Below, piece after piece: positions 1 to 64,000 of a stretch of 64,000 bases of DNA; position 1 is the stretch's first letter, and every line of letters starts with the position of its first letter. Under the pieces are notes generated by a model. It saw nothing but the letters and a program-made list of their open reading frames with translations. It searched no databases and was not told where the DNA came from. The position numbers and the translations under genes are program-made. This stretch comes from an uncultured Leptospirales bacterium (GTDB lineage Bacteria; Spirochaetota; UBA4802; UBA5550), in contig CAZYBU010000005.1 in NCBI GenBank assembly GCA_964645775.1, positions 13,339-77,338 of the forward strand. Reading direction: 5' to 3'.

Positions 1-2
1 AG

Positions 3-431
3 GCCCGGGGGTATTATACCTTTTTTGAAATCCTGACCCTGGCGGGAAGGGCGGGCTACCGTATCTCCACGCCGGGAACACCTTTCTTTCTGCTTCACTC
101 GCTGGGTGGAAGGGAATCTCTCAGAGGGTACCTGGCCAACCGCTTCGCCGGTAACGCCGTGACCCTGTTTAACCTTGAGCTCCGTTACAGGATGCTCGAT
201 TTTCTCCTCTGGGGGCAGCGTTTCGGAGTGCAGGTGGTCCTCTTCACGGACGCAGGTAACGCCTATTCCGATGCGGGTGAGCCTTTTTCTTCGCCCCGGT
301 TCACGGATTACAAACTCTCTTATGGGGGAGGAATCGTGGGAACCTGGAACCAGTCCACGGTGCTTCATCTCTACGCGGGGGCGAGCGGTGAGGATATCGG
401 GATATCCCTGAATTTTGGTCATATTTTTTAG
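3..431 (+). CDS. Omp85/BamA-family outer-membrane beta-barrel, C-terminal fragment (5' end outside window)
   Basis: The frame is open from the window edge. My translation reads ...LGGRESLRGYLANRFAGN... and ends ...ISLNFGHIF, which are surface-antigen barrel motifs with the terminal aromatic residue typical of diderm OMPs. Confidence 0.6.
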   Translation, partial: ARGYYTFFEILTLAGRAGYRISTPGTPFFLLHSLGGRESLRGYLANRFAGNAVTLFNLELRYRMLDFLLWGQRFGVQVVLFTDAGNAYSDAGEPFSSPRFTDYKLSYGGGIVGTWNQSTVLHLYAGASGEDIGISLNFGHIF

Positions 432-439
432 GAGGAAGT

Positions 440-1258
440 ATGAAATTATTCAACAGAACAGTTTCCGCGGCCCTGCTGCTCGTCGTCTTTTTCATTATGC
501 CCCTGGGCGCCCTCCCGCCATCAGGAGTAATTTCAACCGCGGAGCAGGAGGTTCTTCGAAGCGGCAGGATCATTACCGATGTTTATCTGGAACACAGCGG
601 GCGTCTTCATTCCCTGAAGGGAGAGCTACCCGGCCGACCGAAAATTGCGGCTACTCCCTGGACCCGGCAATCCTGGAACAGCAACGAGCTTATAGTGATC
701 GAGAAGTCCTTTCTCCCGGTATCCGCCGATCCCATAGAGATATTCAACCTGCTGAACAGGTACAGCGCTCTGGAGGGCATGCTCTACTATTCCAAATCGG
801 CGAAAAAGGTTGAGACCCTCATACAGGACGCCTACCGTGTCGAGTCGCCCGAAAATAGAAATGCTGCGACCGACCGGTCTTTCTCCAGCCTCAGCAACAA
901 CACTTCTTATTTCATGATGAAGGATAACCGTTTCGGGAACCTGCTGTACCGGAGCACCATTCTGGTAGAGGGGGAGACGATTGCCATGGTGAACACCTGC
1001 ATGGACCCCCTGAAGAAGATGGGCTTTACCATAGCAGGGCCGGGCCGGTATCACATGATCACCATCCTTATGCGGGATCAGCTTTCGGGAGGATGGTTCC
1101 TCTACTCCGTAACCACCTCTCCGGTGCGAAACACGCTTTTTCTTCGTTTGAAGATTGTGAGCCCGAAAAGTTTCGGGAATCGACTCCGGGCCTCCACGGT
1201 CCACCTGGCCAGGGGAGTGGGACTCGATTGGAAGAATCGCCTTCCCGCCTTTCCCTAG
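440..1258 (+). CDS. Secreted hypothetical protein
   Basis: A 272-aa ORF with GGAGG 6 nt upstream of the ATG and an N-terminal hydrophobic signal-like segment (AALLLVVFFIMPLGALP). I recognise no family. Confidence 0.55.
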   Translation: MKLFNRTVSAALLLVVFFIMPLGALPPSGVISTAEQEVLRSGRIITDVYLEHSGRLHSLKGELPGRPKIAATPWTRQSWNSNELIVIEKSFLPVSADPIEIFNLLNRYSALEGMLYYSKSAKKVETLIQDAYRVESPENRNAATDRSFSSLSNNTSYFMMKDNRFGNLLYRSTILVEGETIAMVNTCMDPLKKMGFTIAGPGRYHMITILMRDQLSGGWFLYSVTTSPVRNTLFLRLKIVSPKSFGNRLRASTVHLARGVGLDWKNRLPAFP

Positions 1259-2433
1259 TCGGGATACTTGGTACGTATGGCCCGTATGGTTTCGTAGGTT
1301 TCCAGGAAGGCCTCAATAAGTTCCGGATCGAAGTGACGGCCCGACTCCCCTTTCATGTATTCGATTACATCGTTTTCATTCCAGGGGTCCTTATAGACTC
1401 TTTTGTTTATGAGCGCGTCGTAGACATCGGCGATGGCCGTGATCCGTCCGGCCATGGGTATCTCCTCCTCCTTCATGCCCCGGGGGTAGCCCGTTCCGTC
1501 GAATTTCTCATGATGGGTATAGGCGATCTCTCCTGAGAGCCGGTCAAGGTCAGAGATATTGTTATCGAAGAGAAGGTAGCCCTGGAAGGTATGGGTCTTC
1601 ATCACTTTGTATTCTTCATCATCGAGGCGGGCCGGCTTTTTTAAGATTACGTCGCTTATGGCCACCTTCCCCACGTCATGGAGCATTGCTGCGATACGGA
1701 GTATGTCTTTCTGGTTTCGTATCTCCCGGGCGCTCAGGTTCCTTTTACGTGCCCAGGTGTGATAGATCTCCACGGTTATGGATCCAACCCGGTTGACGTG
1801 GCTTCCGGTCTCCTTCGGGTCCCGCAGTTCCGCCATCCGTATCATCCGCAGGATGATCTCCCTGGTCATCTGGGCCCGCTCAATGGCCACGGAAGCGTTG
1901 TTCCCGAAGAAGGTCACGAACATTTCCGATTCTTCGGTAAAAGGAACAGAGTTTCCCTTATCATCAAGGGAATTGATGATCTGCATGACGCCGGTTATCT
2001 GTCCCCTGCTGGTGGTGAGGGGAACCGCCAGGACGGAACGGGTCCGGTAGTTCGCCTTCTCGTCGAAGGAACGATTAAAGCTGAAAGGCAGGGAGGGGTC
2101 TATTTCGTACACGTCCGGTATGTTCAGTGTCTCACCGGTCTGGGCCACGTACCCGGCGATCGATTTTTCATTAACAGGTATGGTTAAATCGGTGTATATG
2201 TGACGGTTGTATTCCGGGTCATTTTCATACAGGGTGTCATTGTGGACATATCCGAAACGGAGATTATCCCCCTCTTTCAGGAAGATAGAACCGGCGTCCG
2301 CGTGAGTGAAGCGTCGTGCTGCCCCCAGGAGTCTGTCCAGGAGGGAGTAGATGTCCTTTATATGGTTAAGGTCTTCGGTGACCTGGAGCAGGTCATCGAT
2401 TTGCGGGTAATCACATTGAAATGACTGTATCAT
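1255..2433 (-). CDS. GAF-domain HD-GYP c-di-GMP phosphodiesterase
   Basis: The C-terminal half has HDVGK and HHEKFDGTGYP motifs (HD-GYP). The N-terminal half looks like a GAF-type small-molecule-binding domain. Confidence 0.85.
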   Translation of the reverse strand: MIQSFQCDYPQIDDLLQVTEDLNHIKDIYSLLDRLLGAARRFTHADAGSIFLKEGDNLRFGYVHNDTLYENDPEYNRHIYTDLTIPVNEKSIAGYVAQTGETLNIPDVYEIDPSLPFSFNRSFDEKANYRTRSVLAVPLTTSRGQITGVMQIINSLDDKGNSVPFTEESEMFVTFFGNNASVAIERAQMTREIILRMIRMAELRDPKETGSHVNRVGSITVEIYHTWARKRNLSAREIRNQKDILRIAAMLHDVGKVAISDVILKKPARLDDEEYKVMKTHTFQGYLLFDNNISDLDRLSGEIAYTHHEKFDGTGYPRGMKEEEIPMAGRITAIADVYDALINKRVYKDPWNENDVIEYMKGESGRHFDPELIEAFLETYETIRAIRTKYPD

Positions 2434-2570
2434 AATAATTTCCCTTTCTATACTGAATACTATATGAAATTTCCTCAGAAGTAAAGTACTATTATGAAGA
2501 CCGGGAACAATAAAAAAGATTGCTAAAATTGTTTCTGACCGGATACTATAGAAGAAAAGGATGGGCCGGG

Positions 2571-4229
2571 ATGCGATTACCTCTATTAATCATACTGCTG
2601 GCGGGGATGGTTCTCTCCCTTCATGGCGCTGAGGAGGGCGTGAAGGGGGAAGAGGACCTTCTGAGACAGGCTCTGGCTTCCGGAAGCCGTCAGGCCCGCA
2701 TGAGACTCTACAGGCAGAACAGGGAGTCCATCTCACCGCAATGGATACGCTCCCGGATTATTGTACTGCTTAAGGACAACCGGAACTATGAAGAAGGGAG
2801 AACCGACCTGATCCTGGATAGGCTGGGAGAATGGATCACCTGGGGAGAGATGACCTCCATCCAGCCTTATCACAATTACGCCCTCGGATATCTGGCCCTT
2901 ATCTACCGGGGCGAAGCGGAAAAGGGAAGAGAACATTTCTTGAAAGCAAAAGACGGCTTTCTGGAAACAGGGAACAAAATCGCGGCCGCTGATACATTGA
3001 TGCGTATTGGAGACGTCGATTTTAACAGGTTTTATTACGACAGGGCATTGAAGAATTACCGGGAGGCGGAAAAAATCTATCGGGCCCGGAATCACTTTTC
3101 AGGAATTGTATCGATTCAGAAACGGTATGGAGACATAGCTTTCCGGAAAAATGATTATCCCGGGGCCCGGAGATATTTTGAGGCGGCCCGGGATGGATAC
3201 GGAAAGATTGAGGATCCCCTGGGGAAGGCCAACGCCATCAAGAGGCTGGGTGACGTGGCCTTCAAACTGACGGACCAGAAAAGCGCCAGAGAATACCTTG
3301 AAAAGGCCCGGAAACTCTACTCCAGACTCGATTCAAAACTGGGCCAGGCCAACTGCGTGAAGAGAAAGGGTGATATCGCCTTTTTCTCGACAAATTACCC
3401 GGCAGCCCTTGTCGAGTACCGCCAGGCCCTTGAACTGTACCGGGAGACGAAAAGCCGTCTGGGACAGGCAAACTGCACATATCGTCTGGGTGAGATTGCC
3501 TATTATACCTTCCGTAACAGCGAGGCCCGGCGGTATTTTGAGGAAGCCCTGAAAATTTACAGGGAGGCCAATTCCCGGATTGGTGAGGCATCCTCCCTGC
3601 AGAAACTGGGAGATATTGCCCTGCGTGAGAACCGCAATGAGGAAGCGGAATCATTATATAAAAGTGCCCTGCCTCTTTTCCAGGCCAGTGAAACTTCAAG
3701 GGGCGAGGCCCGGTACCTCTACAGCCTGGGGGAGATGGACCTGAAAAACGGCAATTACAGACGGGCCATTCGGCACTTTGAAGGGGCGTTAACCATCTTC
3801 GTAAAAACCGATTCCCTTCTGGGCCGGGCCAATTCCATCTACCGGCGTGGCGAATGCAGAATGAACCTGGGAGACAGCCTGGAGGCGAGCCGGGACTTTA
3901 ATCTGGCCCTCTCGCTTTACCGCCAGGCCGACTCTTCCCTGGGAGAAGCCAACGTTCTTTCCCGACTGGCTGATCTGGACCTCGCAGCGGGAAAGAACGA
4001 TTCCGCTGAAGAGCGTTACCGGAAGGCCCTTGTTATCTATTCGGAACAGGGATTTCTCATGGGAATGGCCAATGCTACCTTCGGCCTGGGTGAACTCGCA
4101 GCTGCGCAAAAGGATAGGGAAAAAATGATCCGATTCATTAAAGAGGCCCGCAGGCTTTATCTTCAGGCCGGTTCGAGGGATGGGGTTAAAAGCTGTGATA
4201 GTAAACTATCCGCAGAGAAGAACCCTTAA
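2571..4229 (+). CDS. Secreted TPR-like repeat protein (about ten 40-residue repeats)
   Basis: Signal-like N-terminus MRLPLLIILLAGMVLSLHG. The unit xLGxANxxxxLGDIAfxxxxYxxAxxxYxxALxlYrxxx is reiterated. The track ORF starts at TTG 2520, but ATG 2571 seems more plausible. Confidence 0.75.
   Translation: MRLPLLIILLAGMVLSLHGAEEGVKGEEDLLRQALASGSRQARMRLYRQNRESISPQWIRSRIIVLLKDNRNYEEGRTDLILDRLGEWITWGEMTSIQPYHNYALGYLALIYRGEAEKGREHFLKAKDGFLETGNKIAAADTLMRIGDVDFNRFYYDRALKNYREAEKIYRARNHFSGIVSIQKRYGDIAFRKNDYPGARRYFEAARDGYGKIEDPLGKANAIKRLGDVAFKLTDQKSAREYLEKARKLYSRLDSKLGQANCVKRKGDIAFFSTNYPAALVEYRQALELYRETKSRLGQANCTYRLGEIAYYTFRNSEARRYFEEALKIYREANSRIGEASSLQKLGDIALRENRNEEAESLYKSALPLFQASETSRGEARYLYSLGEMDLKNGNYRRAIRHFEGALTIFVKTDSLLGRANSIYRRGECRMNLGDSLEASRDFNLALSLYRQADSSLGEANVLSRLADLDLAAGKNDSAEERYRKALVIYSEQGFLMGMANATFGLGELAAAQKDREKMIRFIKEARRLYLQAGSRDGVKSCDSKLSAEKNP
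3000..4200 (+). repeat. Array of ~120-nt (40-aa) coding repeats inside the TPR gene
   Basis: Consecutive 40-aa units can be read in the translation (DPLGKANAIKRLGDVAF..., SKLGQANCVKRKGDIAF..., SRLGQANCTYRLGEIAY..., SRIGEASSLQKLGDIAL... and more). Boundaries are approximate. Confidence 0.7.
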
Positions 4230-4237
4230 AAGAGCCC

Positions 4238-5077
4238 TTACCGAAGAGAGGGCATATCCACGTCCGGTTTGTCCGTGAGCGTGCTTTCCCCGGATATATC
4301 GGTCGTTTTCCCGTCCCGGTTTTTGTCTGTTATATCCTTTGAGCCGGATATGAAGGCTGTTGATCCCTCTTTGCCGTCCAGAACTCTTTCCCCTTTAAGC
4401 GGGTCTTTTCGTGCCGGAGTGCCGCTGTTTTCAGCGGAAATTCTGCTTCTGCTCCGGAATGATGGGGATCCTGTTGGAGAGGCGCTGATCTTCTGGATCG
4501 GTACAATTCTGATCTCCTTTCCCGGTTCTACCAGGGCGGCCTGGCCGGCTCCCAGGAAAACGGCGCCTCTGCCGGTTTCAGCATGGGCGACCCGGACTTT
4601 TCCTTCGATGCATTCCACGCGACTTCCGGAAGGGTACTGGATGAAGCGCATCTCCGTTCCCCGAACCGAGGCCACGGCAGTGGGACTTTTCACGTTCAGA
4701 CTTTCCCCCTTGAAAAGCTTGAGGGATGTCTTAACAAAGATGCGGCCGGCGGGAAGGCCGATTTCCGTTATTGATGCGTTACTGTCATTGTTTCTGCGAA
4801 TCTGATCCCAGGTGATTCGGGCCTTTTCGGATAGCTTAACATAACTGGTGCCCCATTCGATTATGGCCATGGATTGTTCACCGGTCTCAAGAATGTCTCC
4901 TTCATGAATGGAGTTGCCCGGTGTGGGGGACCCTCTCTTTCCATCCCGAATCAGATGGATGGTTCCCGTGGCCATGGTCAGGGTTGCCGTTACGGGACGG
5001 ATGTCCGCCCTGTTGCAGGAGATGCTCAGGGGAACGAGCAGGGCCAGAAATAGAAAAAAGCGTAGTAACCGTTTCAT
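4238..5077 (-). CDS. FecR-domain lipoprotein
   Basis: Signal peptide ending LSISC (lipobox-like). The central segment GTIHLIRDGK...IHEGDILETGEQSMAIIEWG.SYVKL matches the FecR-type sensor fold pattern. Confidence 0.6.
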   Translation of the reverse strand: MKRLLRFFLFLALLVPLSISCNRADIRPVTATLTMATGTIHLIRDGKRGSPTPGNSIHEGDILETGEQSMAIIEWGTSYVKLSEKARITWDQIRRNNDSNASITEIGLPAGRIFVKTSLKLFKGESLNVKSPTAVASVRGTEMRFIQYPSGSRVECIEGKVRVAHAETGRGAVFLGAGQAALVEPGKEIRIVPIQKISASPTGSPSFRSRSRISAENSGTPARKDPLKGERVLDGKEGSTAFISGSKDITDKNRDGKTTDISGESTLTDKPDVDMPSLR

Positions 5078-5218
5078 ACAGGTTCCTTTTAACCGGTTAA
5101 ACCGGATATAGATGATTACTCTGATACTATGCGAAAGGGTAAATTTTTCAACAGTTATTTATAGTAAAGTTATTGTATCCTGGGATAAATGATATAGAAT
5201 TAGGCAACAGGTAGAAAA

Positions 5219-5818
5219 ATGCAGGTAAAAAACGAACAGAAGATCCAGAAAAAGAAGGAGCATATCCTGGCCAGTCTTCGCAGACTTCTTTCCAGGGAGG
5301 TGTACTCGCGTATCACCCTCCAGGATATCGCCAGGGAGGCCGGCTTTTCCAAGGGTGGATTGCTCCATTATTATAGTTCCCGGGAACAGATCTTCATTGA
5401 GCTGACAGACCATTTTTTCCGGGAACTGGAGAAACGGCACGATTTTGTCCTGGAGGGTGACCTTGGAAGCCGTGAGATAGCCCCCATATCGGCGTTGCTG
5501 GGAGTGGAACAGTTTCTTCTGGATACAAGCAACGTTCGTATCATGCTGAACCTGATGCTCTATGCCTTTGAAGAAGATCAGATTATGGAGATAATCCGGC
5601 ATTTTTTCACCAGGCATCTTGAGTTCTATCATACGGTGATCAGGAAAATCCGGATCGATTCCGCCGGGGATAATGCCGGCGAAGAGCCGGAGACCCGGTA
5701 CATATCCAGACTGATACAGGTCGTCATCCTTTTTATCGGGGTCATCGAAATAATGGATCCCAGCGATCTGGATGCCCTGGAAATCAGCCGCTCTATAACG
5801 ACCCTGATTCGCGGATGA
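5219..5818 (+). CDS. TetR/AcrR-family transcriptional regulator
   Basis: N-terminal helix-turn-helix signature ITLQDIAREAGFSKGGLLHYYSSREQIF. Confidence 0.85.
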   Translation: MQVKNEQKIQKKKEHILASLRRLLSREVYSRITLQDIAREAGFSKGGLLHYYSSREQIFIELTDHFFRELEKRHDFVLEGDLGSREIAPISALLGVEQFLLDTSNVRIMLNLMLYAFEEDQIMEIIRHFFTRHLEFYHTVIRKIRIDSAGDNAGEEPETRYISRLIQVVILFIGVIEIMDPSDLDALEISRSITTLIRG

Positions 5819-5893
5819 AACAAATGACCGGGATTCCCCGGTTAAAAAGGAATAAATACTGATATCATTCATGAAGGCTTGATACAGGAATAT

Positions 5894-5928
5894 TTCAAAA
5901 TCCGGGTGTCCGTCATGGTCACCCGGAT
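5894..5928 (-). terminator. Rho-independent terminator downstream of the epimerase gene (possibly bidirectional)
   Basis: A 9-bp perfect stem ATCCGGGTG/CACCCGGAT (5900-5908 / 5920-5928) with an 11-nt loop. On the minus strand it is followed by TTTTGAA. Confidence 0.55.
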
Positions 5929-5955
5929 GGGAATAGAGTGGTCTGGATAGGGTGT

Positions 5956-6942
5956 CTAATTTTTAAGCTTTCCCGCTTCCCGGAACCATTCGATGGTGTC
6001 CCGGACCGTCTCTTCAAAGGGGCGCGGCCGGTACCCCAGTTCCCGGCTGGCCTTTTCGTGGGATATGTGCCGGTGCATGGAGAGTGCCTCCACCGCGCTG
6101 GGAGTGAACTTCGGTGTGCTTCCCGTGATTTTGCTTATCCAGATGGTAGGGTAAGCTACCAGGTAGGCCAGCCATGAAGGGAGGGCCAGGGTCGGTACCT
6201 TACGATTATACATGTCTCCGATCAGTTCGGCCACGTCCCGTATGTGCACCCAGTGACCCGTGAGAAGGTAGGACTCGCCTGAACGTCCCTGCTTTTCGGC
6301 CGACAGGGCTCCGTTCACAACGTCCCGGACATCGACCCAGTTGTATCCTCCATCAATGAGGGCCGGGATGGTCCGGTTGTAAATATCAAGAAAGACCGAG
6401 CCCATGCGGGAGGGTTTATAATCGCAGGGGCCCACGACCCCTCCGGGATTCACGATAACCGCGTTCAGGCCCTTTTCCTTTACGGCATTCTGGACAAGGG
6501 TCTGACCCCTGGCCTTGGACCGGTCGTAGGCCATGCTCCCGCTATTGATGCAGAGGGGGCGGGTTTCGTCTATGATCCCTTCCACCGGGTCGCTTTCAAA
6601 GGCGTGGATGGAGCTGAAATGAACAAGACGGGAGACATTATTCTCCAAACAGGCCTGGACCATGTTCTCCGGGCCGTCGATGTTCGTTTTGTAGACAAGT
6701 CCGCCTTCAGATCCTACGATCGATATCAGAGCAGCGCAATGATAAACAGTCTCAGCGCCATCGGTCAGGCGAAGAAGGGATTCATAGTCAAAGATATCGC
6801 CCTTCACCTCTTCCAGGTCAAGACCTTCAATGGCCCGCCTGTCTTCCCTGACAAGGACGCGGACCCGCCGGCCCTGCTTCAGCAGGGCGCGCACCAGGTT
6901 TCCCCCTATGTGACCTGACGCGCCGGTAACAGCTACTGTCAT
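5956..6942 (-). CDS. NAD-dependent epimerase/dehydratase (extended SDR)
   Basis: Rossmann motif VTGASGHIGGNLVRALL near the N-terminus. GGAGG lies 6 nt upstream of ATG 6942, so I prefer this to the longer track start at 6987. Confidence 0.85.
   Translation of the reverse strand: MTVAVTGASGHIGGNLVRALLKQGRRVRVLVREDRRAIEGLDLEEVKGDIFDYESLLRLTDGAETVYHCAALISIVGSEGGLVYKTNIDGPENMVQACLENNVSRLVHFSSIHAFESDPVEGIIDETRPLCINSGSMAYDRSKARGQTLVQNAVKEKGLNAVIVNPGGVVGPCDYKPSRMGSVFLDIYNRTIPALIDGGYNWVDVRDVVNGALSAEKQGRSGESYLLTGHWVHIRDVAELIGDMYNRKVPTLALPSWLAYLVAYPTIWISKITGSTPKFTPSAVEALSMHRHISHEKASRELGYRPRPFEETVRDTIEWFREAGKLKN
6498..6508. repeat. GGGTCWGACCC palindrome copy (W=T)
   Basis: Exact 11-mer inside the epimerase CDS, decoded G-Q-T on the coding strand. 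Confidence 0.95.
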
Positions 6943-7088
6943 GGTATTCCTCCGAAACTGATGATGGTTCTTTCTGGAAAAATGCAAGAAATAATCAACG
7001 AGTTTTTGTGTACATCGGCTGTCGGCTCGATTATTATGAGATTCTTCATCTCTGTATCTTTCAATGGATGAGTAAATGACTGTCTCTC

Positions 7089-7110
7089 ATTATTCTATTG
7101 ACAGAATAAT
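7089..7110. promoter_or_regulatory. Perfect 8-6-8 inverted repeat ATTATTCT-N6-AGAATAAT (candidate operator)
   Basis: Read directly. It overlaps a TTGACA hexamer (7098-7103) about 25 nt upstream of the kinase-remnant ORF. Confidence 0.25.
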
Positions 7111-7132
7111 ATTTTCCGTATCGCCCTAGATT

Positions 7133-7717
7133 ATGAGAGTATCTGTGTCTCTTCCTGTAATCCTTTGTTTATTTCTCGCGCCATTAATCTCCGGGTTCAG
7201 CGAGACGGAACCCCGTTATGTGCTTCTTCTGCATTCTTATCATCAGGGATATTCCTGGAGCGATTCTGTGACCCGGGGAGCCCTCCTTCGACTAAATGAA
7301 AGAGGGGCGAGATCCCATCCCGTGGATATCGACATCCGGTACCTTAACTCCCGGTACAGGAATAGTGATGAGGACAGGGACCTGATACTTCGCTCCCTCA
7401 GGCGTGATTTCCATCTCCGCCGGTATGGGGCCGTTGTTACCGTGGATGATGACGCGACCCGCTTCATGATAAGATACAGGGACCTGCTCGACCCGGAGGT
7501 TCCTGTTATCTTCGGTGGCGTGGACCGGCTCGATCCGGCGGAACTTGCCTTACGGAAGGGATGGGCGGGCTTCGGAAACCGGAGGGATCTGAGAAAAAGG
7601 ATCGACCTTGCCATGCGGCTGCAACCGGGAGAAGTGAAGTCTCCGTCGGGAAGCGGGACAACGTTCCGGGTCGAACTGCCCACAGATCTGAAGAAGGAAG
7701 GGAATCAGGAATCCTGA
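7133..7717 (+). pseudogene. Internally deleted sensor histidine kinase remnant
   Basis: A signal peptide and periplasmic solute-binding-like sensor domain (YVLLLHSYHQGYSWSD...) run directly into the last ~20 residues of an HATPase domain (SGSGTTFRVELP). No TM, HAMP, DHp or N/G1 boxes lie between them. Confidence 0.5.
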
Positions 7718-8100
7718 CAGTGGATCAGCTTCTTGCCGTAGAGCCTGTCGTCCACCATGATATGCTGGTAGAGCCATTCCTTCAGGAAGGGTAGAATATC
7801 CTTTTCCGGATCAAGACGGCTTGACGCGAACCTGGAGACGAGGTCCTCCACTTTCTTTTCGAAGTACCTGTGCTTTTCCCTGTGGGACTCTGCTTTCTCG
7901 TAACCGCAGGAATCCATGGCCTCCTCTTCGGTTGAGAAATGGTAGCGGGTGTACTCTATTAACTCTTTCAGGATCTTGCTTATCTCTCTGCGGCTTCCTT
8001 CCTCTTCAAGCCGGTTGATGATATCGATAAGGTTCTGATGGTGCCGGTCGAACTTCTCGACACCCACGCTCATCGTTTCGTTCCATGTCAGTCTGTTCAT
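7705..8100 (-). CDS. Bacteriohemerythrin
   Basis: N-terminal LTWNETMSVGVEKFDRHHQNLIDIIN plus the H...H...E/H.....D pattern of hemerythrin-like metal-binding proteins. Confidence 0.85.
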   Translation of the reverse strand: MNRLTWNETMSVGVEKFDRHHQNLIDIINRLEEEGSRREISKILKELIEYTRYHFSTEEEAMDSCGYEKAESHREKHRYFEKKVEDLVSRFASSRLDPEKDILPFLKEWLYQHIMVDDRLYGKKLIHCQDS

Positions 8101-8259
8101 GCGTCCTCTTTTGTATATATTTTCCGTATGTATTTCTTTTTAATGCTATTTGCTTAAAAAATGTAATGCTCCGCTTCCGGATGCGGCGGAGAGATCGATT
8201 CTTTTTGTTCGCACATAAAATCCTTTTCAGGAATAATTACTGATATTGCTTAATGTTGA

Positions 8260-10098
8260 TCAAATCCCGCGTTTCAGCCAAACGATCTGGAAAGGGCCCA
8301 GCCTGAGCTGAAGTTTCCCTTCCAGGGTCTGGCATTCCGCTTCGCTAACCAGATCAGACCATCCCTCGCCGGACAGGTCATGCCTGGCCATTTCGATCCG
8401 TACCTCCCTGCTCTTATCCGTGACATTGACCAGGCAGAGTACCTGTTCATCCCTGTCCAGGCTTGTCCTCAGAAGGGAGAAGATCCAGGGTCCCAGAAGA
8501 ATGATCCTCTGGGGGGCCAGGGGATGGAAAGCCTTCTCCTTACTCCTCAGGTGAATAAGGACCGAAAGGTGGTTGGCGATAATACCGTTGATAGAGTCGA
8601 TCCCTTCCATGGTCTTCATGAATTGTTCCTCATCAAGGACCATACGGTTGATCTGGCGGTAATTCTGTGTCGAGCTGGCCATCTCCCGGTCTCCGTGGGA
8701 ACCGATGAGTCCGTGGAGATAGACACCGGGGACCCCGGATAGCACAAGGGGAATAGACCGGGCCGCAAGGTACCGCTTGATGCTCAGGGAATGGTCGGAG
8801 GACCCGTTCAGAGCGTCGAAGAAGGTTATATTCAGTTCGTAGATACTCATGCTCCCGTCGCTGTTGCTCTTATGGGAGACCAGGCCACCGTGTTGAATCA
8901 CTCGTTCGGCCAGGTAATCTATCTCCTCATTAGTGAGAATGTCCCGGGCCCCCATGACTCCGATGCCGTCATGGCTGTCCAGAAAATTAAAGAAGGTTCC
9001 CGGTCCGTCTCCAGGGACTGCCAGTTCATCCACCCATTTAGAGATGACCGTGGAATCGCCATGGTAGAAGGTATGGAGAACCAGGGGGGGGAGGGCGAAA
9101 TTATAGACCATCTGAGCCTCGTCCCACCCGTTTCCGAAATAGGTAATATTGTCCTGGTGAGGGACATTGGTTTCAGTGATTAGGGCGACCCGGGGAGCCA
9201 CCAGGTCCAGTACTTTCCGGAAAAGCTTGATGATGGTATGGGTCTGGGAGAGATGGGCGCCGGTTGTTCCCAGCTCGTCCCAGAGATAGGTCACCGCGTC
9301 CAGCCGTATGATGTCTGCTCCCTTGCGTACGTAGAAGAGGAGGGTGTCCATGATGCGCAGCAGGACTTCCGGGTTCTGAAATTTAAGGTCGACCTGATCC
9401 GCGCTGAAAGTGGTCCAGATGAGTTTTTTCCCGTGGTAGGTATAAAAAGGCGTAAGGACACTGCTGGTTCTGGGCCGCAGAAGCATGGCCAGGTCTTCCT
9501 CTGGTACTTCATCCAGGCTGTTGAAGGTGGTGAAATAATCGTGGAATTTTTCGTTTCCGTTCAGGTACTCCTGGAACCAGAAGCTATGGGCAGAAATGTG
9601 GTTGAATACGGCGTCGAACATCAGGTCAAAATCCGCTTTTATCTGCTGGATGTCCGCCCAGGTTCCCAGATCCGGGTCCACCTGGCGAAAGTCCAGGATG
9701 GAGAATCCACGGTCCGAAGAATAGGGGAAGAACGGGAGTATATGAATGGTGTTAAAGACGTTACGGAAATAGCGCTGGCAGATGGTGCGCAGGATATCCA
9801 GGGGCTTCCCCGAGTCTCCCCGGATCAGGTCGCCATAGGTTATTAGGATTACGTCCTGCTCCGTGAAGCGGTTGCCCCGGTCTGCGTTCTGATCCTGTTC
9901 AATGCACTGTTCGGTCTTGTGGGCGTAGCAGACAGCCATGATCCGTTCCAGTTCCGGTATAGAGGCTTCCGCGGTATCATCACCGTAAAGCTCCGTGAGA
10001 AATCTCTTCAGGATCACTTTCTCCTTCTCAGGCAGAACGTAGCGTTCCCTCTGCCAGTCCGCCTCAAGGGTGTATTCCCTGTTCTTATCTTTCATCAT
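8260..10098 (-). CDS. GH13 subfamily-18-type sugar phosphorylase (sucrose-phosphorylase family)
   Basis: GH13 conserved regions are readable: FDAVFNHIS, IIRLDAVTYLW, ITETNVPH, FLDSHDGIG. Confidence 0.8.
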   Translation of the reverse strand: MMKDKNREYTLEADWQRERYVLPEKEKVILKRFLTELYGDDTAEASIPELERIMAVCYAHKTEQCIEQDQNADRGNRFTEQDVILITYGDLIRGDSGKPLDILRTICQRYFRNVFNTIHILPFFPYSSDRGFSILDFRQVDPDLGTWADIQQIKADFDLMFDAVFNHISAHSFWFQEYLNGNEKFHDYFTTFNSLDEVPEEDLAMLLRPRTSSVLTPFYTYHGKKLIWTTFSADQVDLKFQNPEVLLRIMDTLLFYVRKGADIIRLDAVTYLWDELGTTGAHLSQTHTIIKLFRKVLDLVAPRVALITETNVPHQDNITYFGNGWDEAQMVYNFALPPLVLHTFYHGDSTVISKWVDELAVPGDGPGTFFNFLDSHDGIGVMGARDILTNEEIDYLAERVIQHGGLVSHKSNSDGSMSIYELNITFFDALNGSSDHSLSIKRYLAARSIPLVLSGVPGVYLHGLIGSHGDREMASSTQNYRQINRMVLDEEQFMKTMEGIDSINGIIANHLSVLIHLRSKEKAFHPLAPQRIILLGPWIFSLLRTSLDRDEQVLCLVNVTDKSREVRIEMARHDLSGEGWSDLVSEAECQTLEGKLQLRLGPFQIVWLKRGI

Positions 10099-10205
10099 TA
10101 TTATGCTGGACGCGGAACCGGTTGATATGATAACAAAACCTTCATCACGTGGAATACTGTCTGTAATGTGGCAGTATTTGCAAATACTTTTCGGGAGTGA
10201 CCGGG

Positions 10206-11027
10206 ATGAAAGATCATGCGTTCAAGACAACCTACGGGCCCTGGGCCCTGATCACCGGCGCCGCCATGGGACTGGGCGCTCAGTTTGCCCGGCAATGCGC
10301 GGCCCGGGGACTCAATCTTCTTCTTATAGACAGGGAAGGTAAGGAACTCAGGGAGCTGGCGGGAAGTATTGAGGACACTACCGGCAGGGAGGTCCAGACC
10401 ATGAAAGTGGATCTTTCCCGGCCGGAATTCTTAAAAGAGATTCGGAAAAAGAGCGATTACCTGGATATAGGGCTGCTCGTGAATAACGCGGGTGAGTCAC
10501 GGGTCTCTCCCTTTTTGGACCTGGAGCCCGATTTTCTGGCAAACCAGGTCCAGGTAAATGTCCGGGCCCCGCTCCTCCTTACCCGGCACTTCGCGCCTCT
10601 GATGAAGGAGAGGGGCAGAGGAGGGATAATCTTTCTCTCCTCAGGGTCGGCCAATGTGGGGACCGGCTACGCGGCCAACTACGCAGGCACCAAGGCCTGG
10701 AACCTGATCGTGGCCGAGTCCCTCTGGTACGAGCTTTCTCCGTATAATGTCGATGTCCTGGGGTATATGCCGGGCGCCACGGAAAGCCCCGGCTGGTACG
10801 CCAACGACCCTTTCGTGGACGCTCCGGTTCAGCCCATGCCGGCGGAACCGGCCGTGGCCGAAGCCCTCGACGCGCTGGGGAAAAAACCGAGTGTCGCCAC
10901 CGGCTGGAAGGACAAGCTGGGAACGGTTTTCATGCGCATGGCGCCCCGCAAAACAGCCATCGAGACCGTGAGTCGGACCATGGAGAAGACCTTTCCCGCG
11001 ACCGGTGTCCGCGAAAAGGGAAACTGA
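10206..11027 (+). CDS. Short-chain dehydrogenase/reductase
   Basis: ALITGAAMGLG cofactor motif, NNAG, and YAGTKAW (YxxxK). ATG 10206 preferred over GTG 10197. Confidence 0.8.
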   Translation: MKDHAFKTTYGPWALITGAAMGLGAQFARQCAARGLNLLLIDREGKELRELAGSIEDTTGREVQTMKVDLSRPEFLKEIRKKSDYLDIGLLVNNAGESRVSPFLDLEPDFLANQVQVNVRAPLLLTRHFAPLMKERGRGGIIFLSSGSANVGTGYAANYAGTKAWNLIVAESLWYELSPYNVDVLGYMPGATESPGWYANDPFVDAPVQPMPAEPAVAEALDALGKKPSVATGWKDKLGTVFMRMAPRKTAIETVSRTMEKTFPATGVREKGN

Positions 11028-11153
11028 AAAATATTCGATCGTTTCCTGTTTTTTTGTATACATCTTGACAGGCCCTCTCTCCCCCGTCACTCTCGCTGCT
11101 CGTTTTAACCGGTCGGCATGGTCGCCCGGTTCGCGCACATTAAGGAGAAAGCC

Positions 11154-12260
11154 ATGAGTGAAGAAAGTTCCCTGGATCGCATCATGACAGGGAAAACCTG
11201 GGAAGAATTCTGCGATACCCTTAAGGAAGCGGGCAAGGTCATTACGAAGGACTCTTCACCGGACGATCCCCTGACCCGGGCCGAGGGATTTCGGTATATT
11301 GCCCGAATCGTCAGGGCCACGACCGAGGCCTTCCTCGAATATAACGATCCCCTGGCGCCTGTTCTCTTTCGGCCCATTCATGAAACGGCCAAGCTGGGGG
11401 CCGATAACCCGGATAATTATTACCAGCACGCCACCATCGACGGACAATACGAGTACCGTATTCATGGAAAACGGAATGATATCAATTACCTCGCCTTCGG
11501 AACCTACGAGGGAAATTACGGGTCTGCCGGTCGTTCGGGAGAGACAGGATATCTGGAGAACTCCCAGATACAGGTAGAGGATGACGGGACCATCGAGATA
11601 CTCTTAAGCCGCGACAAGAAGGAAAAAAACTGGCTCCCCATGAAAGAGAACACTTCCTCCGTGATTGTTCGTCAGACCTTCGCTGATCGAACCTGTGAAA
11701 CCCCGGCAGAGCTTACCATAGAAAGGGTCGGAGGAGACGGCAAACCCTCTCCTGTCACGCCGGAGAAAATTGATGAGGGACTGACCGTGGCCGGCAAGAT
11801 CATGTTCGGGGCTGTCTCCATGTTCTCCTCCTGGGCCGAGGGATTCCGCGATCATGAAAACCGGCTTCCCAGGTTCGACCCGAACGTCTCCCTGGCGGCC
11901 CACGGTGATCCCAACATCTGCTATTATCACAGCTACTGGAGACTGGGACCTGACGAGGCTCTGGTTATCGACGTCCATCCTCCGAAATGCGCTTTCTGGA
12001 ATTTCCAGCTGAACAACTTCTGGATGGAGTCCCTCGACTACCGGTACTACAACATCTGGACCAATATGCACAAGGCCATCCGCCGGGATGACGGTTCTGT
12101 CCGGGTTGTGGTTGCTCACAGGGATCCCGGCGTCCCAAACTGGATCGAAACTGTGGGACATGAAGAGGGTACCATGCTCTGGAGATGGTTCGAAGGGGAG
12201 GATTGCCCTGAACCAGCCGCCCGGGTCGTCCATGTGGACCGGGTTAAGGAGCTTGATTGA
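11154..12260 (+). CDS. Conserved hypothetical protein
   Basis: A long ORF with AAGGAG upstream of ATG 11154, packed tightly with the sulfotransferase gene. It may be DUF1214-like, but I cannot verify that. Confidence 0.55.
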   Translation: MSEESSLDRIMTGKTWEEFCDTLKEAGKVITKDSSPDDPLTRAEGFRYIARIVRATTEAFLEYNDPLAPVLFRPIHETAKLGADNPDNYYQHATIDGQYEYRIHGKRNDINYLAFGTYEGNYGSAGRSGETGYLENSQIQVEDDGTIEILLSRDKKEKNWLPMKENTSSVIVRQTFADRTCETPAELTIERVGGDGKPSPVTPEKIDEGLTVAGKIMFGAVSMFSSWAEGFRDHENRLPRFDPNVSLAAHGDPNICYYHSYWRLGPDEALVIDVHPPKCAFWNFQLNNFWMESLDYRYYNIWTNMHKAIRRDDGSVRVVVAHRDPGVPNWIETVGHEEGTMLWRWFEGEDCPEPAARVVHVDRVKELD

Positions 12261-12270
12261 ACAGACAGAC

Positions 12271-13557
12271 ATGAACGAAACCTCGACAGATTATAAAAAT
12301 CCTTACCGTCCCCTGCCCGTAGCCATGGTGAACCGGATAGGCCGGTTTCTCTCGCTGCTGGGACTGGAAGCCGACCTTTCGGCTGATGGGCTGATGAGGA
12401 CGGCGGTTAAAAGGACCGGGCTGGATAACTTCGGTGACGATCAGATTCCCCTTCGCCTGAAGGTGCTCTCGGATTCTCTGGAGTCGGAGGCCAGGCTTCA
12501 TTATCTGGGCCGCTTCATGTCAAGGGAGACCATACTCGGTATGCTGACCAACCGCCTCCGCATGGAGGAGGACTTCAGGCGCCATCCTGAAATTGAAGAC
12601 ATAGAAATCGAAGACCCGGTCTTTATTGCCGGTCTCCAGCGGACCGGAACCACCATGCTCCAGAGGATGATCGCGGGCGATGAGAATCGTTTCCGTTATC
12701 TGGCTTCCTGGGAGGCCATTAACCCGGCTCCCCTTCCCGGCGGCCCGCCTGACAACGGGAAAGACCCGAGGGTGGCCCAGGCCGAGACAGCGGCAAAGGC
12801 ACTGAAATATCTGGCCCCTGACTTCTTCGCTGTCCATCCCATTCATGCCGAGCTGCCTGAAGAGGATTGCATCCTCATGAACTACGCCCTCCTTTCCGTG
12901 GTTCCGGAGGCGACCCAGAGAGTCCCATCCTTCTCCGCCTGGCTCGACGAGCAGAACCAGGTGGAGGCCTACCGTTTCCACAAAAGGGTGTTAAAGTACC
13001 TTACCTGGCAGAATCCCGGGGGGCGATGGATACTAAAGACACCGGATCATATGCTTCACCTGGACGCTCTCTTCCAGGTTTACCCCCGTGCGAAGGTGAT
13101 CCAGACACACAGGGACCCGGTTAAAACCACGGCATCTTTCTGCAGTATGGTGGCCCATGCTTATGGTATTTTCAGTGACCGGGTTGACCCCCTGGAGATA
13201 GGGGTCCACTGGACCAACAAGGCGGTCACCATGGTGACCCGCACCATGAGGGAGAGGGATAATCGGGAAGATTCCTTTATCGATGTTTATTACCCGGACC
13301 TTCTGGAAGACCAGGTGCGGGAGCTGGAACGAATCTACGATTTCGTGGGCATGGAGATGACTGGTGAGGACCGGGAAAGAATACGGCAATGGAAGGATGA
13401 CAATCCCCGGTACCGGTACGGGAAGCACAGGTATTCACTCTCATCCTTCGGCCTGACGGAGAAGGACGTCGATTCTCTCTTCGCGGAATATATTGAAACC
13501 TGCAATGTGCCGATGGAACGGAAAACCGCCGTAAAGGTCTCCCGTGCATCGGGATAA
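12271..13557 (+). CDS. PAPS-dependent sulfotransferase family protein
   Basis: A 5'-PSB-like loop (LQRTGTTMLQRM) with a later KTPDH...RDP region typical of the cytosolic-type sulfotransferase fold. ATG 12271 follows the upstream stop by 10 nt. Confidence 0.7.
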   Translation: MNETSTDYKNPYRPLPVAMVNRIGRFLSLLGLEADLSADGLMRTAVKRTGLDNFGDDQIPLRLKVLSDSLESEARLHYLGRFMSRETILGMLTNRLRMEEDFRRHPEIEDIEIEDPVFIAGLQRTGTTMLQRMIAGDENRFRYLASWEAINPAPLPGGPPDNGKDPRVAQAETAAKALKYLAPDFFAVHPIHAELPEEDCILMNYALLSVVPEATQRVPSFSAWLDEQNQVEAYRFHKRVLKYLTWQNPGGRWILKTPDHMLHLDALFQVYPRAKVIQTHRDPVKTTASFCSMVAHAYGIFSDRVDPLEIGVHWTNKAVTMVTRTMRERDNREDSFIDVYYPDLLEDQVRELERIYDFVGMEMTGEDRERIRQWKDDNPRYRYGKHRYSLSSFGLTEKDVDSLFAEYIETCNVPMERKTAVKVSRASG

Positions 13558-13581
13558 CAGAGTCATGACGGAAAGGAAATA

Positions 13582-14481
13582 ATGATGAAATATGATTTTG
13601 AACGGGAGATGACAGGAAAACGATGTCTCGTAACAGGCGCCACATCCGGTCACGGAGAGGCCGTGGCCCGGGTCCTTGCCCGAAACGGGGCCGAGCTTAC
13701 GGTGCACGGACGTAATCCTGACAAACTGCAGCGTGTATGCGACGGAATCGAGTCAGAAACGGGCAAGAGACCGGAGACCCTTGTTGTCAATTTCTCCTCA
13801 CTGGCCGACGTCAGGCGGGGGGCGGAGGAGTTCTGTTCCCGGGATCAGGCCCTCGACCTTTTGGTCAACAACGCCGGCATGGTGAATCAGGGTCTCCGGC
13901 TCACGGAGGATGGCTTTGAAGAGGTATTTGCCGTGAACTACCTGGCCATGTACGTCTTCACTCTGCTGGTCCTGGAACCTCTGAAACAGGCGGCTCCCTC
14001 CCGGATTGTGAACGTGGCCTCGGACGCGCACTATATCGCCTCCCTTAACCTTGAAGATCTGGATCAGAAAAATACCTACTCCCTCATGGGGGCTTACGGG
14101 CGGTCCAAACTGGCTATCGTTTACTTTACCCGGGAACTGGCCCGCCGCCTGGAGGGGGCCGGTGTCACTGTAAACGCCGTGGACCCGGGACCCGTGGCTT
14201 CGGGCATCGCCAAGAAGGGAAGTTTCATCGCGGGCCTGGCGGACGTCATCATTCAGCTTACCTTCCCGAAACCGGAGAAGGCGGCGAAGTCCTGCCTCTA
14301 TCTCTGCATGTCGCCCGAGGTTGAGGGAACGAGCGGGGAATATTTCCGCTTCATGAAGTTCAAGGAACCGAAGATCGATTCTGATCCGGAATTCGGCCGG
14401 AAGGTCTGGGAAAAGACTGTTAGCATGACAGGGGTCGATCTCCAGGAGAGTTCCAGAAAGGTCATGATTAACCCGGTATAA
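13582..14481 (+). CDS. Short-chain dehydrogenase/reductase
   Basis: VTGATSGHGEAVA, NNAG, and YGRSKLA (YxxxK). Confidence 0.85.
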   Translation: MMKYDFEREMTGKRCLVTGATSGHGEAVARVLARNGAELTVHGRNPDKLQRVCDGIESETGKRPETLVVNFSSLADVRRGAEEFCSRDQALDLLVNNAGMVNQGLRLTEDGFEEVFAVNYLAMYVFTLLVLEPLKQAAPSRIVNVASDAHYIASLNLEDLDQKNTYSLMGAYGRSKLAIVYFTRELARRLEGAGVTVNAVDPGPVASGIAKKGSFIAGLADVIIQLTFPKPEKAAKSCLYLCMSPEVEGTSGEYFRFMKFKEPKIDSDPEFGRKVWEKTVSMTGVDLQESSRKVMINPV

Positions 14482-14506
14482 AAGACCGGAAAGCGGAGAG
14501 TGGCAT

Positions 14507-15355
14507 TCAGCGAAGAGTTATTCTGTACTTGATCAGCATCTTCTCCGGAAGGTAAGAAGCCTTCGCCTGACGCAGGGACTCCTTGCCAAGGTCCTGTTCG
14601 AAATTGAAATAACGATACTGTTCCGGCATCACCCGGGCGAAGTTGTTGAACATGAACTGGTATATCCCTTTGATCTCACGCCTTCCCTTGGCGAAATGGA
14701 GAGCAAAGACGTCGTCGGTCAGTTCTTCTCCGATAATAAACCCGGCCGCTCTTCCTTCGGCATAGAAGATGCCGCCGCAGAGGTTCAGTTCATCGTAGTG
14801 ATCCATCGCGTCTCTACAGGGGCAGTAATCGGTCTCCTCGGGTTTCATTCCCATATCTCTCTGCCAGTCTTCCAGAATCGAGCGGGCCTCGTCCAGGTGT
14901 CCTTTCTCAAGATGAAAGGATTTCCATTCATACTTTTCGAAGAACTGCTTGAGGAGGTTTCGCTTTTTATGAAGCCTCCTCCCCCGGTAGGTCTCCAGTT
15001 TCTCAATTTCATGGATGTAATCACTGTCACCATCCTTGAAGGAACGGCTGAACCTGTTTTCCGGAAAGGCGGGAAGCCATTCTTCTGGAACAGGATAGAT
15101 CATCCCGAATTCTTCGGCAAGGGCGGCAAGGAAATTCATATCAAGTTTCTCCGGGTTTTTCGTGAGCATAACGAACTCCGTGTCATCATAGGTATGGCCT
15201 GTAATGAAAGTGTGCCCATCCCGTTCGAAAATATGATAGGAATGCTCATGCCTGAAGAGAAAAATATTGGAAAAAGAATATTCTGACACAGCTGTTTCGA
15301 TGTTTCGGAGAACCGGCTCCAAAAGCTCTCTGTGTCGAAGTTCAATCTCTTGCAT
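14507..15355 (-). CDS. DUF2156-like (lysyl-PG-synthase C-terminal-like acyltransferase fold) protein
   Basis: The 282-aa ORF's N-terminus (EYSFSNIFLFRHEHSY) and overall length resemble that family. Assignment is from memory only. Confidence 0.5.
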   Translation of the reverse strand: MQEIELRHRELLEPVLRNIETAVSEYSFSNIFLFRHEHSYHIFERDGHTFITGHTYDDTEFVMLTKNPEKLDMNFLAALAEEFGMIYPVPEEWLPAFPENRFSRSFKDGDSDYIHEIEKLETYRGRRLHKKRNLLKQFFEKYEWKSFHLEKGHLDEARSILEDWQRDMGMKPEETDYCPCRDAMDHYDELNLCGGIFYAEGRAAGFIIGEELTDDVFALHFAKGRREIKGIYQFMFNNFARVMPEQYRYFNFEQDLGKESLRQAKASYLPEKMLIKYRITLR

Positions 15356-15359
15356 TATT

Positions 15360-16727
15360 TCAGGTAACCCATTTCCTTGAAAAATATCGGCGGGAGATCA
15401 GCAGGGCATGGACCGCCATGGAAAGATTCATGCTCCACCAGATAAACGTGACGTCAAGCGTTAGAATCACCCCGAAAAGAAAACAGAGGGGTATGCGTAT
15501 GCCCCAGATTGCTATCAACACGCTGGCCAGCACGGGCCGGGTGTCTCCCGCACCGTTGAGACCTCCTGAGAGGATGGCGGCCCAGGCCATGAAGGGCTCG
15601 CTTATCATGCTGATATAGAGATACTCCACGCTCCGTTCAATGACCTTTCCGTTATCGGAAAGGAGAGACGCCAGGAAGGGTGCGGCCAGGACAACGACAA
15701 GTGCCAGGAGGGATATAAGGAGAACGCCCATGATGGCGGTGGTTGCTCCGGCCGCGGGAGCGTCATCCTTCCTTGTTCCACCGAGAAGGGTCCCGGTAAT
15801 AACCGCGTTTCCCATGCTGATGGCGAAGGCGGGCATGAAGATGGCCGATTCTATGCGGAGACCGTTTGTGAAGGCCGCCATGACAGCCACCGCCTCCCCG
15901 GGAATAGACGCAAGGATCAGAAAGATGACCATGGAACCGCCATGCCAGGATAATTGAAGAAGACCGGATGGCCAGCCGATGCGGAAAACCCGGAAAAGGA
16001 CCTCCTTCTCCATCGGGTGTCCCTTTTCAAGAAAGTCCCGAGCGAGAAGCAGGGAGGCAACCGAGAAGGTCACAACGCTTATGACCGTCGAAAGGGCGAT
16101 GCCGGGATATCCCAGGGGTGTGTGGAGAACAAACCCGAAGGTCAGGCCGATATTCAGGATGGCTCCCGCTGCCATAACCATCATGGAAGTCTTCATCCGG
16201 GAGGTTGATCGAAAGAGGGCGTGCAGAAAAATGAAGAGATAATTGCCGGGCAGGCCCAGGGAATAAATCCCAAGCAGTTTTCGTCCCGGCTCCTTAAGTT
16301 CCGCGGGAATCCCGGCAAGATCAATGATCAGGGGTGTAAAAAAGAATCCGGTCGCGCCCAGAACCACACCGGCCAGGAGGAAACCCTTGAGTAGAGTGGT
16401 TGAGACCGCCCTGAGGCGTTCAATGTCATCGGCCCCGAAGAGGCGGGTCGCCATTGCCACGGTCCCCACGGTCATGGCGTTTCCGAAAAGGATCAGCAGA
16501 AAATAGAGTTGCGTGACAAAGCCGACGGTCGCCTGCATCTCGCTTCCCAGTATTCCGGCCACGTAGACGTCCGTTATGTTCATGGAAAACTGGAGGGCCA
16601 TGATAACGATCATGGGCCAGCTTCTGGACCAGCTTTCAGGACCATGCCTGCGGAGAAGGAGAAGAACCCGCTTCAGGAGAGCGATCGGTTCAGCAAAGGA
16701 ACCTGTCCCGTTGATTTTCATGATCAC
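15360..16727 (-). CDS. MATE-family efflux transporter
   Basis: A 455-aa polytopic membrane protein of about 12 TM segments with a two-fold internal organisation typical of MATE/NorM proteins. Confidence 0.75.
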   Translation of the reverse strand: MIMKINGTGSFAEPIALLKRVLLLLRRHGPESWSRSWPMIVIMALQFSMNITDVYVAGILGSEMQATVGFVTQLYFLLILFGNAMTVGTVAMATRLFGADDIERLRAVSTTLLKGFLLAGVVLGATGFFFTPLIIDLAGIPAELKEPGRKLLGIYSLGLPGNYLFIFLHALFRSTSRMKTSMMVMAAGAILNIGLTFGFVLHTPLGYPGIALSTVISVVTFSVASLLLARDFLEKGHPMEKEVLFRVFRIGWPSGLLQLSWHGGSMVIFLILASIPGEAVAVMAAFTNGLRIESAIFMPAFAISMGNAVITGTLLGGTRKDDAPAAGATTAIMGVLLISLLALVVVLAAPFLASLLSDNGKVIERSVEYLYISMISEPFMAWAAILSGGLNGAGDTRPVLASVLIAIWGIRIPLCFLFGVILTLDVTFIWWSMNLSMAVHALLISRRYFSRKWVT

Positions 16728-16796
16728 AGATTTCTTTCTTGAATCAATGGCGCAAGGAGAATAAGGTCTCGAGCATGGAAGAGTGGAAAATATTAC

Positions 16797-16824
16797 TTGA
16801 CGTCAGAAAAAAAATAGATATATT
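16797..16824 (+). promoter_or_regulatory. Candidate sigma70-type promoter for ectABC-ask
   Basis: TTGACG (16797-16802), 16 nt, TATATT (16819-16824), in a very AT-rich leader. Confidence 0.35.
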
Positions 16825-16879
16825 AAATACAATAAATATTTTTATAACCATGTTTACGAAAAATTTATATTTTTAAATA

Positions 16880-17386
16880 ATGAATTATTCTGAAAATGAG
16901 CCAGAAACCTCTTACAATCTCCGGGAGCCGGTTCCGGAGGATGGTCAGCACCTGTATAACCTTGTGAGCCGGTCCGAACCACTGGACCTGAACTCTCTTT
17001 ACGCCTATATTCTTGTCTGTGATCATTTCCGAAATACGTCGGTTGTCGCGGAGGATGAAGAGGGAGCCGCAGGTTTCATATCAGGGTATTCCATCCCGGG
17101 AAAAGATAATACCCTCTTTATCTGGCAGGTAGCCGTGGACCCGCGCATGCGCCGTAAGGGCCTGGCAGGGATAATGATCCAGAATATTCTGGAACGTAAC
17201 AATCAATTTCGTTATATTGAAACTACTGTTACGCCGTCAAACGACGCCTCAGACAAGCTTTTTCGTTCTGTGGCAGACAAACTTAATACGGAACTGACGG
17301 TACTGGAGTACTACCCGGCTTCATTTTTTAGCGGCTCGGATCATGAGCCAGAGCACCTCTACCGGATCGGCCCCTTTACCGTTTAA
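16880..17386 (+). CDS. ectA: L-2,4-diaminobutyrate acetyltransferase
   Basis: GNAT fold with LFIWQVAVDPRMRRKGLAG, and it is the first gene of an ectABC arrangement. Confidence 0.85.
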   Translation: MNYSENEPETSYNLREPVPEDGQHLYNLVSRSEPLDLNSLYAYILVCDHFRNTSVVAEDEEGAAGFISGYSIPGKDNTLFIWQVAVDPRMRRKGLAGIMIQNILERNNQFRYIETTVTPSNDASDKLFRSVADKLNTELTVLEYYPASFFSGSDHEPEHLYRIGPFTV

Positions 17387-17466
17387 ACGCAGTATCCTCT
17401 TGCAGCGCCTTCCCGGATGTGAAAGTATCAGGGGAGAAATCAATACTATCTTGAAAAGGAGATATC

Positions 17467-18744
17467 ATGAGAATAATTGAGCAGCTTGAATCGCAGGTAA
17501 GGAGTTACGTGCGCTCCTTCCCCACTATTTTTACGAAAGCGGAGGGGTCGTGCCTTTATGATGAGCAGGGCACCCGATTTATCGATTTTTTCGCCGGGGC
17601 CGGGACCCTGAATTACGGGCATAATCATCCCCGGGTAAACGAAGTGTTGATCGATTACCTGAAGAATAACGGCATCGTCCACGGCCTGGATAAAGCCACC
17701 ACGGCAAAGAAGAACTTCCTGGAAAAATTTTATTATACTATCATGGAACCGAGACATATGGATTACAAGATCCAGTTCTCGGGACCCACGGGGACCAACG
17801 CCGTTGAAACGGCCCTTAAACTCGTGAGAATGGTTAAGGGAAGGTCAAACGTGATCTCATTTACGAACGGCTTTCATGGTCTGACCATGGGCTCCATGGC
17901 CGTTACCGGCAATTCCTTTTATCGTGACGAAGCCTTTATCAATCGGCAGAATGTGACCTTTATGCCTTTTGATAATTATTTTGGCCCTGACGTCGATACG
18001 GCGAAGTACATGAGACGTTTTCTTGAAGATGGAAGCAGCGGGGTGGACCTTCCGGCGGCCATTATACTGGAGACAATCCAGGCTGAGGGCGGAGTCAACG
18101 TGGCATCCGAGGAGTGGCTTCGGGAGATTGAAAAGATATGCCGGGATTTTGACATCCTTCTAATCGTCGACGAGATCCAGGTGGGTAACGGTCGAACAGG
18201 GAGATTCTTCAGCTTTGAGAAAGCGGGGATCAATCCCGATGTTATAACCCTTTCCAAGTCCATAGGTGGAGGGTTGCCCCTCTCTTTCGTTATGCTTAAA
18301 CCGGAACTGGACCAGTGGAAACCAGGGGAGCATACCGGCACATTCCGGGGAAACAACCTGGCTTTTGTTGCCTCAGCGGAACTGCTCTCTTACTGGGAGA
18401 ACGATGACCTGACAAAGGCCGTTGATTATAAGGAACAGATATTGAGGGAAGAGCTTGAAAAAATTGTGAAGAAGTATCCTGAACTGAACGCCGGGGTTCG
18501 GGGATACGGAATGATATTCGGGCTCCACATATCGGATACCGGTTTCTGCAGCGACGTCTCCAGTGAGGCCTTTGAACGTGGTCTTATCATCGAGCTTGCC
18601 GGTGCCCGGGATGATGTCCTAAAGTTCTTGCCCCCCCTGATCATTGAAGAGGACCTTTTGAAGGATGGATTGAAGATCATCGATGAATCCATAGGTGCAG
18701 TTCTTGAGAAACGTCAGTCACTCATAAAGGGGGAAGAGGTTTGA
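17467..18744 (+). CDS. ectB: Diaminobutyrate--2-oxoglutarate transaminase
   Basis: Class-III aminotransferase with the N-terminus [12 protein letters not shown] and a PLP-lysine region ([10 protein letters not shown]). AAGGAG RBS. Confidence 0.9.
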
Positions 18745-19142
18745 TTGTTCGGCATATAGAAGATATCATCGGAAGCGAGCGGGAGGTGGAAGCTCCCAAT
18801 GGAAACTGGGTGAGCCGCCGAATGGTTCTTGCCGATGACCGGATGGGTTTTTCTTTCCATGAAACCGTTATCCGGGCGGAAACCGAGACCCATATCTGGT
18901 ACAGGAACCACCTTGAGGCCGTCTACTGCGTGGAAGGGATTGGTGAGCTTGAAACCGTAAAGGATTCAGCGGTCTATCCCATAGAGCCGGGTGTTATGTA
19001 CGCCCTGGATAAGCATGATGAGCATTATCTTCGCGCATTTGACAATGATATGAGGCTCATCTGCGTATTTAACCCGGCGATAACCGGTAAAGAAGTTCAC
19101 AGGGAGGATGGTTCCTATCCTCCGCCGGAAGAGACGGAATAA
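18741..19142 (+). CDS. ectC: Ectoine synthase
   Basis: [16 protein letters not shown]... cupin protein. Its TTG start overlaps the ectB stop (TTGA). Confidence 0.9.
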
Positions 19143-19153
19143 GAGGAACAGGC

Positions 19154-20518
19154 ATGGGTAATGATATAGTCTGCAAGTTCGGAGGCACTTCGCTATCCAG
19201 CGCCGAACAGATAGAGAAGGTACGCAGGATAGTGGCCGATGACAGAAGAAGAAATTACGTGGTTGTCTCAGCCCCGGGACGCCAGAATCCGGGAGAGACG
19301 AAGATAACGGACCATCTCCACAATATCGCCACAGAGGGCGCCCACTGCAGGGGGGACGGAATTTCGGCTGATGACAGCGCCCGGTTTGTCCAGGAACGGT
19401 TTTCATCGATTATAAACGACCTGGGGATCGAAGGCGATGACATACGTAAAAACCTGGCAGAGGATCTTCGAATAAATATGACCGGTGAGAGAAAGATCGA
19501 TTATCTCGCATCAAGGGGTGAGCATTATAATGCCAAGATCATAAGCCGGTACTTCACGAGCAAGGGGATGAAGGCGGAAGAGCAGCTTCCAGAAGAGATA
19601 GGATTCGTGACGACAGATAAATTCGGTGACGCTTCGATCCTTCCCGAAACCTATGGGAACATCCGCGACATGGAAGATAATGACATAATTTCCGTGATTC
19701 CTGGATATTACGGTATAACCCGGGATGATGATATTGCCGTCCTATCTCGGGGAGGGTCAGACCTTACGGCCGGGGAGGTCGCCTATGCCATCGACGCGGT
19801 CCTGTACGAAAACTGGACTGATACCGATGGCATTTACCAGGTAGATCCCCGGCTCATACCTGGAGCGGGTATCATACCCAATCTCACTTATAAGGAGATA
19901 CGGCTCCTCTCCTCCCAGGGGTTTAATGTCTTTCATTATGACGCCATGATGAATTGCCGGAGGAAGAACATCCCCATACGAATCAGGAACACCAATAACC
20001 TGCAGGCGGAAGGAACCATGATTGTGGATGAGAGGGTGCCCAACGAAGCGGTCGTGGGGATCGGCAGGCTGGACAATATGGCCTATGTCTATATTGAGAA
20101 GTTCATGATGGGCGAAGAGATCGGTTTCACGCGGGAGTTGCTCCAGATATTCAAGGAATATGATATAAATACCTACCACTATCCCACGGACAGGGACGAT
20201 ATCGCTATTATCGTCGACCAGGATGATCTCATGGGTAAGACCTCTTATCTGAAGGAGGAGATCGAAAAGGTCTTGAAACCGGATACCGTGGATATCAAGT
20301 ATAATCTGTCGGTTATTTCACCGGTAGGTCTCGGTATGAAAGATCACCCGGGGATACTGGCGCGGGCGGCCAGCGCCTTCCGGGACCGTAACATCAATAT
20401 TGATATTGTTGTACAGGGACCCGCCCAGATCAGTTTCCATTTCGGCATACACGGGTATTTCGGCGATGATGGACTCAAGGCCCTCTATGAAAACCTTATA
20501 GAGAACCCCGATATTTAG
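19154..20518 (+). CDS. ask: Aspartate kinase (ectoine-cluster-associated)
   Basis: VCKFGGTSL N-terminus, GGSDLTA motif and C-terminal ACT region, directly after ectC. Confidence 0.85.
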   Translation: MGNDIVCKFGGTSLSSAEQIEKVRRIVADDRRRNYVVVSAPGRQNPGETKITDHLHNIATEGAHCRGDGISADDSARFVQERFSSIINDLGIEGDDIRKNLAEDLRINMTGERKIDYLASRGEHYNAKIISRYFTSKGMKAEEQLPEEIGFVTTDKFGDASILPETYGNIRDMEDNDIISVIPGYYGITRDDDIAVLSRGGSDLTAGEVAYAIDAVLYENWTDTDGIYQVDPRLIPGAGIIPNLTYKEIRLLSSQGFNVFHYDAMMNCRRKNIPIRIRNTNNLQAEGTMIVDERVPNEAVVGIGRLDNMAYVYIEKFMMGEEIGFTRELLQIFKEYDINTYHYPTDRDDIAIIVDQDDLMGKTSYLKEEIEKVLKPDTVDIKYNLSVISPVGLGMKDHPGILARAASAFRDRNINIDIVVQGPAQISFHFGIHGYFGDDGLKALYENLIENPDI

Positions 20519-21480
20519 CTTTCATTTTTCCGGATTACACCCGGAGGGATAGACCCGTCAGGGTCACCGTCAGGGTCACCGTCAGGGTCAGACCCTCCCG
20601 AGATAAAGCGGTATCCATGCGTTTTAATGCCATGATCCTTCAACTCGGTAAAAAGTCTCTCTCTTAGTTCGGACCGGAGGGTCCATGCGTTGTAGAACTT
20701 TGTCCAGATAGCGACCCAGCATTCTGTCGATTCAGGATGCATATCCATTACCCAGAAACTGGGTTCTTCAACCGGATTGGTCAGTTCATGGTTGCGGGTA
20801 ATCTCAAGAGCAATTTCTCTGGCCAGCTCAAGGTTGGCGTCCGGGGCAACATGGAATGTGATGTAGGTCCACTGATCGCCGTTCTCCAGAGAATAGTTGA
20901 TAAATTCCTTTTTTAAGAAGCTGCTGTTGGGTATAATATATCTTCTCCAGTCCCAGATCTTTATGACTGTATGGCTCAGGGTAATATCCTCTACGGTTCC
21001 GTACTGTTTATCGATATAGATTGTGTCTCCGGTATTGATTTGCCGTGAAAAAGAGATTACCACGCCGGAAATAACGTTCTCGATCAGGGGACGAGCCGCT
21101 ATGCCGAGAAGGACAGCGAAGGCTGTTGAAAGCAGGGAGAGGACCGTTGTCGACATGGTTCCAAGGAAAGGAGCCATAAGGGCCAGTATCCACACCAGGG
21201 TTAAAAGGAAATAGAACATCCTCCGGATGATGCTGAACCGGTTTATGGTAGACTCTATGGCGTTCATTCGCGCCTGACGTTGATTGAAGCGGGCGGGGGT
21301 TCCTTCAGAAAGGGGAGAGAACTCTTTCTGGGCCTTCAACTCCATCCGTCTTCTCTGCTCCGTGTTTTCAATAAACCTGCGGAGTAACCAGAAGAGTAAA
21401 GGGCCCAGAAGACCAATCATGCCCAGATAGAGGATAGTATCATAACCGATTGTTGATATGATTAAACGGAGAAAATCCAT
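20515..21480 (-). CDS. MscS-family mechanosensitive channel with a repetitive acidic tail
   Basis: TM segments are followed by the MscS beta-domain (GDTIYIDKQYGTVEDITLSHTVIKIWD). The C-terminus reads GGSDPDGDPDGDPDGS. Confidence 0.8.
   Translation of the reverse strand: MDFLRLIISTIGYDTILYLGMIGLLGPLLFWLLRRFIENTEQRRRMELKAQKEFSPLSEGTPARFNQRQARMNAIESTINRFSIIRRMFYFLLTLVWILALMAPFLGTMSTTVLSLLSTAFAVLLGIAARPLIENVISGVVISFSRQINTGDTIYIDKQYGTVEDITLSHTVIKIWDWRRYIIPNSSFLKKEFINYSLENGDQWTYITFHVAPDANLELAREIALEITRNHELTNPVEEPSFWVMDMHPESTECWVAIWTKFYNAWTLRSELRERLFTELKDHGIKTHGYRFISGGSDPDGDPDGDPDGSIPPGVIRKNES
20557..20592. repeat. Three tandem 12-nt units (GTCAGGGTCACC x2 + GTCAGGGTCAGA)
   Basis: Read directly. 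It encodes the DPDG repeats of the MscS tail and runs into a GGGTCAGACCC copy. Confidence 0.9.
20585..20595. repeat. GGGTCWGACCC palindrome copy (W=A)
   Basis: Exact 11-mer in the MscS tail, decoded G-S-D-P. It is part of the 13-bp palindrome AGGGTCAGACCCT. Confidence 0.95.
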
Positions 21481-21576
21481 ATCAGGAAACAGTTCTGCTC
21501 CTTTTGTTTAGCATTGATAATTAAGACAATCCGACGTTGGCATGTACGTACAGTATAATCTTTGTATAATCCAGTA

Positions 21577-22854
21577 TCAAGGTTTTTTCTCAGATAGGAC
21601 CGAACCCTTCAGATACTGACCGGTCCAGGTCAGTCGAACGGTAAAGAACCTGTTCCGTTCCAGAGGAACATCCGTTTGCACGGGCAGATAGTACTCCGTG
21701 TGACCGGTACTGCCATCCTGCCGAATCTGCTCAGTCAAAAGCCATGCTTTTCGTCCATGAAAGCCAGCATGGTAGGCTCTCTTTTGATCCGCATAGAGAT
21801 CAATAAGTTCCCTGCTTCTACGGATTTTTACCTCCTCTGGTACAGTATCTTTCATCTGATAGGCGGGAGTGCCGGGCCGGGGAGAAAACCGGAAAGTGTG
21901 AACATGGGTAAAATTTGCCTTCCGGACAAGATCAAGGGTCAGAGCAAAGTCTTCGTCATCCTCTCCGGGAAACCCCGTGATGATATCTGTTGTGAGATTG
22001 AAATCGGGTGAAATCTTCCTGATTTTCTGAACAATACGCAGGTAATCGTCCCGGCTGTACCCTCTTTTCATGCGAGAGAGAATTCTGTCACTTCCGCTTT
22101 GCAGAGATAGGTTCATGTGATGTACTATGCCATCCTCTCCCATCAAGGGGGTCAGACCCTCAGGATAATAACGTGGGGAGATGGAGGGAATATGGATGCG
22201 ACAATCCTTGCGGAGAGGAAGAAGGGCTTCAACGAGGCCTGCCAGGTCCCTTGATCCATCTTTGTACTGACCTGTCTGTACGCCGGTCAGAATAACTTCC
22301 TTAGTTCCATGCTCAACCAGCTTATTGAACTCTTCAAGTATACTATGCATTGGACGACTGACCGGTTTACCTCTCAGATAGGGGATAAGGCAGTAGGAAC
22401 AGAAAGAGTTGCAGCCGTCCTGTATCTTCAGGTTGATCCTGTTTCTTCGGGCATCCAGGGGAGAAGCGAAACCGAAACGATTTCCTTTTATACTATTCAG
22501 ATCAGATGGGTCAATTTTACCGTTGATTATTCCTGGGATAAGATGTTTCCGGTCATTCGATAGGTGCAGGATACCATCTCGCATACCCTCTTTATCGGAG
22601 CCGCATCCGGCAAGTATGATAAGTCCGCCATGAGACATTGCTCTTCTGGCGCGATACAAAAGGTTCCGGGTCTTGCGTTCACTTCGTAGAGTGACTGCGC
22701 ATGAATTAATAATACAGATCGTTGCTTCCCGTCGGGAATCAACGATCCGATGGCCATCCTGAATAAGGGAAGTACGGATGGATTCAATCTCGGACTGGTT
22801 CAGCCTGCAACCGATGGATGATATGTGTATCCTTTTCATTTTTGGTGGGGCCAT
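21577..22854 (-). CDS. mtaB: Radical-SAM methylthiotransferase (MiaB/MtaB family)
   Basis: N-terminal UPF0004 cysteines (GCRLNQ, NSCAV), the radical-SAM CxxxCxxC motif (CNSFCSYC) and a C-terminal TRAM-like region. Confidence 0.8.
   Translation of the reverse strand: MAPPKMKRIHISSIGCRLNQSEIESIRTSLIQDGHRIVDSRREATICIINSCAVTLRSERKTRNLLYRARRAMSHGGLIILAGCGSDKEGMRDGILHLSNDRKHLIPGIINGKIDPSDLNSIKGNRFGFASPLDARRNRINLKIQDGCNSFCSYCLIPYLRGKPVSRPMHSILEEFNKLVEHGTKEVILTGVQTGQYKDGSRDLAGLVEALLPLRKDCRIHIPSISPRYYPEGLTPLMGEDGIVHHMNLSLQSGSDRILSRMKRGYSRDDYLRIVQKIRKISPDFNLTTDIITGFPGEDDEDFALTLDLVRKANFTHVHTFRFSPRPGTPAYQMKDTVPEEVKIRRSRELIDLYADQKRAYHAGFHGRKAWLLTEQIRQDGSTGHTEYYLPVQTDVPLERNRFFTVRLTWTGQYLKGSVLSEKKP
22149..22159. 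repeat. GGGTCWGACCC palindrome copy (W=A)
   Basis: Exact 11-mer in mtaB, decoded G-L-T. Confidence 0.95.
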
Positions 22855-22969
22855 TTGATGGGTTCATTGATGGGGCCAGACCCTGGCGCCAGAATAGTAT
22901 GTGTAAAAAATACGTGCTCTAATAAAAATTAGCTGATTGTGATAGAGTAAAACCTACCTGAACGTGATG

Positions 22970-22980
22970 GGGTCAGACCC
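22970..22980. repeat. GGGTCWGACCC palindrome copy (W=A), intergenic
   Basis: Exact 11-mer between mtaB and cobB, within TGATGGGGTCAGACCCT. Confidence 0.95.
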
Positions 22981-23003
22981 TTATTCTGGCAAGTTTTTTA
23001 ATC

Positions 23004-23033
23004 TTGACAGAAAGCCCGATAAAAGAGTAGTAT
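23004..23033 (+). promoter_or_regulatory. Candidate sigma70-type promoter for the sirtuin gene
   Basis: TTGACA (23004-23009), 18 nt, TAGTAT (23028-23033). Confidence 0.35.
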
Positions 23034-23066
23034 TATCTGATAATAATCAGTCATGTGAAGGAAAAT

Positions 23067-23822
23067 ATGGTTCCCAGTAGTGAAATAGAAAAGGCAGCGG
23101 ATGCAATAATCAAATCGAACAGGACAGTCGCCTTTACCGGAGCAGGAGTTTCTGTAGAGAGTGGTATTCCCCCATTTCGCGGAGAAAACGGTATCTGGAA
23201 CAAGTATGATCCCACTGTCCTTGATATCTCGTATTTCCATAGCAATCCTGATGAGTCTTGGAAAATTATTAAAGACCTGTTTTATGATTTCTTCGGCTCC
23301 GCAAAACCAAATAAGGCTCATGAAGTCCTTGCATGGATGCAGGAAAAGGGTCTTCTTCATGCAGTAATCACCCAGAACATTGATAATCTGCATCATGAGG
23401 CTGGCAATACTGAAATATATGAATTTCATGGAAACAGCCGTATCCTGGTCTGCATTTCATGTCAGGAACGTGTCGATGCCGTAGAGGAGGTATTAGCCAT
23501 TCTTCCCCCTAAATGCGAGAAATGTGGGGGATTATTGAAACCGGATTTTATTTTTTTCGGTGAAGCGATACCAGAACCTGCGCGGTCGCTCTCTTTTGCA
23601 GAAGTTGATGAGGCTGATTGTTTTATAGTTATCGGAACTACTGGGGAAGTAATGCCCGCTTCCATGATCCCCCGGCTAGCAAAACAAAAAGGCGCTATAA
23701 TAATTGAGGTTAACGTATTACCTTCGCATTATACGGCAGACGTGACGGATATCTTTCTTGAAGGCAGGGCCACAGAAATGATGGATCAGCTTCATGAGGC
23801 CCTTGAAGCTCGTCTTCCCTGA
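23067..23822 (+). CDS. cobB: NAD-dependent protein deacylase (Sir2/CobB)
   Basis: GAGVSVESGIPPFRG, QNIDNLH, and Zn-ribbon cysteines (CISCQ...CEKCGG). AAGGA precedes ATG 23067, whereas the track start is GTG 23055. Confidence 0.85.
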   Translation: MVPSSEIEKAADAIIKSNRTVAFTGAGVSVESGIPPFRGENGIWNKYDPTVLDISYFHSNPDESWKIIKDLFYDFFGSAKPNKAHEVLAWMQEKGLLHAVITQNIDNLHHEAGNTEIYEFHGNSRILVCISCQERVDAVEEVLAILPPKCEKCGGLLKPDFIFFGEAIPEPARSLSFAEVDEADCFIVIGTTGEVMPASMIPRLAKQKGAIIIEVNVLPSHYTADVTDIFLEGRATEMMDQLHEALEARLP

Positions 23823-23836
23823 AAAGGTGTAACAAT

Positions 23837-25306
23837 CTATTTAAGATTGCTGTTTTTCCCTTTTATCGATTGTTGGATCAGGTCAGATTTAAGCTTCCTC
23901 AACCTATCCGAAAGGCTGACTTTGTATGTATGAGGAGAAATCAGTCGTTTATATGTTCTGTCCAACTGTTTTAGTCCCTCCCTTCTTCTGTTTGATAGTT
24001 CTTCCAGGGAATAATTATTGGAGGGTCTGACCCCATCCTCCATTACTTTTTCCAACAGGACTTCAACGCGATCATAAGATTTCATGGTAAAACCAGCTAC
24101 CTCAATTGTAGGATGATTGAATCGAACAGGTTTTCCCTCTGATGTATCTCTTTGAATATCCTCACGTTCTTCTTCGAGGATAATAAGATCAGCCTGCATC
24201 TCGTTATTCTTATAAAAACGTAATATATTCTTTCTTCCAGGATTGGTTGTCTTCTCAGATTCATTGGAGATCTTAATGCAGGGTTCAAGGGTATCACCTG
24301 TGTCCCGGGAGACAATTTTATAAACACCGGTTAATGAGGGTTCTCCCTCAGCTGTTATCAGTTTTGTACCGACTCCATAGGCATCAATTGGAGCTCCACT
24401 GTTTTTTAGCTGGTGAATAATCCACTCATCCAGTTCATTGGAGACATATATTTTTACATTGTGTAAACCAGCTTCATCCAGCATTCTGCGTCCTTCAAAA
24501 CTGAGATATTCCGGGTCCCCGCTATCCAAACGAATACCGAGGGTCTGACCCTCATAATGATCCATCTCATTAAATACCTTGATTGCATTGGGGATTCCTG
24601 ATTTCAGCGTGTCATAGGTGTCTACCAGAAGAATACAGGTATCCGGATTGAGTTTTGAGTAGGAGCGAAATGATTCGTATTCGTTTTGAAAACTCATAAT
24701 CCAGCTGTGCGCCATCGTTCCCTTAACAGGTACAGCAAGGTCCATGCCAGCACGTGTATTGGATGTTGATGATACGCCTCCAATGAAAGATGCGCGTGTG
24801 GCAGAAAGTGCACCATCAAATCCCTGTGCCCGGCGAAGACCAAATTCCAGGACAGGTTTACCTCCGGAAGACTCTGACACTCTTGCTGATTTGGTGGCGA
24901 TCAGAGTTTGAAAGTTAATGCAATTAAGCAGCATACTTTCAATGTATTGAGCTTCCAGAAGAGTTCCTTCAACCCGGATAAGAGGTTCGTTTGGGAAAAC
25001 GACGGAACCCTCCGGTGCAGCAAAAATATTGCCTGAGAATCTAAAAGATGAAAGAAAATCAATAAATTCATCCTCAAAAGTGTTTAGACTGGCCAGATAA
25101 TTGATTTCCTCTTCGCCAAATGTGAGATTTGACAGGATCTCAAGTAAGGGATTGAGACCGGCAAAAATTGCGTATCCTCCTTTAAAAGGGGCTCTACGAA
25201 AAAACATTTCGAAGATAGCCTTTCTTTCTCGAAGAAAGCGATAATAACCGGCCATCATGGTCAATTCATAAAAATCAGTAAGAAGGGAGAATTTTGAAGT
25301 AAGCAT
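23837..25306 (-). CDS. pncB: Nicotinate phosphoribosyltransferase
   Basis: LLTDFYELTMMAGY N-terminus and GTMAHSW motif, at 489 aa. Confidence 0.85.
   Translation of the reverse strand: MLTSKFSLLTDFYELTMMAGYYRFLRERKAIFEMFFRRAPFKGGYAIFAGLNPLLEILSNLTFGEEEINYLASLNTFEDEFIDFLSSFRFSGNIFAAPEGSVVFPNEPLIRVEGTLLEAQYIESMLLNCINFQTLIATKSARVSESSGGKPVLEFGLRRAQGFDGALSATRASFIGGVSSTSNTRAGMDLAVPVKGTMAHSWIMSFQNEYESFRSYSKLNPDTCILLVDTYDTLKSGIPNAIKVFNEMDHYEGQTLGIRLDSGDPEYLSFEGRRMLDEAGLHNVKIYVSNELDEWIIHQLKNSGAPIDAYGVGTKLITAEGEPSLTGVYKIVSRDTGDTLEPCIKISNESEKTTNPGRKNILRFYKNNEMQADLIILEEEREDIQRDTSEGKPVRFNHPTIEVAGFTMKSYDRVEVLLEKVMEDGVRPSNNYSLEELSNRRREGLKQLDRTYKRLISPHTYKVSLSDRLRKLKSDLIQQSIKGKNSNLK
24023..24033. repeat. GGGTCWGACCC palindrome copy (W=T)
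   Basis: Exact 11-mer in pncB, decoded G-V-R-P. Confidence 0.95.
24541..24551. repeat. GGGTCWGACCC palindrome copy (W=T)
   Basis: Exact 11-mer in pncB, decoded G-Q-T. It extends to the 15-bp palindrome GAGGGTCTGACCCTC. Confidence 0.95.
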
Positions 25307-25307
25307 A

Positions 25308-25925
25308 TTAGAGATCCGTGGTCTTGATAATTGCTGCTCCCTTATGTTTCATCGTTTCCAGGGCTTGATTTACAGAACCTGCGGGTGTATCGATGCCGCG
25401 GCAGGCGTCTTCCAGTAAATTTACTGAGAATCCAAGTTCAATGGCATCAATGACGGAATAGAGAACACATACATCCAGGGCCAGACCCCCAATGAAAAGA
25501 TGCTGAATATTCAGTGTTTTAAGGTATCCTTCAAGCCCCGTAAGAGTAACGCCGTCATTTTCTTTGAATGCTGAATATGAGTCAATAGAAGGATTCCAAC
25601 CTTTACGGATAATTAGCTTGATGGGGTCAGACCTGAGTTCTGGATGAAACTCTGCCCCTTTGCTTCCCTGGACACAATGTTCTGGCCAGAGTATCTGGTC
25701 AATACCTTCCAGATTTATAGTATCAAAGGGTTCTTTACCTGAATGGGATGAAGCAAAAGACACATGTCCTTTTGGATGCCAGTCTTGGGTCGCTATAATT
25801 GAATCAAAGTGATCCATGGATCGGTTAATGGGAGCTACGGTTTTATCGCCTTCCGGGACTTCCAGTGCACCTCCTGGACAAAAATCATTCTGTAAATCAA
25901 TAATCATTAGCGCAGTTTTATTCAT
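25308..25925 (-). CDS. pncA: Nicotinamidase (isochorismatase-family)
   Basis: ALMIIDLQNDFCPGG, WHP.GH and the catalytic LALDVCV cysteine region. Its stop is 1 nt from the pncB start. Confidence 0.85.
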   Translation of the reverse strand: MNKTALMIIDLQNDFCPGGALEVPEGDKTVAPINRSMDHFDSIIATQDWHPKGHVSFASSHSGKEPFDTINLEGIDQILWPEHCVQGSKGAEFHPELRSDPIKLIIRKGWNPSIDSYSAFKENDGVTLTGLEGYLKTLNIQHLFIGGLALDVCVLYSVIDAIELGFSVNLLEDACRGIDTPAGSVNQALETMKHKGAAIIKTTDL

Positions 25926-25998
25926 GATGATTTCCTAAATAGGATTAGTTATATACTATCAGTGTACTGTTAGTTTTGGAAGCTGTCAAGGCTACAGA

Positions 25999-26009
25999 GG
26001 GTCAGACCC
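25999..26009. repeat. GGGTCWGACCC palindrome copy (W=A), intergenic
   Basis: Exact 11-mer about 100 nt upstream of the Y1 transposase start. Confidence 0.95.
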
Positions 26010-26080
26010 ATACTCTTATAAAGCGCAAATTTGAATTTTTTAAGAAAACCCGGTAAAAATTTTTTTATTTTGGATTCTCC

Positions 26081-26122
26081 GGTCGTGTAACCAGTGAACA
26101 GGGAGGATCAAATGACACGACC
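26081..26122 (+). promoter_or_regulatory. Stem-loop enclosing the RBS and start codon of the Y1 transposase gene
   Basis: GGTCGTGT (26081-26088) is the exact reverse complement of ACACGACC (26115-26122). The 26-nt loop holds GGGAGG and ATG 26112. Confidence 0.45.
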
Positions 26123-26684
26123 ACTTCGCATTCAAAGGCCCGATCTGACTTATCATGTTGTTTCCAGATGTGTTGAAGGAATGAATCTTCTGGATACTGA
26201 TTTTTGGAAGGGAATACTTTCAGAAACAGTGAAGAGAGCGAAAAGTAAGTACAATTTTAATTGTAACTATGCTGTCATATTGGATAATCACTTCCATTTT
26301 TTGATTCACACACTGGAGGATGGCGAATCGATCTCCAGAATTATGCAATATATTAAGTCCCGATTTGCTGAGACATATAATAGAATTATGAATCGAAAGG
26401 GTGTTTTCTGGGCGGGCCGATATAAAGATAAAATTGTTGAGTTCGCGAAAAAACCTGTTGAGTATCTTTTAACTCTGATCTGGTATCTTGGTTATAATCC
26501 GGTTCGAGCAGGAAAGACTCATGATCCTCTCAAGTACAGATACAGTTCTTTCAAGTATTATATGAAGGGCAAGGTTGAGGTGGATGATTTTATATCACTT
26601 CATCCCATGTTTATGTCTTTATCCGATGATCATAACAAGAGAATTGAGATACTAAATCTGTTCAAATATGCGCAACTGGAGTAA
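26112..26684 (+). CDS. IS200/IS605-type Y1 (HUH) transposase, RAYT-like
   Basis: HUH motif in LDNHFHFLIHT and the catalytic-Tyr helix LIWYLGYNPVRAGK (the RAYT-type Y..NPV.AG signature). GGGAGG lies 5 nt before ATG 26112. Confidence 0.8.
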   Translation: MTRPLRIQRPDLTYHVVSRCVEGMNLLDTDFWKGILSETVKRAKSKYNFNCNYAVILDNHFHFLIHTLEDGESISRIMQYIKSRFAETYNRIMNRKGVFWAGRYKDKIVEFAKKPVEYLLTLIWYLGYNPVRAGKTHDPLKYRYSSFKYYMKGKVEVDDFISLHPMFMSLSDDHNKRIEILNLFKYAQLE

Positions 26685-26813
26685 TGAAAATGTTGAGATT
26701 CCTGGTGAATTCTGGAAGTTCAGAAAGTAACAAAGCCTTTTAACCGTATTTGGATAAGGAGGATGTGCTACAATATTTTTGTTGGAGTAATATAAGTTCT
26801 ATGTGGGGCAACC

Positions 26814-27962
26814 TTATTCCATATAAACTCTTGGAACACGGGAGCTGATATTACATACCATTTCATAGGGAATGGTTCCAGTTATTTCGCAGAGTTCCTC
26901 CAGAGGTATTATTTTTTTATTAATTTTACCAAAAAGAAGAACATCATCACCGTTAAAAGCAGTGCCATCCGGACCGATGTCTACCATAACCTGGTCCATA
27001 CAAATGCTTCCAGCAACCCTGTAGCGTTTACCATTTATTATGACCGGAGCGTGATTTGAAAGTAGTCTGCTGTATCCATCTCCGTATCCAACTGGTAGGG
27101 TTACAATTCGGGTCTGACCCTCAGTTCTATAAGTATGGTTATAGCTTATACCTGTTTCTGGAGGGCATACCTTGAAATATGAAACCTTTGTTTTCAATGT
27201 CATTACAGGTTGCAGCTTCATGCCGGCATATTGAACATCAGGTAAATATCCTTTTGGATCATAGCCATATAACATGATTCCGGGCCTGACTGTATTAAAG
27301 TGAGATTCTGGGTGATATAGAACTCCAGCAGAGTTGGCAATATGGATCATTTCAGGATGATTTTTTTTGCTTTCCATATAATTGATAACTTCCTGGAATC
27401 GTTTAATCTGCAACAATGTGAATTCTCTGTCTGATTCACCTTTTGCCAAATGTGAAAATATACCCTTTATCTCCAGGTGGGTCTGACCCCAGGCATGGTC
27501 AATAAACTGGTCCGCATGGTACCAGTGGACCCCGATCCTCTCCATACCTGTATCAATTTTTAAATGGACAAGTGCTCTTTTTCCCGTCTCAGCAGCTTTC
27601 CGGGCTATGGCCTCAGTTTTATCACGTGAAGAACTTGTGATTTCAATATCATATTCGATAAATGTTTCAATCTGTTCGGTGTTTATGGCTCCGAGAACAA
27701 GAATGGGGGCTGTGATTCCCCGTTGCCTCAGATAAACCCCCTCCTCCAGATAGGCTACACCAATATAATCTGCTCCCTCTTCAAGTAAGAGCCTGCTTAC
27801 TGCTTCCAGTCCGTGCCCATAAGCGTTAGCCTTGACCATTGGCATCGTCATGACTCCTGGACCAGCCATTGCTCTGGCTATGGCGAAGTTGTTCCTGAGG
27901 GCTGAAAGAGATACCTCAGCCCGGGTCGGTCTATTATGATAGGCGGTATCGATAGAAGACAT
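26814..27962 (-). CDS. alr: Alanine racemase
   Basis: PLP-lysine motif VKANAYGHG and the C-terminal ICMDQVMVD region. Confidence 0.9.
   Translation of the reverse strand: MSSIDTAYHNRPTRAEVSLSALRNNFAIARAMAGPGVMTMPMVKANAYGHGLEAVSRLLLEEGADYIGVAYLEEGVYLRQRGITAPILVLGAINTEQIETFIEYDIEITSSSRDKTEAIARKAAETGKRALVHLKIDTGMERIGVHWYHADQFIDHAWGQTHLEIKGIFSHLAKGESDREFTLLQIKRFQEVINYMESKKNHPEMIHIANSAGVLYHPESHFNTVRPGIMLYGYDPKGYLPDVQYAGMKLQPVMTLKTKVSYFKVCPPETGISYNHTYRTEGQTRIVTLPVGYGDGYSRLLSNHAPVIINGKRYRVAGSICMDQVMVDIGPDGTAFNGDDVLLFGKINKKIIPLEELCEITGTIPYEMVCNISSRVPRVYME
27110..27120. repeat. GGGTCWGACCC palindrome copy (W=T)
   Basis: Exact 11-mer in alr, decoded G-Q-T. Confidence 0.95.
27479..27489. repeat. GGGTCWGACCC palindrome copy (W=T)
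   Basis: Exact 11-mer in alr, decoded G-Q-T. Confidence 0.95.
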
Positions 27963-28101
27963 CTGTTCCTTCCATGTTTGATTATACTTGTTAGTGATTT
28001 CAGGATGGTCCCGGGTCTACAACAACTTTTTGGAGATAATACGTCGGATAATCTATGTTATAATAGCGTTTATTTCCTTCAGATATTCTAATAATAAGCA
28101 A

Positions 28102-28112
28102 GGGTCTGACCC
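28102..28112. repeat. GGGTCWGACCC palindrome copy (W=T), intergenic
   Basis: Exact 11-mer whose right half is tandemly duplicated. Confidence 0.95.
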
Positions 28113-28132
28113 TCCAATTCTGACCCTCCAAT
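28105..28132. repeat. Exact tandem duplication of a 14-nt unit TCTGACCCTCCAAT
   Basis: Read directly (28105-28118 and 28119-28132). The first unit is the right half of a GGGTCTGACCC copy. Confidence 0.95.
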
Positions 28133-28163
28133 TCCAGTATGCTAATAATGCTAATTGCATCAA

Positions 28164-28586
28164 TTAATTTGAATTATCGTTCATCGTGTCATCTTTTCTT
28201 CGTTTTCCATCCCCCTCCGGGAAGAGCATCTTTTCCACCGCCCTGCGGGTGGCCCATTGTAGAAAGATTTTTGAATGTCGAGCCCCTGCAAGGTATACCC
28301 CCAGCATAAGGGTCAGATGAGAGATCCCGTAGGTAAGGGGGCCCCCCACAACAATGAGCAGTGGTTCACGATACAGCGCGGCTGCTATAGCTGCCAGTGT
28401 TATCAGAGGCCATCCTATCACGTAACTGAATAGAATCAGGGATAATCCCAAGATGATTCTGGGACCCGGTTTTTCCCGGAAGGCATTAAGGTCCGCCTTT
28501 CCTTCTACGGCTTCTCTAACGAAGGAAAACCCCATGAGACAATGCCCCATCCTGCGTAAAAACGTATTTAGCTTTTCTTTCGTCAT
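28164..28586 (-). CDS. Small membrane protein, function unknown
   Basis: A 140-aa ORF with three hydrophobic segments. I recognise no family. Confidence 0.45.
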   Translation of the reverse strand: MTKEKLNTFLRRMGHCLMGFSFVREAVEGKADLNAFREKPGPRIILGLSLILFSYVIGWPLITLAAIAAALYREPLLIVVGGPLTYGISHLTLMLGVYLAGARHSKIFLQWATRRAVEKMLFPEGDGKRRKDDTMNDNSN

Positions 28587-28866
28587 AGTTTTTGTTTGAA
28601 GCTTTTTTCTTATGCGATTACAATCATATGTTTCTTTCCCCGGATTAAAATGGTATCCTCCAGGTGAATTTCAGAAATCTTTCGTATCTACGGTACTTAT
28701 CCCTGAGCTTCTTTCCCAATTCTACAATCTATTATTCTCCTGTGCAAAACACTTTTTCAGCTACAGCGGTCTTTACCATAATTTATGATTGAATAAATAC
28801 CTGATCCTTTCTGTAATGGAAGCCGTAAAGTTTTATAAAGTGATCAGTTTTGACGGTTTTTATAGA

Positions 28867-30438
28867 ATGAATAGAAAATGTGATATTCAGAACCTGCTTA
28901 TTATAGATGAGACACCCCTCGCCCTGGAAGATGTTGTCGATGTCGCAAGAGGTAACTGTGAAATCGAGTTAAGCCGTAATGAGCGATTCCTCGGTATTCT
29001 GGAAAATTCCCGTCGTAAACTCCTTGATGCGATGGAGAAGGGTGTCCCGGTATATGGCGTAACCACAGGATACGGCAAGTCCTGCGGCAAGAGATTGGAC
29101 TCTTCCCTTGCCCTTATCAATGGGAAAAACCTTGTCCGTTTTCATGGTTGCGGTACCGGTGAGGTCTTGGGCAGGATTGAATCCCGCGCTGTCCTTATCT
29201 GCCGAATCGCTTCTCTTGTACAGGGGTACTCTGGAGTGAGCCATGGTCTCCTTCAGGCCCTCGTCGATCTTTTACGAAAGGATGTCGTACCTGTTATCCC
29301 TTCGGAAGGTTCCGTTGGCGCATCCGGAGACCTGACGCCCATGTCCTATGTGGCGGCGGTCCTTTCCGGGGAACGTGAGGTCTTTTTTCGGGGCGGACGA
29401 ATGTCGGCCGATCGTGCCCTTAAAGAGGCGGGTCTGACCCCCTATGAACTGAGGTCCAAGGAGGCCCTGGCCATCATGAACGGTACCACGGTTATGACCG
29501 GCCTCGCGGCCCTGGCTGCCTGGCGTGCCGGCAATCTTCTTGACAGCGTTGTACGGGCTACGGCCCTTTCGGTCCATGCCGTGCAGGGGAACAGGCGGCA
29601 CTTTCATCCCACGATCTCCCGGTCCCGGCCTTATGGCGGTCAGATACGTGTTTCCGACATGTTGAACAGGTTTCTCGACTCCAGTACTTCGGAAAGTCAA
29701 CTGGAGTCCCCGGCCCCGGAAGCCCTTCAGGACCCTTATTCCCTAAGGTGCTCTCCCCAGATCGCGGGTGTTCTTGGCGATACCCTGACTTGGGTCTGTC
29801 AATGGATCGAAATAGAGATTAATAGCGCTAATGATAATCCTTTGGTCGATCCCGATACGGGTGAAATCCTCATGGGAGGCAATTTCTACGGTGGCCATAT
29901 CTCCCAGGCCATGGATTCACTGAAGAGCAGTATTGCTTCTGTAGCGGATATGAGTGACCGGCAGGTTGCCCTTCTGGTCAACCCGAACGTAAACCGGGGC
30001 CTGCCGGCAGACCTGGTTGCCGAAAAGAAAGATGACTCCACCCATCACGGTTTTAAGGCTCTCTCCATCGCGGCTTCGGCATTGACGGCTGAGGCATTGA
30101 AAAACACCATGCCGGCCGCTTCCTTCTCCCGCTCCACGGAGTCCCACAATCAGGACAAGGTGAGCATGGGGACCATCGCGGCCCGGGACACTATGCGTAT
30201 TCTGGAACTGACGGCCAGGGTCGCCTCTATTCATATACTCACGGCTGTTCAGGCCGTTGAACTGCGGGGGAACTGCCACGAACGTCCTGAAATTGAAAGG
30301 ATGGTCCGGGAAGTACGGGCTGTAAGTGAACCGGTTCTCGAAGATCGGCCCCTGGACAGTGATATTGAAGAGGTGGCCCGGCGTATACTCGACAACAGAC
30401 TTTTCGGGATGGATAATGACCAGGAGACCAATAGTTAG
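28867..30438 (+). CDS. MIO-dependent aromatic amino-acid ammonia-lyase (HAL/PAL/TAL family)
   Basis: The MIO-forming triad is in GSVGASGDLTPMSY, and the family N-terminus is L.IDETPLALEDVVDVARG. The start is uncertain (ATG 28867, or TTG 28789 per the track). Confidence 0.85.
   Translation: MNRKCDIQNLLIIDETPLALEDVVDVARGNCEIELSRNERFLGILENSRRKLLDAMEKGVPVYGVTTGYGKSCGKRLDSSLALINGKNLVRFHGCGTGEVLGRIESRAVLICRIASLVQGYSGVSHGLLQALVDLLRKDVVPVIPSEGSVGASGDLTPMSYVAAVLSGEREVFFRGGRMSADRALKEAGLTPYELRSKEALAIMNGTTVMTGLAALAAWRAGNLLDSVVRATALSVHAVQGNRRHFHPTISRSRPYGGQIRVSDMLNRFLDSSTSESQLESPAPEALQDPYSLRCSPQIAGVLGDTLTWVCQWIEIEINSANDNPLVDPDTGEILMGGNFYGGHISQAMDSLKSSIASVADMSDRQVALLVNPNVNRGLPADLVAEKKDDSTHHGFKALSIAASALTAEALKNTMPAASFSRSTESHNQDKVSMGTIAARDTMRILELTARVASIHILTAVQAVELRGNCHERPEIERMVREVRAVSEPVLEDRPLDSDIEEVARRILDNRLFGMDNDQETNS
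29430..29440. repeat. GGGTCWGACCC palindrome copy (W=T)
   Basis: Exact 11-mer in the ammonia-lyase gene, decoded G-L-T. Confidence 0.95.
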
Positions 30439-30850
30439 CCACAGCATTGAGATGCAGGTCCCCTTTTATGATCTGGATCCCATGCAGATAGTCTGGCACG
30501 GAAATTACCTCAAGTACTTTGACCGGGCCCGGGCCGCTCTTTTCAGTCATATTAACGTGGATCTCTATGATATTTATAACGAAACGGAGTATCTCTTCCC
30601 CATTATCCGTTCCTCGGTTAAGCATATTACGCCTTTAATGTATAACGATCGTATCCTTTGCACGGCCCATTTGATGCAGGTGGATTACAAGATAGTCTTT
30701 GATTTTGAGCTCAGGCGGCTTAAAGATGATAGGGTCTGCGCAAAAGGGAGAAGTGAACAGGTGGCTATTCGAAACATGGATGGTGAAATGCTTTTTCGGA
30801 TACCCGGGTCTGTCCGGGAAAGAATACTTAATGCAGGAGAAGTCTCATGA
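30416..30850 (+). CDS. Hot-dog fold acyl thioesterase (4HBT/YbgC type; ApeK-like)
   Basis: VPFYDLDPMQIVWHGNYLKYF motif. The start could also be ATG 30452. Confidence 0.75.
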   Translation: MTRRPIVSHSIEMQVPFYDLDPMQIVWHGNYLKYFDRARAALFSHINVDLYDIYNETEYLFPIIRSSVKHITPLMYNDRILCTAHLMQVDYKIVFDFELRRLKDDRVCAKGRSEQVAIRNMDGEMLFRIPGSVRERILNAGEVS

Positions 30851-32589
30851 TAACCATGAACCGAAGCGGTATCATTTCCGGAGTGGAAAGGGTTGCCGCA
30901 TGGAAAGACCTTTTGAATGATATTAATGTCTTCCCTGTCGCCGACGGTGACACGGGAGTTAATCTTGTTACAAGCCTCTCTCCCCTTCGGCTTCTGGAGG
31001 TTGAGGCTGACGACGTCATCGACAGGATGCTGATCGCGGCCCGTGGGAACTCAGGTAACATCGCCACCCTCTTTTTTTCCGGATTCCTTGAAACCTGGCC
31101 CGTGGAGAACTATCCCCTCGCGCTTGAGGCGGGAAGGGATAGGGCCTATCGGGCCGTTTCGAGCCCGGTTCCCGGTACAATGTTGTCATTCTTTGATGAT
31201 CTCTGCGATAGTTTCAGCGAGCACAGGCCCGATATTAACCAGGGCGCGGAAGGAAAGGTTATAGCCGACCTCGTGGAGAGCGTTAAGAACACCACATCCC
31301 GGCTTCCCGCTCTTCAGGACGCGGGTGTGATTGATGCCGGCGCCCTGGGAATGTTCATCTTTTTCGAGACCTTTTTCCTCTCACTGGCCGGAAAAGAGGA
31401 AGGGTATGTCTCTATCCTTGATGAATTCAGTGAGGGTCTGACCCTCAAGGCAGGATACCGGGCTGAATCGGAAATGGGCTTCTGTGTAGATCTAGTACTT
31501 GAAGCAGGAGAGAATACATCTGACCTTGAAGAAAAAGTAAGCGCTCTGGGAGAGAGTGGTATCGTTATTCGGGAGAAGGACAGGGTGAAGGTCCATCTTC
31601 ATTCCGATGACCTGGAGAGTGTGCGGCGGGACATGGAGTCCCTGGGTACAATCGTCAACTGGTCCGTGGATGACATTGATGCACAGGTTCGGTCCTTCGG
31701 AAGAAACCAGACAGGCCGGATCCATATCGTCACCGATGCGGCTGGGTCCCTGACCATGGATCAGTCCCGTTCCCTGGGTTTGACTCTCCTGAATAGCTAT
31801 CTAAATATAGGAGACACCTCCAAACCGGAGACCTACTTCGATCCCGCTGAACTTTATCGGGCAATGGATCGAGGTATTCCCGTATCTACATCCCAGGCCT
31901 CAATCTTTGAAAGGCATCACTTTTACAGCAGTCTGTGCGAACGGTTTGAACAGGTCCTCTATCTTTCCGTCGGTTCCGTGTTTACAGGCAATTATCAGAC
32001 GGCTCTGGAGTGGAAAGAGAAGAACGATACCGGGGATACCTTCCGTGTTATCGATTCTACGGCGGCATCGGGACGTCTTGCCGTCTTTTCCCTTGCCGTT
32101 CAGCGGTTCGCGGCCGGGGACACTTCCCTGGACGAAGTTGAACAATACGCCCTTGATATCCGGGATCATTGCTCGGAGTATCTCTTCCTGAATCAGCTGA
32201 AGTTCCTCGCGGCCGGAGGGCGGCTTTCAAAAGGCAGTGCCTTTTTCGGCGATATGCTCAGAATGAAACCGGTCATCTCTCCCCTGGCGGAGGGAGCTAA
32301 GAAAATAGACGTTGTCCATACCTTTGAGCAGCAGGTGGATTACGCCCTGGACCGTGTTAGTAAAGAGCTTCCCCTCACTTCCCGTCCCCTGGTTCTTCTG
32401 GAGTATTCGGACAACAAAGAGACAGTGGAGGGTCTCATTTATGATAAGATTTCCCGCCTTCTCCCCCAGGCAGAGATTTTAACCGGCCCACTGTCATTGA
32501 CTTCCGGAGCCCATATGGGTCCCGGCACCTGGGGGATCGCATGGGTGCCGGAGGAATGCCTCCCGGAAGCACGCAGAGGAAGAGAATAA
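30847..32589 (+). CDS. DAK2-domain / DegV-domain fusion protein (single-chain fatty-acid-kinase-like)
   Basis: The N-terminal DAK2 motifs are FPVADGDTGVN and AARGNSGN. The C-terminal ~280 aa are DegV-like (IHIVTDAAGSL, STSQAS, LAAGGRLSKG, LRMKPVIS). The ATGA overlap with the thioesterase stop indicates coupling. Confidence 0.8.
   Translation: MITMNRSGIISGVERVAAWKDLLNDINVFPVADGDTGVNLVTSLSPLRLLEVEADDVIDRMLIAARGNSGNIATLFFSGFLETWPVENYPLALEAGRDRAYRAVSSPVPGTMLSFFDDLCDSFSEHRPDINQGAEGKVIADLVESVKNTTSRLPALQDAGVIDAGALGMFIFFETFFLSLAGKEEGYVSILDEFSEGLTLKAGYRAESEMGFCVDLVLEAGENTSDLEEKVSALGESGIVIREKDRVKVHLHSDDLESVRRDMESLGTIVNWSVDDIDAQVRSFGRNQTGRIHIVTDAAGSLTMDQSRSLGLTLLNSYLNIGDTSKPETYFDPAELYRAMDRGIPVSTSQASIFERHHFYSSLCERFEQVLYLSVGSVFTGNYQTALEWKEKNDTGDTFRVIDSTAASGRLAVFSLAVQRFAAGDTSLDEVEQYALDIRDHCSEYLFLNQLKFLAAGGRLSKGSAFFGDMLRMKPVISPLAEGAKKIDVVHTFEQQVDYALDRVSKELPLTSRPLVLLEYSDNKETVEGLIYDKISRLLPQAEILTGPLSLTSGAHMGPGTWGIAWVPEECLPEARRGRE
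31434..31444. repeat. GGGTCWGACCC palindrome copy (W=T)
   Basis: Exact 11-mer in the DAK2-DegV gene, decoded G-L-T. Extends to the 15-bp palindrome GAGGGTCTGACCCTC. Confidence 0.95.
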
Positions 32590-33809
32590 TGAGAAGGGTC
32601 GTAATAACAGGTGTGGGAGTTCGTTCGCCCCTGGGTCACACAGGGGACACACTTTTTGACGCCATTCTTGACAACCGTTCCGGTATCCGCGCCATGCCTG
32701 AATGGAAGAGTATAGATCACCTGAACTGCCATGTGGCGGGTTCCTGCGAGGATATCGATGAGAAAGCTATCCCCAGGAACCACAGAAGGACCATGGGGCG
32801 TGTCGCTGTCCTGGCCGGCCTCTCGGCCATGGACGCTGTCCGGGACGCCGGTCTTTCCGACGAGGAGGTTTCTTCCCCCGGTTGCGGCGTCTCTTACGGT
32901 TCCACGGAGGGGAGCAGCAGCGTCCTGGAGGAGTTCCTTTCTAAAATACTCAGCGACTACAGCCTCAAGGGCCTTGCCTCCTCTACGTACCTTAAATTCA
33001 TGAGCCATACCTGCGCGGCCAATATTGCCGGTATGTTCCAGAGCCGGGGACCGGTTATCGCCTCCTGTACCGCCTGTGTGGCCGGTTCCCAGGGAATCGG
33101 TTTCGGATATGAGGCTATCCGGGAGGGAAGGGCCGATGTCATGATAACCGGGGGCGCGGAAGAGCTCCACTTTGTCCACGCAGGCGTTTTCGATGTCATG
33201 AGGGCCACTTCCACAGGCTACAACGGCCGGCCGGAGGAGACGCCCCGTCCCTTTGACCGGGATCGGGACGGGCTGGTTGTCTCCGAGGGGAGCGGCTGCC
33301 TTATTTTGGAAGAGTACGAACGGGCCCGGTCCCGGGGTGCGAAAATTTACGGTGAGGTCCGGGGATACGGGACCAATTGCGACGGCTTTCACCTGACCCG
33401 TCCCAGCAGCGAGGGGATGTCCGGAGTCATGAAGAAGGCCCTGGCGGACGCTTCCCTGAACCCTGAAGATATTGGTCACATCAACGCCCACGCAACGGCC
33501 ACAGAGGCGGGAGACGTGGCGGAATCGGAAGCGGTCCATTCCCTCTTCGGTGACAGGGTCCCTGTTACCGCCTTCAAGGGATACCTGGGCCATTCCCTGG
33601 GTGCCTGCGGCGCCATAGAATCGATCATCTCTCTCTGGATACTGGCCCGGGGAGTGATTCCCCCGTCCCGTAACCTCTCCACTCCTGATCCGGAGTGCGC
33701 TCCCGTAGCTCACGTGAGAGAGATTATTGAAGAGAAACCTTTGCTTGTCATGAATAATAACTTTGCCTTCGGGGGTATAAATACCTCTCTGATCTTTTCT
33801 ACTCTATAG
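32589..33809 (+). CDS. Beta-ketoacyl-ACP synthase (FabB/F-like; ApeR-like)
   Basis: VVITGVGVRSPLG N-terminus, active-site SCTACVAGSQ, the H...H pair (FHLTRP, NAHATAT) and NNNFAFGGINTSLIF. TAATG overlap with the upstream gene. Confidence 0.85.
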   Translation: MRRVVITGVGVRSPLGHTGDTLFDAILDNRSGIRAMPEWKSIDHLNCHVAGSCEDIDEKAIPRNHRRTMGRVAVLAGLSAMDAVRDAGLSDEEVSSPGCGVSYGSTEGSSSVLEEFLSKILSDYSLKGLASSTYLKFMSHTCAANIAGMFQSRGPVIASCTACVAGSQGIGFGYEAIREGRADVMITGGAEELHFVHAGVFDVMRATSTGYNGRPEETPRPFDRDRDGLVVSEGSGCLILEEYERARSRGAKIYGEVRGYGTNCDGFHLTRPSSEGMSGVMKKALADASLNPEDIGHINAHATATEAGDVAESEAVHSLFGDRVPVTAFKGYLGHSLGACGAIESIISLWILARGVIPPSRNLSTPDPECAPVAHVREIIEEKPLLVMNNNFAFGGINTSLIFSTL

Positions 33810-33823
33810 GCGCCGTCTCTTTT

Positions 33824-34552
33824 ATGAAATCACCTTCCATAACAGTTCTCATCCCGGTCTATAACCACGGGAGCCGTATCGCCGGGGTTGTGCAGGATGT
33901 CATGGCTAAGGGATACGATCTTCTCGTGGTGGACGACGGTTCCACGGACTCCACCCGTGAAAAAGTGGAGAATATACCCGGAGTACCTCTGCTTATCCAT
34001 GATGAGAACCGGGGTAAAGGCGCGGCTCTGATGACAGGCTTTCGTGCTCTGAAAGATGGTTGCAGATGGGTTCTTACCATAGATGGGGACGGTCAGCACA
34101 GCGTGGATGACATAGAAGTCTTTATCCGGGAAATAGAGAGAGATCCCGAACCGAGGATTATATGCGGATATCGTCAGGGTATGGACGCGGAAGATGTCCC
34201 CTGGACCAGCAGCTTCGGTCGTAAGTTCTCCAATTTCTGGGTCCGTCTTTCCGGCGGGCCTCCCATCCGGGACAGCCAGAGCGGATTGAGGCTCTATCCC
34301 CTTCCGGAGAGCGCTGAACTGAACGTTAAGAGCAAACGGTATCAGTTCGAGATTGAGGTTCTTGTCCTGGCCCGCTTGAAGGGTATTCCGGTTACGGAAG
34401 TTCCTGTTCAGGTTAGCTACCAGGAGGGTGAGAGGATATCCCATTTCAAACCCTGGACCGATTTTTGGAGAAACGCCGCCACCTTCGCGCGCCTTATCAC
34501 AATGAGAATACTGCTATTCCTTCCCCTCAGACGGAGGATATCCTTCCTGTAA
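33824..34552 (+). CDS. Family-2 glycosyltransferase (ApeJ-like)
   Basis: ITVLIPVYNH...LLVVDDGSTDST and a later DGDGQH motif. Confidence 0.8.
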   Translation: MKSPSITVLIPVYNHGSRIAGVVQDVMAKGYDLLVVDDGSTDSTREKVENIPGVPLLIHDENRGKGAALMTGFRALKDGCRWVLTIDGDGQHSVDDIEVFIREIERDPEPRIICGYRQGMDAEDVPWTSSFGRKFSNFWVRLSGGPPIRDSQSGLRLYPLPESAELNVKSKRYQFEIEVLVLARLKGIPVTEVPVQVSYQEGERISHFKPWTDFWRNAATFARLITMRILLFLPLRRRISFL

Positions 34553-34562
34553 AGGAACCGCT

Positions 34563-37500
34563 TTGATCATGACGAGGAGAAAAAGAGTATTTTTATTGTC
34601 GATCATTATGGCCGTTCTGGCCGGGGCTCTTCTCCTGGTCCTTACCAGGTTGCAGGTAGAGAGCAATCTTATCTCCTCCCTGCCCGGTAATGATCCGGTT
34701 CTGAAACATTCCAGGGAGATTTTCCAGGCCAATCCCATACAGAATGTTGCCCTTGTAAGCCTGACCCTTACAGGCTCTGACCCCGGTATCCTGCACGACG
34801 CTGCTGAGGAAGTTAAGGAGAAGATGTACGGCAGCGGTCTCTTTCGTTCCGTGGGCGTGGAAGAGATGGGCGAGAGTTTCACGGAGATGCTTTTTTATAC
34901 CGCCAGGAATCTTCCCATCCTTTTTAGCGAGGAGGAACTGAAGAAGGCCAAACCGAATCTTGAGAAGGAAAAGGTGAGGCTTCGAGTCCGTGAGATTTAC
35001 CGGGAACTGACCGGTTTCGGCGGCATCGGTCAGGGTGAACTGATTTCCAGGGACCCGCTTCAGCTCCGGCACCTTCAGTTAAAAAAGATGGCCGGTCTCC
35101 TGCCCGTCGGAGATGTCCGGTACAGGGAAGGTAACCTTGTTTCATCCGACGGTCGGCATCTTCTTGTCATTGCCCGGACCTCCCCTGAGAAGGGAGAACC
35201 ACTGGAAGTCGACTCGTTCCTGAACGATCTAAAGAACGACCTGGAAAGAAAATATGACATCCTTGTTCATCACGCCGGGGCTTACAGGGCATCCGCTGAT
35301 AATGAGTCCATGATACGTGCCGATGTCCGGAGGGCGGTCATGATCGCCACTGTCTGCATTATACTTCTTCTGGTTTTTTCCTTTCCCAGACCCTGGATCG
35401 GTCTCCTGGCCCTTCTCCCCGCGCTGAGCGGTATCCTGCTGGCCATGGCCATCTTCGCTCTTTTCGGTATTCCCCTCTCCCTCATTGCCATCGGATTTGG
35501 AGGCGCCATCGTATCCATTTCCGTCGATCATGGCGTGGCTTATATCCTTTTTCTGGACCGCCCCTATCGGACCGAGGGGAAGAGAGTGGCCCGCTACGTT
35601 CGTAATCTGGGGCTCCTTGCCGTTATTACGAGTGTGGGCGCCTTCTTTTTTCTGGGGGTAAGCGGATTTCGAGTCTTCTCTCAGATCGGACAGTTCGCGG
35701 CCCTGGGGATTCTTTTCTCGTTTATTTCACTTCACCTGTTCTTTCCGGTACTGGTCCCCTCCCTTCCCCCTGCGAAGCGCTCCAGAAGCGTCCTTCTCCA
35801 GAGATTGACACTCCACATCGATCTGAAGAGGCTTTTTCCCCTGCTGGCGGGTCTGACCCTCATCTTTGCTTCAGTGATCCTCTTCAGGCCCCCGCATTTT
35901 GCGGCTGACATACGATCGATGAACTCCCTCCGTCCTGATACCCTTAAGGCGGAAGAGGCGATACAGGAGACCTGGGGTGACTGGGGAAGGAGCGGATACC
36001 TCATGATCCGGGCGGAGGATACCCTGATCCTGAGGGAAAAGAACGACAGGATCCATGATATTGCCTGTCAGGTTGGGGTCAGACCCGCTCTTCTCACCAC
36101 GGATTTCTTCCCTTCCATGGATGTCCGCCGGAAAAACCTCGCCTCCTGGAAGGAATTCTGGAACAGGGAAAGAAGGGAAGAACTACGCAGAACTTTCAGC
36201 CGGGCCGCCCGGGAAGAAGGATTACGGGCTTCGGTTTTTGAACCTTTCTTCGAAAAACTGAAAGACCCGGAGATAAAGGAGATCCGCATTGACGATGAAA
36301 TGCTCGATCTCTTCGGAGTCCGCAAAGAGGGTGATGGACTGGTCCAGTATGTGCCGGTCCAGGCCGAATCGAAGGAGAAGGCCTTTGAGTTTTTTAACGG
36401 AATTTCGAAAATGGAGGGGGTCCGGTACTATGATCCCGGTCTCTTTACGGAACGGCTTTCCCGATCTCTGGCCAGGGGATTTTTCCTCGTTCTGGGTCTG
36501 GTGGCCGCGGGCGTAACGATATTTCTTTTTTTCTATTTCCTGGATATTCGTCTTCTCCTTCTCTCCCTGGCCCCTGTCTTTTTTGCACTCCTTGCTACCA
36601 TGGCGATTCTCTCCCTTACGGGAGGAAGGCTCGGTCTGCCGGCTCTGATGCTATCCGTGGTGATATTCGGCATGGGGATCGATTATTCCCTGTATTATAT
36701 CCGCTCCTTCCAGTTTTCCGGGAGCGAAAGGGAGGAGACACTGGGATTAATACGGTTGACCATACTGGTGGCAGGCGCCTCCACCTTTTTCGGTTTCGCT
36801 TCCCTCTCTTTTTCCAGCCACGCCCTTCTTGAGAACGCGGGGATCGTCACCGGGCTCGGCATCGCGGGAACCCTGGTTTCAACTCTTATCATTGTTCCCT
36901 GGGGACTGGAAAAGATCGAGTCCTCGCGCAATCATAAAAGTATCGATACCGTGGAGCCAGGTTCCCGTAAACACAGAACCCTTACCCTGAAACGGTATTC
37001 CGGCCTTGAGGCCGGTGTGCGTCTCTTCGCGCGTTTCAAGATGATCCTTGATCCGATGTTTCCGCGACTTCTCGATTTTATCGGAGACGGGAGGGTCATC
37101 CTCGATATTGGCTGCGGCTATGGTGTCCCATCCAGCTGGCTTATGACCGTGATGCCGGAAATTCGTGTATATGGAATCGATCCGGATGACATGAGAGTCC
37201 GGGCAGCGAGCCGGGCCTGGGAGGGCAGGGGAGTGGCGCGCGTGGGTTCAGCTCCCTCTCTTCCAGAGGAAGGAGGCAGGGCAGACACGATCCTCCTTGT
37301 CGATGTTATTCATTATCTTGATGATGAGGAGTGTTCCCGGCTTTTCGAGAACTGCGCCCGGAGGCTTCATGGAGGAGGACGCGTCGTTATTCGCGTCACG
37401 GTGCCGCTGGAAGGGAAAAGGACTTTCTTCCGGTTCATGGAAGACCTGGCCGGAAAACCGACCGTGTTTCGTTCAGTGGCTCATATAACAAGGATGGCTT

Positions 37501-37595
37501 CAGAAAAAAACCTTTCTGTTTGTCACACGGAACCGACGGCCTCGGGCAGGGAAGAGACATGGATTATCCTCTATCGGCGCAGGGAAGGAGAATGA
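34563..37595 (+). CDS. MMPL/RND-type exporter fused to a C-terminal SAM-dependent methyltransferase (ApeM + ApeB-like)
   Basis: About 800 aa with two clusters of 5-6 TM helices separated by soluble loops. This is followed by VILDIGCGYGVPSSW (SAM motif I) and ILLVDVIHYLDDEE. Confidence 0.75.
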   Translation: MIMTRRKRVFLLSIIMAVLAGALLLVLTRLQVESNLISSLPGNDPVLKHSREIFQANPIQNVALVSLTLTGSDPGILHDAAEEVKEKMYGSGLFRSVGVEEMGESFTEMLFYTARNLPILFSEEELKKAKPNLEKEKVRLRVREIYRELTGFGGIGQGELISRDPLQLRHLQLKKMAGLLPVGDVRYREGNLVSSDGRHLLVIARTSPEKGEPLEVDSFLNDLKNDLERKYDILVHHAGAYRASADNESMIRADVRRAVMIATVCIILLLVFSFPRPWIGLLALLPALSGILLAMAIFALFGIPLSLIAIGFGGAIVSISVDHGVAYILFLDRPYRTEGKRVARYVRNLGLLAVITSVGAFFFLGVSGFRVFSQIGQFAALGILFSFISLHLFFPVLVPSLPPAKRSRSVLLQRLTLHIDLKRLFPLLAGLTLIFASVILFRPPHFAADIRSMNSLRPDTLKAEEAIQETWGDWGRSGYLMIRAEDTLILREKNDRIHDIACQVGVRPALLTTDFFPSMDVRRKNLASWKEFWNRERREELRRTFSRAAREEGLRASVFEPFFEKLKDPEIKEIRIDDEMLDLFGVRKEGDGLVQYVPVQAESKEKAFEFFNGISKMEGVRYYDPGLFTERLSRSLARGFFLVLGLVAAGVTIFLFFYFLDIRLLLLSLAPVFFALLATMAILSLTGGRLGLPALMLSVVIFGMGIDYSLYYIRSFQFSGSEREETLGLIRLTILVAGASTFFGFASLSFSSHALLENAGIVTGLGIAGTLVSTLIIVPWGLEKIESSRNHKSIDTVEPGSRKHRTLTLKRYSGLEAGVRLFARFKMILDPMFPRLLDFIGDGRVILDIGCGYGVPSSWLMTVMPEIRVYGIDPDDMRVRAASRAWEGRGVARVGSAPSLPEEGGRADTILLVDVIHYLDDEECSRLFENCARRLHGGGRVVIRVTVPLEGKRTFFRFMEDLAGKPTVFRSVAHITRMASEKNLSVCHTEPTASGREETWIILYRRREGE
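35849..35859. repeat. GGGTCWGACCC palindrome copy (W=T)
   Basis: Exact 11-mer in the MMPL gene, decoded G-L-T. Confidence 0.95.
36076..36086. repeat. GGGTCWGACCC palindrome copy (W=A)
   Basis: Exact 11-mer in the MMPL gene, decoded G-V-R-P. Confidence 0.95.
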
Positions 37596-38461
37596 GAATA
37601 GCCTTTTATACTATCCTGGTCTTCCTCTCCAGGTTCCTGGGTACATGGATACTGGATGCGGGCATCCTCGTGGTAACAGCCGGGTTCTTTATCTTATTCC
37701 CGGGACGAGTCAAAAACAGCATCCGTTTTTTTCAGAGAGTTGAACCGGACCGCTCCTTTTTGCATTATCTCTCCCTGGCCTGGAAACAGTTTCAGGCCTT
37801 CTCTTCCATTTTCAAGAACCGGATCGTACTGGAGAAGGGTGAGGTATCGTGGGAGAGCGAAGGCATGGAATACCTTCAACATGCGTTGGAGGAAGGGAAA
37901 GGGGCTATCCTTCTGATGTCCCATTACGGAAACTGGGAGATGGCCGCCCATCTGCTCCGAAACCAGGTGGAGGGTCTGACCCTCTTCATGGGAGAGAAGA
38001 AAGACGAGAAACTTGAAAGGCCTCAGAAGGAACACCTTGGGAAGAACAGGGTCGAGGTTGTTGCCGTACCGGAAATGGAGAACAATCCTTTTCAGCTTAT
38101 CGACGCCCTTACGGTCCTGAAGAGAGGCGAGATTCTTTCCCTGACGGGAGACCGGCTCCGGGGAGAGGATGACCGAAGTCTGACGGTCGACTTCCTGGGA
38201 GGTAAAATCAAGGTACCTGAAGGTCCTCATCTCCTGGCCCGGCTGAGCGGGGCCCCTCTTCTTGTTTTTTTTGCAAGGATCCGGGAGGATGGAGGATTGT
38301 ATTTCCGGTTTTACCGGCCCTGTCACGTGCCAAACTCGGGAAAAAAGGAGAGGGAAAAGGTCATTCGAGAATCAGCCCTGCGATACGTGGAACTGCTGGA
38401 GGAGCAGGTACGGGAATCACCATGGAACTGGTTTCATTTTGAGAATGTTTTTATCGATTGA
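37592..38461 (+). CDS. LpxL/HtrB-type lysophospholipid/lipid A acyltransferase (ApeD-like)
   Basis: N-terminal TM segment and the MSHYGNWE catalytic motif. ATGA overlap with the exporter stop. Confidence 0.7.
   Translation: MRIAFYTILVFLSRFLGTWILDAGILVVTAGFFILFPGRVKNSIRFFQRVEPDRSFLHYLSLAWKQFQAFSSIFKNRIVLEKGEVSWESEGMEYLQHALEEGKGAILLMSHYGNWEMAAHLLRNQVEGLTLFMGEKKDEKLERPQKEHLGKNRVEVVAVPEMENNPFQLIDALTVLKRGEILSLTGDRLRGEDDRSLTVDFLGGKIKVPEGPHLLARLSGAPLLVFFARIREDGGLYFRFYRPCHVPNSGKKEREKVIRESALRYVELLEEQVRESPWNWFHFENVFID
37972..37982. repeat. GGGTCWGACCC palindrome copy (W=T)
   Basis: Exact 11-mer in the LpxL-type acyltransferase gene, decoded G-L-T. Extends to the 15-bp palindrome GAGGGTCTGACCCTC. Confidence 0.95.
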
Positions 38462-38651
38462 CCGGCTGTCCGCGCTTTTACTTCGGAATGTGCTTGAATT
38501 CATACCCCGCTGTGAAAAAATTGTAACAGACCTGTTTCCATGGTTGTCCCTCTGTCATCAGACGTCACAGACAAGGGGTATCCGTTCGTCATGACCTGGA
38601 ACAGAGTAAAGGACAACCCGGGGAACGGAGGCCGTGCAAGGAGCATAAAGT

Positions 38652-38894
38652 ATGAAAACATCGGAAATATTTGACAAGATAAAAGATTTTTTCATGGAAG
38701 AATTCGAGATCGAAGAGGAACTGATCACTATGGATGCGGGTCTTTTCACGGACCTGGGGCTGGACAGTATTGACGCCCTGGACATGGTGGGTATGCTCGA
38801 ATCTAATTATGATATTGAAGTGAAAGAGAACGAAATTAAAAATATACGCACAATTCGAGACGTGGTACAATTTATATCCGGAAAGGTTGCATGA
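38652..38894 (+). CDS. Acyl carrier protein
   Basis: 80 aa with the phosphopantetheine site LGLDSIDALDMV. Confidence 0.85.
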   Translation: MKTSEIFDKIKDFFMEEFEIEEELITMDAGLFTDLGLDSIDALDMVGMLESNYDIEVKENEIKNIRTIRDVVQFISGKVA

Positions 38895-39238
38895 GCACAG
38901 ACAGGGGATACGCGTTGACGAATCTCTCAAGGCAGGATGGGTCGTTGCGGGCCCGGGTCGATATCCCGGCCCATTCTTTCTGGTTTGACGGTCACTTCCC
39001 GGGGGAACCCATACTCCCCGGGGTAGCGCAGATCATGATGGTACGGGATGTCATACTGGCCGGTTTCTCGCCTCCAGGTGAGTCCTTTTCTCTGAAACGG
39101 ATTAAGTTCAACCGGATTGTCCAGCCTGATGCCTGCCTGGATGTTCTGGTGGAGAAGAAGAGAGATTCCATGTATTCCTTCTCGCTTGCTACGGAAGGTG
39201 AGACCGTCTCGAGCGGGTTCATGGAGTTTGACCTGTGA
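38891..39238 (+). CDS. Hot-dog fold dehydratase (FabA/FabZ-like; ApeI-like)
   Basis: FDGHFPGEPILPGVAQIMM motif. ATGA overlap with the ACP stop. Confidence 0.7.
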   Translation: MSTDRGYALTNLSRQDGSLRARVDIPAHSFWFDGHFPGEPILPGVAQIMMVRDVILAGFSPPGESFSLKRIKFNRIVQPDACLDVLVEKKRDSMYSFSLATEGETVSSGFMEFDL

Positions 39239-39813
39239 TTACGGCCGCTGTCTCTCTGGCCGCATACCTCGCCGGGTCCATTAATGTATCGATTATCCTT
39301 TTTCGTATACTGGGATGGAAGGATCCCAGGGAGGCCTTCAGCGGAAATCCCGGGGTCACTAATGTCTACCGTATCAAGGGACCGGTATTTGCGGGTATAA
39401 TCCTGCTTCTGGACCTGGGCCGCTCTTTCCTTGTGGCATGGGGGGCGTCCCTTTTTCTTCCCCTTCACCTTGTTCCGGCGGCCGGCCTGGCCCTTATGAT
39501 CGGTAACCGTTATCCCTGCTTCCACGGTTTCAGGGGAGGGAAAGGCGTCTCGGCCTTTATAGGGTTTACTCTTTACGCCCATCCTCTCTTCGCGGCCGCT
39601 TCCATGGCGCTCTGGGTTATGATCTACGGTATTATACGTATACCCTTTATCGCTTCCTTCGGTATGTCCCTGGCCCTCATGACCGGTCTTTTCCTTTACG
39701 TGGCGATGGACCCAGTGGGGGTGCTCCTGGCCTTTCACATGCTTGTGCTTGTGGTAATGAATCACAGAGGAAACATCCTCGCCCTCATTAACCGGAGAAG
39801 CGAAGAAGCATGA
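39235..39813 (+). CDS. plsY: PlsY-family acyl-phosphate:glycerol-3-phosphate acyltransferase paralog
   Basis: AAYLAGSIN, SGNPGVTNVYR and FRGGKGVSAFIG motifs. The conserved His of the G-H-x-F-P motif reads Asn here (IGNRYPCF). GTGA overlap with the dehydratase stop. Confidence 0.75.
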   Translation: MITAAVSLAAYLAGSINVSIILFRILGWKDPREAFSGNPGVTNVYRIKGPVFAGIILLLDLGRSFLVAWGASLFLPLHLVPAAGLALMIGNRYPCFHGFRGGKGVSAFIGFTLYAHPLFAAASMALWVMIYGIIRIPFIASFGMSLALMTGLFLYVAMDPVGVLLAFHMLVLVVMNHRGNILALINRRSEEA

Positions 39814-39816
39814 TTG

Positions 39817-40728
39817 TCATTCTCCCTTCAGATCCTGTTCTCCTGTCACTATCTCTATCCCCTTCAGGGTCCGTTTAAGAAGCCCGGAGAGAACACGGCC
39901 CGGTCCGCACTCGATAAAGGTTCTCCCTCCTTCCGCGTAAGCCCGGATGACCGTTTTTTCCCACTGTACCGGGCTGTGGAGCTGTAGAATCAGCTTCTCC
40001 CGGATCTTTTCCGGGTCCTCCTCCGGTTCACCTGTTACGTTATCGATGAAAAGGGTAGCCGGCTGTTTGAACGTGTACCCTTTCAAAAAGATCCCGAATT
40101 CCCCGGCCACAGGTTCCATGATCGTGGAATGAAAAGGAGCGGAGACCTTCAGCTCCCGGCCGATTCCCAGTTTGTCACGGTTTATCCTCTCTTCAATTTC
40201 CCGGATCGCTTCCCTTCGACCGGTAAGGACGAACTGGTCAGGGGAATTGTAATTAGCCACCTCCAGAATTCCGGGGCCGTATTCTTCCGTGATGATATTG
40301 AGAACGGCTTCAAGGTTTCCCCTCAAAACAGCCAGCATTCCGCCCGGTCTCTTCTCCGAAGCCCCTGCCATGAGCTCTCCCCGCTTTCGGACAATGTTCA
40401 GGCCGTCTTCCAGGTCGAGAACGCCGGCCTGGACAAGAGCGGTATACTCGCCCAGGGAATGGCCCGCCACGATGGCCGGGGGACCGTGTTTCGCTTCTGC
40501 TCTCCGTCCGTAAAGAAAACCCATAAGAAGAAGGGCTGGCTGTGTGTTCTCCGTTCGGATAAGCTCCTCCTCAGGCCCCTTCTCCATGAGGTCTGTCAAC
40601 CCGGTTCCCAGAACCTCATCCGCCATGGCGAGGATACCTTTCTCGTTCTCCGAGAGGGGAGCCGCCGTCGAAATCATTCCGACATACTGAGATCCCTGGC
40701 CGGGAAAAATATTCACTGTCCCTTTCAT
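39817..40728 (-). CDS. fabD: Malonyl-CoA:ACP transacylase
   Basis: FPGQGSQYVGM and the GHSLGEY active-site serine motif. Confidence 0.9.
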   Translation of the reverse strand: MKGTVNIFPGQGSQYVGMISTAAPLSENEKGILAMADEVLGTGLTDLMEKGPEEELIRTENTQPALLLMGFLYGRRAEAKHGPPAIVAGHSLGEYTALVQAGVLDLEDGLNIVRKRGELMAGASEKRPGGMLAVLRGNLEAVLNIITEEYGPGILEVANYNSPDQFVLTGRREAIREIEERINRDKLGIGRELKVSAPFHSTIMEPVAGEFGIFLKGYTFKQPATLFIDNVTGEPEEDPEKIREKLILQLHSPVQWEKTVIRAYAEGGRTFIECGPGRVLSGLLKRTLKGIEIVTGEQDLKGE

Positions 40729-40736
40729 GCGCTACC

Positions 40737-42086
40737 TCATTCCGATTCTTTCAGGATTTCCAACACTCTCTTCCGGTCAATCTTTCCCGTGGCGAGGAGG
40801 GGAAACTGCTCCACGATACGTATCCTCCGTATATGGGGACCGGCCATAAGGGTTCGGTTTATCCGGCCACGCGCTTCAGTCAGGCTGAGCTTTGACTGGA
40901 TTACGCAGGCTGGTTCATTATCTTCCCTGTTATGCGTTCTTATTATGGCCGCGTGGCACTCTTCGATGCCGTCGATTCCGCGGATCTTCTCTTCCAGCTC
41001 AGCGAGGTCTATCCTCCTGCCGGCAACCTTGACAATGGAATCGGACCTGCCGAGAAGGCGGAACTGTCCGGGAGAAGCCGTAATCGCCTCCACCCTGTCA
41101 TTGCTGGTAAAGAAACCCTCGCTGTCTGCCGGCAGGTCCGGGGAGAGGAAGGGGGACCGGACACTGAGTCTCTCGTCCTGGATATGCAAGTCGATGAGAT
41201 CAAAGGCCCTGAAGACCTCGTCTCCCGGGTGCTGGACCCTCCAGGCGATACCGCCGGTCTCCGTGGAACCGAATATCTCGGTAACCGGAACCCCGGTCGC
41301 CTCATAAAAGGCCCGGGATTCTCCCTCCGGCAGAGGTGCGGCCGATGAGAGGGCCAGGCGGAGCGAGGGCATTACCGGATTCGAACGGTTCAACAGTCGG
41401 TAAATCGATGGGGTGGCCACGAGTACGTTCCCTTTCTTCTCCCGGCCGGCCCGGATGATTTCCCCCGGGAAGATCAGAACCTCACCGGCCACGGGACACC
41501 CTCCCAGAAGGGGGAGGAAGACCGTGAAAAGAAGACCGTAGATATGATAGGGTGGAACGGATGGTATTATAATGTCGTCAGGAGAGACTCCGAGAAAGGA
41601 TACCTGGAAAAGGATTTCAGTCAGTATATTGGCCGGTGTTTTGCTCCAGATCCGGGCCGTGCCTGTTGAGCCTCCCGTGAAAAGATTGAGAAAACGTCTG
41701 TCAGGATCGATTCTTCCCGGGGTATTCCCGGCAACCTCTTCCTTAAATGGCTGAATCAGGGTCAGACCCTCCAGAGGTATGCTCTCCCGGTCAGTAACCA
41801 CAATTCTCTTCCCTGTGAAGGAAAAGGCCTCCTCCAGAATTTCCGGTGTCATGGAATGGGGAAGTATAATCTCCGCTTCTCCGGCCATGGAGGCGACCAG
41901 GACGGCGGCCATGAGTTCCTTCGACTCCGTGTAGAGGCAGATCCGGTCTTTCCCGTAAGGGGCCAGGAGTTCTCCTGTCCGCACCGCAAGTTCCCTGATC
42001 TGGCCCCGGGTTGCGCCTCCCTGGATAAAGGGCGACTGTTCCGGGTACTCACCGAAAAGGGCGTCAACTGTTACTGGCAGGTTCAT
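40737..42086 (-). CDS. AMP-dependent synthetase/ligase (aryl-acid activating; ApeH-like)
   Basis: FTGGSTGTARIW (P-loop-like) and FGSTETGGIAWR motifs. ATG 42086 preferred, whereas the track start is 42152. Confidence 0.7.
   Translation of the reverse strand: MNLPVTVDALFGEYPEQSPFIQGGATRGQIRELAVRTGELLAPYGKDRICLYTESKELMAAVLVASMAGEAEIILPHSMTPEILEEAFSFTGKRIVVTDRESIPLEGLTLIQPFKEEVAGNTPGRIDPDRRFLNLFTGGSTGTARIWSKTPANILTEILFQVSFLGVSPDDIIIPSVPPYHIYGLLFTVFLPLLGGCPVAGEVLIFPGEIIRAGREKKGNVLVATPSIYRLLNRSNPVMPSLRLALSSAAPLPEGESRAFYEATGVPVTEIFGSTETGGIAWRVQHPGDEVFRAFDLIDLHIQDERLSVRSPFLSPDLPADSEGFFTSNDRVEAITASPGQFRLLGRSDSIVKVAGRRIDLAELEEKIRGIDGIEECHAAIIRTHNREDNEPACVIQSKLSLTEARGRINRTLMAGPHIRRIRIVEQFPLLATGKIDRKRVLEILKESE
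41759..41769. repeat. GGGTCWGACCC palindrome copy (W=A)
   Basis: Exact 11-mer in the AMP-ligase gene, decoded G-L-T. Confidence 0.95.
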
Positions 42087-42864
42087 TCTTTTCCTTCTGC
42101 CGTTCTGACCGGTATTCTTCAAGTATCTTCTTGCTTTTTTCCGCCAGTTCATCAGGGGATGATCTTTTGTTTCCCTGCCCGGGATTCAATGTCTCCACGT
42201 ATTCAAGTTCTATTCGGCGGGGCCGGCAGAGTGTTAAGAAAAAGGTGCCGGGAGAAAAGACCTCGCCGCTTCCTGAGATGTGGAGAATGTGGATGGGCAC
42301 GCCCGATCTTCTGGCAAGCTTGAAGGCGCCCTCATTGAATGGGGCGATGCTGCCGTCCCTGCTCCGCGTCCCCTCGGGGAAGATAAAAAGGATTCCTCCC
42401 TCCTGGAAGAACCTGTCCAGGCTTTCCACGCTTTTCCGCACGCTCTTTTTCATCATGCCGTCCATGCGTGAGGGAATATAACCGGAGCCGTGTATAAGGG
42501 TTCCGAAAAAAGGGACCCGGAAAAAGTCGTGACGGGAGATGGTTTTCTGTTTTTTAAAGAGAGAGAGAAGCAGGATCGGGTCCAGGTAGGAGAGATGATT
42601 ACATACGACGACGGAGGAGTCGAGCCTCCGGATTTTTTCGTCGATACTGATCTCCACCCTGGATATCGCCTGCAGGAGCGCGAAAAAGATATGGAAGAAG
42701 CGATGGTTAAGTCCCTGGAACAGCTTCTCTCTCCGGGAAAACCGGAACCAGGACACGAGATAAAAAGGAAAGAAGAGAATAAGGAACCCGAAAAGGAAGA
42801 AGCCCCAGATTAAAAGGGTGCCGAAACGGTTATGCAGATTGCAGAGGAGTCCTCTTCGTTCCAA
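42064..42864 (-). CDS. plsC: PlsC-type 1-acyl-sn-glycerol-3-phosphate acyltransferase
   Basis: N-terminal TM segments, an HX4D motif in VVCNHLSYLDP, and FPEGTRSRDG. Confidence 0.8.
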   Translation of the reverse strand: MERRGLLCNLHNRFGTLLIWGFFLFGFLILFFPFYLVSWFRFSRREKLFQGLNHRFFHIFFALLQAISRVEISIDEKIRRLDSSVVVCNHLSYLDPILLLSLFKKQKTISRHDFFRVPFFGTLIHGSGYIPSRMDGMMKKSVRKSVESLDRFFQEGGILFIFPEGTRSRDGSIAPFNEGAFKLARRSGVPIHILHISGSGEVFSPGTFFLTLCRPRRIELEYVETLNPGQGNKRSSPDELAEKSKKILEEYRSERQKEKNEPASNS

Positions 42865-42874
42865 TCATTTCTCC

Positions 42875-43492
42875 TTACCGGGTTTCCGGGATGTCCGGTT
42901 TCGTGAAGAGTGTGTCTTTCAGTGAGACGTTCAGTTCGACCGAAGAGAACCGGATGGTAGTTCCGCTCCCTTCCTTCTCCATGATCATGATACCTGAGAT
43001 TATTCCTTTCCTGGGAGAGAGTGTGAGAAGAATCTTCTCAATAAAACGCCTGACCCGGGGTGAGGAGGCCCTGAGTGTGATAGTATCTCCTTCCAGGCTC
43101 GCCTGGAAATGGGGGTTCTCCCGGAAGTTTCCCTTCATCCACTCCAGGACATCGGAAAGGACACGTTCGATTCCATGGTGTGAAGTCGATTCTACGGGAA
43201 GGAATTCTCCATCCTGCTCCCTGAAATGCGTAAGCCTTCCTTCACTGAGAATGAGTACCTCCCTGACCGGGGAAAGGTATTCCCAGCGCAGGGAACCGGG
43301 ACTCCGGTAATAGAAGGTTCCCTTCATGATCACGTCCCGGCTTAAGAGGGGAGATTTTCTGATCTGGACAAAGCGCGCCCGGATAGATGAGATCGATGAG
43401 GTGGATTCCCGAATGCTCTCCCAGCTTTCCCGCCAGGCCTGAAGGGGTAGTGCGGACAGCAGACATATAACTACGATAATGGATTTTTTCAT
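42875..43492 (-). CDS. LolA-like lipoprotein-carrier-fold protein (ApeL-like)
   Basis: Signal peptide, then ARFVQIRKSPLLSRDVIMKGTFYYRSPGSLRWEY, which resembles the LolA signature. Confidence 0.65.
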   Translation of the reverse strand: MKKSIIVVICLLSALPLQAWRESWESIRESTSSISSIRARFVQIRKSPLLSRDVIMKGTFYYRSPGSLRWEYLSPVREVLILSEGRLTHFREQDGEFLPVESTSHHGIERVLSDVLEWMKGNFRENPHFQASLEGDTITLRASSPRVRRFIEKILLTLSPRKGIISGIMIMEKEGSGTTIRFSSVELNVSLKDTLFTKPDIPETR

Positions 43493-43496
43493 GGGG

Positions 43497-44228
43497 TCAG
43501 AGCATCCCGCCGTTTACGGAGATTGTCTGGCCGGTTATGTAGGATGCCTGTTCCGATGCCAGGAAAAGGGCCGCCCTGGCGACCTCCTCCGGTTGGCCGA
43601 TTCGACCCATGGGTATCATCTTCCTGATTTCATCAACCGGCGCGTCGGCTATCATCTCCGTGTCTATAAGGCCGGGGGCGATGACGTTCACCCGGATACC
43701 CAGGCGGGCCACTTCCGTGGCTACCGACCGGCTCGCTCCGATCAGCCCTGCCTTGGCCGCAGAATAGTTGGCCTGGCCCCGGTTCCCGGTCAGTCCCGAA
43801 ATAGAAGAGATGGTTATTATGGAACCCCTTTTTCTCCGTATCATACCCTTGAGGACCGGCCGGGTACAGTTATAGAATCCCCTGAGTGAAACGTTTATGA
43901 CCCGGTCCCACTCTTCGCCCGGCATCATGGCGAAAAGACCGTCCGCCGAAACTCCGGCGTTGTTTACCAGCAGGTCGAGGGAGTCCCGGTCCGAATGGAT
44001 TTTTTCCACGGACCTGCCTGCCGCTTCTTCGTCGGTCACGTCAAAGGGAAGCAGTTCCCCCTCACCTCCGGCTGATTTGATCAGTTCAAGGGTCTTTTCG
44101 GCTTCCGCCTGGTTGGATCGAAAGTTGACATAGACGTGATACCCATTAGCAGCCAGTTCCAGGGTGATAGCCCGGCCGATACCCCTGCTCCCCCCGGTTA
44201 CAAGCGCGCTTTTCCTTTCGTTACTCAT
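43497..44228 (-). CDS. fabG: 3-oxoacyl-ACP reductase (FabG-like; ApeQ-like)
   Basis: VTGGSRGIGRAI, NNAG, YSAAKAG, and the C-terminal GQTISVNGG. Confidence 0.9.
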   Translation of the reverse strand: MSNERKSALVTGGSRGIGRAITLELAANGYHVYVNFRSNQAEAEKTLELIKSAGGEGELLPFDVTDEEAAGRSVEKIHSDRDSLDLLVNNAGVSADGLFAMMPGEEWDRVINVSLRGFYNCTRPVLKGMIRRKRGSIITISSISGLTGNRGQANYSAAKAGLIGASRSVATEVARLGIRVNVIAPGLIDTEMIADAPVDEIRKMIPMGRIGQPEEVARAALFLASEQASYITGQTISVNGGML

Positions 44229-44246
44229 GACTGACTCCTTACCTTT

Positions 44247-44681
44247 TTACCCCTCCCGGTAATGTTCCGGTTTATATGCCTGAATGGTGATGTCAGCCAC
44301 GTGTTCTCCAGATTCTATGGTTGTCGTTCCGGTGGCCGTAAGGAAGACCTTCTCTCTGATTGTCACATCATCGACCCGGACGACAAGAAAATTTCCCACC
44401 GGAAGGGTCGACCGGGAAAAGCGGGCACTTTTAATACCCACGAGCCATCCTCTGCCTCCTGAACCCGGTTTCTCCTTCTCTTCCCAGCTCTGGAGAAAGC
44501 TGACGGTCTGGGCGAAGCATTCAACGGCGAGAAGGGATGGTGCCGATCCGTTCGTAACGGCAGGCCATTCCGGTCGGATCAGATTTTTGGAGATTACCCG
44601 GCCCGGCTCCACTTCGAGTATGGTATCCAGCAGCCTGAGCGTGTTTCTGTGGGAGATATAGTCTTCAATGAAAAAACTCAT
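44247..44681 (-). CDS. Hot-dog fold dehydratase (ApeP-like)
   Basis: A 144-aa ORF between the KR gene and the divergent ACP gene. The FabZ/MaoC-like fold is inferred from length, context and weak motifs. Confidence 0.6.
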   Translation of the reverse strand: MSFFIEDYISHRNTLRLLDTILEVEPGRVISKNLIRPEWPAVTNGSAPSLLAVECFAQTVSFLQSWEEKEKPGSGGRGWLVGIKSARFSRSTLPVGNFLVVRVDDVTIREKVFLTATGTTTIESGEHVADITIQAYKPEHYREG

Positions 44682-44731
44682 AGTATTTCATTTTCTCACG
44701 AAAAGGCTGTGTCAAATCATTTTTTGTTGAC

Positions 44732-44759
44732 TTGACAGTGTCCGCCTCTCCTTTACCAT
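44732..44759 (+). promoter_or_regulatory. Candidate promoter for the ACP / KS-CLF operon in the divergent intergenic region
   Basis: TTGACA (44732-44737), 16 nt, TACCAT (44754-44759). Confidence 0.3.
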
Positions 44760-44842
44760 GGGCTCAATCAGATTAAAGAAACTCTCACCTGAATCTCTGT
44801 AAGAGGCTCAGGCAGGATGTAATCGCAGAGGTATAACACCCG

Positions 44843-45106
44843 ATGGAATTGAATGAACTGAAGGAAGACCTTAAAACACGGATCATCGAGACCCTTAATC
44901 TGCCTGAGATCACCCCTGATGATATCCCGGAGGACGGTCAGCTCGTGGGGGGTGATCTGGGAATAGATTCCATAGACGTCCTGGAACTGGTCGTGATGAT
45001 TGATGAAACCTACGGTGTCCGGATCGAGACCAGGGAAGAAGGGGAGACGGTCTTACGTTCCCTCAACAGTCTCGCTGAACATATACACACATCCATGAAA
45101 GGATGA
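44843..45106 (+). CDS. Acyl carrier protein
   Basis: 87 aa with DLGIDSIDVLELVV. Confidence 0.85.
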   Translation: MELNELKEDLKTRIIETLNLPEITPDDIPEDGQLVGGDLGIDSIDVLELVVMIDETYGVRIETREEGETVLRSLNSLAEHIHTSMKG

Positions 45107-45116
45107 AACCGGTCCC

Positions 45117-47231
45117 GTGATGGAAAGGGTCTATATCGCGGGATACGGTGCCGCTTCTCCTGCCGGGACCTCGGCAGAAGAAATCTTCAACACCCTTAAA
45201 AAAAACGAATCCGGTCTCTCTCTGCCTAAGCGTCTTTCTCTGCGACAGGAACCGAAGCCGGTGGGCGAGACAGACATCGACGTTTCTCCCTCCCTGCCGC
45301 GAAGTCATGGACTGGCACTGCGGGCCGCCCGGGAGGCTTTGGAAGGGACGGGAATCGTGCCCGATGGCATCGTCCTGGGTGGAACAACGGGAGGCATGGA
45401 GAGGACGGAAGAGCACCTTCAAGGGGAGTGCTCCGACCCCTCATGTTACGAGAACCATGCCCTGGGTGACGTGGCCTCCTGCCTGGCCCGGGAGATGGGA
45501 ATAACCGGGCCGGTTATCACTATCTCCAACGCATGTGCTTCGGGAACCGCTGCCCTGAAGGTCGCCATGAGACTCATCCAGGAGGGGACCTGTTCAACGG
45601 TCCTGGCGGGAGGCGCGGATTCCCTCTGCAGGCTGACATACTACGGTTTTCATTCGCTTCAGCTCATTGACCCGGAAGGGGCGCGTCCATATGACCGGGG
45701 CCGGCAGGGTATGACCGTCTCAGAAGGCGCGGCCATCCTTCTCCTCGCAGCCGGTAAGACGAACCTGAACAGGAAGGCGGAACTCCTGGGGGTGGGCCTC
45801 TCCTGCGACGCTCACCACCCCACGTCTCCTCATCCGGAAGGGGAGGGAGCCCGGACCGCCATGGCATCAGCCCTGGAGGAATCGGCCGTGAATCCGGGAG
45901 ATGTGGATTACGTCAACCTCCACGGCACCGGGACCCGGGATAATGACCTCTCCGAAGGTAAAGCTATACGCTCCCTCTTCGATGATCGCCTGCCACTTCT
46001 CTCTTCGATAAAAGGGATAACAGGTCACACCCTGGCGGCTGCGGGCGCCCTGGAGGCCGTGGTATCAACCATGGCCCTGGAAAAGGGTTTTGTGCCTGGC
46101 AATTACGGGTTCCGTGATCCTGACCCCGAGATAGGGATACGTCCCCTGGAGGCTCCCCTTTACCGGGACCTTTCCGTGGTTCTGTCGAATTCGTTCGGCT
46201 TCGGCGGGAGCAACGCATCGGCCCTTTTCGCCAAACCTGGCCGTTTTGCCTCGAAGACCCTATCCAGGGGAAGGGGCTACCTCTCCATCCTCTCCGGCGC
46301 CTGTGTGAGCGGTGCCGGCAGAACGGATGAAGCCCTGGCCGCCCTGGACGAGGGAGAATACTTTAAAGGGCCTGTTTCCTCTGATGCCCTTGTCGGTTCG
46401 CTCCAGCCCCGGGCGGCGAGAAGGCTTAAGCGAGTGTCACTATTGGCCCTCTCCACGGCCCTTGAGGTCGTTGAAGGGGGAGAAGTCCCCTCTTCCGTCT
46501 ATTTCGGAACAGGATGGGGGGGGCTCACGGAGACGGACAACTTCCTCACCCGCCTGTTCTCATCGGACGAACAGTATTCCAGTCCCACGGACTTTATAAG
46601 TTCCGTGCATAATGCCCCTGCCGGCCAGATATCACTCCGTTTTAAGTCGACCGGTCCCAATGTCACGACCACGGGAAGGGACCTGTCCTTTGAACAGGCC
46701 CTCCTCTCCGCTTCGTTTCTCCCGGCAGCAGGGGAGGGTCCCCTTATTGTGGGAGGTGCGGACGAGTATCATTCCAGGCTCTCGCCTCTCTTTGATCCCA
46801 CAGGTGATTCTGACGGTGCAGGGATGTTTCTCTGCAGGTATGAGAGGGAGCCGACCGGGATATCCATCCATGATCCGCTTCTCGCTTCCTTTTCTACGGA
46901 GACCCTTGTCTCCCTTCTGGATGGGGTGAAACCGGGTATGATATTCATGAGGTTCACAGGCCCCCGGAGAGAAGAGTTTCGGGAAAAGACACTCAATCTT
47001 CTTGAATCCCATGCGCCGGTTGTACCACGGTCCGATTATTCCGAACTCCTCGGAAATTTCGCGACAGTATCGGCCGTGGCGTCGGTTCTGGTTTATCGCT
47101 TTATGCTGGCCGGAAGGGTACCCTCCTTTTTTACGGGTGAGAGTGTCGATATTGCCGGCAAAGACGTCCTGATGCTCAATATTGGCGAGCATTTCTCTTC
47201 GTTTACCTTTCGAAGGGCATCCTCCCGCTGA
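45117..47231 (+). CDS. Ketosynthase fused to a chain-length-factor-like domain (ApeO + ApeC-like)
   Basis: The first ~390 aa form a complete KS (ISNACASGTAAL, DAHHPTSP, NLHGTGT, SNSFGFGGSNAS). The following ~310 aa are KS-like but lack the Cys/His/His triad (SSVHNAPAGQISL, LIVGGADEYH). Confidence 0.8.
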   Translation: MMERVYIAGYGAASPAGTSAEEIFNTLKKNESGLSLPKRLSLRQEPKPVGETDIDVSPSLPRSHGLALRAAREALEGTGIVPDGIVLGGTTGGMERTEEHLQGECSDPSCYENHALGDVASCLAREMGITGPVITISNACASGTAALKVAMRLIQEGTCSTVLAGGADSLCRLTYYGFHSLQLIDPEGARPYDRGRQGMTVSEGAAILLLAAGKTNLNRKAELLGVGLSCDAHHPTSPHPEGEGARTAMASALEESAVNPGDVDYVNLHGTGTRDNDLSEGKAIRSLFDDRLPLLSSIKGITGHTLAAAGALEAVVSTMALEKGFVPGNYGFRDPDPEIGIRPLEAPLYRDLSVVLSNSFGFGGSNASALFAKPGRFASKTLSRGRGYLSILSGACVSGAGRTDEALAALDEGEYFKGPVSSDALVGSLQPRAARRLKRVSLLALSTALEVVEGGEVPSSVYFGTGWGGLTETDNFLTRLFSSDEQYSSPTDFISSVHNAPAGQISLRFKSTGPNVTTTGRDLSFEQALLSASFLPAAGEGPLIVGGADEYHSRLSPLFDPTGDSDGAGMFLCRYEREPTGISIHDPLLASFSTETLVSLLDGVKPGMIFMRFTGPRREEFREKTLNLLESHAPVVPRSDYSELLGNFATVSAVASVLVYRFMLAGRVPSFFTGESVDIAGKDVLMLNIGEHFSSFTFRRASSR

Positions 47232-47240
47232 CGTGAATAT

Positions 47241-48050
47241 ATGGATGTACTCAGTACATGGAGAGGACCCCTTTCCCTTTATCATCGTTCCCTGATTATG
47301 GTTGTTATCCTTGTACCGGTTCTGGGACTTATTGAGCCTCTCCTGGCCCTGATTCCGGTATCCCTGCTTGTGGCAGTGATAGTTATCGCTCCCTTTTTTC
47401 CCGCATTCAGTTTTTACCTTCCGGTTGTAAGCCGTGGCAGGAGGGAACAACAGGCCGTGGCTCTGACCTTTGATGACGGACCGGACGTGAGTGTTACACC
47501 CCGTCTCCTGGATCTTCTTAAAGAGCACGGTGTGAAAGCCACATTTTTCCTCGTGGGGAAGAAGGTTGAAACAAACCCGGCAATTGTCCGGCGCATACTG
47601 GATGAAGGACATGACCTCGGAAATCATTCCCAGAGTCACGATCCCCTGCTGATGTTCCGGAGCCGGACAAGGATAAAAAGTGAAATCGAAAAGGCCCAGG
47701 AGACATTTGCCCCCTTCGGGGTCAGACCCCGTTATTTCCGGCCCCCGGCAGGGGTCACGGGACCTCGATTGAAACCGGTCCTTACGGAGCTTGGAATGCT
47801 CTGCGTGAATTTCTCCAGGAGGGCGAGGGACTTCGGTAACCGTAGAAAGGTTCCTGTCTCACGGATACTGGGTCGCTCCCTTGCCGCAGGGGACATCATT
47901 CTCCTCCATGACATCTCCCCTGATGGAGGATTAGAGCCTGAGAGGGTGATACAGGAATTTGATCAGCTTATCAGAGATATAATGAATAAAGGGTACAGTA
48001 TTGTATCCCTTGAAGAACTGACCGGCTTTCCGGTCATGGATCGAATCTGA
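47241..48050 (+). CDS. Membrane-anchored polysaccharide deacetylase (NodB homology domain)
   Basis: Two N-terminal TM segments, then ALTFDDGPD, GNHSQSH and ILLHD motifs. Confidence 0.8.
   Translation: MDVLSTWRGPLSLYHRSLIMVVILVPVLGLIEPLLALIPVSLLVAVIVIAPFFPAFSFYLPVVSRGRREQQAVALTFDDGPDVSVTPRLLDLLKEHGVKATFFLVGKKVETNPAIVRRILDEGHDLGNHSQSHDPLLMFRSRTRIKSEIEKAQETFAPFGVRPRYFRPPAGVTGPRLKPVLTELGMLCVNFSRRARDFGNRRKVPVSRILGRSLAAGDIILLHDISPDGGLEPERVIQEFDQLIRDIMNKGYSIVSLEELTGFPVMDRI
47719..47729. repeat. GGGTCWGACCC palindrome copy (W=A)
   Basis: Exact 11-mer in the deacetylase gene, decoded G-V-R-P. Confidence 0.95.
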
Positions 48051-48518
48051 TCAGAGCTGTCCGTATATAAACAGGTTTATCAGGCGGGCCACGAAATAGG
48101 CTCCGGCAAAGAGGAGAAAAAACATCGTGAAAATAAAGATCAGTATCTCTTCGTATCGAACAACCTTCGCATGGAGGACCTTCTTGCCGAAATAGTTGTA
48201 GTGATAGTTTTCCGGGTCTCTGCTTCTTTTAATAATGATTACCGCTATGTTGATCTGCACGGCAAGGGTCACCAGCATGATGAGACCGGAAAGTATCCAT
48301 GTAAGGATAGTGAAATTTATCGAACGTACGAGTTTCGGCTCAATCACCCCAAGAATGATCAGGGCCAGGGCGAGCACCATGTTTGAGATAAGAGTATAGA
48401 GAAACCATCGAAAGTTTTTGGTGTCCCTTTTTAACACATAAATGATGATGTTATATATATGGGCAGTCAGGGAAACCTGGAGAACGATGAAAAGAATGAG
48501 AAGAGTAACCAGTATCAT
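48051..48518 (-). CDS. Small polytopic membrane protein, unknown function
   Basis: 155 aa with four hydrophobic segments. It is AT-rich relative to the neighbouring cluster. Confidence 0.45.
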   Translation of the reverse strand: MILVTLLILFIVLQVSLTAHIYNIIIYVLKRDTKNFRWFLYTLISNMVLALALIILGVIEPKLVRSINFTILTWILSGLIMLVTLAVQINIAVIIIKRSRDPENYHYNYFGKKVLHAKVVRYEEILIFIFTMFFLLFAGAYFVARLINLFIYGQL

Positions 48519-48710
48519 ACCTGTCCCTGTTATCGGACCTTTTTATGGTACGATTATCATATCTATACAGATTTGTACAATTAAATCAGTATTTATTCCT
48601 TAACGTAATCCGATATTTTTTGTTTGCACTGAAAAGAATATTCAGGATTATTTACTACAGCAGGAATGATTACTGCAATTAACTTTTCTTTGCCAGATTA
48701 TAACAGTCGA

Positions 48711-48742
48711 ATAAAAGAAAAGCGGGGAAGCAGGACCCCGCT
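48711..48742 (-). terminator. Rho-independent terminator after tRNA-Trp
   Basis: On the minus strand the stem AGCGGGG/CCCCGCT has an 8-nt loop and is followed by TTCTTTTATT. Confidence 0.6.
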
Positions 48743-48751
48743 TGTATTATG

Positions 48752-48824
48752 CAGGCCACGAGGGACTTGAACCCCCAACCCTCGGTTTTGGAGACCGATG
48801 CTCTGCCAGTTGAGCTAGTGGCCT
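48752..48824 (-). tRNA. tRNA-Trp (anticodon CCA)
   Basis: Hand-folded cloverleaf: acceptor AGGCCAC/GTGGCCT, D arm GCTC...GAGC, anticodon stem TCGGT/ACCGA with loop CTCCAAA, and T loop TTCAAGT. Confidence 0.85.
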
Positions 48825-48988
48825 GTGTCTTCTTGTCTTTAATGAAGGAGAAAACTTAAGAAGCCGGGAACCGTCAAGTATTTTCTTGTAAAAATAGGGT
48901 TTGAACAGGACCTTTTCAGTAGTTAAGAGATTAATGTATTGACATGTTATCCGCCACCGTACACGTTAAATCCCATGTGCCGCAATGA

Positions 48989-49016
48989 TTAGCAAATATT
49001 CATATGCGCGTATAAT
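48989..49016 (+). promoter_or_regulatory. Candidate promoter for the YeeE/YedE pair
   Basis: TTAGCA (48989-48994), 16 nt, TATAAT (49011-49016). GGGAGG RBS before ATG 49064. Confidence 0.35.
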
Positions 49017-49063
49017 TAATAATAAATATTTAATGTGAACAAAATTCCAAGGGAGGTAAATTA

Positions 49064-49576
49064 ATGAAACCCCAAAAGTATATGAACCCCTATTTAGCGG
49101 GTATCATACTGGGTCTTGTCCTGCTGGTCACATACATGCTGGTCGGCCGTGGTTTGGGAGCCAGCAGTTTGGAAATGAGGGCAGTCGTTGCCATAGAAAA
49201 GGCTGTTTCCCAGGCCCATGTGGACGCGACGCCCTATCTCGCGAGATATGGCAAAACAGGTAAAAACCCTTTTAATAACTGGATTACCGTTGAAGTTCTG
49301 GGACTTATGGTGGGTGCTTTCGCGTCGGCCTTTTTTGCAAAGCGGCTTAAGAAGGAAACGAATCATGGCCCTCAGATTAACACAAAACAGAGATGGATAC
49401 TCGCTGCCGTCGGAGGAGCGTTGTTCGGTTTCGGAGCCCGGATGGCCAGAGGGTGTACCAGCGGTGTCGCTCTCTCGGGCGGTGCTACCATGGCATTCGG
49501 GAGCTGGTTGACCATGTTTGCCATTTTCACTGGGGCCTTCGCGCTGGCATACTTCGTCCGGAAACAGTGGATATAG
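49064..49576 (+). CDS. YeeE/YedE-family sulfur-compound transporter, half-size subunit
   Basis: Polytopic protein with GRGLGASS and the conserved-cysteine loop ARGCTSGV. Confidence 0.7.
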   Translation: MKPQKYMNPYLAGIILGLVLLVTYMLVGRGLGASSLEMRAVVAIEKAVSQAHVDATPYLARYGKTGKNPFNNWITVEVLGLMVGAFASAFFAKRLKKETNHGPQINTKQRWILAAVGGALFGFGARMARGCTSGVALSGGATMAFGSWLTMFAIFTGAFALAYFVRKQWI

Positions 49577-49588
49577 GGAGGTAGATCT

Positions 49589-50206
49589 ATGGCGCCGGTA
49601 GTATGGATATATGATCTTGGAACAATAGTATATAATGTCCTCGGGTTTATTGTGGGGATCGGTTTCGGCTTCGCTCTTGAGCGTGCCGGTTTCGGTAATT
49701 CGCGGAAGATGGGTCTTCTCTTCTATTTCAGGGATTTCACTGTCCTGAAGGTAATGTTCACGGCGATTATTGTCGCCATGTCAGGATTTACCCTTTTCCG
49801 TGCCGTGGGTATCCTGAACTGGGACGTGGTCTATCTTAATCCCACCATTTTGTGGCCCGGTATCATCGGTGGTCTTATTATGGGCTTCGGATTCGTAATT
49901 GGAGGATACTGCCCCGGCACCAGTTTAGTGGGGTTTGTTTCATTTAAAATGGACGCGCTTTTTTACGTCCTCGGGTCCCTGGTCGGAATGTTCATCTTCG
50001 CAGAAACAGAGGTACTCTTCGCCGAATTATTCCGGAAGGGAGGTGCCCTGAGTGGCTTCATGGGTCCCAGGGTGACCCTGGATGCGGTTCTGGGCATCCC
50101 CTACTGGCTGGTTAACATTATCATTGTGGTTATTGCCCTGGGAGCCTTTTATGCCGCGGAGTGGGCCGAAAACCGCCGGGGAGAAATTGTTCAGCCGAAT
50201 GAATAA
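49589..50206 (+). CDS. YeeE/YedE-family sulfur-compound transporter, second half-size subunit
   Basis: Polytopic protein with GGYCPGTS, 12 nt downstream of the first half. Confidence 0.7.
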   Translation: MAPVVWIYDLGTIVYNVLGFIVGIGFGFALERAGFGNSRKMGLLFYFRDFTVLKVMFTAIIVAMSGFTLFRAVGILNWDVVYLNPTILWPGIIGGLIMGFGFVIGGYCPGTSLVGFVSFKMDALFYVLGSLVGMFIFAETEVLFAELFRKGGALSGFMGPRVTLDAVLGIPYWLVNIIIVVIALGAFYAAEWAENRRGEIVQPNE

Positions 50207-50233
50207 CTTTTCAGATGCTGTAAATATCAGCTG

Positions 50234-50262
50234 GAGGGTGCCCCCGCGGGCACCCTCTTTTT
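50234..50262 (+). terminator. Rho-independent terminator after the YeeE/YedE pair
   Basis: A perfect 10-bp stem GAGGGTGCCC/GGGCACCCTC with a 4-nt loop, followed by TTTTT. Confidence 0.8.
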
Positions 50263-50406
50263 CGTGCGCCCGGCATTGCGGGATCAAAGCAGATAAAATG
50301 TATTTGCGATTTGAGTCCTATGGCCTATTATTAATGGCCCAATGAATGATGCGTTATATCGTTTAGCGGACCTGCTTGATAATTCCATGGGGAAGGTTCG
50401 AGATAT

Positions 50407-51117
50407 GTGGGTCTTGCTGAAGATATTACCCCGCATATACGGCAGCAGGAGATGTTGAAACGTTCTCTGGATAAGAAGGAGACGCTCCTGAGGGAACTCT
50501 ACCACAGAACGCGGAATAATATGCAGGTTATCATCTCCCTGTTCAAGCTACAGGGATTGAAAAGCGAAAGTCAGGAGGTAAGCTCCATGGTCCGGGCGAT
50601 GGCGGACCGGAACCAGGCAATTTCCCTGGTCCATCAGAAACTCTACCAGTCCGGTAATTTTTCAAAAATTCGGCTGGATCATTACCTTGAAGAGCTGTTC
50701 GATCTTCTTATGAGTAGTTGCCGGGTCTCAAGTATGAAGGTCTATCTGGAAGTCGACGTGGATGAGCTCAGTGTAGTGATTGATATCGCCATTCCCTGCG
50801 GGCTGATCGTGAATGAACTCGTTTCAAATTCTCTCCGTCACGCTTTCCCTGAAGGAGAGGGAGCAATCAGGGTTGAGGTCCGTTTTGAACCGGGGGAACT
50901 CATTTGGCTCGATTACCGGGATGACGGGCAGGGCCTTATTGAGGAATTGGACCCCTTTACCCTGGAAAGCGCAGGCATGCAGACACTGGTTAACATCGGG
51001 AAGCACCATCCGCAGGGAAAAATCAGGTTTGACTTCTCCCAGGGATTCCGTTTTATTCTATTGTTCCCTGAGAAAGTATACAAAACAAGGATACAGGATT
51101 ATGGGTACATCGAGTAA
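50407..51117 (+). CDS. HisKA_2/HWE-type histidine kinase core lacking a sensor domain (probably 5'-truncated)
   Basis: H-box LLRELYHRTRNNMQVI, N-box NELVSNSLRHAF, and DDGQG. It begins with the tail of a PAS domain (GLAEDIT), and an in-frame stop sits at 50380. Confidence 0.65.
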   Translation: MGLAEDITPHIRQQEMLKRSLDKKETLLRELYHRTRNNMQVIISLFKLQGLKSESQEVSSMVRAMADRNQAISLVHQKLYQSGNFSKIRLDHYLEELFDLLMSSCRVSSMKVYLEVDVDELSVVIDIAIPCGLIVNELVSNSLRHAFPEGEGAIRVEVRFEPGELIWLDYRDDGQGLIEELDPFTLESAGMQTLVNIGKHHPQGKIRFDFSQGFRFILLFPEKVYKTRIQDYGYIE

Positions 51118-51469
51118 CATTCTTATCGTGGAGGATGAGGCGACAACGGCCCTCTATCTTAAACTCGCCTTTCGCAAAATGGGGTACCAGGCGGAGACCG
51201 TGCCATCTGGCCCGAAAGCCATAGAATATGTGGATAAGGGCAGAGTAGATGTTGTTGTTATGGACATTCAGCTGGCGGACGAGATGGACGGGATCGAGGC
51301 AGCTTCCATTCTCCGTGGAAAAAGTGATTGTAGAATTATATTTATGACCGGCTACCAGGACCGGGAGTACAAAGATAAGGCGATGGCCCTGGAGCCTCTG
51401 GCTTATCTTGTGAAACCTGTTAAGGCTTCGGATATCGACTGTATTCTCAGAGAAGAACAGGGTCAGTAA
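51101..51469 (+). CDS. Single-domain CheY-like response regulator
   Basis: ILIVEDE, VVVMDIQLADEMDG and YLVKP motifs. ATG 51101 overlaps the kinase 3' end. Confidence 0.85.
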   Translation: MGTSSNILIVEDEATTALYLKLAFRKMGYQAETVPSGPKAIEYVDKGRVDVVVMDIQLADEMDGIEAASILRGKSDCRIIFMTGYQDREYKDKAMALEPLAYLVKPVKASDIDCILREEQGQ

Positions 51470-52911
51470 TAACCGTTTATTTCGCTCTCTTCGAAAAGAT
51501 ACTTCTGGTTGTTTTCCTTGACCGCGTCGAGAGGACAGGGATACTCGCCGTCGAAACAGGCGGAGCAGAAAGACATGGCCGGCCTGTCAATTGCCTTGAG
51601 CATTGACTCGATGGAGAGGTATGTGATACTGTCTACCCGCAGGTATTTTCGGATCTCGTCCAGGGTATGGGTTGATGCGATGAGTTCCTTATGTGTCGGT
51701 ATGTCTATCCCGTAGAAGCAGGGATACCTGGTCGGCGGCGCGGCGATACGCACATGAACCTCTTTAGCTCCCGCGTTTTTAAACATCTTGATGATTTTAC
51801 GCATGGTCGTGCCTCTCATGATGGAGTCGTCCACCACGATGATGCGTTTGTCCTTTACGGCGGATGCCACGACGTTGAACTTGATCTTTACACCGAAGTC
51901 CCTGATTCTCTGACTCGGCTCGATAAAGGTCCGTCCGATATAATGGCTTCGAATCATCCCGATCTCGTAGGTAATTCCCGACTCCCGGGCGTATCCGAGA
52001 GCCGCGGAAATGGAGGAATCCGGTATGGGAACCACCAGATCTGCATCCACGGGCGCCTCCCGGGCCAGCATGCGTCCCATCTGTATCCTCATATTATGTA
52101 CAGATTCATCAAATATGATGCTGTCCGGCCTGGAAAAGTATATGAACTCAAAGACGCAGAGGGCTTCTTCACGGGCCGGGAAGGGAAAGTAAGATTTCAC
52201 GCCTTCCGGGCCGACTTCAAGTATTTCACCCGGTCGGATCTCCCGTTCATAGGTGGCGTCAATGATATCGAAGGAGCAGGTTTCCGAAGCGAAAACGTAG
52301 CTTTCTCCCAGCCGACCCATGACAAGGGGTCTGAAACCGTAAGGGTCCCTGATCACGAAAAGCTTTTCCCTGTTCATCACGAGGAGTGAATAGGCTCCCC
52401 GTATCTGTGAGATGGCCTCGAAAAGGGCCTCCCTGAAGTCCCGGAGTCCCGAGCGGGCCATGAGGTGGACAATCACTTCAGAATCCATGGTGGTCTGGAA
52501 GATATGACCCTTCTGCTCCAGCTCATGGCGTAACTCTCCGGAATTCGTAAGGTTCCCGTTATGGGACAGGATAATCGGTCCAAGGATTGAGTCTGCCCTG
52601 AGGGGCTGAGCGTTTCTCAGGTAAGAAGAGCCGGTCGTCGAGTAGCGATTGTGTCCGATAGCCATGTGTCCCTGGAGATTATTAATATGGTTTTCGGTGA
52701 ATACATCGGTTACTTTACCCATGCTTGCATAGCGGTAGATGTGATGACCGTCGCTGGAGGCGATTCCGGCTGATTCCTGACCTCTGTGCTGGAGGGCGTA
52801 GAGTCCCAGGTAGGCCATATTGGCCGCGTGGGTATAACCGTAAATTCCAAATATCCCGCATTCCTCTCTGGGCCTGCCGTCACCCTCAAGAAGGTCTTTG
52901 TCTGGGTACAT
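51463..52911 (-). CDS. purF: Amidophosphoribosyltransferase
   Basis: CGIFGI Ntn-cysteine after a short propeptide, the PRTase motif IIVVDDSIMRGTT, and C-terminal Fe-S cysteines. Confidence 0.9.
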   Translation of the reverse strand: MYPDKDLLEGDGRPREECGIFGIYGYTHAANMAYLGLYALQHRGQESAGIASSDGHHIYRYASMGKVTDVFTENHINNLQGHMAIGHNRYSTTGSSYLRNAQPLRADSILGPIILSHNGNLTNSGELRHELEQKGHIFQTTMDSEVIVHLMARSGLRDFREALFEAISQIRGAYSLLVMNREKLFVIRDPYGFRPLVMGRLGESYVFASETCSFDIIDATYEREIRPGEILEVGPEGVKSYFPFPAREEALCVFEFIYFSRPDSIIFDESVHNMRIQMGRMLAREAPVDADLVVPIPDSSISAALGYARESGITYEIGMIRSHYIGRTFIEPSQRIRDFGVKIKFNVVASAVKDKRIIVVDDSIMRGTTMRKIIKMFKNAGAKEVHVRIAAPPTRYPCFYGIDIPTHKELIASTHTLDEIRKYLRVDSITYLSIESMLKAIDRPAMSFCSACFDGEYPCPLDAVKENNQKYLFEESEINGYY

Positions 52912-52979
52912 GAAGGAACTCCGATGGAGAATAGTAAAGAGACAGAATCGTCAGGAAGAACAGATATTGTAAAGTCTTT

Positions 52980-53567
52980 TTACTGCACAGCCCCCTGCTC
53001 CATGAGGGTACGAATCTCCCCTTTCTCAATCGGGGGAATCTCACGATGTCTCCGTGAGGGAAGTCCCCGCGCGGCTGCCAGCAGTATCTGCAGGGGATCA
53101 CCATGGGAGACGAGGAGTACTCGTTTTGACTGGTTCTTCTCCTCTATCTTTACAATGGCCTTTTCCATTCGCGCGAGGACCTCTTCCACCGGCTCCACGC
53201 CCGGCAGGTTTTCTCCTTCCCTGTCCTTCTCCCAGGCCGCCTGGTAGCGGTGGTCCCTCTCCCCTTCCAGTGGGCCGAAAAACCGTTCCCTCAGATTCGG
53301 TTCCCGTACGAAGCTCACTCCCAGCTCCTGCGAAAGGAGGGTTGCGGTCTCCACTGTCCTGAGAAAATCGGATGCCACTATGAGCTCCGGTTTCAGGGCC
53401 TGAAGGGTGGAGCGGGCTATCTCGATTACATCACCGCGTCCCTTTTCCGTGAGCCCATAATCATCCAAAGCCCGTTTCGGATCACTGGCAATAATACCTT
53501 CTCTGTTGGCGACGCTTTCCGCGTGTCGCATGATAAGATAGGTGTTCGCAAGAGAGGAGTAGATCAT
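52980..53567 (-). CDS. Histidine-phosphatase (phosphoglycerate-mutase-like) family protein
   Basis: LIMRHAESVAN (RHG-type motif) and a later LLVSHGD. Confidence 0.75.
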   Translation of the reverse strand: MIYSSLANTYLIMRHAESVANREGIIASDPKRALDDYGLTEKGRGDVIEIARSTLQALKPELIVASDFLRTVETATLLSQELGVSFVREPNLRERFFGPLEGERDHRYQAAWEKDREGENLPGVEPVEEVLARMEKAIVKIEEKNQSKRVLLVSHGDPLQILLAAARGLPSRRHREIPPIEKGEIRTLMEQGAVQ

Positions 53568-54157
53568 TGAAATGCCTCCAGGTCTTCGCGATAATTAATG
53601 TTTCGAAAAATATGTGACGGGTCTCCGAAAAAACGGATCTCCTCTTCCCCGATTTCCCTCAATCGGCAGGAATCGAAGAAATCGAAAACTCTCCTTCTTC
53701 CGCGGGAGATCAGCTCCTCCACGGAACCGCGGCATTCTTTCCGATAAATGGCGTGGAGCGGCTCCCACCGGTTTTCCACAAGGGGGAGGATAATGTCGTA
53801 ATCTCCGTCAATGTCGATCATATACCGGACAAAGTCCCTGTTCAGGCCCGGAAGGTCACAGGCGACGATGAAGAAACGGTCCGACTTGCAGTGAGTCATG
53901 GCCGCGTGTATCCCTCCCAGGGGACCGATCCCTTCGATACGGTCAGGGATTATCTCCAGGCCGGAGAAGAGGAGACCTTCCTTCCGGGAAGAGACTATGG
54001 TGAGTGAGTCGAAAAGAGGTTCCAGTCTCTCAATCACGTGCTGTATAAGAGGGCTTCCCTTCAGTGGATAGAGGGCCTTGTCGGTCCCGAAACGCCTGCT
54101 TTCACCTCCGGCCAGTATGTAGGCCTCCCTCGGGTACTCTGCTTTCCGGTCAGTCAA
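53564..54157 (-). CDS. mobA: Molybdenum cofactor guanylyltransferase
   Basis: ILAGGESRRFGTDKA motif and GPLGG. Confidence 0.8.
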   Translation of the reverse strand: MTDRKAEYPREAYILAGGESRRFGTDKALYPLKGSPLIQHVIERLEPLFDSLTIVSSRKEGLLFSGLEIIPDRIEGIGPLGGIHAAMTHCKSDRFFIVACDLPGLNRDFVRYMIDIDGDYDIILPLVENRWEPLHAIYRKECRGSVEELISRGRRRVFDFFDSCRLREIGEEEIRFFGDPSHIFRNINYREDLEAFQ

Positions 54158-55802
54158 TCTCGATCAAAGAGGGCTCATAATCTTCAGGTGGCGCCAGATC
54201 GAGCAGATTACAGAGGGTTGACGCCACGTTAGCCAGACCCGGATTCTCCAGGTCTCTTTTTCTGTATTCATGGGAGAAGGATGGGTCATGAATGATCCAG
54301 GGGACCCGGTTCAGAGTATGAGAGGTCTTCTTTTTGCGCTGACCTGTTTTACTGTCTACCTTGAATTTTCCGCTCTTTTTATCGATCTCGAACATTTCGT
54401 CCAGGTTGCCGTGATCCGCCGTGATGAAGGTTATCCCTCCGACCTTCTCCATGGTCTTGAGAAGCCTGCCCAGGCAGAGGTCAACGGTCTCAGCCGCGAT
54501 AACGGCCGCTTCCAGATCACCGGTATGACCCACCATGTCACCGTTTGCGTAATTCAGTCTCAGGAAATCAAACTCCTCGTTCAGGAGGGCTTCGATGACC
54601 CGGTCCGTGATCTCCGCCGCTTTCATCCACGGTTTCCGGTTAAATTCTACACGGTCCGAGGGGATCTCCACGTAGGTTTCACTGCTTTTATCAAAGGGTT
54701 CCGTCCGGTTGCCATTCCAGAAGTAGGTCACATGCCCGAACTTCTGGGTCTCTGAAATGGCGAATTGCGTAACGCCGGTCGCCACAAGGTATTCGCTCAG
54801 GGTTTTTTCTATGGAGGGCGGTTTTACAAGGTACCGGGAGGGTATATGAAGGTCACCGTCGTATTCCATCATGCCCGCAAAGAGAACCCGGGGCCTCCTC
54901 TTCCTGTCAAAGTAGGGAAAATCATCCTGGTCGAAGGCCCTGGATATCTCAATGGAGCGATCTCCACGGAAATTGAACAGGATAACCGAGTCTCCATCTT
55001 CCATTTTTCCAACGGGACCCTGGTCGTCGGTTATGGTAAAGGCGGGAAGGTACTGGTCCGTTATGGAAGAGTCCTCTTTCCGAAAGGTTTCGATGGCTTC
55101 CCGGGCGGATTCAAAGGCTCTGGCCTCGCCCAGGACATGTGCTTCCCATCCCCTTTTTACGATGTCCCAGTCCGCCTCGTACCGGTCCATTGTCGTCACC
55201 ATGCGGCCTCCGCCTGAGGCGATTCGGTAGTCCAGCTCCTTATCCCGGTATGTATCCAAACGCTCTTCCAGGGAATTGATATATTCAAGGGCGGAGGTCT
55301 CCGGAACGTCCCTGCCATCCAGGAGTATGTGAACGCGGAGACTGGAGACGCCCTCTTCGGCCGCCCTGTCGATCATGGTGAAAAGATGGCCGATGTTGGA
55401 ATGGACGTTTCCGTCTGAGAGGAGGCCAAGAAAGTGAAGGGTGGCTTTCCCTTCCGCGGGAGCTTTCAGAAGATCTTTCCAGGTGTCGCCCCTGAACATC
55501 TCCCCCGACTCGATGCTTTTATTGACCAGTTTTGCTCCCTGGGCGAATAGCCGCCCTGCTCCCAGGGCGTTGTGGCCCACCTCGGAATTGCCCATGTCCT
55601 CATCAGAGGGCAGACCTACGGCCGTTCCGTGGGCCTGGAGGGTGCCGTTTATGCATGTATCTCTCAGTCTGTCGAGATTCGGGGTCCGGGCCAGGTGAAA
55701 GGCGTCCCCTTCATTTTCTTTTCCCAGCCCCATCCCGTCCATGATTACAAGAAGAACCGGACCTTTCCGATCTATTTTTTTTAATTCCGTGAGTTTTTTC
55801 AT
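54150..55802 (-). CDS. gpmI: 2,3-bisphosphoglycerate-independent phosphoglycerate mutase
   Basis: LVIMDGMG, NSEVGHNALGAGR, DGRD, GDMVGHTG and TADHGN motifs. ATG 55802 preferred, and TTG 55823 is the alternative. Confidence 0.9.
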   Translation of the reverse strand: MKKLTELKKIDRKGPVLLVIMDGMGLGKENEGDAFHLARTPNLDRLRDTCINGTLQAHGTAVGLPSDEDMGNSEVGHNALGAGRLFAQGAKLVNKSIESGEMFRGDTWKDLLKAPAEGKATLHFLGLLSDGNVHSNIGHLFTMIDRAAEEGVSSLRVHILLDGRDVPETSALEYINSLEERLDTYRDKELDYRIASGGGRMVTTMDRYEADWDIVKRGWEAHVLGEARAFESAREAIETFRKEDSSITDQYLPAFTITDDQGPVGKMEDGDSVILFNFRGDRSIEISRAFDQDDFPYFDRKRRPRVLFAGMMEYDGDLHIPSRYLVKPPSIEKTLSEYLVATGVTQFAISETQKFGHVTYFWNGNRTEPFDKSSETYVEIPSDRVEFNRKPWMKAAEITDRVIEALLNEEFDFLRLNYANGDMVGHTGDLEAAVIAAETVDLCLGRLLKTMEKVGGITFITADHGNLDEMFEIDKKSGKFKVDSKTGQRKKKTSHTLNRVPWIIHDPSFSHEYRKRDLENPGLANVASTLCNLLDLAPPEDYEPSLIEID

Positions 55803-55819
55803 ACTACTGTCACTTACTC

Positions 55820-56146
55820 TCAATCCATAAGATATTCTTCAAGACCGGCCATTTCAAGTATGCGGATCACGGCCGTATTGGCTCCGGTGAGTGAAAAGTT
55901 TCTCTCTTCTTCCGACAGCTTCTTTTTCACACGAATGAGACTGGCCAGGGCCATAGAGTCGATGCGGGTGATCTCCTCCAGGTCGAGCCTCAGGTCAAAG
56001 TCGCTGTTATGAATAAAGTGATTGAATTCCTCTTCCAGAAGTCCTGTACGATTCATCAACAGTTCATCCGTCAGCCTGTATACCCGTTCGTTATTGGCCT
56101 CCGTGTATTGTATCTTCATCAGGTTCCTCCCCTGTTCTGGTATCAT
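55820..56146 (-). CDS. STAS-domain anti-sigma-factor antagonist
   Basis: About 100 aa with a DLEEITRIDSMALASL phospho-serine region. The start may be ATG 56119. Confidence 0.7.
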   Translation of the reverse strand: MIPEQGRNLMKIQYTEANNERVYRLTDELLMNRTGLLEEEFNHFIHNSDFDLRLDLEEITRIDSMALASLIRVKKKLSEEERNFSLTGANTAVIRILEMAGLEEYLMD

Positions 56147-56816
56147 TTTCTGTATTTGTCAACACTCTATCGAGACTTTTTATGAGCTCCCTCGCGAACC
56201 TGCGGCTCTCCCTGGAAAGAGGAACGCTCCGGTCATTCCCCCTGCGCATATCTTCAAGAAGGGAGGCTCGCATCCTGTGATGCAGGGTATCGAGATTGTC
56301 CACTTCCCGGTAAAAGGTCTTCCTGGACCATGTCCTGTCCGTCGCTCTCCTCACCAGGGCAGAGAAAAGGGGAGGGAGAAACCGTTGACCCAGGATAACC
56401 ATGAGCATGGGGGTAATTACGATCAGGTTGGATCGGATCATCCCATCCATGGGTGGAATGGCCATCCCGCTCATGCTTTGCTTAAAAATGAACCAGACAA
56501 TGTCAACAATGATTAAGGCTGTCAAAAAACTGGCCGGTCCCCGGGGAATACCGGCCGAGGCGAGGCCGGAGGAGACAAGTAGAGTCATGATAAAAAGAAC
56601 CACGGTACTGAAGCCGGCCAGGCTGGTAAGAGAATGTATCGTTTCCACGAATCGTCGGAGCCCCTGGTATGTCTCCTGCATGTTCCGGTAAAGCTCCTGT
56701 ATTTCCGTTACGGTCTCTTTGACGCTGTCCAGCGAAAAGGCCCCGGCATGGTTGAAGGATGTGATTGAAACCAGGAGGACCAGGAGGCAGAAAGATACCG
56801 CCATCCGTCCGGTCAT
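56091..56816 (-). CDS. Membrane protein, unknown function, inside the partner-switching operon
   Basis: 241 aa with a signal-like N-terminus, three TM segments and a charged C-terminal tail. Confidence 0.45.
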   Translation of the reverse strand: MTGRMAVSFCLLVLLVSITSFNHAGAFSLDSVKETVTEIQELYRNMQETYQGLRRFVETIHSLTSLAGFSTVVLFIMTLLVSSGLASAGIPRGPASFLTALIIVDIVWFIFKQSMSGMAIPPMDGMIRSNLIVITPMLMVILGQRFLPPLFSALVRRATDRTWSRKTFYREVDNLDTLHHRMRASLLEDMRRGNDRSVPLSRESRRFARELIKSLDRVLTNTENDTRTGEEPDEDTIHGGQ

Positions 56817-57238
56817 ACTTTTGCCTCCTCCCGGGGAAAGCTGAGGTAGGCAATATTTCCCTCACGATTCCAGGTGATATTGGCGAACTGCCGTATAATA
56901 TAGATGCCTCTTCCCCGCTGACTCATAATATCCCGATTTTTCAGCTTTTTTTCAACAGCTTTGATATTGAAGCCCTTTCCCTGGTCCTTTATGGCAACGG
57001 TTATGGTATTCTTTTCTTCTGAGATGGCAATCTCGATTTTGTTCGCGGGGTCCCAGTTGTTTCCATGTTCCATGGCATTGGTCACGGCTTCATCGAGGGC
57101 GAGGTAGTACTCCCCGGACGCGTAAGAGGAATGACCTTTAAGCTCTGTTGTTCTCAGAGCTTCGAAAATGATATCGACAACATCCTTCCTTTGTGCCTTC
57201 TCGGAGGGAAATGTCCTGTGAAAAAGTAAAGTTCCCAT
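56813..57238 (-). CDS. Anti-sigma-factor serine kinase (RsbW/SpoIIAB-like HATPase)
   Basis: LDEAVTNAMEHGN N-box and DQGKGF G1-box in a 141-aa protein. Confidence 0.75.
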   Translation of the reverse strand: MGTLLFHRTFPSEKAQRKDVVDIIFEALRTTELKGHSSYASGEYYLALDEAVTNAMEHGNNWDPANKIEIAISEEKNTITVAIKDQGKGFNIKAVEKKLKNRDIMSQRGRGIYIIRQFANITWNREGNIAYLSFPREEAKV

Positions 57239-57251
57239 AGTGTGGGTATAC

Positions 57252-57325
57252 TTCGGGATGGGGAGATTCGAACTCCCGACTTCTGCGTCCCGAACACAGC
57301 GCGCTACCTGACTGCGCTACATCCC
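57252..57325 (-). tRNA. tRNA-Pro (anticodon CGG)
   Basis: Hand-folded: acceptor CGGGATG/CATCCCG, anticodon stem CTGTG/CGCAG with loop TTCGGGA, and T arm GGGAG-TTCGAAT-CTCCC. Confidence 0.85.
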
Positions 57326-57346
57326 GTTTATCACCTCTGTGATTAT

Positions 57347-57375
57347 TACACACCTATCGGCAGGGTGTGTTTTTT
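57347..57375 (+). terminator. Terminator-like hairpin plus T-run with no obvious plus-strand gene upstream
   Basis: ACACACC/GGTGTGT stem (57347-57353 / 57363-57369) with a 9-nt loop, followed by six more T. Confidence 0.3.
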
Positions 57376-57605
57376 TCAATACAATTTTGTCATTAATAAT
57401 GGCCCTCTGGCCGGCAAAAGGTCAAGAATAATTAGAATGTGTTGAAAAAAAGCAGATAGCAAGTGTTCTTATACCTTTCTCTCCTTGCCATCTCTCCTTC
57501 CCCCGTTTCGCCCGGAATGGTTCATGAAAAAAATAGTTGCGTCCTGTGTGCGGCTGCGTTACATTTCCTTTTCGAAAGATTGATGGGACCAGGTTGTAAT
57601 TCTAG

Positions 57606-57944
57606 ATGAGCATACCCTATCATACCCATAAGAATACTGTCGTATTTGATATCCCTGAAGGGGAAGGGTCCCTTGTGGAGTATGATGATGTCTCTGAGCT
57701 TATTGATGAAATCGTGGCCGCGATCACGAAGGAGTCATCTGATTCCGTGGCTTTTAATATGAGCAAAAAGAACTATTTGAACAGCTCAGGCCTCGGTGAG
57801 CTGGTCCAGGTAAAGGACCGGTTAATGGATCATGATATCTCCCTTACGCTTATAAATCTGCAGGAAAAAGTCAGGTCTCTTCTCTCAATGGTGGGGATGC
57901 TTGATTTCTTTTCCATTATCGATTCCGAAAATCAACTTGACTGA
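57606..57944 (+). CDS. STAS-domain anti-sigma-factor antagonist
   Basis: 112 aa with NYLNSSGLGELV (conserved Ser-Gly). Confidence 0.7.
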   Translation: MSIPYHTHKNTVVFDIPEGEGSLVEYDDVSELIDEIVAAITKESSDSVAFNMSKKNYLNSSGLGELVQVKDRLMDHDISLTLINLQEKVRSLLSMVGMLDFFSIIDSENQLD

Positions 57945-57958
57945 AACACAGGATAGCA

Positions 57959-60568
57959 ATGCCTGAAAAACGAGATCCCTATTACATTCACAGAAACCTT
58001 GTGAGCAGAAAATACAATGCCTTCACATCGAGGCTGTTTGGACTGCTTTTCGGAAGGTATGATTTTGATCAGGAGAGCCTGGCGCATCTGAGCCAGCCCG
58101 GTAATGACGCCTGTCGGGTCTATGTCTCCTTCCAGAGTTATAACACACCTCTTATGATTCTACTGAATCTTCTCCAGAAGAATAATCTGGAGCAACCGGG
58201 GATTGCCCTCGATTTTAAGCCGGGTTTTGTGGTGCGAACCCTGAATCTCTTTAAGAAGATAGGATACGGTATCCGCTCTTTGCTTTCCGGCGAAGACCGG
58301 GAGCAGGAGGGTTCCTATGAATATATCCGTGATCTGCTGGTGAACCGGCACGCTGTAGTCCTCTCGCTCCTTTCCCGCAAGCTTTTCCGCAGACGGTATC
58401 TCGACATACGGACCGATTCGCTGGAGTTCCTTATCGCCGTACAGAAAGAGATAGATGAACCGATTTACGTGCTTCCACACATAATGTTCTGGAGCAGGAA
58501 CCCTGAGAAGACCCGGGGTATGCGGAGTACCCGGGCCACGGATGACAGGGGTTTCTGGGCCGCTCTCTTTACCGGGCTCAGGAGCGTGACCAGGGGATTC
58601 GTCCGCGTCAGTCCTCCCATTAACCTGAAGGAGGAGATTGACGCTCAGTCCACGGACGACACTACCCAGCTCGCGCGGAACCTCAGAAACAGGCTGATGG
58701 AGCTGTATAATGAAGAGAAGAGGAGCGTCCTCGGGCCGGTCATGAAATCCTTCAGCGAGATGATGGAAAAGGTCCTCTTTCACAGGAACGTTCTGGAGGC
58801 GATCCAGGAGGAGATGGAAGAGAGCCATAAACCGGAGAAAAGGCTCAGGAAGAAGGCCTTCTCCTATTTCAGGGAGATAGCGGCCGATTTTTCTATCCTC
58901 TATGTGCAGGTCATGGAGTTTATACTGAATCATATCTTTACTAAAATTTTCCACGGCATCCATTATGATCCCTCCATGATTACAACGATACGTGAGGCCT
59001 CAAAGCGCGGGCCGGTGATCCTGATCCCCAATCATCGGAGTCACATGGATTACCTGATCCTCTCCTACATACTTTATACCAACCAGATAATCCCGCCCCA
59101 CATCGTGGCCGGTGTGAACCTCTCTTTTTTTCCTCTGGGAAAGATATTCCGGAGATCGGGCGCCTTTTTCATGAGACGTTCCTTCAAGGGTAAAAAACTC
59201 TATTCCACGGTCTTTCGACAGTACGCGAAGACCCTGGTAAATGAAGGATACAGCATTGAATTCTTTATAGAGGGTGGGAGGACAAGGACCGGCAAACTCA
59301 GCTTCCCGAAGATGGGGATTCTGAAATATCTAATGGAGGCGGTTGAGGAGGGGTACAACAAGGACATGATCTTCCTTCCGGTCGCCATCAATTATGATCG
59401 AATCCTTGAAGAGAGTTCATATCATAATGAACTCAGAGGCCAGGGCAAGCAGAAGGAATCGACCGGGAGCCTTGTCCGAAGCCGGAAGCTTTTAAAAAGG
59501 ACTTACGGAAGTGTCTATGTCGCGGTTGAGGAACCGGTCAGTTTCCAGGATATACGGGACCAGGGAGCGGATATGATCGAGAGGACCGGTATCGTGGCGG
59601 ACAGGATCATCAAACGTATTAATCGGGGTATGGTGGTCACCCCCTTCTCCCTTGTTACAACGGCTCTTCTCCTTTCGCCGGTGAAGGGTTTTACGGTTTC
59701 GCTTATTCGTGAGGACGTGGAAAGGCTCTACCGCTATCTTCGTTTCACCGGGGCAACGCTGGCTGATACCATCGGTCCCATGGAAGAGATAGAGAAGACC
59801 ATCCGCTTCGTCAACGATTCATACCTCAATGATGGCATCGTCCGCATGTTATTCTCCGACGACATTGAAGAGGAAAGCAATGAAGTAAAGAAAGAGAAGA
59901 ACGGTGAATCTGGAGAGACCATCTATATAATTGATGAAGACAACCGGGGACGGATCAATTTCTACAAGAACAGTATTATTCATCTCCTTCTTCCCCTGGC
60001 ATACTTCTCTCTCGCTTTTCTCATGTCCGAGAAGGATGCGGTGGCTTCGGCGAAGAACGTCGGGGAGCATTATGATTACCTTTCCGGCCTCTTTTCCGAT
60101 TCATTCGTCTATACTGACTTCCTCAATGACAGGGAGAAAAGCCTTTCCGTAACCGCAAAATACCTGATCGAGTCTGAGGAAGTGGTGGAAGAACCAGATG
60201 GATGGCGACTGAAGGACGAGAAAATCCGTTCGGCGCTGAATTTTTACGCCACGGCCATCCGTGATTATCTTGAATCCTGCTTCATTGTCTGCCAGGTCCT
60301 GGCCGTGCATGAGAACGAACGAATCAGCCGGAGAGACCTTACCCTTGAGATCCGCCGCAATGGTGTACGAATATATCACCTCGGTGAGATAAGGATGTCG
60401 GAGTCTCTCTCCATGCCGAATTATAACGATGTTCTTGATTATCTTATCCGGGAAAAAGGATTAATCGAAGAGGAAGGAAAGCGGCACGCCCTCATTCGAC
60501 CCGGGGACTTCAGTAAGGTTGAGCGCCTTTCCGAAGAGGTAAAAAACGCCCTCAGGGTCATTTCCTGA
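57959..60568 (+). CDS. plsB: Glycerol-3-phosphate acyltransferase, PlsB type
   Basis: 869 aa with the four GPAT blocks: PNHRSHMDYLILSY, FFMRRSF, FFIEGGRTRTGK and LPVAINYDRILE. Confidence 0.85.
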   Translation: MPEKRDPYYIHRNLVSRKYNAFTSRLFGLLFGRYDFDQESLAHLSQPGNDACRVYVSFQSYNTPLMILLNLLQKNNLEQPGIALDFKPGFVVRTLNLFKKIGYGIRSLLSGEDREQEGSYEYIRDLLVNRHAVVLSLLSRKLFRRRYLDIRTDSLEFLIAVQKEIDEPIYVLPHIMFWSRNPEKTRGMRSTRATDDRGFWAALFTGLRSVTRGFVRVSPPINLKEEIDAQSTDDTTQLARNLRNRLMELYNEEKRSVLGPVMKSFSEMMEKVLFHRNVLEAIQEEMEESHKPEKRLRKKAFSYFREIAADFSILYVQVMEFILNHIFTKIFHGIHYDPSMITTIREASKRGPVILIPNHRSHMDYLILSYILYTNQIIPPHIVAGVNLSFFPLGKIFRRSGAFFMRRSFKGKKLYSTVFRQYAKTLVNEGYSIEFFIEGGRTRTGKLSFPKMGILKYLMEAVEEGYNKDMIFLPVAINYDRILEESSYHNELRGQGKQKESTGSLVRSRKLLKRTYGSVYVAVEEPVSFQDIRDQGADMIERTGIVADRIIKRINRGMVVTPFSLVTTALLLSPVKGFTVSLIREDVERLYRYLRFTGATLADTIGPMEEIEKTIRFVNDSYLNDGIVRMLFSDDIEEESNEVKKEKNGESGETIYIIDEDNRGRINFYKNSIIHLLLPLAYFSLAFLMSEKDAVASAKNVGEHYDYLSGLFSDSFVYTDFLNDREKSLSVTAKYLIESEEVVEEPDGWRLKDEKIRSALNFYATAIRDYLESCFIVCQVLAVHENERISRRDLTLEIRRNGVRIYHLGEIRMSESLSMPNYNDVLDYLIREKGLIEEEGKRHALIRPGDFSKVERLSEEVKNALRVIS

Positions 60569-60569
60569 T

Positions 60570-62360
60570 CTATGTTTTTATCAGTTTCTCTCTCAGTTCC
60601 TGTCGCCGCTTCAAAAGCTGTTGCCCCTTGTAGGTGTCCCGTATCCGCAGGGGCCGTTCAAAGCTGTCAATATCCTCGAACTGAAGCTTGGCCGGGTTGC
60701 CGGTCATTTTAGCTTCGTCCATCTCTTCCTGGGTCGGGAGGATAATGGCGTAAAGTTGATAGGGCGTATGGATCAGGGAATGTCCCCTGGACAGATAGGC
60801 CTCGGAGAAGCCTCCATCAATGTTGATGGCCCGTCCGTCCGGAGTCGATATCCGTTCACCTTTCATGACATTGACCGGGGTATGGCCGAAAACGATGCGA
60901 CGGGCCCCGAATTCTTCCATGATCCGGTCGAGGAATTCAGGTTTCCGGAGGTTCTCTGACCAGTGAAGCAGTCTCTCCCTGTGGGTCTCCTTGTCTTTAA
61001 AGAAGTACCGCTCGAAAGTCTTCATGGCGTGTTTTCCGAAGAAGGGGGATAGTGGACCGCACCACAAGTAGAACATGACAGCCAGCTGGAAGGGTTCAAC
61101 CTTTTTCCCCTCGAGGTAGAGGGTGCCGATATGCTTGATGGTAAGTTCAATATGGTCAAGGAGCTCCTTCCCCTTTTTGCCGTAGAGTTCCTGGAACTGG
61201 CCCTCCTCTGTACTCGGTATGAGGGCGTGTATGTTCAGGATGTAGTTATTGATATGGTAGAGTTTGCCTTCTTCAAAGAGGTATTGCATAAGCCGCTTGA
61301 CTTTCGAACTGGAAGTAAACTGCTGAACCAGGTCCTCTATGACTTCCTGTTCCTCCTGGGTAAGTTTCCATGGATCATTCAAATCCAGTGTGGGGAAGAA
61401 GGTATCGTTAAGTCCCTCCGTATTGTCTTCTTTAAGCATCCGGGCCAGGTCCTCAAGGTTTAGACGGGACTCCATTTCAAGCTGGGGATACTGCATGATG
61501 GTCTTCTCTTCCAGCTTGAACTGGATTATGGCAAGGGTCTTTTCCATTTTACGGGCGATCGGTATCTTCGCCTTGAATTTGCCTGTTACGTCCTCGGGGT
61601 AGAGTTTTTCCGCCAGTTTTTCCAGGTTCGATATATCGATATTCAGACGACCGAGGAATTCCATGTTATCGTAGCGGACACTTATGCGAAGGGCCTCGGC
61701 GATAAGGGAACGGTTTCCGGCCGCGGCCCCCATCCAAAGGATATCGTGGTTGCCCCAGACGAATTTCACGTAGGGCCTGTATTTTTTCTGGGAGATGATC
61801 CGTATGATCTTGTCCGGTTCGTCACCCCGGTCGAAAACGTCACCGAGGATGATAAGGTGACGGAGAACCACCTGCTTTACCAGGCCGCACAGGCTGGAAA
61901 TGATGCTATCTGAAATGATCTCGTTCTCGTATACAATATTCGGTACGGGGAAGTTAAGGATCAGGTTCTCCACAACCGGTTTCAGGTCTCTCGGAATGGA
62001 ATCTCTCAGATTGTCGAAATCGCTGATGTCCTGTACCTTGTATCGGATAATCTCAACCAGGGAGGATATGACATCCTGCCGCGCCGTGGGGAAGGCCTCG
62101 TTCTCGAAGTATTCCTCCCTCCGGATGATACGATCCAGGTATTCCAGCTTATCAACGGAAAAGGTCTTTGGTAGGGCCTCGTAGGCTGTTCTCCAGACAA
62201 GGCCGAAACGTCCCTTGAGAATGGAGATAAACCGTCTGCCCGCACCGTGCGGATCACTGATCCATAAAGTTGTGTCTATTTTCCGAATCAGGCGGGTTTC
62301 AATATCCAGCAGTTCCTTAATCAGGTTGTGAAGGGTGGATGCGTCCTGGGGTGCGTTCAT
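60570..62360 (-). CDS. fbp: Fructose-1,6-bisphosphatase, class 3
   Basis: 596 aa with the metallophosphatase motifs GDVFDRGD, GNHDILWMGAA and FGHTPVN. Confidence 0.85.
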   Translation of the reverse strand: MNAPQDASTLHNLIKELLDIETRLIRKIDTTLWISDPHGAGRRFISILKGRFGLVWRTAYEALPKTFSVDKLEYLDRIIRREEYFENEAFPTARQDVISSLVEIIRYKVQDISDFDNLRDSIPRDLKPVVENLILNFPVPNIVYENEIISDSIISSLCGLVKQVVLRHLIILGDVFDRGDEPDKIIRIISQKKYRPYVKFVWGNHDILWMGAAAGNRSLIAEALRISVRYDNMEFLGRLNIDISNLEKLAEKLYPEDVTGKFKAKIPIARKMEKTLAIIQFKLEEKTIMQYPQLEMESRLNLEDLARMLKEDNTEGLNDTFFPTLDLNDPWKLTQEEQEVIEDLVQQFTSSSKVKRLMQYLFEEGKLYHINNYILNIHALIPSTEEGQFQELYGKKGKELLDHIELTIKHIGTLYLEGKKVEPFQLAVMFYLWCGPLSPFFGKHAMKTFERYFFKDKETHRERLLHWSENLRKPEFLDRIMEEFGARRIVFGHTPVNVMKGERISTPDGRAINIDGGFSEAYLSRGHSLIHTPYQLYAIILPTQEEMDEAKMTGNPAKLQFEDIDSFERPLRIRDTYKGQQLLKRRQELREKLIKT

Positions 62361-62438
62361 TTCGGCTCCTGATCTGTCATGTTCTCCCTCCCTTAAGTAT
62401 GTATCGTAAAAGGAAGAGTGTCAATCGAAAATCAGGTC

Positions 62439-63185
62439 CTAGCGGAGTCTCTTTCCCTGGATGATCATCTTCCTGCCGGAAAGGGTCATGACATAGTAGG
62501 CGTAGTATCCCTTCTGTTCCAGGCGGCCGGTACCGGCCTGGATACATGACAGTCCCCGTATCTCCTGGCGGTGGTATCCCGAACCTGAACCGGATATGAT
62601 CCCCTGAACCGGATAGTCCGAAAGGAGCTTAACCAGGTTCTCGTCCGAAGTTTGAGTAATCAGGGGCCTGTGAGACACGAGAAAGAAGTCCCGGTCTCCG
62701 CTCATCTTCAGTTCCCTGCGGAGCCATTTCATGTTATCAGCCGTAAGACTCGCCTTTTCTTCATGATAAAGGATAATAAACTGCGTGTTGCCCAGGGCCG
62801 AGCTGTATCGGAGAGAGCGACCTGTATACTTACGGTAGAGTGCGTCACTGCCGTTGAAATGATCACCGGATCCGTAAACCGTCAGCAGGGGCGCCTTAAA
62901 TCTGTCGAATATTTTTTTCCATTCCCGGTACTGTCGCTCCACGTCTTTTTGTTTGATTCCTGCCCAGCTGTGACCTCCCTGGACCAGGTTCCCCGTATGT
63001 ATAATCAGATCCGGGTTCTCCGCGTTTATGGTCTCCACCAGTTCGTAAAGGCGTTCCGGCATTTTCCGGTAGGGTGATTCCGGGGCCGTGTTGCCGGTAA
63101 TGACAATCCGAACCTCCCGGTGGGGCGAATCCGCCCACAGAATGGTCGATAGAAGGAGAAGAAGGGTGATCAGGATCCTTTTCAT
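62439..63185 (-). CDS. Secreted calcineurin-like metallophosphoesterase
   Basis: Signal peptide, then IVITGNT, IIHTGNLV and VSHRP motifs. Confidence 0.65.
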   Translation of the reverse strand: MKRILITLLLLLSTILWADSPHREVRIVITGNTAPESPYRKMPERLYELVETINAENPDLIIHTGNLVQGGHSWAGIKQKDVERQYREWKKIFDRFKAPLLTVYGSGDHFNGSDALYRKYTGRSLRYSSALGNTQFIILYHEEKASLTADNMKWLRRELKMSGDRDFFLVSHRPLITQTSDENLVKLLSDYPVQGIISGSGSGYHRQEIRGLSCIQAGTGRLEQKGYYAYYVMTLSGRKMIIQGKRLR

Positions 63186-63205
63186 GGGACGGTTACCTTC
63201 TCAGG

Positions 63206-64000
63206 TTAGACAAGACGGAGTCCTTCTGTGGGAAAGGTCTGGCAGAGCTCCCTTACCTGGCTTCGTGTCCTTTCGATAATGGAATCATCTTCCATCGAAG
63301 CGATGACGTCCGCTATGAGGTTGCCAATAGTTTTGAACTCATCTTCCTTCAGGCCCCGGGTCGTAAGGGCGGGACTTCCCAGGCGTATGCCGCTGGTTAC
63401 AAAGGGAGACTTGTTGTCGAAGGGAACACCGTTTTTATTGCAGGTAATACCGGCAGTTTCAAGCCGGTCAGCCACATCCCTGCCGGTCAATTCCCTGGAA
63501 CGGAGGTCCACAAGCATGAGATGGTTATCCGTTCCGCCCGATGTAATGGTAAGATCCCTGGAGAGCAGGGTCTCGGCCAGGATATTTGCATTGGCGATGA
63601 CCTGCTTCTGGTAATCGATAAAAGTGGGCTGCAGGGCCTCGCCGAAGGCCACCGCTTTGGCAGCGATGCTGTGCATCTGAGGTCCTCCCTGAACTCCGGG
63701 GAACAGAGAACGGTTTATCTCCTTGTCCATATCCTCCTTCGCCAGGATAACCCCTCCCCTGGGACCGCGCAGGGTCTTGTGTGTGGTCATGGTCACGTAA
63801 TCCGCTCCCTTTACGGGGGATGGATGCAATCCGACGGCCACAAGCCCGGCGGTATGCGCGATATCGGCCATAAGTTTGGCGCCGACATTTTGGGCTATCT
63901 CAGCGAAACGGTCGAAATCGATGATCCTTGGATAGGCGGAAGCCCCGGCGATAATCAGCTTGGGTTTGTTCTCCCTTGCAATGCGAGCGACCTCGTCATA
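63206..64000 (-). CDS. glyA: Serine hydroxymethyltransferase (N-terminal part lies beyond the window)
   Basis: PLP site [15 protein letters not shown]. The frame stays open to position 64000 (my translation: [25 protein letters not shown]...). Confidence 0.9.

What the first reader, a model, noticed from the sequence alone, without database searches (positions are those of the whole stretch)
6498..47729. An 11-bp palindrome, GGGTCWGACCC, is iterated 17 times regardless of reading frame
Scanning by eye I found 17 exact copies at 6498, 20585, 22149, 22970, 24023, 24541, 25999, 27110, 27479, 28102, 29430, 31434, 35849, 36076, 37972, 41759 and 47719. There are also five one-mismatch copies at 19754, 22873, 25478, 25624 and 34773. 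My hand estimate for near-even base composition is 64,000 x 0.5 x 4^-10, or about 0.03 expected copies. Fourteen copies lie inside 11 unrelated genes. They are decoded in all three phases: G-L-T six times, G-Q-T four times, G-V-R-P three times and G-S-D-P once. Three copies are intergenic. Flanks tend to extend the symmetry: (GA)GGGTCWGACCC(TC) occurs as an exact 15-bp palindrome three times and as a 13-bp palindrome three more times. A sequence kept this constant across frames, strands and proteins is constrained at the DNA level, not the protein level. Known precedents for this behaviour are the cyanobacterial HIP1 palindrome (GCGATCGC) and the DNA-uptake sequences of Neisseria and Haemophilus. 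I know of no description of this particular word. Candidate roles are a binding site for a dimeric protein, a methylation or repair-biased site, an uptake signal, or the minimal hairpin recognised by a Y1 transposase.
Basis: partly seen in the sequence, partly recalled or inferred. Interest (0 to 1): 0.88.

Follow-up and report, generated by a model that had tools for sequence, protein, structure and literature searches.

The report
Recognition-word halo around a RAYT-like gene
The repeated 11-base palindrome is real, and it is most likely the recognition word of a tamed transposase-like gene in the middle of the cluster; unusually, the word has been written into neighbouring ordinary genes by point mutation and then kept unchanged between species.

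Summary
There are 17 exact GGGTCWGACCC copies (0.03-0.25 expected) with unrelated flanks, 14 of them inside 11 genes in all three phases.

The copies are not spread evenly: 16 of 17 lie within 27 kb. Its best fold match is E. coli RAYT (4ER8).

Homologues of this gene (31-54% identity) in eight other lineages, in unrelated gene neighbourhoods, each sit in a halo of the same word family, G[G/C]TC-A-GA[G/C]C. Density is about 1 per kb within 4 kb of the gene and roughly 15-fold lower beyond. A copy sits 66-132 nt upstream of the start codon in the Spirochaetota lineages. One of the eight was found only by scanning metagenomes for the word itself.

The word fits the GGGGWSAS motif published for TIRYT flanking repeats.

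The new part is that copies inside genes arose by substitution (9 of 9 tested have no indel). They are also frozen: 9 of 9 sites and 23 of 23 synonymous positions are conserved at 81% nucleotide identity.

I read this as a new variant of the REPtron/TIRtron kind. How the halo is written is inferred, not shown. Genome-wide counts could not be obtained.

The parts
26094..26684 (+). Y1/HUH RAYT-like gene (probable ATG at 26112; 190 aa). HUH motif is NHFH; Tyr motif is YLGYNP.
   Evidence: Pfam Y1_Tnp E=1.1e-9. Best NCBIfam match is REP_Tyr_transpos at 68 bits, below the 80-bit cut-off. AF2 model pLDDT 93. Best PDB fold is 4ER8, E. coli RAYT, E=1.7e-8. The ORF is intact and 89.5% identical in relative L082. 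It is the GC minimum of the window at 37%.
25999..26009 (.). Exact copy, intergenic, 103 nt upstream of the Y1 ATG (the gene-proximal copy).
   Evidence: A copy lies 66-132 nt upstream of the Y1 start in the Spirochaetota lineages; in L278 three tandem copies lie within about 50 nt. Conserved in L082 despite diverged flanks.
6498..6508 (.). Exact copy in the NAD-dependent epimerase gene (5956-6987, -), read G-Q-T. The only copy far from the Y1 gene on the left side.
20585..20595 (.). Exact copy in the MscS-like gene (20515-21480, -), read G-S-D-P.
   Evidence: Conserved in L082.
22149..22159 (.). Exact copy in the MiaB-like radical-SAM gene (21577-22854, -), read G-L-T.
   Evidence: Conserved in L082.
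22970..22980 (.). Exact copy, intergenic.
   Evidence: Conserved in L082.
24023..24033 (.). Exact copy in the NAPRTase gene (23837-25306, -), read G-V-R-P.
   Evidence: No indel against 11 orthologues. Conserved in L082.
24541..24551 (.). Exact copy in the NAPRTase gene, read G-Q-T (EGQTLG where orthologues have NPxLMA).
27110..27120 (.). Exact copy in the alanine racemase gene (26814-27962, -), read G-Q-T.
   Evidence: Ungapped against PDB racemases. Conserved in L082.
27479..27489 (.). Exact copy in the alanine racemase gene, read G-Q-T.
28102..28112 (.). Exact copy, intergenic.
   Evidence: Conserved in L082 with diverged flanks.
29430..29440 (.). Exact copy in the aromatic amino-acid ammonia-lyase gene (28789-30438, +), read G-L-T.
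   Evidence: Ungapped against PDB lyases.
31434..31444 (.). Exact copy in the FakA/DegV-like gene (30847-32589, +), read G-L-T. With flanks it is a 17-bp palindrome.
35849..35859 (.). Exact copy in the MMPL-methyltransferase fusion gene (34563-37595, +), read G-L-T.
36076..36086 (.). Exact copy in the MMPL-methyltransferase fusion gene, read G-V-R-P.
37972..37982 (.). Exact copy in the LpxL-like acyltransferase gene (37331-38461, +), read G-L-T.
41759..41769 (.). Exact copy in the AMP-binding enzyme gene (40737-42152, -), read G-L-T.
47719..47729 (.). Exact copy in the polysaccharide deacetylase gene (47241-48050, +), read G-V-R-P. The rightmost copy.
19754..19764 (.). One-mismatch copy GGGTCAGACCT in the aspartokinase gene.
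   Evidence: Identical in L082.
22873..22883 (.). One-mismatch copy GGGCCAGACCC. The orthologous site in L082 is an exact copy.
25478..25488 (.). One-mismatch copy GGGCCAGACCC in pncA (isochorismatase family).
   Evidence: Identical in L082.
25624..25634 (.). One-mismatch copy GGGTCAGACCT in pncA.
   Evidence: Identical in L082.
34773..34783 (.). GGCTCTGACCC: one mismatch from the palindrome, and identical to the asymmetric word used by relatives (GGGTCAGAGCC).
21936..21945 (+). Asymmetric, relatives-type word GGGTCAGAGC in the MiaB-like gene.
   Evidence: Identical in L082.
43494..43503 (+). Asymmetric, relatives-type word GGGTCAGAGC at the junction of the LolA-like and ketoreductase genes.

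Best explanation
GGGTCWGACCC is this lineage's form of the short DNA word that belongs to the RAYT/TIRYT-type Y1 (HUH) nuclease gene at 26094-26684. The system is a REPtron/TIRtron-like pairing of a tamed single-strand-DNA transposase with its cognate repeat.

Shown:
- The gene sits at the density peak of the sites.
- Homologous genes in eight other lineages, each in a different gene neighbourhood, sit in a halo of the same word family, G[G/C]TC-A-GA[G/C]C.
- The halo reaches into resident housekeeping genes. There the copies arose by point substitution, not insertion.
- Once present, copies are kept base-for-base between species, synonymous positions included.

Inferred:
- The Y1 protein binds, and probably nicks and rejoins, the oriented word RGGGTCAGA(C/G)CC in DNA exposed near its own gene, acting mainly in cis as transposases do.
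- Words created by mutation within reach of the protein are then protected from loss. This would happen either through enzyme-directed biased repair (a local ratchet analogous to very-short-patch repair) or through selection for binding sites.
- Either way, words accumulate with a density that falls off with distance from the gene.
- The palindromic look arises because one base change (GGGTCAGA-G-CC to GGGTCAGA-C-CC) makes the near-palindromic ancestral word self-complementary.
For: - Gene identity: Pfam Y1_Tnp. The best NCBIfam match is REP-associated tyrosine transposase over the whole model. HUH and Tyr motifs are conserved in all homologues. The AF2 model has pLDDT 93, and its best fold hit is 4ER8, RAYT bound to REP, ahead of ISDra2/IS608 TnpA.
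- Position: the median site is 3.9 kb from the gene (permutation p=5e-5). Density falls from 3 sites in the first 2.6 kb to 0.04 per kb beyond 20 kb.
- Replication in relatives: de novo k-mer counting in loci of Y1 homologues gives GGGTCAGAGC(A/C) x10, 11, 5, 9, 12 and 7, and GCTCWGAGC x9, as the top or near-top word. Nearly all copies lie within 4 kb of the gene.
- Controls: 80 Y1-less spirochaete loci (1.24 Mb) hold 0 copies of the palindrome and 1 of the asymmetric word. Their top 10-mer has a median count of 4, against 7-15 in most Y1 loci.
- A copy lies 66-132 nt upstream of the start codon in the Spirochaetota lineages.
- Independent route: the metagenome scan for the 15-mer alone returned contig L278. 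There a 31%-identical Y1 gene (NHFH, YIHLNP) is flanked by three tandem copies upstream and two at its 3' end. It is the only Y1 gene among 222 scan loci.
- Literature: TIRs flanking TIRYT genes share GGGGWSAS, and GGGGTCAG fits it (PMC3733652; PMC6006769).
- In-situ origin: there is no indel at 9 of 9 tested intragenic sites. pncA-NAPRTase adjacency is conserved in at least 25 Y1-less, word-less relatives.
- Maintenance: 9 of 9 sites and 23 of 23 synonymous positions are conserved at 81% identity. Near-cognate copies are conserved too.
Against: - No binding or cleavage has been shown; the link between protein and word is purely comparative.
- Only about 70 kb of this genome could be read, so other clusters, or a low genome-wide density, cannot be excluded.
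- The window halo (+/-20 kb, 82% intragenic) is much wider and more intragenic than in the asymmetric-word relatives (+/-4 kb, 24% intragenic). That difference is unexplained.
- Known Y1 enzymes recognise ssDNA hairpins plus a guide tetranucleotide. Here no hairpin is conserved across the family and there is no GTAG.
- No known Y1 activity changes bases, so the writing or ratchet step has no biochemical precedent.
- The protein scores below NCBIfam's RAYT cut-off (68 against 80 bits) and lacks the subclass-2.1 Tyr-motif signature.
- A sister strain with the gene disrupted by IS21 keeps all its sites, though at 99% identity this says little.
Confidence: 0.72

Rival explanations
1. A HIP1-like, genome-wide hyper-abundant palindrome created and maintained by an orphan DNA methyltransferase and/or a very-short-patch-type repair bias. 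On this reading the Y1 gene is a bystander.
For: Like HIP1, the copies arise by substitution, ignore reading frame and are conserved at orthologous positions (HIP1 properties in PMC5861425 and PMC4390886).
Against: The distribution is strongly local: 16 of 17 sites lie in 27 kb of about 70 kb. The same locality, centred on the Y1 gene, is seen in eight other lineages. No methyltransferase, restriction or Vsr gene lies in the window. There are 0 copies in 1.24 Mb of related spirochaetes.
Confidence: 0.07
2. Binding sites of some other dimeric DNA-binding protein, for example a centromere-like (parS-type) or nucleoid-organising cluster. The Y1 gene lies among them only by coincidence.
For: Clusters of 10-25 palindromic sites inside genes over 10-30 kb resemble parS clusters (my own background knowledge, not tested here). 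The near-palindromic shape suits a dimer on duplex DNA.
Against: The Y1 gene is the only gene shared by the nine halo loci. No ParB or other candidate is encoded nearby. Cumulative GC skew rises steadily across the window, so there is no sign of an origin or terminus. In most lineages the word is asymmetric and oriented.
Confidence: 0.07
3. Reverse causality: clusters of the word exist first for a host reason, and the Y1 gene, as a mobile unit, homes into them because the word is its insertion target.
For: IS200/IS605-type elements insert next to specific short target words (background knowledge; PMC6006769). The Y1 gene has foreign-looking GC, 37% against 51%, and occupies a different locus in every lineage.
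Against: No word cluster without a Y1 gene was seen in 1.24 Mb of control loci. The pncA-NAPRTase locus of Y1-less relatives has none. The word variant changes together with the Y1 lineage. Density peaks on the gene in every case.
Confidence: 0.07
4. The 20-48 kb segment is a horizontally acquired island, perhaps integrated at tRNA-Trp, from a donor whose whole genome is rich in the word.
For: tRNA-Trp lies 1 kb beyond the last site. GC is low around 22-29 kb.
Against: There is no integrase. GC within the segment ranges from 37% to 59%. pncA-NAPRTase is syntenic and spirochaete-like in Y1-less relatives. The idea cannot explain the +/-4 kb halos in housekeeping genes of other lineages.
Confidence: 0.04
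5. A DNA uptake signal, as in Neisseria or Haemophilus.
For: A short word that tolerates coding regions and accumulates by substitution.
Against: The distribution is local, not genome-wide. No competence genes lie nearby. No comparable bias is seen in relatives.
Confidence: 0.02

Closest known systems
TIRYT / TIRtron (Di Nocera et al. 2013, PMC3733652); TnpAY1 subclass 2.1 (Quentin et al. 2018, PMC6006769); Bertels group 1 RAYT
   Same: A RAYT-like Y1 gene that lacks GTAG REPs and is flanked by short repeats sharing GGGGWSAS; GGGGTCAG fits that motif. Copy numbers are moderate rather than in the hundreds. Repeats are sometimes in tandem or in clusters, as in L278, L311 and L321. The L278 protein has the subclass-2.1 signatures NHFH and YIHLNP.
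   Different: The window protein is shorter (190 against about 238 aa), has YLGYNP, and shows no Pfam C-terminal HTH. The published elements are extragenic TIRs next to the gene. Not described before: a halo of 10-11-nt words extending kilobases into neighbouring coding sequences by substitution, and its conservation between species.
REP / REPIN-RAYT systems (REPtrons; E. coli TnpA-REP, PDB 4ER8)
   Same: A single-copy, vertically kept Y1/HUH gene with its own cognate repeat next to it. This is the best structural match. The repeat variant co-varies with the protein lineage.
   Different: REPs are 20-40-nt imperfect hairpins with a 5' GT[AG]G. They are extragenic, number in the hundreds, and are dispersed genome-wide by insertion. 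Here the word is 10-11 nt with no GTAG and no conserved hairpin. It is local, mostly intragenic in this lineage, and born by substitution.
HIP1 (GCGATCGC) of cyanobacteria
   Same: A short palindrome independent of frame, arising by substitution, and conserved at orthologous sites beyond expectation (PMC5861425).
   Different: HIP1 is genome-wide (about one per gene) and tied to orphan methyltransferases. The present word is concentrated around one gene, and no methyltransferase is nearby.
IS200/IS605 insertion sequences
   Same: The same Y1 HUH fold and catalytic motifs.
   Different: There is no TnpB, no subterminal hairpin ends and no identical multi-copy element. The gene is syntenic in two species. 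The NCBIfam IS200 model scores only 19.7 bits.
DNA uptake sequences (DUS/USS) and very-short-patch-repair word bias
   Same: These are models of how a word can accumulate in coding DNA by point mutation plus a transmission or repair bias. Such a drive is the kind of process proposed here.
   Different: Those act genome-wide and through uptake machinery or Vsr-Dcm. Here the effect is confined to the surroundings of a Y1 gene.

Membership tests
Y1 (HUH) transposase superfamily, class 2 (RAYT-like; Y---NP) | Y1_Tnp fold with an HUH motif and a catalytic Tyr in a Y-x-x-x-N-P helix | tested here: met
   Pfam PF01797 E=1.1e-9. NHFH and YLGYNP are present. The motifs are conserved in 33 homologues. 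AF2 model has pLDDT 93, and the best PDB fold is 4ER8 with TM 0.65/0.74.
RAYT (REP-associated tyrosine transposase), NCBIfam NF047646 equivalog | Score at or above the curated cut-off (80 bits) | tested here: not met
   68 bits, E=7.7e-19, with full model coverage 4-146/146. It is the best-matching family but falls below the cut-off.
REP/RAYT (REPtron) | Gene flanked by 20-40-nt imperfect palindromes carrying a 5' GT[AG]G | tested here: not met
   The flanking repeat is a 10-11-nt word without GTAG. The relatives' word does not fold.
REP/RAYT (REPtron) | Repeats extragenic and dispersed genome-wide in high copy number (over 100) | tested here: not met
   14 of 17 copies are intragenic. The distribution is local within the roughly 70 kb readable. 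Whole-genome copy number was not obtainable.
REP/RAYT and TIRYT | Single-copy, non-IS behaviour: vertical inheritance at a fixed locus | tested here: met
   The locus and intact ORF are the same in a relative at 81% nucleotide identity. There is no TnpB and there are no IS ends. One other genome carries two diverged paralogues, each with its own halo.
TIRYT / TIRtron (subclass 2.1) | Flanking repeats containing GGGGWSAS | tested here: met
   (G/A)GGGTCAG appears in every lineage. The motif comes from PMC3733652.
TIRYT / TIRtron (subclass 2.1) | Protein signatures NH[YF]H/NHVH plus Y[IV]HLNP/YIELNP, about 238 aa, with a C-terminal HTH-like domain | tested here: inconclusive
   The HUH motif NHFH fits. 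The Tyr motif YLGYNP does not. The protein is 190 aa and has no Pfam domain beyond Y1_Tnp. The L278 homologue fits (YIHLNP, 232 aa). The authors' subclass HMMs were not available.
TIRYT / TIRtron (subclass 2.1) | A pair of repeats in inverted orientation bracketing the gene | tested here: inconclusive
   An upstream copy is present in all lineages. A downstream copy directly after the stop codon is present in L314, L320 and L278 only. In the window the next copy is 426 bp downstream, inside alr.
HIP1-type highly iterated palindrome | Genome-wide hyper-abundance | tested here: inconclusive
   Within about 70 kb the sites are clustered (p=3e-6).
HIP1-type highly iterated palindrome | Cognate orphan methyltransferase(s) | not testable with these tools
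   None is encoded in the window. The genome-wide gene set and methylation data are unavailable.
IS200/IS605 | Multi-copy identical element with subterminal hairpins, often with tnpB | tested here: not met
   NCBIfam IS200 scores 19.7 bits against a cut-off of 55. No tnpB is present. There is a single copy in the window.
DNA uptake sequence | Genome-wide word linked to the competence machinery | not tested
   Only the local distribution argues against it. No uptake data exist.

The most novel reading that the evidence does not exclude
A tamed HUH/Y1 enzyme acts in cis as a local 'sequence writer'. By nicking or otherwise biasing repair at near-cognate sites, it ratchets its own recognition word into whatever DNA lies within a few to about 20 kb of its gene. 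This forces amino-acid changes in housekeeping proteins and then freezes those sites for millions of years. That would be a localised molecular drive with no described precedent, and a first functional clue for the large REP-less classes of RAYT-like proteins.
Probability: 0.25. Interest if true: 0.85.

Novelty: new variant of a known kind. Interest (0 to 1): 0.62.

Why it matters
RAYT-like Y1 genes are common: the profile of this clade matches about 10,000 cluster representatives at E<=1e-10. According to PMC6006769, the members that are not associated with classical REPs have no known function and no recognised DNA partner.

This locus and eight others give such a clade a defined 10-11-nt partner word. 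They also show a behaviour not reported for REPs, REPINs or TIRs. The word spreads by point substitution into adjacent resident coding sequences, at the cost of amino-acid changes (for example NPxLMA to EGQTLG in NAPRTase). It decays in density with distance from the gene. It is then held invariant across species.

That makes two things directly testable: what the protein binds or cuts, and whether a nuclease can bias local sequence evolution. On the practical side, it warns that 'extragenic, 16-mer, hairpin' search criteria miss this kind of RAYT partner.

Tried and rejected
- I scanned IMG/VR and the metagenome collection for the 15-mer GAGGGTCWGACCCTC. It did not recover more of this genome. 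Its one valuable return was L278.
- I tried to extend the genome with exact-protein look-ups at the window ends. This gained only 5.7 kb on the left (L186) and nothing on the right. The 278-kb ENA contig of the sister strain could only be read where it overlaps the window.
- Hairpin recognition as the unifying feature is rejected. The 11-mer folds at -1.6 kcal/mol and the relatives' word not at all. The +/-1 flanks pair in 7 of 17 sites, my own count from the flanks printed, which is about what the two flank positions' base frequencies would give by chance.
- A longer repeat family, or insertion of a mobile unit, is rejected. The flanks are random and there is no indel at 9 of 9 intragenic sites.
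- A scan of viral contigs for Y1 homologues found none.
- Strain-level polymorphism of words in relatives could not be assessed, because the assemblies are at least 99% identical.
- Other multi-copy scan loci (L281, L283, L284, L234, L261) showed no Y1 gene in the fetched DNA and were not pursued.
- tblastn for orthologues of other site-bearing genes in the fetched loci found too few to use.
- Sequence search of the Y1 protein against PDB chains found nothing. Only the fold search did.
- No Rfam family overlaps any site.

Full report
**1. The observation**

All 17 exact copies of GGGTCWGACCC are at the stated coordinates. Dinucleotide-preserving shuffles give a mean of 0.11 and never more than 2. 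Markov chains of order 0 to 5 trained on the window expect 0.03-0.25. Higher orders are contaminated by the motif itself.

The five one-mismatch copies are also present; 22 sites have at most one mismatch against 1.48 expected. The word is the commonest k-mer of the window for every k from 8 to 12, and 17 of the 22 GTCWGAC heptamers carry the full 11-mer.

Fourteen copies lie in 11 genes with solid Pfam assignments, and three are intergenic. The genes are an epimerase, MscS, a MiaB-like enzyme, NAPRTase (two copies), alanine racemase (two copies), an aromatic ammonia-lyase, a FakA/DegV-like protein, an MMPL-methyltransferase fusion (two copies), an LpxL-like acyltransferase, an AMP-ligase and a deacetylase. 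Flanks are unrelated: 0.280 mean pairwise identity against 0.286 for random positions.

Three refinements are needed. Phases are all used but unequally (10/3/1, p=0.008). The sites are strongly clustered, as described in section 3. And read with A at the centre, the 5' neighbour is a purine in 17/17 sites against 11/17 on the other strand (p=0.018). The word is therefore really the oriented RGGGTCAGACCC.

**2. The organism and relatives**

The window comes from an uncultured member of the Spirochaetota. The best species-representative genomes reach only 59% amino-acid identity for NAPRTase. Eighty such loci (1.24 Mb) contain no copy at all.

Two closer sequences exist. L083, an ENA contig of 278.8 kb, is 99.2-99.4% identical in nucleotides. 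L082, a JGI contig, is about 81% identical. L082 has 11 copies in 14.7 kb.

**3. What sits in the middle**

Sixteen of the 17 sites lie between 20.5 and 47.7 kb. There are none in the 5.7 kb left of the window (L186) and none in 48-64 kb (p=3e-6).

It is a Pfam Y1_Tnp protein (E=1.1e-9) with an HUH motif NHFH and a Tyr motif YLGYNP. Its best NCBIfam match is 'REP-associated tyrosine transposase', aligned over the whole model but at 68 bits against a cut-off of 80.

An AlphaFold model built on 33 homologues has pLDDT 93. Its best PDB match is 4ER8, the E. coli RAYT bound to a REP hairpin (E=1.7e-8, TM 0.65/0.74). The ISDra2 and IS608 TnpA structures follow.

The gene is intact and 89.5% identical in L082 at the same position. 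It is the GC minimum of the window. One site (25999) lies 103 nt upstream of its ATG. The median distance of sites to the gene is 3.9 kb (permutation p=5e-5). Density falls steadily from 3 sites in the first 2.6 kb to 0.04 per kb beyond 20 kb.

**4. The comparative test**

I fetched loci encoding homologues of the Y1 protein at 41-54% identity, all Spirochaetota. In each I counted k-mers de novo.

In six lineages (seven loci) the top or near-top word belongs to one family:
- GGGTCAGAGC(A/C) occurs 10 times in L307, 11 in L311, 5 in L314, 9 in L317, 12 in L320 and 7 in L321 (where it extends to GGGGTCAGAGCCTGTTA). L307 and L311 are two paralogues in one genome.
- GCTCWGAGC occurs 9 times in L322.

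All are versions of G[G/C]TC-A-GA[G/C]C. The asymmetric form GGGTC-A-GAGCC is one base away from either perfect palindrome. The window lineage has symmetrised it one way (GGGTC-W-GACCC) and L322 the other way (GCTC-W-GAGC).

The copies lie almost entirely within 4 kb of the Y1 gene. Pooled density is 0.9-1.4 per kb inside 4 kb and 0.04-0.15 per kb outside. A copy lies 66-132 nt upstream of the start codon in these lineages.

The surrounding genes differ in every lineage: purE/guaA, cytochrome/radical SAM, ABC permeases, CorA/HGSNAT, BipA/Cu-ATPase, ECH/IlvD, patatin/TatD, and pncA/alr here. The Y1 gene is the only constant partner.

The control loci have 1 copy of the asymmetric word in 1.24 Mb, and their top 10-mer has a median count of 4 against 7-15 in most Y1 loci.

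An independent route gave the same answer. The blind metagenome scan for the 15-mer returned contig L278 (Ga0066639_10041382, GC 39%). There a 31%-identical Y1 gene (NHFH, YIHLNP) has three tandem GAGGGTCWGACCCT copies just upstream of its ATG and two at its 3' end. It is the only Y1 gene among the 222 scan loci.

**5. How the intragenic copies arose and how they are kept**

Nine intragenic sites were aligned against orthologues or solved structures, and none shows an insertion or deletion:
- NAPRTase, two sites.
- Alanine racemase, two sites.
- The ammonia-lyase, one site.
- The Cu-ATPase of L320, three sites.
- PurE of L307, one site.

The word was made by substitutions, sometimes several non-synonymous ones; NPxLMA became EGQTLG in NAPRTase.

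The pncA-NAPRTase pair is adjacent in at least 25 spirochaete relatives that have neither the Y1 gene nor any word. The host genes are therefore resident and the words were made in place.

Between the window and L082, random 11-mers are fully conserved 12.6% of the time, whereas the sites are conserved 9 of 9 times (p=8e-9). This includes the intergenic sites, whose flanks have diverged. Third-codon positions are 59.6% identical outside sites and 23 of 23 inside them (p=7e-6). Even three near-cognate copies and an asymmetric-type word are identical in both species, and the one difference is a single base at 22873.

The ratio of exact to one-mismatch copies (17:5) also argues for active maintenance rather than passive decay.

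**6. Comparison with what is known**

Classical REP/RAYT systems have 20-40-nt hairpins with a 5' GT[AG]G. Their repeats are extragenic, number in the hundreds, and spread by insertion (PMC6006769; PMC5581495). Those defining features are not met here.

The closest published description is the TIRYT/TIRtron of Di Nocera et al. These are RAYT-like genes without REPs, flanked by inverted repeats that share GGGGWSAS, with moderately abundant families in some genomes (PMC3733652). Quentin et al. equate them with subclass 2.1. GGGGTCAG fits that motif, and the L278 protein carries the subclass-2.1 signatures.

The window protein fits only partly: NHFH yes, YLGYNP no, 190 aa, and no extra Pfam domain.

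Neither the papers read on REPs, REPINs and TIRs nor the literature searches describe three things seen here: a halo of 10-11-nt words extending into coding sequences by substitution, its distance decay, or its conservation between species. HIP1 shares the substitution origin and the orthologous conservation (PMC5861425) but is genome-wide and linked to methyltransferases.

**7. Mechanism: shown and inferred**

Shown are the association of word and gene across nine loci, the locality, the substitution origin and the conservation.

Inferred is that the Y1 protein binds, and probably nicks and rejoins, the oriented word. It would act chiefly near its own gene, as transposases typically do. Words that arise by mutation within its reach would then be retained, either by enzyme-biased repair (a local ratchet, by analogy with very-short-patch repair) or by selection for binding sites.

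A conserved hairpin is not part of the story. The 11-mer folds at -1.6 kcal/mol, the 15-17-mers at -4 to -6, and the common GGGGTCAGAGCA not at all.

Two things are unexplained. The two palindromic lineages are mostly intragenic (window 14/17, L322 8/9), while the asymmetric lineages are mostly intergenic, 13/54 intragenic by my tally from the gene tables. And the window halo is about five times wider than the others.

**8. Rivals**

- A genome-wide HIP-like word is contradicted by the locality, but could not be excluded for the unread genome.
- Another DNA-binding protein is unlikely, because only the Y1 gene is shared among the loci.
- Homing of the Y1 gene into pre-existing clusters is unlikely, because no Y1-less cluster was seen and the word variant tracks the protein lineage.
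- An island acquired at tRNA-Trp does not explain the halos in housekeeping genes elsewhere.
- An uptake signal has no support.

**9. Limits**

Everything rests on metagenome-assembled DNA. Only about 70 kb of this genome was readable. No experiment links protein and word.

**10. Verdict**

The finding is real and non-random. It is best filed as a new variant of the REPtron/TIRtron kind, with confidence about 0.7 for the cognate-word reading. The way the halo is written is the genuinely open and interesting part.

Noticed in passing
window 26307-26314; L083 6781-8992: In the 99%-identical sister strain (ENA ERZ1757541 contig_7359), a 2,212-bp IS21-family element (rve transposase plus IstB) is inserted in the Y1 ORF with an 8-bp target duplication. 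This is a natural knock-out. All 11 overlapping sites are still intact.
   Followed up: partly
window 16880-20518: An ectoine biosynthesis cluster (ectA, ectB, ectC plus aspartokinase) lies directly left of the halo. It carries no exact copy and one near-copy, at 19754.
   Followed up: no
window about 28789-48050: An aryl-polyene/flexirubin-like lipid gene cluster. It includes an aromatic ammonia-lyase, a thioesterase, a FakA/DegV-like protein, three ketosynthases, a GT2, a 1010-aa MMPL-methyltransferase fusion, an LpxL-like acyltransferase, an acyltransferase, an AMP-ligase, a LolA-like protein, a ketoreductase and a deacetylase. It hosts 7 of the sites.
   Followed up: no
window 26000-27000: The Y1 gene is the GC minimum of the window (37% against about 51% overall, with neighbours at 41-45%). 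This suggests a foreign origin for the gene.
   Followed up: partly
window 48751-48824 and 57253-57326: tRNA-Trp lies 1 kb beyond the rightmost site, and tRNA-Pro lies further right. No integrase is nearby.
   Followed up: partly
window 20560-20595: Two tandem 12-bp units (GGGTCACCGTCA) directly abut site 20585 inside the 3' end of the MscS-like gene. The relative L082 differs in length here.
   Followed up: no
L311 6975-7074; L278 3198-3242 and 2493-2520; L321 5563-5747: In relatives the word also forms short intergenic arrays: a 20-bp period x5, a 17-bp period x3 and x2, and four copies 51-64 bp apart. These resemble BIME-like REP clusters.
   Followed up: partly
L322 3009-3045: The gene-proximal word of this lineage sits at the centre of a 37-bp perfect palindrome (attatgtctcattgGCTCTGAGCcaatgagacataat), 98 bp upstream of the Y1 start. 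Another copy lies inside the Y1 gene itself, at 3527.
   Followed up: no
window; L322; L307-L321: Lineages whose word is a perfect palindrome have mostly intragenic copies (14/17 and 8/9). Lineages with the asymmetric word have mostly intergenic copies (13/54 intragenic).
   Followed up: partly
L281 1328-1510; L283 11-159; L234 1590-1637; L284 3426-5147; L261 889-922: Unrelated metagenome contigs, several with about 70% GC, carry 2-4 copies of GGGTCWGACCC at 23-100 bp spacing, with the same A/G...T/C flanks. No Y1 gene was seen in the fetched parts. L283's copies are at the contig edge.
   Followed up: partly
L012 (CALOFP010000004.1): A control spirochaete locus has 8 dispersed copies of CAGTGTCGCC in 21 kb, the highest count among the 44 controls. 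It may be another short iterated word.
   Followed up: no
L307 5187-6416: A group II intron reverse transcriptase (RVT_1 plus GIIM) is present in one strain and absent from two sister assemblies (L309, L310), 3.6 kb from the Y1 gene.
   Followed up: no

Follow-up and report, generated by a model that had tools for sequence, protein, structure and literature searches.

A short word clustered around RAYT-like Y1/HUH genes in a Leptospirales bacterium and other Spirochaetota

In a 64-kb stretch of DNA from an uncultured Leptospirales bacterium (hereafter, the window), the palindrome GGGTCWGACCC was concentrated around a gene for a RAYT-like Y1/HUH protein, and every sampled homologue of this gene in other Spirochaetota was ringed by a word one base different. 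Both the association of the word with the RAYT clade and its local gradient were observed directly. We propose, with moderate confidence, that the word is a signature of this RAYT clade, that it is read by the RAYT mainly in cis, and that its copies arise by substitution and are then held.

Copies of the palindrome and the RAYT-like gene

The window contained 17 exact copies of GGGTCWGACCC against 0.11 expected, a number reached in none of 100 shuffles, and the 15-mer GAGGGTCWGACCCTC occurred three times with 0 expected. The copies were present in four independent assemblies and are therefore not an assembly artefact. The copies, together with related words and the RAYT-like gene, were located as follows (position, strand, description).

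Exact copies and the RAYT-like gene
6498-6508, minus: outlying intragenic copy, R-G-Q-T-L, 19.6 kb to the left of the RAYT gene; also in a second assembly (L124)
20585-20595, plus: copy in MscS-like gene, G-S-D-P; closes a 12-nt in-frame tandem repeat
22149-22159, plus: copy in radical-SAM (MiaB-like) gene, E-G-L-T-P
22970-22980, plus: intergenic copy, radical-SAM and SIR2 genes on either side
24023-24033, minus: copy in NAPRTase gene, G-V-R-P
24541-24551, minus: copy in NAPRTase gene, full 15-mer palindrome, E-G-Q-T-L
25999-26009, plus: intergenic copy GGGTCAGACCC, ending 103 nt upstream of the RAYT ATG
26112-26684, plus: RAYT-like Y1/HUH gene, 190 aa; sole such gene in the window, single locus by tblastn
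27110-27120, minus: copy in alr, synonymous changes on a pre-existing G-Q-T-R
27479-27489, minus: copy in alr, G-Q-T where relatives have E-L-P; variable segment, no indel
28102-28112, minus: intergenic copy; a 14-nt tandem duplication after it repeats TCTGACCC at 28119
29430-29440, minus: copy in aromatic ammonia-lyase gene, A-G-L-T-P
31434-31444, minus: copy in Dak2/DegV gene, full 15-mer, E-G-L-T-L
35849-35859, minus: copy in MMPL-methyltransferase gene, A-G-L-T-L
36076-36086, plus: copy in MMPL-methyltransferase gene, G-V-R-P
37972-37982, minus: copy in lipid-A-type acyltransferase gene, full 15-mer, E-G-L-T-L
41759-41769, plus: copy in AMP-binding enzyme gene, E-G-L-T-L
47719-47729, plus: outermost copy on the right, in polysaccharide deacetylase gene, G-V-R-P

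Related words
19754-19764, plus: oriented 10-mer copy GGGTCAGACCt in ask; same in sister species
21936-21945, plus: family-type word GGGTCAGAGC in radical-SAM gene; kept in sister species
22873-22883, plus: one-mismatch variant GGGCCAGACCC, intergenic; exact word in sister species
25478-25488, plus: one-mismatch variant GGGCCAGACCC in pncA; same in sister species
25624-25634, plus: oriented 10-mer copy GGGTCAGACCt in pncA; same in sister species
34774-34783, minus: family-type word GCTCTGACCC in MMPL gene; sister species has palindromic GGGTCTGACCC there
43494-43503, plus: family-type word GGGTCAGAGC at LolA/SDR gene junction; kept in sister species

Sixteen of the 17 copies lay at 20585-47729 and one at 6498, with none past 47729. 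Clustering was significant both by the minimal span containing 16 of the 17, which was 27.1 kb (P=2e-4), and by how far the copies lay on average from the RAYT gene (P=5e-6). The density fell from 1.17 copies per kb within 3 kb of the gene to 0.67 at 3-6 kb, 0.25 at 6-12 kb and 0.15 at 12-22 kb, and no copy was found in the 19 kb of the window lying more than 22 kb away. An earlier note on this DNA had described the copies as gathering around a single Y1/HUH gene, with 11 of them within 6 kb, one about 100 nt upstream of its start, and most inside genes; each of these points was borne out, with 14 of 17 copies (82%) intragenic and all 17 at the positions given there. The next copy downstream of the gene lies 426 nt away, inside alr, so that the REPtron arrangement, in which repeat copies flank the gene, is met in the window.

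The protein contains the HUH motif NHFHF (H60, H62) and a catalytic-tyrosine helix, WYLGYNPVRAG, in which the RAYT-type Y..NPVRAG pattern recognised earlier is indeed seen. NHFHF and W124-Y125-L-G-Y-N-P were nearly invariant across 20 homologues. Y---NP is the tyrosine signature of class-2 TnpA-Y1 proteins (PMC6006769), and the class-2 combination of HUH and Y---NP is present in the window protein. The protein passed Pfam Y1_Tnp (38.9 bits, cut-off 23) and scored below the cut-off of the NCBIfam equivalog NF047646 REP_Tyr_transpos (67.9 bits, cut-off 80); judging from its sequence, it belongs to a divergent clade and is not an equivalog of that curated family. A phmmer search with the protein against PDB gave no match, including to 4ER8. 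Its AlphaFold model (pLDDT 88) matched best, by Foldseek, chain 4ER8_A, the TnpA-REP of E. coli (E=1.5e-7, TM 0.63/0.71, 161 columns), and IS608 and ISDra2 TnpA gave TM scores of about 0.45. The predicted fold is thus closer to TnpA-REP than to IS200/IS605 TnpA.

The word around RAYT homologues

Homologue loci in seven other Spirochaetota genomes (L207, L208, L212, L215, L218, L220 and L221) were fetched by the RAYT gene and hence give a view of only about 10 kb per side and no genome-wide counts. Their RAYT proteins were 41-53% identical to that of the window, the GC content of the loci ranged from 33 to 62%, and the neighbours differed at every locus, no gene other than RAYT being common to them. 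Each homologue was ringed by a word one base off that of the window, R-GGGTCAGAGC-M, present 5-12 times, for a total of 59 occurrences of GGGTCAGAGC over 131 kb, 16 of them intragenic and 73% intergenic. Up to 4 kb from the RAYT gene the density was 1.07 per kb, against 0.026 per kb farther out (41-fold), and GGGTCAGAGC was the commonest 10-mer in three of the loci. An upstream copy stood 69-126 nt before the RAYT start codon in the same orientation at all seven loci, and an inverted copy followed the gene at four. As a comparison set, 80 alr-homologue loci (815 kb) contained four copies, and just one of these loci (L185) had a weak RAYT match. Comparing related genomes, as the earlier note had advised, thus found the word dense near RAYT homologues and rare at alr loci; its suggestion of an unusual relationship between a RAYT and a minimal palindrome was strengthened by the one-base-different word around all sampled homologues and by a fold nearest to TnpA-REP.

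In the L129 lineage, a third dialect, GGGTCAGAGTAAA, is clustered around alr, and the region from -4.8 to +10 kb contains no RAYT; the word can thus be clustered without a RAYT gene close by. Causality might then be reversed: the RAYT-like gene would be a mobile, or formerly mobile, gene that enters, or persists in, clusters of the word already present, and the word would serve another host factor. Some insertion sequences target REPs. Besides the L129 cluster, two word copies directly 3' of alr in L132, the place that RAYT occupies in the window, and two paralogues (L208 and L212) at different places in one genome fit such a history. However, these paralogues are only 72% identical and have no terminal IS structures in common, and no terminal repeats flank the window gene. 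The gene has kept its synteny in the sister species and shows a dN/dS of 0.05 at a dS of about 1.0, the upstream copy keeps its distance and orientation to the start codon at all loci, and no other common gene is available to supply the reader of the word. We consider this history unlikely.

The dialects of the word differ at one base (GAGC, GACC and GAGT). The window palindrome probably arose incidentally, in this lineage alone, when G changed to C and GGGTCAGAGC became GGGTCAGACC, and the functional unit is probably the oriented 10-12-nt word R-GGGTCAGACC, not the palindrome itself. An orientation was observed when the central A was used to set the direction of window and sister-specific copies: position -1 was a purine in 19 of 19 copies (57 of 59 family copies), whereas the mirror position +1 was a pyrimidine in just 12 of 19. 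Conservation ended at +/-1 of the 10-11-mer and no GTAG or CGTC tag was found at the word, consistent with the earlier remark that, unlike classical REPs, these mostly intragenic copies have no conserved extended body. The family word did not fold on itself (0 kcal/mol), and the hairpin formed by the window palindrome was only weak (-2.9 to -4.2 kcal/mol). At the homologue loci, some inverted pairs form long stems (-23 kcal/mol) and resemble terminators, and tandem arrays were also seen; such pairs occur in L212 (7055/7097, 21-bp stem) and in L215, with no conserved spacer in common. The inverted-pair arrangement of REPINs was absent from the window.

The palindromes could alternatively be double-stranded sites of a dimeric protein other than RAYT, either a regulator of the NAD-salvage and aryl-polyene genes or a centromere or domain marker like ParB/parS or MatP/matS. 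Sites of the latter two kinds are clustered, conserved and often intragenic, as are the window copies over 27 kb, and the palindrome is perfect with a central W. We give this reading only a slim chance: the homologous word is non-palindromic in seven other genomes, the window copies are asymmetric in orientation, and the differing neighbours include no DNA-binding gene common to the loci. The scanned parts of 20-48 kb contained no gene for a ParB-like protein or a regulator.

Origin and conservation of the copies

When Alr was aligned by codons to relatives of 58-65% identity, no indels were found at the word sites, and the frame of the word in coding DNA was mostly G-[L/Q]-T. A substitution origin was thus observed; on this sequence evidence, the window copies arose by substitution and not by transposition. 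If the copies were classical REP, REPIN or MITE elements that had transposed in, the intergenic majority at the homologue loci and the BIME- or REPIN-like long-stem pairs or tandem arrays there would be accounted for. This is very hard to reconcile with 14 of 17 window copies being intragenic without indels relative to homologues, a unit of 10-12 nt, and neither a tag nor any conservation past +/-1. The Alr codon alignment contradicts a transposition origin of the window copies.

The window was compared with a sister species (L123 and L222) at about 80% nucleotide identity and a dS of about 1. All 15 orthologous copies were intact there, compared with 10-11% of all 11-mers, and the copy GGGTCAGACCC at 25999-26009 was kept despite indels in its flanks. 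Inside the copies, 0 of 34 four-fold sites had changed, versus 1199 of 2580 (46%) outside (P=6e-10). A strong constraint on the sequence of the copies is evident from this comparison. Copies that are intragenic, made by substitution and unchanging do not behave as such repeats are known to.

We also considered that 20-48 kb might be a foreign island from a word-rich genome, as the earlier note had allowed. Its composition supported this only for the 22-28 kb core, where GC is low (40-44%) and tetranucleotide usage stands apart (r=0.87-0.89), whereas 28.7-48 kb, with seven copies, resembles the flanks (r=0.96-0.97). A tRNA-Trp gene 1 kb past the last copy also favours an island; no att-like repeat of this gene was found, and no integrase was among the annotated genes. 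The decay of density is graded and shows no step, however, and the copies have been kept across a dS of about 1, making a foreign origin of the whole segment very improbable.

Proposed action of the RAYT and relation to known repeats

Under the signature-word explanation that we favour, R-GGGTCAGAGC-M would be the signature of a Spirochaetota clade of class-2 Y1/HUH proteins of the RAYT or TnpA-REP type, and the RAYT of 26112-26684 most likely recognises the window word, for which no binding data exist. Recognition would be of single-stranded DNA, either of the word directly or of a small hairpin from the palindrome or an inverted pair, and the RAYT would then nick and rejoin at the word. Its action is probably mainly in cis, making the word dense at its own gene and thinner with distance. 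New copies would mature from near-matches by base substitution rather than being transposed in, and would then be held unchanged, by purifying selection on a RAYT-dependent function or by RAYT-dependent biased repair toward the exact word. Binding and cleavage of the word, the cis preference and the nature of the constraint are inferred only. The lack of biochemical evidence for the link between protein and word, the weak or absent folding of the word, and the L129 cluster without a nearby RAYT weigh against this explanation. So does the requirement of characterised TnpA-REP for a REP hairpin and a GTAG tag (PMC6006769).

A more specific form, which we put forward only tentatively, is that a domesticated Y1/HUH enzyme writes the word that it recognises into the coding DNA around its gene and maintains it there, by substitution or short-patch conversion and not by transposition, with a cis gradient. 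We know of no Y1 transposase chemistry that accounts for writing a word into genes by substitution. If true, such a self-written array would amount either to a new way for repeats to propagate or to local chromosome marking that depends on the RAYT, and would give the first hint of RAYT function. RAYTs are widespread, and their cellular role and the spread of their repeats are still unknown. The present clade offers an unusually simple case, with a candidate word of 10-12 nt that is near-invariant at 33-62% GC, a natural one-base switch of specificity, and a spatial gradient from which cis action may be inferred. Should the RAYT indeed recognise the word, transposition would not be needed for a repeat family to expand. 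REP searches based on hairpins or 16-mers would miss such systems, including RAYT subclasses reported as 'not associated with REPs'.

HIP1 (GCGATCGC) of cyanobacteria is a short, mostly intragenic palindrome that is generated by substitution and conserved beyond coding constraint, and the window word is like it in all these respects. HIP1 occurs about once per kb genome-wide and is linked to methyltransferases, without a single-gene centre or a tie to a Y1 protein, whereas the window word is centred on one gene and tied to a Y1 protein. It is conceivable that the word is a genome-wide signature like HIP1 or the uptake sequences of Neisseria and Haemophilus, driven by a molecular process unrelated to RAYT, and that the window is a dense patch. 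Substitution origin, intragenic position, conservation between species, one-base dialects and terminator-like inverted pairs are five traits that uptake sequences and HIP1 also have, and the first of these, with conservation beyond coding constraint, is met by the window word. The uniform genome-wide density of HIP1 and uptake sequences was not met, however: the gradient is centred on the RAYT gene, the window flanks (about 36 kb) contained one copy and a further 8.7 kb to the left of the window none, and the 41-fold excess near RAYT recurred at the homologue loci. We therefore doubt that the word is of this kind. The uptake sequences of Neisseria (DUS) and Pasteurellaceae (USS) are words of 9-12 nt that have an orientation and differ by one base from lineage to lineage; their intragenic copies sit at tolerant protein positions, and their inverted pairs act as terminators (PMC2346458). 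The RAYT-linked word shares their shortness, orientation, dialects, intragenic copies and inverted pairs, but uptake sequences occur throughout the genome and are recognised by the competence machinery, whereas the window word is local to the RAYT gene.

Among RAYT systems, E. coli TnpA-REP (RayT/YafM; 'REPtron') is likewise a domesticated Y1/HUH protein that combines the HUH and Y---NP motifs with the same fold; its gene is single-copy, as the window gene is within the 64 kb, and is flanked by short repeat copies, often inverted. E. coli REPs are imperfect hairpins of 20-40 nt with a GTAG guide, extragenic and present in hundreds genome-wide (PMC3479197, PMC6006769), whereas the window word is 10-12 nt long, tagless, concentrated at the gene within the 64 kb and 82% intragenic. 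In a scan of a genome collection, the matches listed were scattered single occurrences, each on a different contig. The REP criteria of a tagged 20-40-nt hairpin and extragenic position are therefore not met; the system belongs with the RAYTs, yet its word is no classical REP, having no hairpin in the family form, no GTAG tag and no extragenic confinement. In REPIN-RAYT systems, the RAYT descends vertically together with its repeat and its gene is kept by purifying selection; the synteny, low dN/dS and intact copies in the sister species suggest the same here, and inverted doublets occur at some homologue loci (L212, L215). REPINs of Pseudomonas and Enterobacteria are replicating units of about 100 bp that form quasispecies with many mutated copies (PMC3116915, PMC5581495; Bertels and Rainey). 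The window copies, in contrast, arose by substitution, comprise 17 exact copies versus five one-mismatch variants, and have no conserved body or spacer, so that the REPIN criterion of an inverted REP pair with a spacer replicating as a unit is not met. Intragenic REPs and Rickettsia palindromic elements also place repeat sequences inside intact coding genes, but these are insertions adding 20-80 amino acids (PMC3733652), whereas the window copies are existing codons rewritten without insertion.

Distribution of the palindrome in the window

The palindrome GGGTCWGACCC was found in 17 copies in the window, exactly at the positions listed in the earlier note, whereas shuffled sequences averaged 0.11 copies and never had more than 2. 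An extended 15-mer form, GAGGGTCWGACCCTC, was present in three copies with 0 expected, and only five one-mismatch variants were observed against the 17 exact copies. Two Logan contigs (run SRR7048223) and a contig of the MAG GCA_963991465.1 were 100% and 99.3% identical to the window, respectively. All the palindrome copies in the parts covered by these contigs were present, indicating that they are not an assembly artefact. In the genome collection, the matches listed for the 15-mer were scattered over unrelated genomes, with a separate contig for each; the sole multi-copy contig among the matches listed, from a Chloroflexota MAG (L082), had two copies of GAGGGTCWGACCCTC 65 nt apart (183-262).

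Sixteen copies were located in 20585-47729 and one at 6498, with none further right. The shortest stretch containing 16 of the 17 copies was 27.1 kb (P=2e-4 by simulation), and the copies lay on average 6.9 kb from the Y1/HUH transposase gene at 26112-26684 (P=5e-6), supporting the proposal that they cluster around this gene rather than being evenly spread. The density decreased monotonically with distance from the gene, with 1.17 copies per kb at 0-3 kb, 0.67 at 3-6 kb, 0.25 at 6-12 kb, 0.15 at 12-22 kb, and 0 beyond 22 kb, which demonstrates a gradient. The copies had also been described as mostly intragenic, unlike classical REPs; indeed, 14 of the 17 were within genes, and no conserved extended body was found. 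Ten of these 14 encode G-[L/Q]-T in the frame nG-GGT-CWG-ACC-Cnn. No pattern of copy orientation with gene strand or GC skew was observed in the window, and a promoter scan around the proximal copy upstream of the transposase gene (25999-26009) gave nothing exceeding shuffle expectation. Only the following two tRNAs were matched in an Rfam scan, and the word is therefore unexplained by a known RNA family.

48751-48824, minus strand, tRNA-Trp(CCA), about 1 kb beyond the last word copy
57253-57326, minus strand, tRNA-Pro(CGG)

The possibility that the 20-48 kb segment is a foreign island, raised in the earlier note together with a k-mer and GC check, was rejected, since the tetranucleotide usage of 28.7-48 kb was the same as that of the flanks (r=0.96-0.97). 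Low GC and a somewhat distinct composition were confined to the 20-28.7 kb core, which contains the NAD salvage genes, the transposase gene, and alr (alanine racemase). Within it, 22000-28700 (SIR2, pncB, pncA, transposase, and alr) formed a block whose GC was 40-44%, compared with 50-56% for the flanks, and whose tetranucleotide profile was also distinct. Possibly this block was acquired longer ago, and the transposase gene came with it. An att-like repeat derived from the nearby tRNA-Trp, searched for to define an island, was not found. An aryl-polyene-like gene cluster for lipid biosynthesis occupied 28789-48050. It is also present, in syntenic form, in the sister species, and contains the following genes.

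28789-48050, part 1: aromatic ammonia-lyase, 4HBT thioesterase, Dak2/DegV, KAS, GT2, MMPL-methyltransferase fusion
28789-48050, part 2: LpxL-like acyltransferase, ApeI/FabA dehydratase, PlsY, MCAT, AMP-ligase, acyltransferase
28789-48050, part 3: LolA, FabG, ApeP-like protein, double KS, polysaccharide deacetylase

The RAYT protein and the word around its homologues

The ORF 26112-26684 was the sole Y1 gene in the window. Its product matched Pfam Y1_Tnp with 38.9 bits and NCBIfam REP_Tyr_transpos with 67.9 bits, the latter under the equivalog cut-off of 80. It carried NHFHF as its HUH motif and WYLGYNP as the Y---NP tyrosine signature of class 2 (PMC6006769), both near-invariant in 20 homologues. 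No PDB relative was found by phmmer. However, the confident AlphaFold model (pLDDT 88) had as its best match E. coli TnpA-REP with a bound REP hairpin (4ER8; TM 0.63/0.71), whereas TM was about 0.45 for the IS608 and ISDra2 transposases. The dN/dS against the sister-species orthologue was 0.05, with dS about 1.0. These results confirm the gene as RAYT-like and indicate that its product is a functional, divergent RAYT-type protein, for which binding and cleavage are inferred. Homologues with source-given names were from Spirochaetota. Except for the single upstream copy, no REP-like inverted repeats bracketed the gene.

DNA around homologues with 41-53% identity was fetched (L207, L208, L212, L215, L218, L220, and L221), together with near-duplicate loci (L209-211, L213-214, L216-217, and L219). 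Long contigs bearing homologues include ERZ25039503 contig_48812 (1.6 Mb) and contigs of GCA_035342195.1, GCA_048222695.1, and GCA_050298055.1. The seven loci were described as being from seven other genomes, although L208 and L212 are both from GCA_050298055.1. The RAYT genes of these two are paralogues that have diverged to 72% nucleotide identity and lie in unrelated surroundings, each with a separate word cluster around it; the RAYT family is therefore not always single-copy. Only the RAYT gene was common to the homologue loci, whose GC ranged from 33 to 62%.

GGGTCWGACCC was absent from all seven homologue loci. Instead, every locus contained 5-12 copies of the family word GGGTCAGAGC, which is one base off the oriented 10-mer of the window, GGGTCAGACC, and was the top-frequency 10-mer in three loci. 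The consensus of the 59 copies was R-GGGTCAGAGC-M, beyond which the flanks were unconserved. For 57 copies the distance to the RAYT gene was at most 4 kb (1.07 per kb), and the remaining 77 kb contained two (0.026 per kb); the permutation P for clustering was <1e-5 to 0.08, locus by locus. In every locus, an upstream copy in the same orientation was located 69-126 nt before the RAYT start codon, as compared with 103 nt in the window, and an inverted copy followed the gene in four loci. As a background, 80 loci were collected via alanine racemase (815 kb). They contained no palindrome and four family words, and a weak RAYT match was observed in just one of them (L185). The window itself had three family words against 0.12 expected, all within the 20-48 kb zone. 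These loci demonstrate the association, and the suggested unusual relationship between a RAYT and a minimal palindrome gained comparative support, without binding data. The chief rival is reversed causality, in which the RAYT gene settles into pre-existing word clusters; this reading would keep the association.

Other identities of the word were also considered. It could be a signature spread over the whole genome, like HIP1 or uptake sequences, or be read by a separate dimeric DNA-binding protein, but both are less likely in view of the gradient and of a homologous word that is not a palindrome. A ParB/parS-like centromere was rejected because no partition or DNA-binding gene was present in the scanned parts of the cluster and the homologous word in other genomes is non-palindromic; no ParB-like or regulator gene common to the homologue loci was found. 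A classical REP/REPIN was rejected on the basis of the 10-12 nt unit, the absence of a GTAG or CGTC tag, and the mostly intragenic window copies. The family word showed no folding, and the palindrome only a hairpin of -2.9 to -4.2 kcal/mol. The homologue loci resembled REPs more closely than the window did: 73% of their copies were intergenic, L212 contained a tandem array of five copies with a 20-nt period (6975-7064), and inverted pairs formed long stems (-23 kcal/mol).

Conservation and origin of the copies, and a proposed role of the RAYT

Joining L123 and L222 by their 1.9-kb overlap (100% identity) gave 31 kb of syntenic sequence from a sister species with 80% nucleotide identity to the window. 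All 15 window copies that this sequence covers (20585 to 41759) were intact, including the central base, whereas only 10-11% of all 11-mers were perfectly conserved. The conservation was 15/15 at all 11 positions and fell to the background level two bases outside. The one-mismatch or 10-mer variants at 19754, 25478, and 25624 and the family words at 21936 and 43494 were also unchanged. Four-fold degenerate sites were changed at 0/34 within copies and 1199/2580 (46%) outside (P=6e-10); the constraint therefore acts on the DNA word rather than the protein. The sister species had an extra PAS-domain gene of ~1.8 kb (L222 1513-3306) between alr and a small hypothetical gene, with its own palindrome copy (L222 1724).

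When the 17 copies of the window, plus two specific to the sister species, were aligned by the central A, position -1 was a purine in 19/19, as in 57/59 family copies, whereas the mirror position +1 was a pyrimidine in just 12/19, demonstrating that the word is oriented. The conserved copies of the oriented 10-mer at 19754 and 25624 end in T, not C. Since a G-to-C change at position 9 renders the family word self-complementary, the palindrome seems to have come about secondarily, through a switch of dialect.

A third dialect, GGGTCAGAGTAAA, was found in a more distant lineage with 65% Alr identity (L129 2812-6268; also L127, L128, and L132), as five copies plus variants in a single orientation, intergenic around alr. 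No RAYT or remnant was found within -4.8/+10 kb of the L129 cluster. In L132, two GGGTCAGAGC copies lay right behind the alr stop codon, the spot of the RAYT gene in the window.

The window Alr aligned with its relatives (58-65% identity) without net indels. At 27110, K/R-G-Q-T-R pre-exists in the relatives (e.g. AAG GGC CAG ACA CGC), and, judging from the alignment, the word is completed through synonymous changes; at 27479, a variable E-L-P-G segment has turned into G-Q-T-H. Between window and sister, the words differed by base changes at fixed positions, namely GGGCCAGACCC versus GGGTCAGACCC at 22873, GGCTCTGACCC versus GGGTCTGACCC at 34773, and AGGCCAAACCG versus GGGTCAGACCC at the position matching L222 10140, where 5 of the 11 bases differ. 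The indel-free alignment and these in-place substitutions demonstrate a substitutional origin and exclude that the copies in the window stem from a transposed element.

In the most economical reading, the word would be the recognition site of this Spirochaetota RAYT clade, with binding and cleavage inferred, and the window lineage would carry a one-base dialect of it. The RAYT protein may act mainly close to its own gene, an inferred cis action. Near-matches turned into the exact word by mutation would be kept, through selection for a function that depends on the RAYT or through biased repair that depends on it; what kind of constraint this is, is likewise inferred. The main caveats to this RAYT reading are the L129 cluster without a RAYT nearby, counts that are not genome-wide, and the known TnpA-REP biochemistry, which needs a hairpin plus a guide tetranucleotide.

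RAYT-REP systems are already known. Intragenic REPs have been described as insertions (PMC3733652), and some RAYT subclasses were reported without REP-like hairpins (PMC6006769). Searching the literature for the word, whatever its form, gave only unrelated primers, and searching it for RAYTs in Spirochaetes gave nothing about this clade. No report was found of a RAYT clade linked to a non-hairpin 10-12-nt word, of such a word conserved over genomes with widely differing GC, of a word density gradient centred on a RAYT gene, or of selectively constrained intragenic copies made by substitution.

Other features of the window and related contigs

Two short tandem repeats were observed near word copies. 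At 20561-20596, the C-terminus of an MscS-like gene contained a 12-nt in-frame repeat (AGGGTCACCGTC twice, then AGGGTCAGACCC); the two extra units were missing from the sister species, showing that a motif-like unit was duplicated within the gene. A 14-nt tandem duplication (TCTGACCCTCCAAT twice; 28105-28132), also missing in the sister, adjoined the intergenic copy at 28102 and resembled in miniature the five-copy array of L212.

An ENA contig with 99.6% identity (L124) differed from the window by a 3.4-kb indel (window 5846; L124 3147-6589), its extra DNA containing glutathione-synthetase/RimK-like and FGase/MATCAP genes. The fragmented genes on this contig suggest long-read indel errors. 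Immediately left of the motif-rich zone, 16880-20518 was an ectoine biosynthesis cluster (ectA, ectB, ectC, and aspartokinase), suggesting a halophilic or osmotically stressed organism.

Follow-up and report, generated by a model that had tools for sequence, protein, structure and literature searches.

The core set of aryl-polyene (ape) clusters comprises a ketosynthase (KS; ApeO/R), a chain-length factor (CLF; ApeC), an ACP (ApeE/F), a dehydratase (DH; ApeI/P), a ketoreductase (KR; ApeQ), and a transporter (ApeM) (Grammbitter et al.). In the aryl-polyene lipids (APELs) of Xenorhabdus, the backbone is glycerol-phosphate-GalNAc and the aryl polyene (APE) is esterified to the sugar, while the glycerol carries a second conjugated acyl chain and, as one of its chains, a plain C14/C16; ApeF has been proposed as the carrier of the glycerol-bound conjugated fatty acid. 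Published models suggest that the thioesterase ApeK releases the APE acid, but ACP-bound APE intermediates were not hydrolyzed by Xenorhabdus ApeK in vitro. The characterized fatty-acid-kinase (Fak) systems all act on common fatty acids. In their two-component form (FakA/FakB), FakA_C serves solely as the FakB-docking domain, and FakA_NL is active by itself with a Km for FakB that is 11-fold higher. In the flexirubin-type clusters of Bacteroidota, the aryl polyene is begun by a TAL and a 4-coumarate-ligase-type enzyme, as in the cluster described here, and we know of no Fak or PlsY step described for them.

We analyzed a 64,000-nucleotide stretch of DNA (the window) from an uncultured Leptospirales bacterium, in which gene calls and Pfam place an APE lipid cluster at approximately 28816-48050 (Table 1). 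This interval is wider than that given in a first-pass annotation, which had also left out the FabD-like gene and the second ACP. The genes that it did list were all found where placed (gene calls, Pfam/NCBIfam profiles, and motif check), including an LpxL-type acyltransferase and a GT2, although the start of the former lies at 37592 by gene call and not at 37331. By BLASTP, 13 cluster genes are one-to-one matches to E. coli CFT073 ape genes: the core set of Grammbitter et al. is complete, with a weak match for ApeM, and the lipid-attachment genes ApeD (LPLAT), ApeJ (GT/acyltransferase), and ApeK (thioesterase) all have counterparts. By its gene content, the region from 28.8 to 48.1 kb is thus a Thermodesulfobacteriota-type APEL cluster with a predicted pigment product.

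Table 1. Genes of the APE lipid cluster, with positions in the window and the matches that identify them.
Product	Position	Strand	Evidence
Aromatic amino-acid ammonia-lyase (TAL/PAL type)	28816..30438	+	Pfam Lyase_aromatic E = 4e-153
Hot-dog (4HBT) thioesterase, ApeK homolog	30416..30850	+	Pfam 4HBT_2/4HBT; ApeK 30% identity, E = 3e-23
Single-chain fatty-acid-kinase-like protein, FakA_N (Dak2) + FakA middle domain + full DegV/FakB-like domain	30847..32589	+	Pfam, NCBIfam
Ketosynthase, ApeR homolog	32589..33809	+	43% identity to ApeR, E = 2e-114; Pfam ketoacyl-synt
GT2 glycosyltransferase = ApeJ N-terminal half	33824..34552	+	33% identity to ApeJ residues 6-231; Pfam Glycos_transf_2
MMPL/RND transporter (ApeM-like) fused to SAM methyltransferase	34569..37595	+	Pfam MMPL + Methyltransf_25/11; ApeM match weak
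LpxL/PatA-like acyltransferase = ApeJ C-terminal half	37592..38461	+	Pfam Lip_A_acyltrans; 24% identity to ApeJ residues 264-545
ACP 1, ApeF-like	38652..38894	+	Pfam PP-binding; ApeF 37% identity, E = 3e-14 vs ApeE E = 2e-4
ApeI-like dehydratase	38891..39238	+	Pfam FabA; ApeI-like model below cut-off; 30% identity to ApeI
PlsY-family acyltransferase, His92-to-Asn clade	39235..39813	+	Pfam G3P_acyltransf E = 1e-31
FabD-like malonyl-CoA:ACP transacylase	39817..40728	-	Pfam Acyl_transf_1; TIGR00128 257.8 bits vs cut-off 260.9
AMP-forming ligase, ApeH-like / 4-coumarate-ligase-like	40737..42086	-	Pfam AMP-binding; TIGR02372 93.9 bits, below cut-off; ApeH 31% identity
PlsC/LPLAT-type acyltransferase, ApeD-like	42064..42864	-	Pfam Acyltransferase 85 bits; ApeD 25% identity, E = 4e-14
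LolA-like carrier, ApeL-type role	42875..43492	-	Pfam LolA E = 4e-14
Ketoreductase, ApeQ homolog	43497..44228	-	ApeQ 48% identity; Pfam adh_short
ApeP-like dehydratase	44247..44681	-	Pfam FabA; weak ApeP match, 23% identity, E = 8e-6
ACP 2, ApeE-like, directly 5' of KS-CLF	44843..45106	+	Pfam PP-binding; ApeE 40% identity
Fused ketosynthase + chain-length factor (ApeO + ApeC)	45117..47231	+	Pfam ketoacyl-synt, Ketoacyl-synt_C, Ketoacyl-synt_2; N half 36% to ApeO, C half 29% to ApeC
Polysaccharide (carbohydrate esterase 4-type) deacetylase, final cluster gene	47241..48050	+	Pfam Polysacc_deac_1 E = 1e-34

The window cluster shares with the ape clusters of E. coli CFT073 and Xenorhabdus doucetiae homologs of ApeC, D, E, F, H, I, J, K, M, O, P, Q, and R, and further resembles ape clusters in having a pair of ACPs, a KS with a CLF, an LPLAT, a GT2 accompanied by an LpxL-like acyltransferase, and export components of the RND and LolA types, the LolA-like protein being recognized here by Pfam domain only. 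No counterpart of ApeA, ApeG, or ApeN was found in the window cluster by BLASTP with the CFT073 Ape proteins. Unlike in E. coli and Xenorhabdus, ApeJ is split in two, and the pairs ApeB/ApeM and ApeO/ApeC each form a single protein; the fusion of MMPL and methyltransferase is also present in relatives. The top NCBIfam match of the LpxL/PatA-like protein is a PIM acyltransferase model. As previously annotated, the PlsC-type gene overlaps the AMP-ligase gene and its product carries NHLSYLD and FPEGTRS. These lie at residues 89 and 162 and match HX4D and (F/Y)PEGTR, respectively. Beyond the E. coli and Xenorhabdus gene content, the cluster has a Fak-like fusion, a PlsY, a FabD, a TAL, and a deacetylase. 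The TAL/PAL-type lyase, for which BLASTP against the CFT073 Ape proteins gave no counterpart, is probably the source of the hydroxycinnamate starter. In the same comparison, neither the Fak-like fusion nor the PlsY had a counterpart among the E. coli ape genes.

The first of these additions is a 580-aa protein for which Pfam reports Dak2 (50.7 bits, above cut-off), FakA-like_M (43.6 bits), and DegV (136.8 bits), the last over its full length (profile positions 2-280 of 280). NCBIfam YloV/FakA models cover only residues 9-287 and DegV/FakB1 models cover residues 292-569; FakA_C was not found, as the YloV/FakA models end near residue 287 and are followed by the full DegV domain. The first-pass annotation had described a DAK2-DegV fusion coupled between the thioesterase and the KS, and its motifs (DGDTG at 33, ARGNSG at 65, TSQAS at 348, GGRLS at 457, and MKPV at 473) and coupling were confirmed, the gene overlapping the thioesterase stop by ATGA and the KS start by TAATG. 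The protein is not simply DAK2 plus DegV, however, as it also contains the FakA middle domain, and Dak2-DegV fusions as such were noted before (Erni 2006, as relayed by a citing paper). As FakA_NL is active alone and FakA_C only docks FakB, a FakB-like domain in the place of FakA_C is mechanistically coherent.

The residues expected of a kinase are retained. Among 21 fusion homologs (~50% identity), N27/D33/D35/T36/N68/D163, which align with the Mg/ATP residues N32/D38/D40/T41/N82/D185 of S. aureus FakA, are invariant, and the same holds in 21/21 for the middle-domain Cys-His-His C213/H250/H252 (C240/H282/H284 in S. aureus FakA), the TSQAS serines, H556 (HMGPG), and R459 (GGRLS), which corresponds to the FakB catalytic Arg173 (FakB1 R173). 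A PDB search with the fusion matched FakA_N (E = 2e-18), and in an AF2 model (pLDDT 86, pTM 0.89) the N domain superposes on FakA_N with a TM of 0.75 and the C half on fatty-acid-loaded FakB/DegV structures with a TM of 0.82-0.86, including a good superposition of the DegV half on palmitate-loaded FakB1. With the FakA/FakB system known from Firmicutes (S. aureus, S. suis), the protein thus shares the ATP/Mg site, the middle-domain Cys-His-His, the FakB fold, the Ser and His that bind the carboxyl group, and the catalytic Arg; it differs in being a single chain. It is a fatty-acid-kinase-like protein, predicted to form acyl-phosphate in an ATP-dependent manner. That it is instead no kinase in vivo, and binds a hydrophobic product as a lipid chaperone or sensor, seems very unlikely to us: regulatory or other non-Fak roles are described for some DegV proteins (PMC10138225), but here no variation was seen among the 21 homologs in the Mg/ATP ligands, the Cys-His-His residues, or the catalytic Arg of FakB.

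The fusion is encoded in at least 572 species genomes (Thermodesulfobacteriota, Spirochaetota), and in 71/80 species loci at least two hallmark genes of an APE-type cluster lie beside it. This synteny holds in no fewer than 71 species loci, with protein identities of 40-50%. In 49/76 loci, an ApeK-like thioesterase gene immediately precedes the fusion in the same orientation, a GT2 lies immediately downstream in 42/76, and a TAL lies just upstream in the window and in 34/80; GT2 and the LpxL-like gene accompany the fusion constantly. The fusion is almost always located in an APE-type cluster, to which it seems dedicated. In contrast to the Fak of Firmicutes, which scavenges host or exogenous fatty acids, it belongs to a biosynthetic cluster of Gram-negative anaerobes. 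Its pairing with PlsY, which the first-pass annotation had proposed to survey, is recurrent but infrequent: the two genes are adjacent in several rearranged layouts (L050, L053, L071, L098, L099, L104, and L113), but no more than 5/80 fusion loci have a PlsY at a distance of up to 10 kb, and the other 75/80 have none in that range. Co-occurrence at 5/80 and 5/37 compares with ~0.5% expected, by our own estimate, for two unrelated single-copy genes within 10 kb.

The window PlsY is unusual in itself. It scores 110.6 bits against Pfam G3P_acyltransf (cut-off 24.1) but does not reach the TIGR00023 PlsY equivalog level (98.8 bits vs cut-off 137.2), and aligns over its full length with Aquifex aeolicus PlsY (5XJ5) at 35% identity. 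Both proteins have SGNxGxTN (motif 1), the GGKG loop, HRxN, and the glycerol-3-phosphate (G3P) clamp, all six pocket residues (S35, R45, K104, S142, H177, and N180, Aquifex numbering) being kept; among 120 clade members, K104 is kept in 116 and replaced by Arg in 4, and the other five do not vary. The side chain of His92 is the acyl-phosphate-contacting "phosphate hole", and 97.8% of PlsY homologs have His at this position; the window PlsY and 119/120 clade members have Asn instead. Sequence comparison thus indicates that the window PlsY is a member of a distinct clade set off by His92-to-Asn. Unlike Aquifex PlsY, this clade is found in specialized KS/ACP/thioesterase (PKS/FAS-like) clusters, and a deacetylase co-occurs with Asn92 PlsY in 14/37 metagenome loci. 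In the window, the gene is coupled to the ACP-dehydratase pair, as previously annotated, through 4-base overlaps (ACP 1/DH and DH/PlsY), and thus to the ApeF-type ACP 1 and not to the ApeE-like ACP 2 next to the KS-CLF.

These observations bear on whether the fak, plsY, and plsC genes are simply a housekeeping set placed here by chance, which the first-pass annotation had named as a possible refutation. We regard this as extremely improbable, given the APE-type synteny of the fusion described above, the diagnostic His92Asn and sub-equivalog score of the PlsY, the identity of the cluster PlsC as the ApeD counterpart, and a PlsB-like G3P acyltransferase encoded 10 kb downstream in the same window. 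The presence of this PlsB-like enzyme also means that the cluster PlsY is not the sole candidate for acylating G3P, and an acyl-phosphate can no longer be argued to be the only way to do so here.

From the domains, residue conservation, predicted fold, synteny of the fusion, and clade and contexts of the PlsY, we infer the following substrates, enzymatic steps, and step order. The ApeK-like thioesterase would free an ACP-bound product as an acid, most likely the chain on the ApeF-like ACP 1 and not the aryl polyene; given the null in vitro result for Xenorhabdus ApeK, this release is a proposal only. The DegV/FakB-like half would bind the freed acid, and the tethered FakA_N/M half would use ATP to form the acyl-phosphate, from which the Asn92-type PlsY would move the acyl group to sn-1 of G3P. 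The ApeD-like PlsC would acylate sn-2 and the GT2 (ApeJ N-half) would add the sugar, onto which the LpxL/PatA-like enzyme (ApeJ C-half) would esterify the aryl polyene from the ApeE-like ACP 2, and the lipid would be exported by MMPL and LolA.

The first-pass annotation had instead proposed that the thioesterase frees the finished aryl-polyene acid, which the fusion would phosphorylate and PlsY would place on G3P. The conserved thioesterase-kinase coupling, the TAL just 5' in the window and in 34/80 loci, and the release of APE acid by ApeK in published models would all fit this. However, the only solved APE lipid has the APE on the sugar and not on glycerol, the cluster contains an ApeJ-C-like sugar acyltransferase, ApeK did not hydrolyze ACP-APE in vitro, and it is the ApeF-like ACP, not the ApeE-like one, whose gene is coupled to that of PlsY; we found no support for this substrate and judge it unlikely. 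As ApeF is assigned to the glycerol-bound chain in Xenorhabdus, the coupling of PlsY to the ApeF ortholog favors a second, ApeF-type acyl chain, which is more likely the kinase substrate than the finished aryl polyene. Nor is glycerophospholipid anchoring of an APE new, being already known from the Xenorhabdus APELs. Equally unlikely, in our view, is that the substrate of the fusion is an ordinary saturated fatty acid, of housekeeping or exogenous origin, activated to acyl-phosphate for a plain sn-1 chain, with PKS products entering only via ACP-dependent acyltransferases. The plain C14/C16 on one glycerol position in Xenorhabdus, the substrates of all characterized Fak systems, and the fit to palmitate-loaded FakB1 agree with such a role, which leaves unaccounted for both the coupling of the kinase and thioesterase genes and a separate PlsY clade inside KS/ACP/thioesterase modules.

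The absence of PlsY within 10 kb in 75/80 fusion loci counts against the proposed route, and implies that the partner is encoded elsewhere or that the acyl-phosphate has another fate. The acyl-phosphate or bound acid might reload an ACP through a PlsX-type enzyme or be used by the LpxL-like or another acyltransferase, and, separately, the Asn92 PlsY might act on another donor, such as an acyl-adenylate from the AMP-ligase. The lack of a nearby PlsY at most fusion genes, in contrast to the constancy of GT2 and the LpxL-like gene, would suit the former, but none of the clusters examined contained a PlsX, and we know of no LpxL- or GT2-family enzyme that uses acyl-phosphate. For the latter, the donor-phosphate contact is the only side chain altered in the clade, and as His92Asn lowers Aquifex PlsY to ~7% of wild-type activity, the Asn92 clade may use another acyl donor; the trio of PlsY, FabD(-), and AMP-ligase(-) in the window also recurs in L011. 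Against this, the carbonyl- and phosphate-hole backbone motifs are intact. We consider these outcomes rather improbable.

The earlier reading is thus partly supported: its genes and their dedication to the cluster stand, its substrate and the novelty of the anchoring do not, and PlsY is not a constant partner of the fusion. In the literature library searched, no paper connects aryl polyenes to fatty acid kinase, DAK2, DegV, or PlsY, and an acyl-phosphate route dedicated to APE lipids, for which we found no published description, is plausible. We place about even confidence in the view that the lipid-anchor branch of the APEL cluster has gained such a dedicated route, fed by the ACP 1 chain. 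The kinase fusion and the unusual PlsY suggest that the lipid anchor of the pigment is built via an acyl-phosphate intermediate.

We compiled the gene content of the cluster from an ORF listing, Pfam and NCBIfam scans and the gene calls on an identical contig, CAXDPQ010000027.1 (MAG GCA_963991465.1). These sources describe a single contiguous cluster flanked by unrelated genes, an alanine racemase and an IS200-type transposase upstream and sulfur-transport genes downstream. Every motif quoted in the first-pass annotation is present, and the start/stop overlaps on which its translational coupling was based are real. The proteins of the aryl-polyene (APE) cluster of E. coli CFT073, fetched by coordinates, were compared with those of the window by BLASTP, and the counterparts are given in the table together with gene order. 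The domain arrangement differs from that in E. coli: the ApeM-like transporter carries a fused methyltransferase, the two parts of ApeJ are separate proteins, a GT2 and an LpxL-like one, encoded on either side of the transporter, and ApeO and ApeC are joined in a single KS-CLF protein. A blastn search of E. coli genomes with the KS gene of the window gave no match.

Features of the window, with cluster genes in order and their counterparts in the E. coli CFT073 ape cluster (BLASTP identity)
Feature	Window position	Strand	Counterpart in CFT073
Sulfotransferase	12088-13557	+	
SDR	13582-14481	+	
Lysyl-phosphatidylglycerol synthase C-terminal-domain protein	14507-15355	-	
IS200-type (Y1_Tnp) transposase	26094-26684	+	
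Cluster, whole	~28816 to 48050		
TAL/PAL lyase (TAL)			none
4HBT thioesterase			ApeK, 30%
580-aa Dak2 + FakA-middle + DegV protein (fusion, kinase)	30847-32589	+	none
Ketosynthase (KS1)			ApeR, 43%
GT2	33824-34552		ApeJ N half, 33%
MMPL transporter fused to SAM methyltransferase	34569-37595	+	ApeM, weak match
LpxL-like acyltransferase	37592-38461		ApeJ C half, 24%
ACP1			ApeF, 37%
ApeI-like dehydratase			ApeI, 30%
PlsY homolog	39235-39813	+	none
FabD-like protein		opposite	none
AMP-ligase		opposite	ApeH, 31%
PlsC-type acyltransferase		opposite	ApeD, 25%
LolA-like protein		opposite	
Ketoreductase (KR)		opposite	ApeQ, 48%
ApeP-like dehydratase		opposite	ApeP, 23%
ACP2			ApeE, 40%
Fused KS-CLF	45117-47231		ApeO, 36%; ApeC, 29%
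Polysaccharide deacetylase			none
PlsB-like G3P acyltransferase (869 aa)	57959-60568	+	

Two observations concern the surroundings of the cluster. At the place corresponding to the IS200-type transposase, which lies just 5' of the cluster, an ENA assembly of the same organism (locus L008) carries an IS21-type element (rve and IstB), and this difference between L007 and L008 indicates that insertion sequences at the edge of the cluster vary from strain to strain. Additionally, the sulfotransferase, SDR and lysyl-phosphatidylglycerol synthase genes grouped at 12088-15355 may constitute another lipid-modification locus.

In the kinase fusion, the NCBIfam models for FakA/YloV match residues 9-287 only and those for DegV/FakB1 match residues 292-569, and a PDB sequence search returned S. 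suis FakA, S. aureus FakA_N and many DegV/FakB proteins. An AlphaFold2 model with 21 homologs as input was confident (pLDDT 86, pTM 0.89); Foldseek matched its C half, across the full length of the targets, to FakB1/DegV structures loaded with fatty acid (TM 0.82-0.86) and its N domain to FakA_N (TM 0.75). Residues N27, D33, D35, T36, N68 and D163, the counterparts of the Mg/ADP ligands N32, D38, D40, T41, N82 and D185 of S. aureus FakA, are invariant in the homolog alignment (~50% identity), as are C213, H250 and H252, the equivalents of the essential S. aureus residues C240, H282 and H284. In the DegV half the serines of the TSQAS motif, R459 (FakB Arg173) and H556 are likewise invariant. 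FakA_C, the FakB-docking domain, which has no fatty-acid tunnel, is absent from the fusion, with a complete DegV domain in its stead. Since FakA_NL retains kinase activity on its own, with a Km for FakB that is 11-fold poorer, and the role of FakA_C is FakB binding (Subramanian et al.), a covalent FakA_NL-FakB chain would be a sensible single-chain kinase. The protein, a predicted natural FakA_NL-FakB fusion, lends support to the published FakA domain model. As an architecture it cannot be called new, as Dak2-DegV fusions have been known since Erni 2006, according to a paper that cites that work.

A protein search with the fusion gave 3072 matches, and the 120 of these that were listed, from Syntrophales, Smithellaceae, Desulfobacterales and related MAGs, are all built from the same three domains. 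Scanning one genome per GTDB species, we found relatives in at least 572 species, belonging to Thermodesulfobacteriota, Spirochaetota/Leptospirales and a few Myxococcota-labelled MAGs. Neighbourhoods were then counted by tblastn of the window's cluster proteins against 80 retained fusion loci, 71 of which hold at least two hallmark genes. At 76 loci the sequence extends far enough upstream, and 49 of these have an ApeK-like thioesterase gene directly before the fusion on the same strand; the next gene downstream encodes a GT2 in 42 loci, and an LpxL-like gene and TAL occur in 48 and 34 of the 80, respectively. Independent look-ups returned the same gene block. In many relatives (L001, L004, L013, L050, L099 and others) a gene for a B12-binding radical SAM enzyme stands directly 5' of the thioesterase-kinase pair; it takes the place of TAL in some (for example, L004), and both are present in 25/80 loci, a variation that points to cluster variants differing in head-group or chain modification.

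The PlsY homolog matches the Pfam G3P_acyltransf family, scores 98.8 bits against a cut-off of 137.2 for the NCBI PlsY equivalog, and aligns over its whole length with Aquifex PlsY (5XJ5). The residues that clamp G3P or bind its 2-OH (S35, R45, K104, N180, S142 and H177 in Aquifex numbering) are kept, as is T41. His92, in contrast, is replaced by Asn in the window protein (residue N91) and in 119 of its 120 best homologs. According to the PlsY structure paper, His92 is one of just two side chains touching the acyl-phosphate, and among 7,288 homologs this position is His in 97.8% and Asn in 0.5%; the Aquifex H92N mutant retains ~7% of wild-type activity. Because the G3P residues are kept and His92 has become Asn, the Asn92 PlsY is, as judged from its residues, a distinct clade in which the acceptor site is predicted to be intact and the donor site altered, a subfamily changed at the sole side chain, besides Thr41, that contacts the donor phosphate. 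The change may reflect either a different donor or a compensated site.

Look-ups and a metagenome scan with tblastn place the Asn92 PlsY in specialised contexts. Of the 37 metagenome loci that are 7 kb or longer, 25-26 have it beside a strongly conserved module of a radical SAM enzyme, two ketosynthases whose identity from one metagenome to another is 64-85%, a 4HBT thioesterase and a PKS-dehydratase/PPTase fusion, often accompanied by a deacetylase, an ApeI-like dehydratase and a B12-radical-SAM enzyme. Asn92 PlsY usually follows this module (L096, L101, L105, L106, L111, L116, L118, L120, L126, L136, L144, L156 and others, and also L010, L011 and L013). The module may resemble ladderane-type fatty acid synthase clusters. 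We sought it in the window, where it is absent, and a literature search combining PlsY, radical SAM, ketosynthase and gene cluster returned nothing relevant.

These results bear on whether the fak, plsY and plsC genes are the organism's housekeeping set, embedded here by chance, a possibility raised in the first-pass annotation itself. The fusion neighbourhood is conserved at 40-50% protein identity, which argues against chance embedding, PlsY belongs to a distinct clade found in specialised contexts, and the PlsC-type protein is the counterpart of ApeD. No second PlsY was found within the window, which does encode a PlsB-like protein (Pfam GPAT_C and Acyltransferase) that matches PRK04974 with 406 bits (E = 2e-121), below the equivalog cut-off of 610. 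Its gene lies 10 kb downstream of the cluster with unrelated genes between, so the cluster PlsY is not the sole candidate for G3P acylation. PlsB-type enzymes are best known in Gammaproteobacteria. Together, the synteny of the fusion, the PlsY clade and the PlsB-like gene leave a chance housekeeping set very improbable.

The fusion and the Asn92 PlsY share a common, unusual taxonomic range. Only 5 of the 80 genome loci have PlsY within 10 kb of the fusion, and 5 of the 37 metagenome loci that reach 7 kb have the fusion within that distance of PlsY. By our own estimate, a pair of single-copy genes unrelated to each other would be expected this close in ~0.5% of cases in a ~4-Mb genome. The layouts differ, being divergent or convergent in L050, L053 and L098, PlsY-thioesterase-kinase on one strand in L071 and kinase-GT2-MMPL-LpxL-PlsC-PlsY in L099 and L104, which argues for selection on proximity. 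The link is therefore real, though not obligatory at the level of gene neighbourhood, and PlsY is ruled out as a constant part of the fusion's cluster by its presence at so few loci. We conclude that the locus is an ape cluster of a widespread anaerobe type, equipped with a dedicated Fak-like kinase to which this genome adds an Asn92 PlsY.

To our knowledge, acyl-phosphate is consumed by PlsY and PlsX alone. In the best-supported model, whose enzymology we infer and to which we give an even chance, the ApeK-like thioesterase would release an ACP-bound chain, the single-chain kinase would convert the freed chain to acyl-phosphate and the Asn92 PlsY would move it onto G3P; the ApeD-like, GT2 and ApeJ-C-like enzymes would then complete a lipid like the APE lipid (APEL) of Xenorhabdus, for export by MMPL and LolA. 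That the fusion and the Asn92 PlsY form a dedicated acyl-phosphate line, delivering to G3P a PKS-derived chain freed by the ApeK-type enzyme, is a tentative proposal that we hold at somewhat below even. The alternatives that acyl-phosphate meets a different acceptor, or PlsY a different donor, draw on the His92Asn change and on the frequent lack of a nearby PlsY; we consider them quite improbable.

Neither the published E. coli ape gene table nor the Xenorhabdus model contains a Fak or PlsY step. Xenorhabdus APEL is a glycerophospholipid with a glycerol-phosphate-GalNAc backbone, and an ester bond links its aryl polyene to the sugar. ApeD places on the glycerol a conjugated C26:5 acyl chain, whose synthesis is proposed to take place on ApeF, and there is also a plain C14/C16 chain. 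In the window, translational coupling ties PlsY to the ApeF-type ACP1 and to the ApeI-like dehydratase, and the ApeE-type ACP2 adjoins KS-CLF. Because of this coupling, and because the one APEL solved so far has its aryl polyene on the sugar, we favour a second, non-aryl chain as the kinase substrate over both the finished aryl polyene and a plain housekeeping fatty acid. The same two points make the finished aryl polyene, named as substrate in the first-pass annotation, an unlikely one, and we regard the housekeeping fatty acid as similarly doubtful. The idea of a dedicated acyl-phosphate route proposed there is reasonable and is strengthened by comparative genomics. Our results do not support the substrate claimed for it, a constant presence of PlsY, or glycerolipid anchoring of the pigment as something new. 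As mature Xenorhabdus APEL is already a glycerophospholipid, novelty would lie in how glycerol is acylated.

Few bacterial biosynthetic clusters are as widespread as those for APEs, and the assembly of their lipid anchor is known as a model only. Our literature searches found no paper joining aryl polyenes with DegV, Fak or fatty acid kinase, PlsY or DAK2. A kinase encoded immediately behind the thioesterase suggests a concrete explanation, open to testing, for the role of ApeK and the re-activation of the released acid; if true, the route would assign a function to the ApeK-type thioesterase and would be the first Fak/PlsY chemistry in specialised lipid biosynthesis. Fak systems have so far been a matter of exogenous fatty-acid scavenging in Firmicutes, and they would be extended to dedicated biosynthesis in Gram-negative anaerobes, by a route widespread in anaerobic Thermodesulfobacteriota and Spirochaetota. 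Given the number of species that carry the fusion, a lipid made in this way could be plentiful in the environment, in anoxic sediments and digesters.
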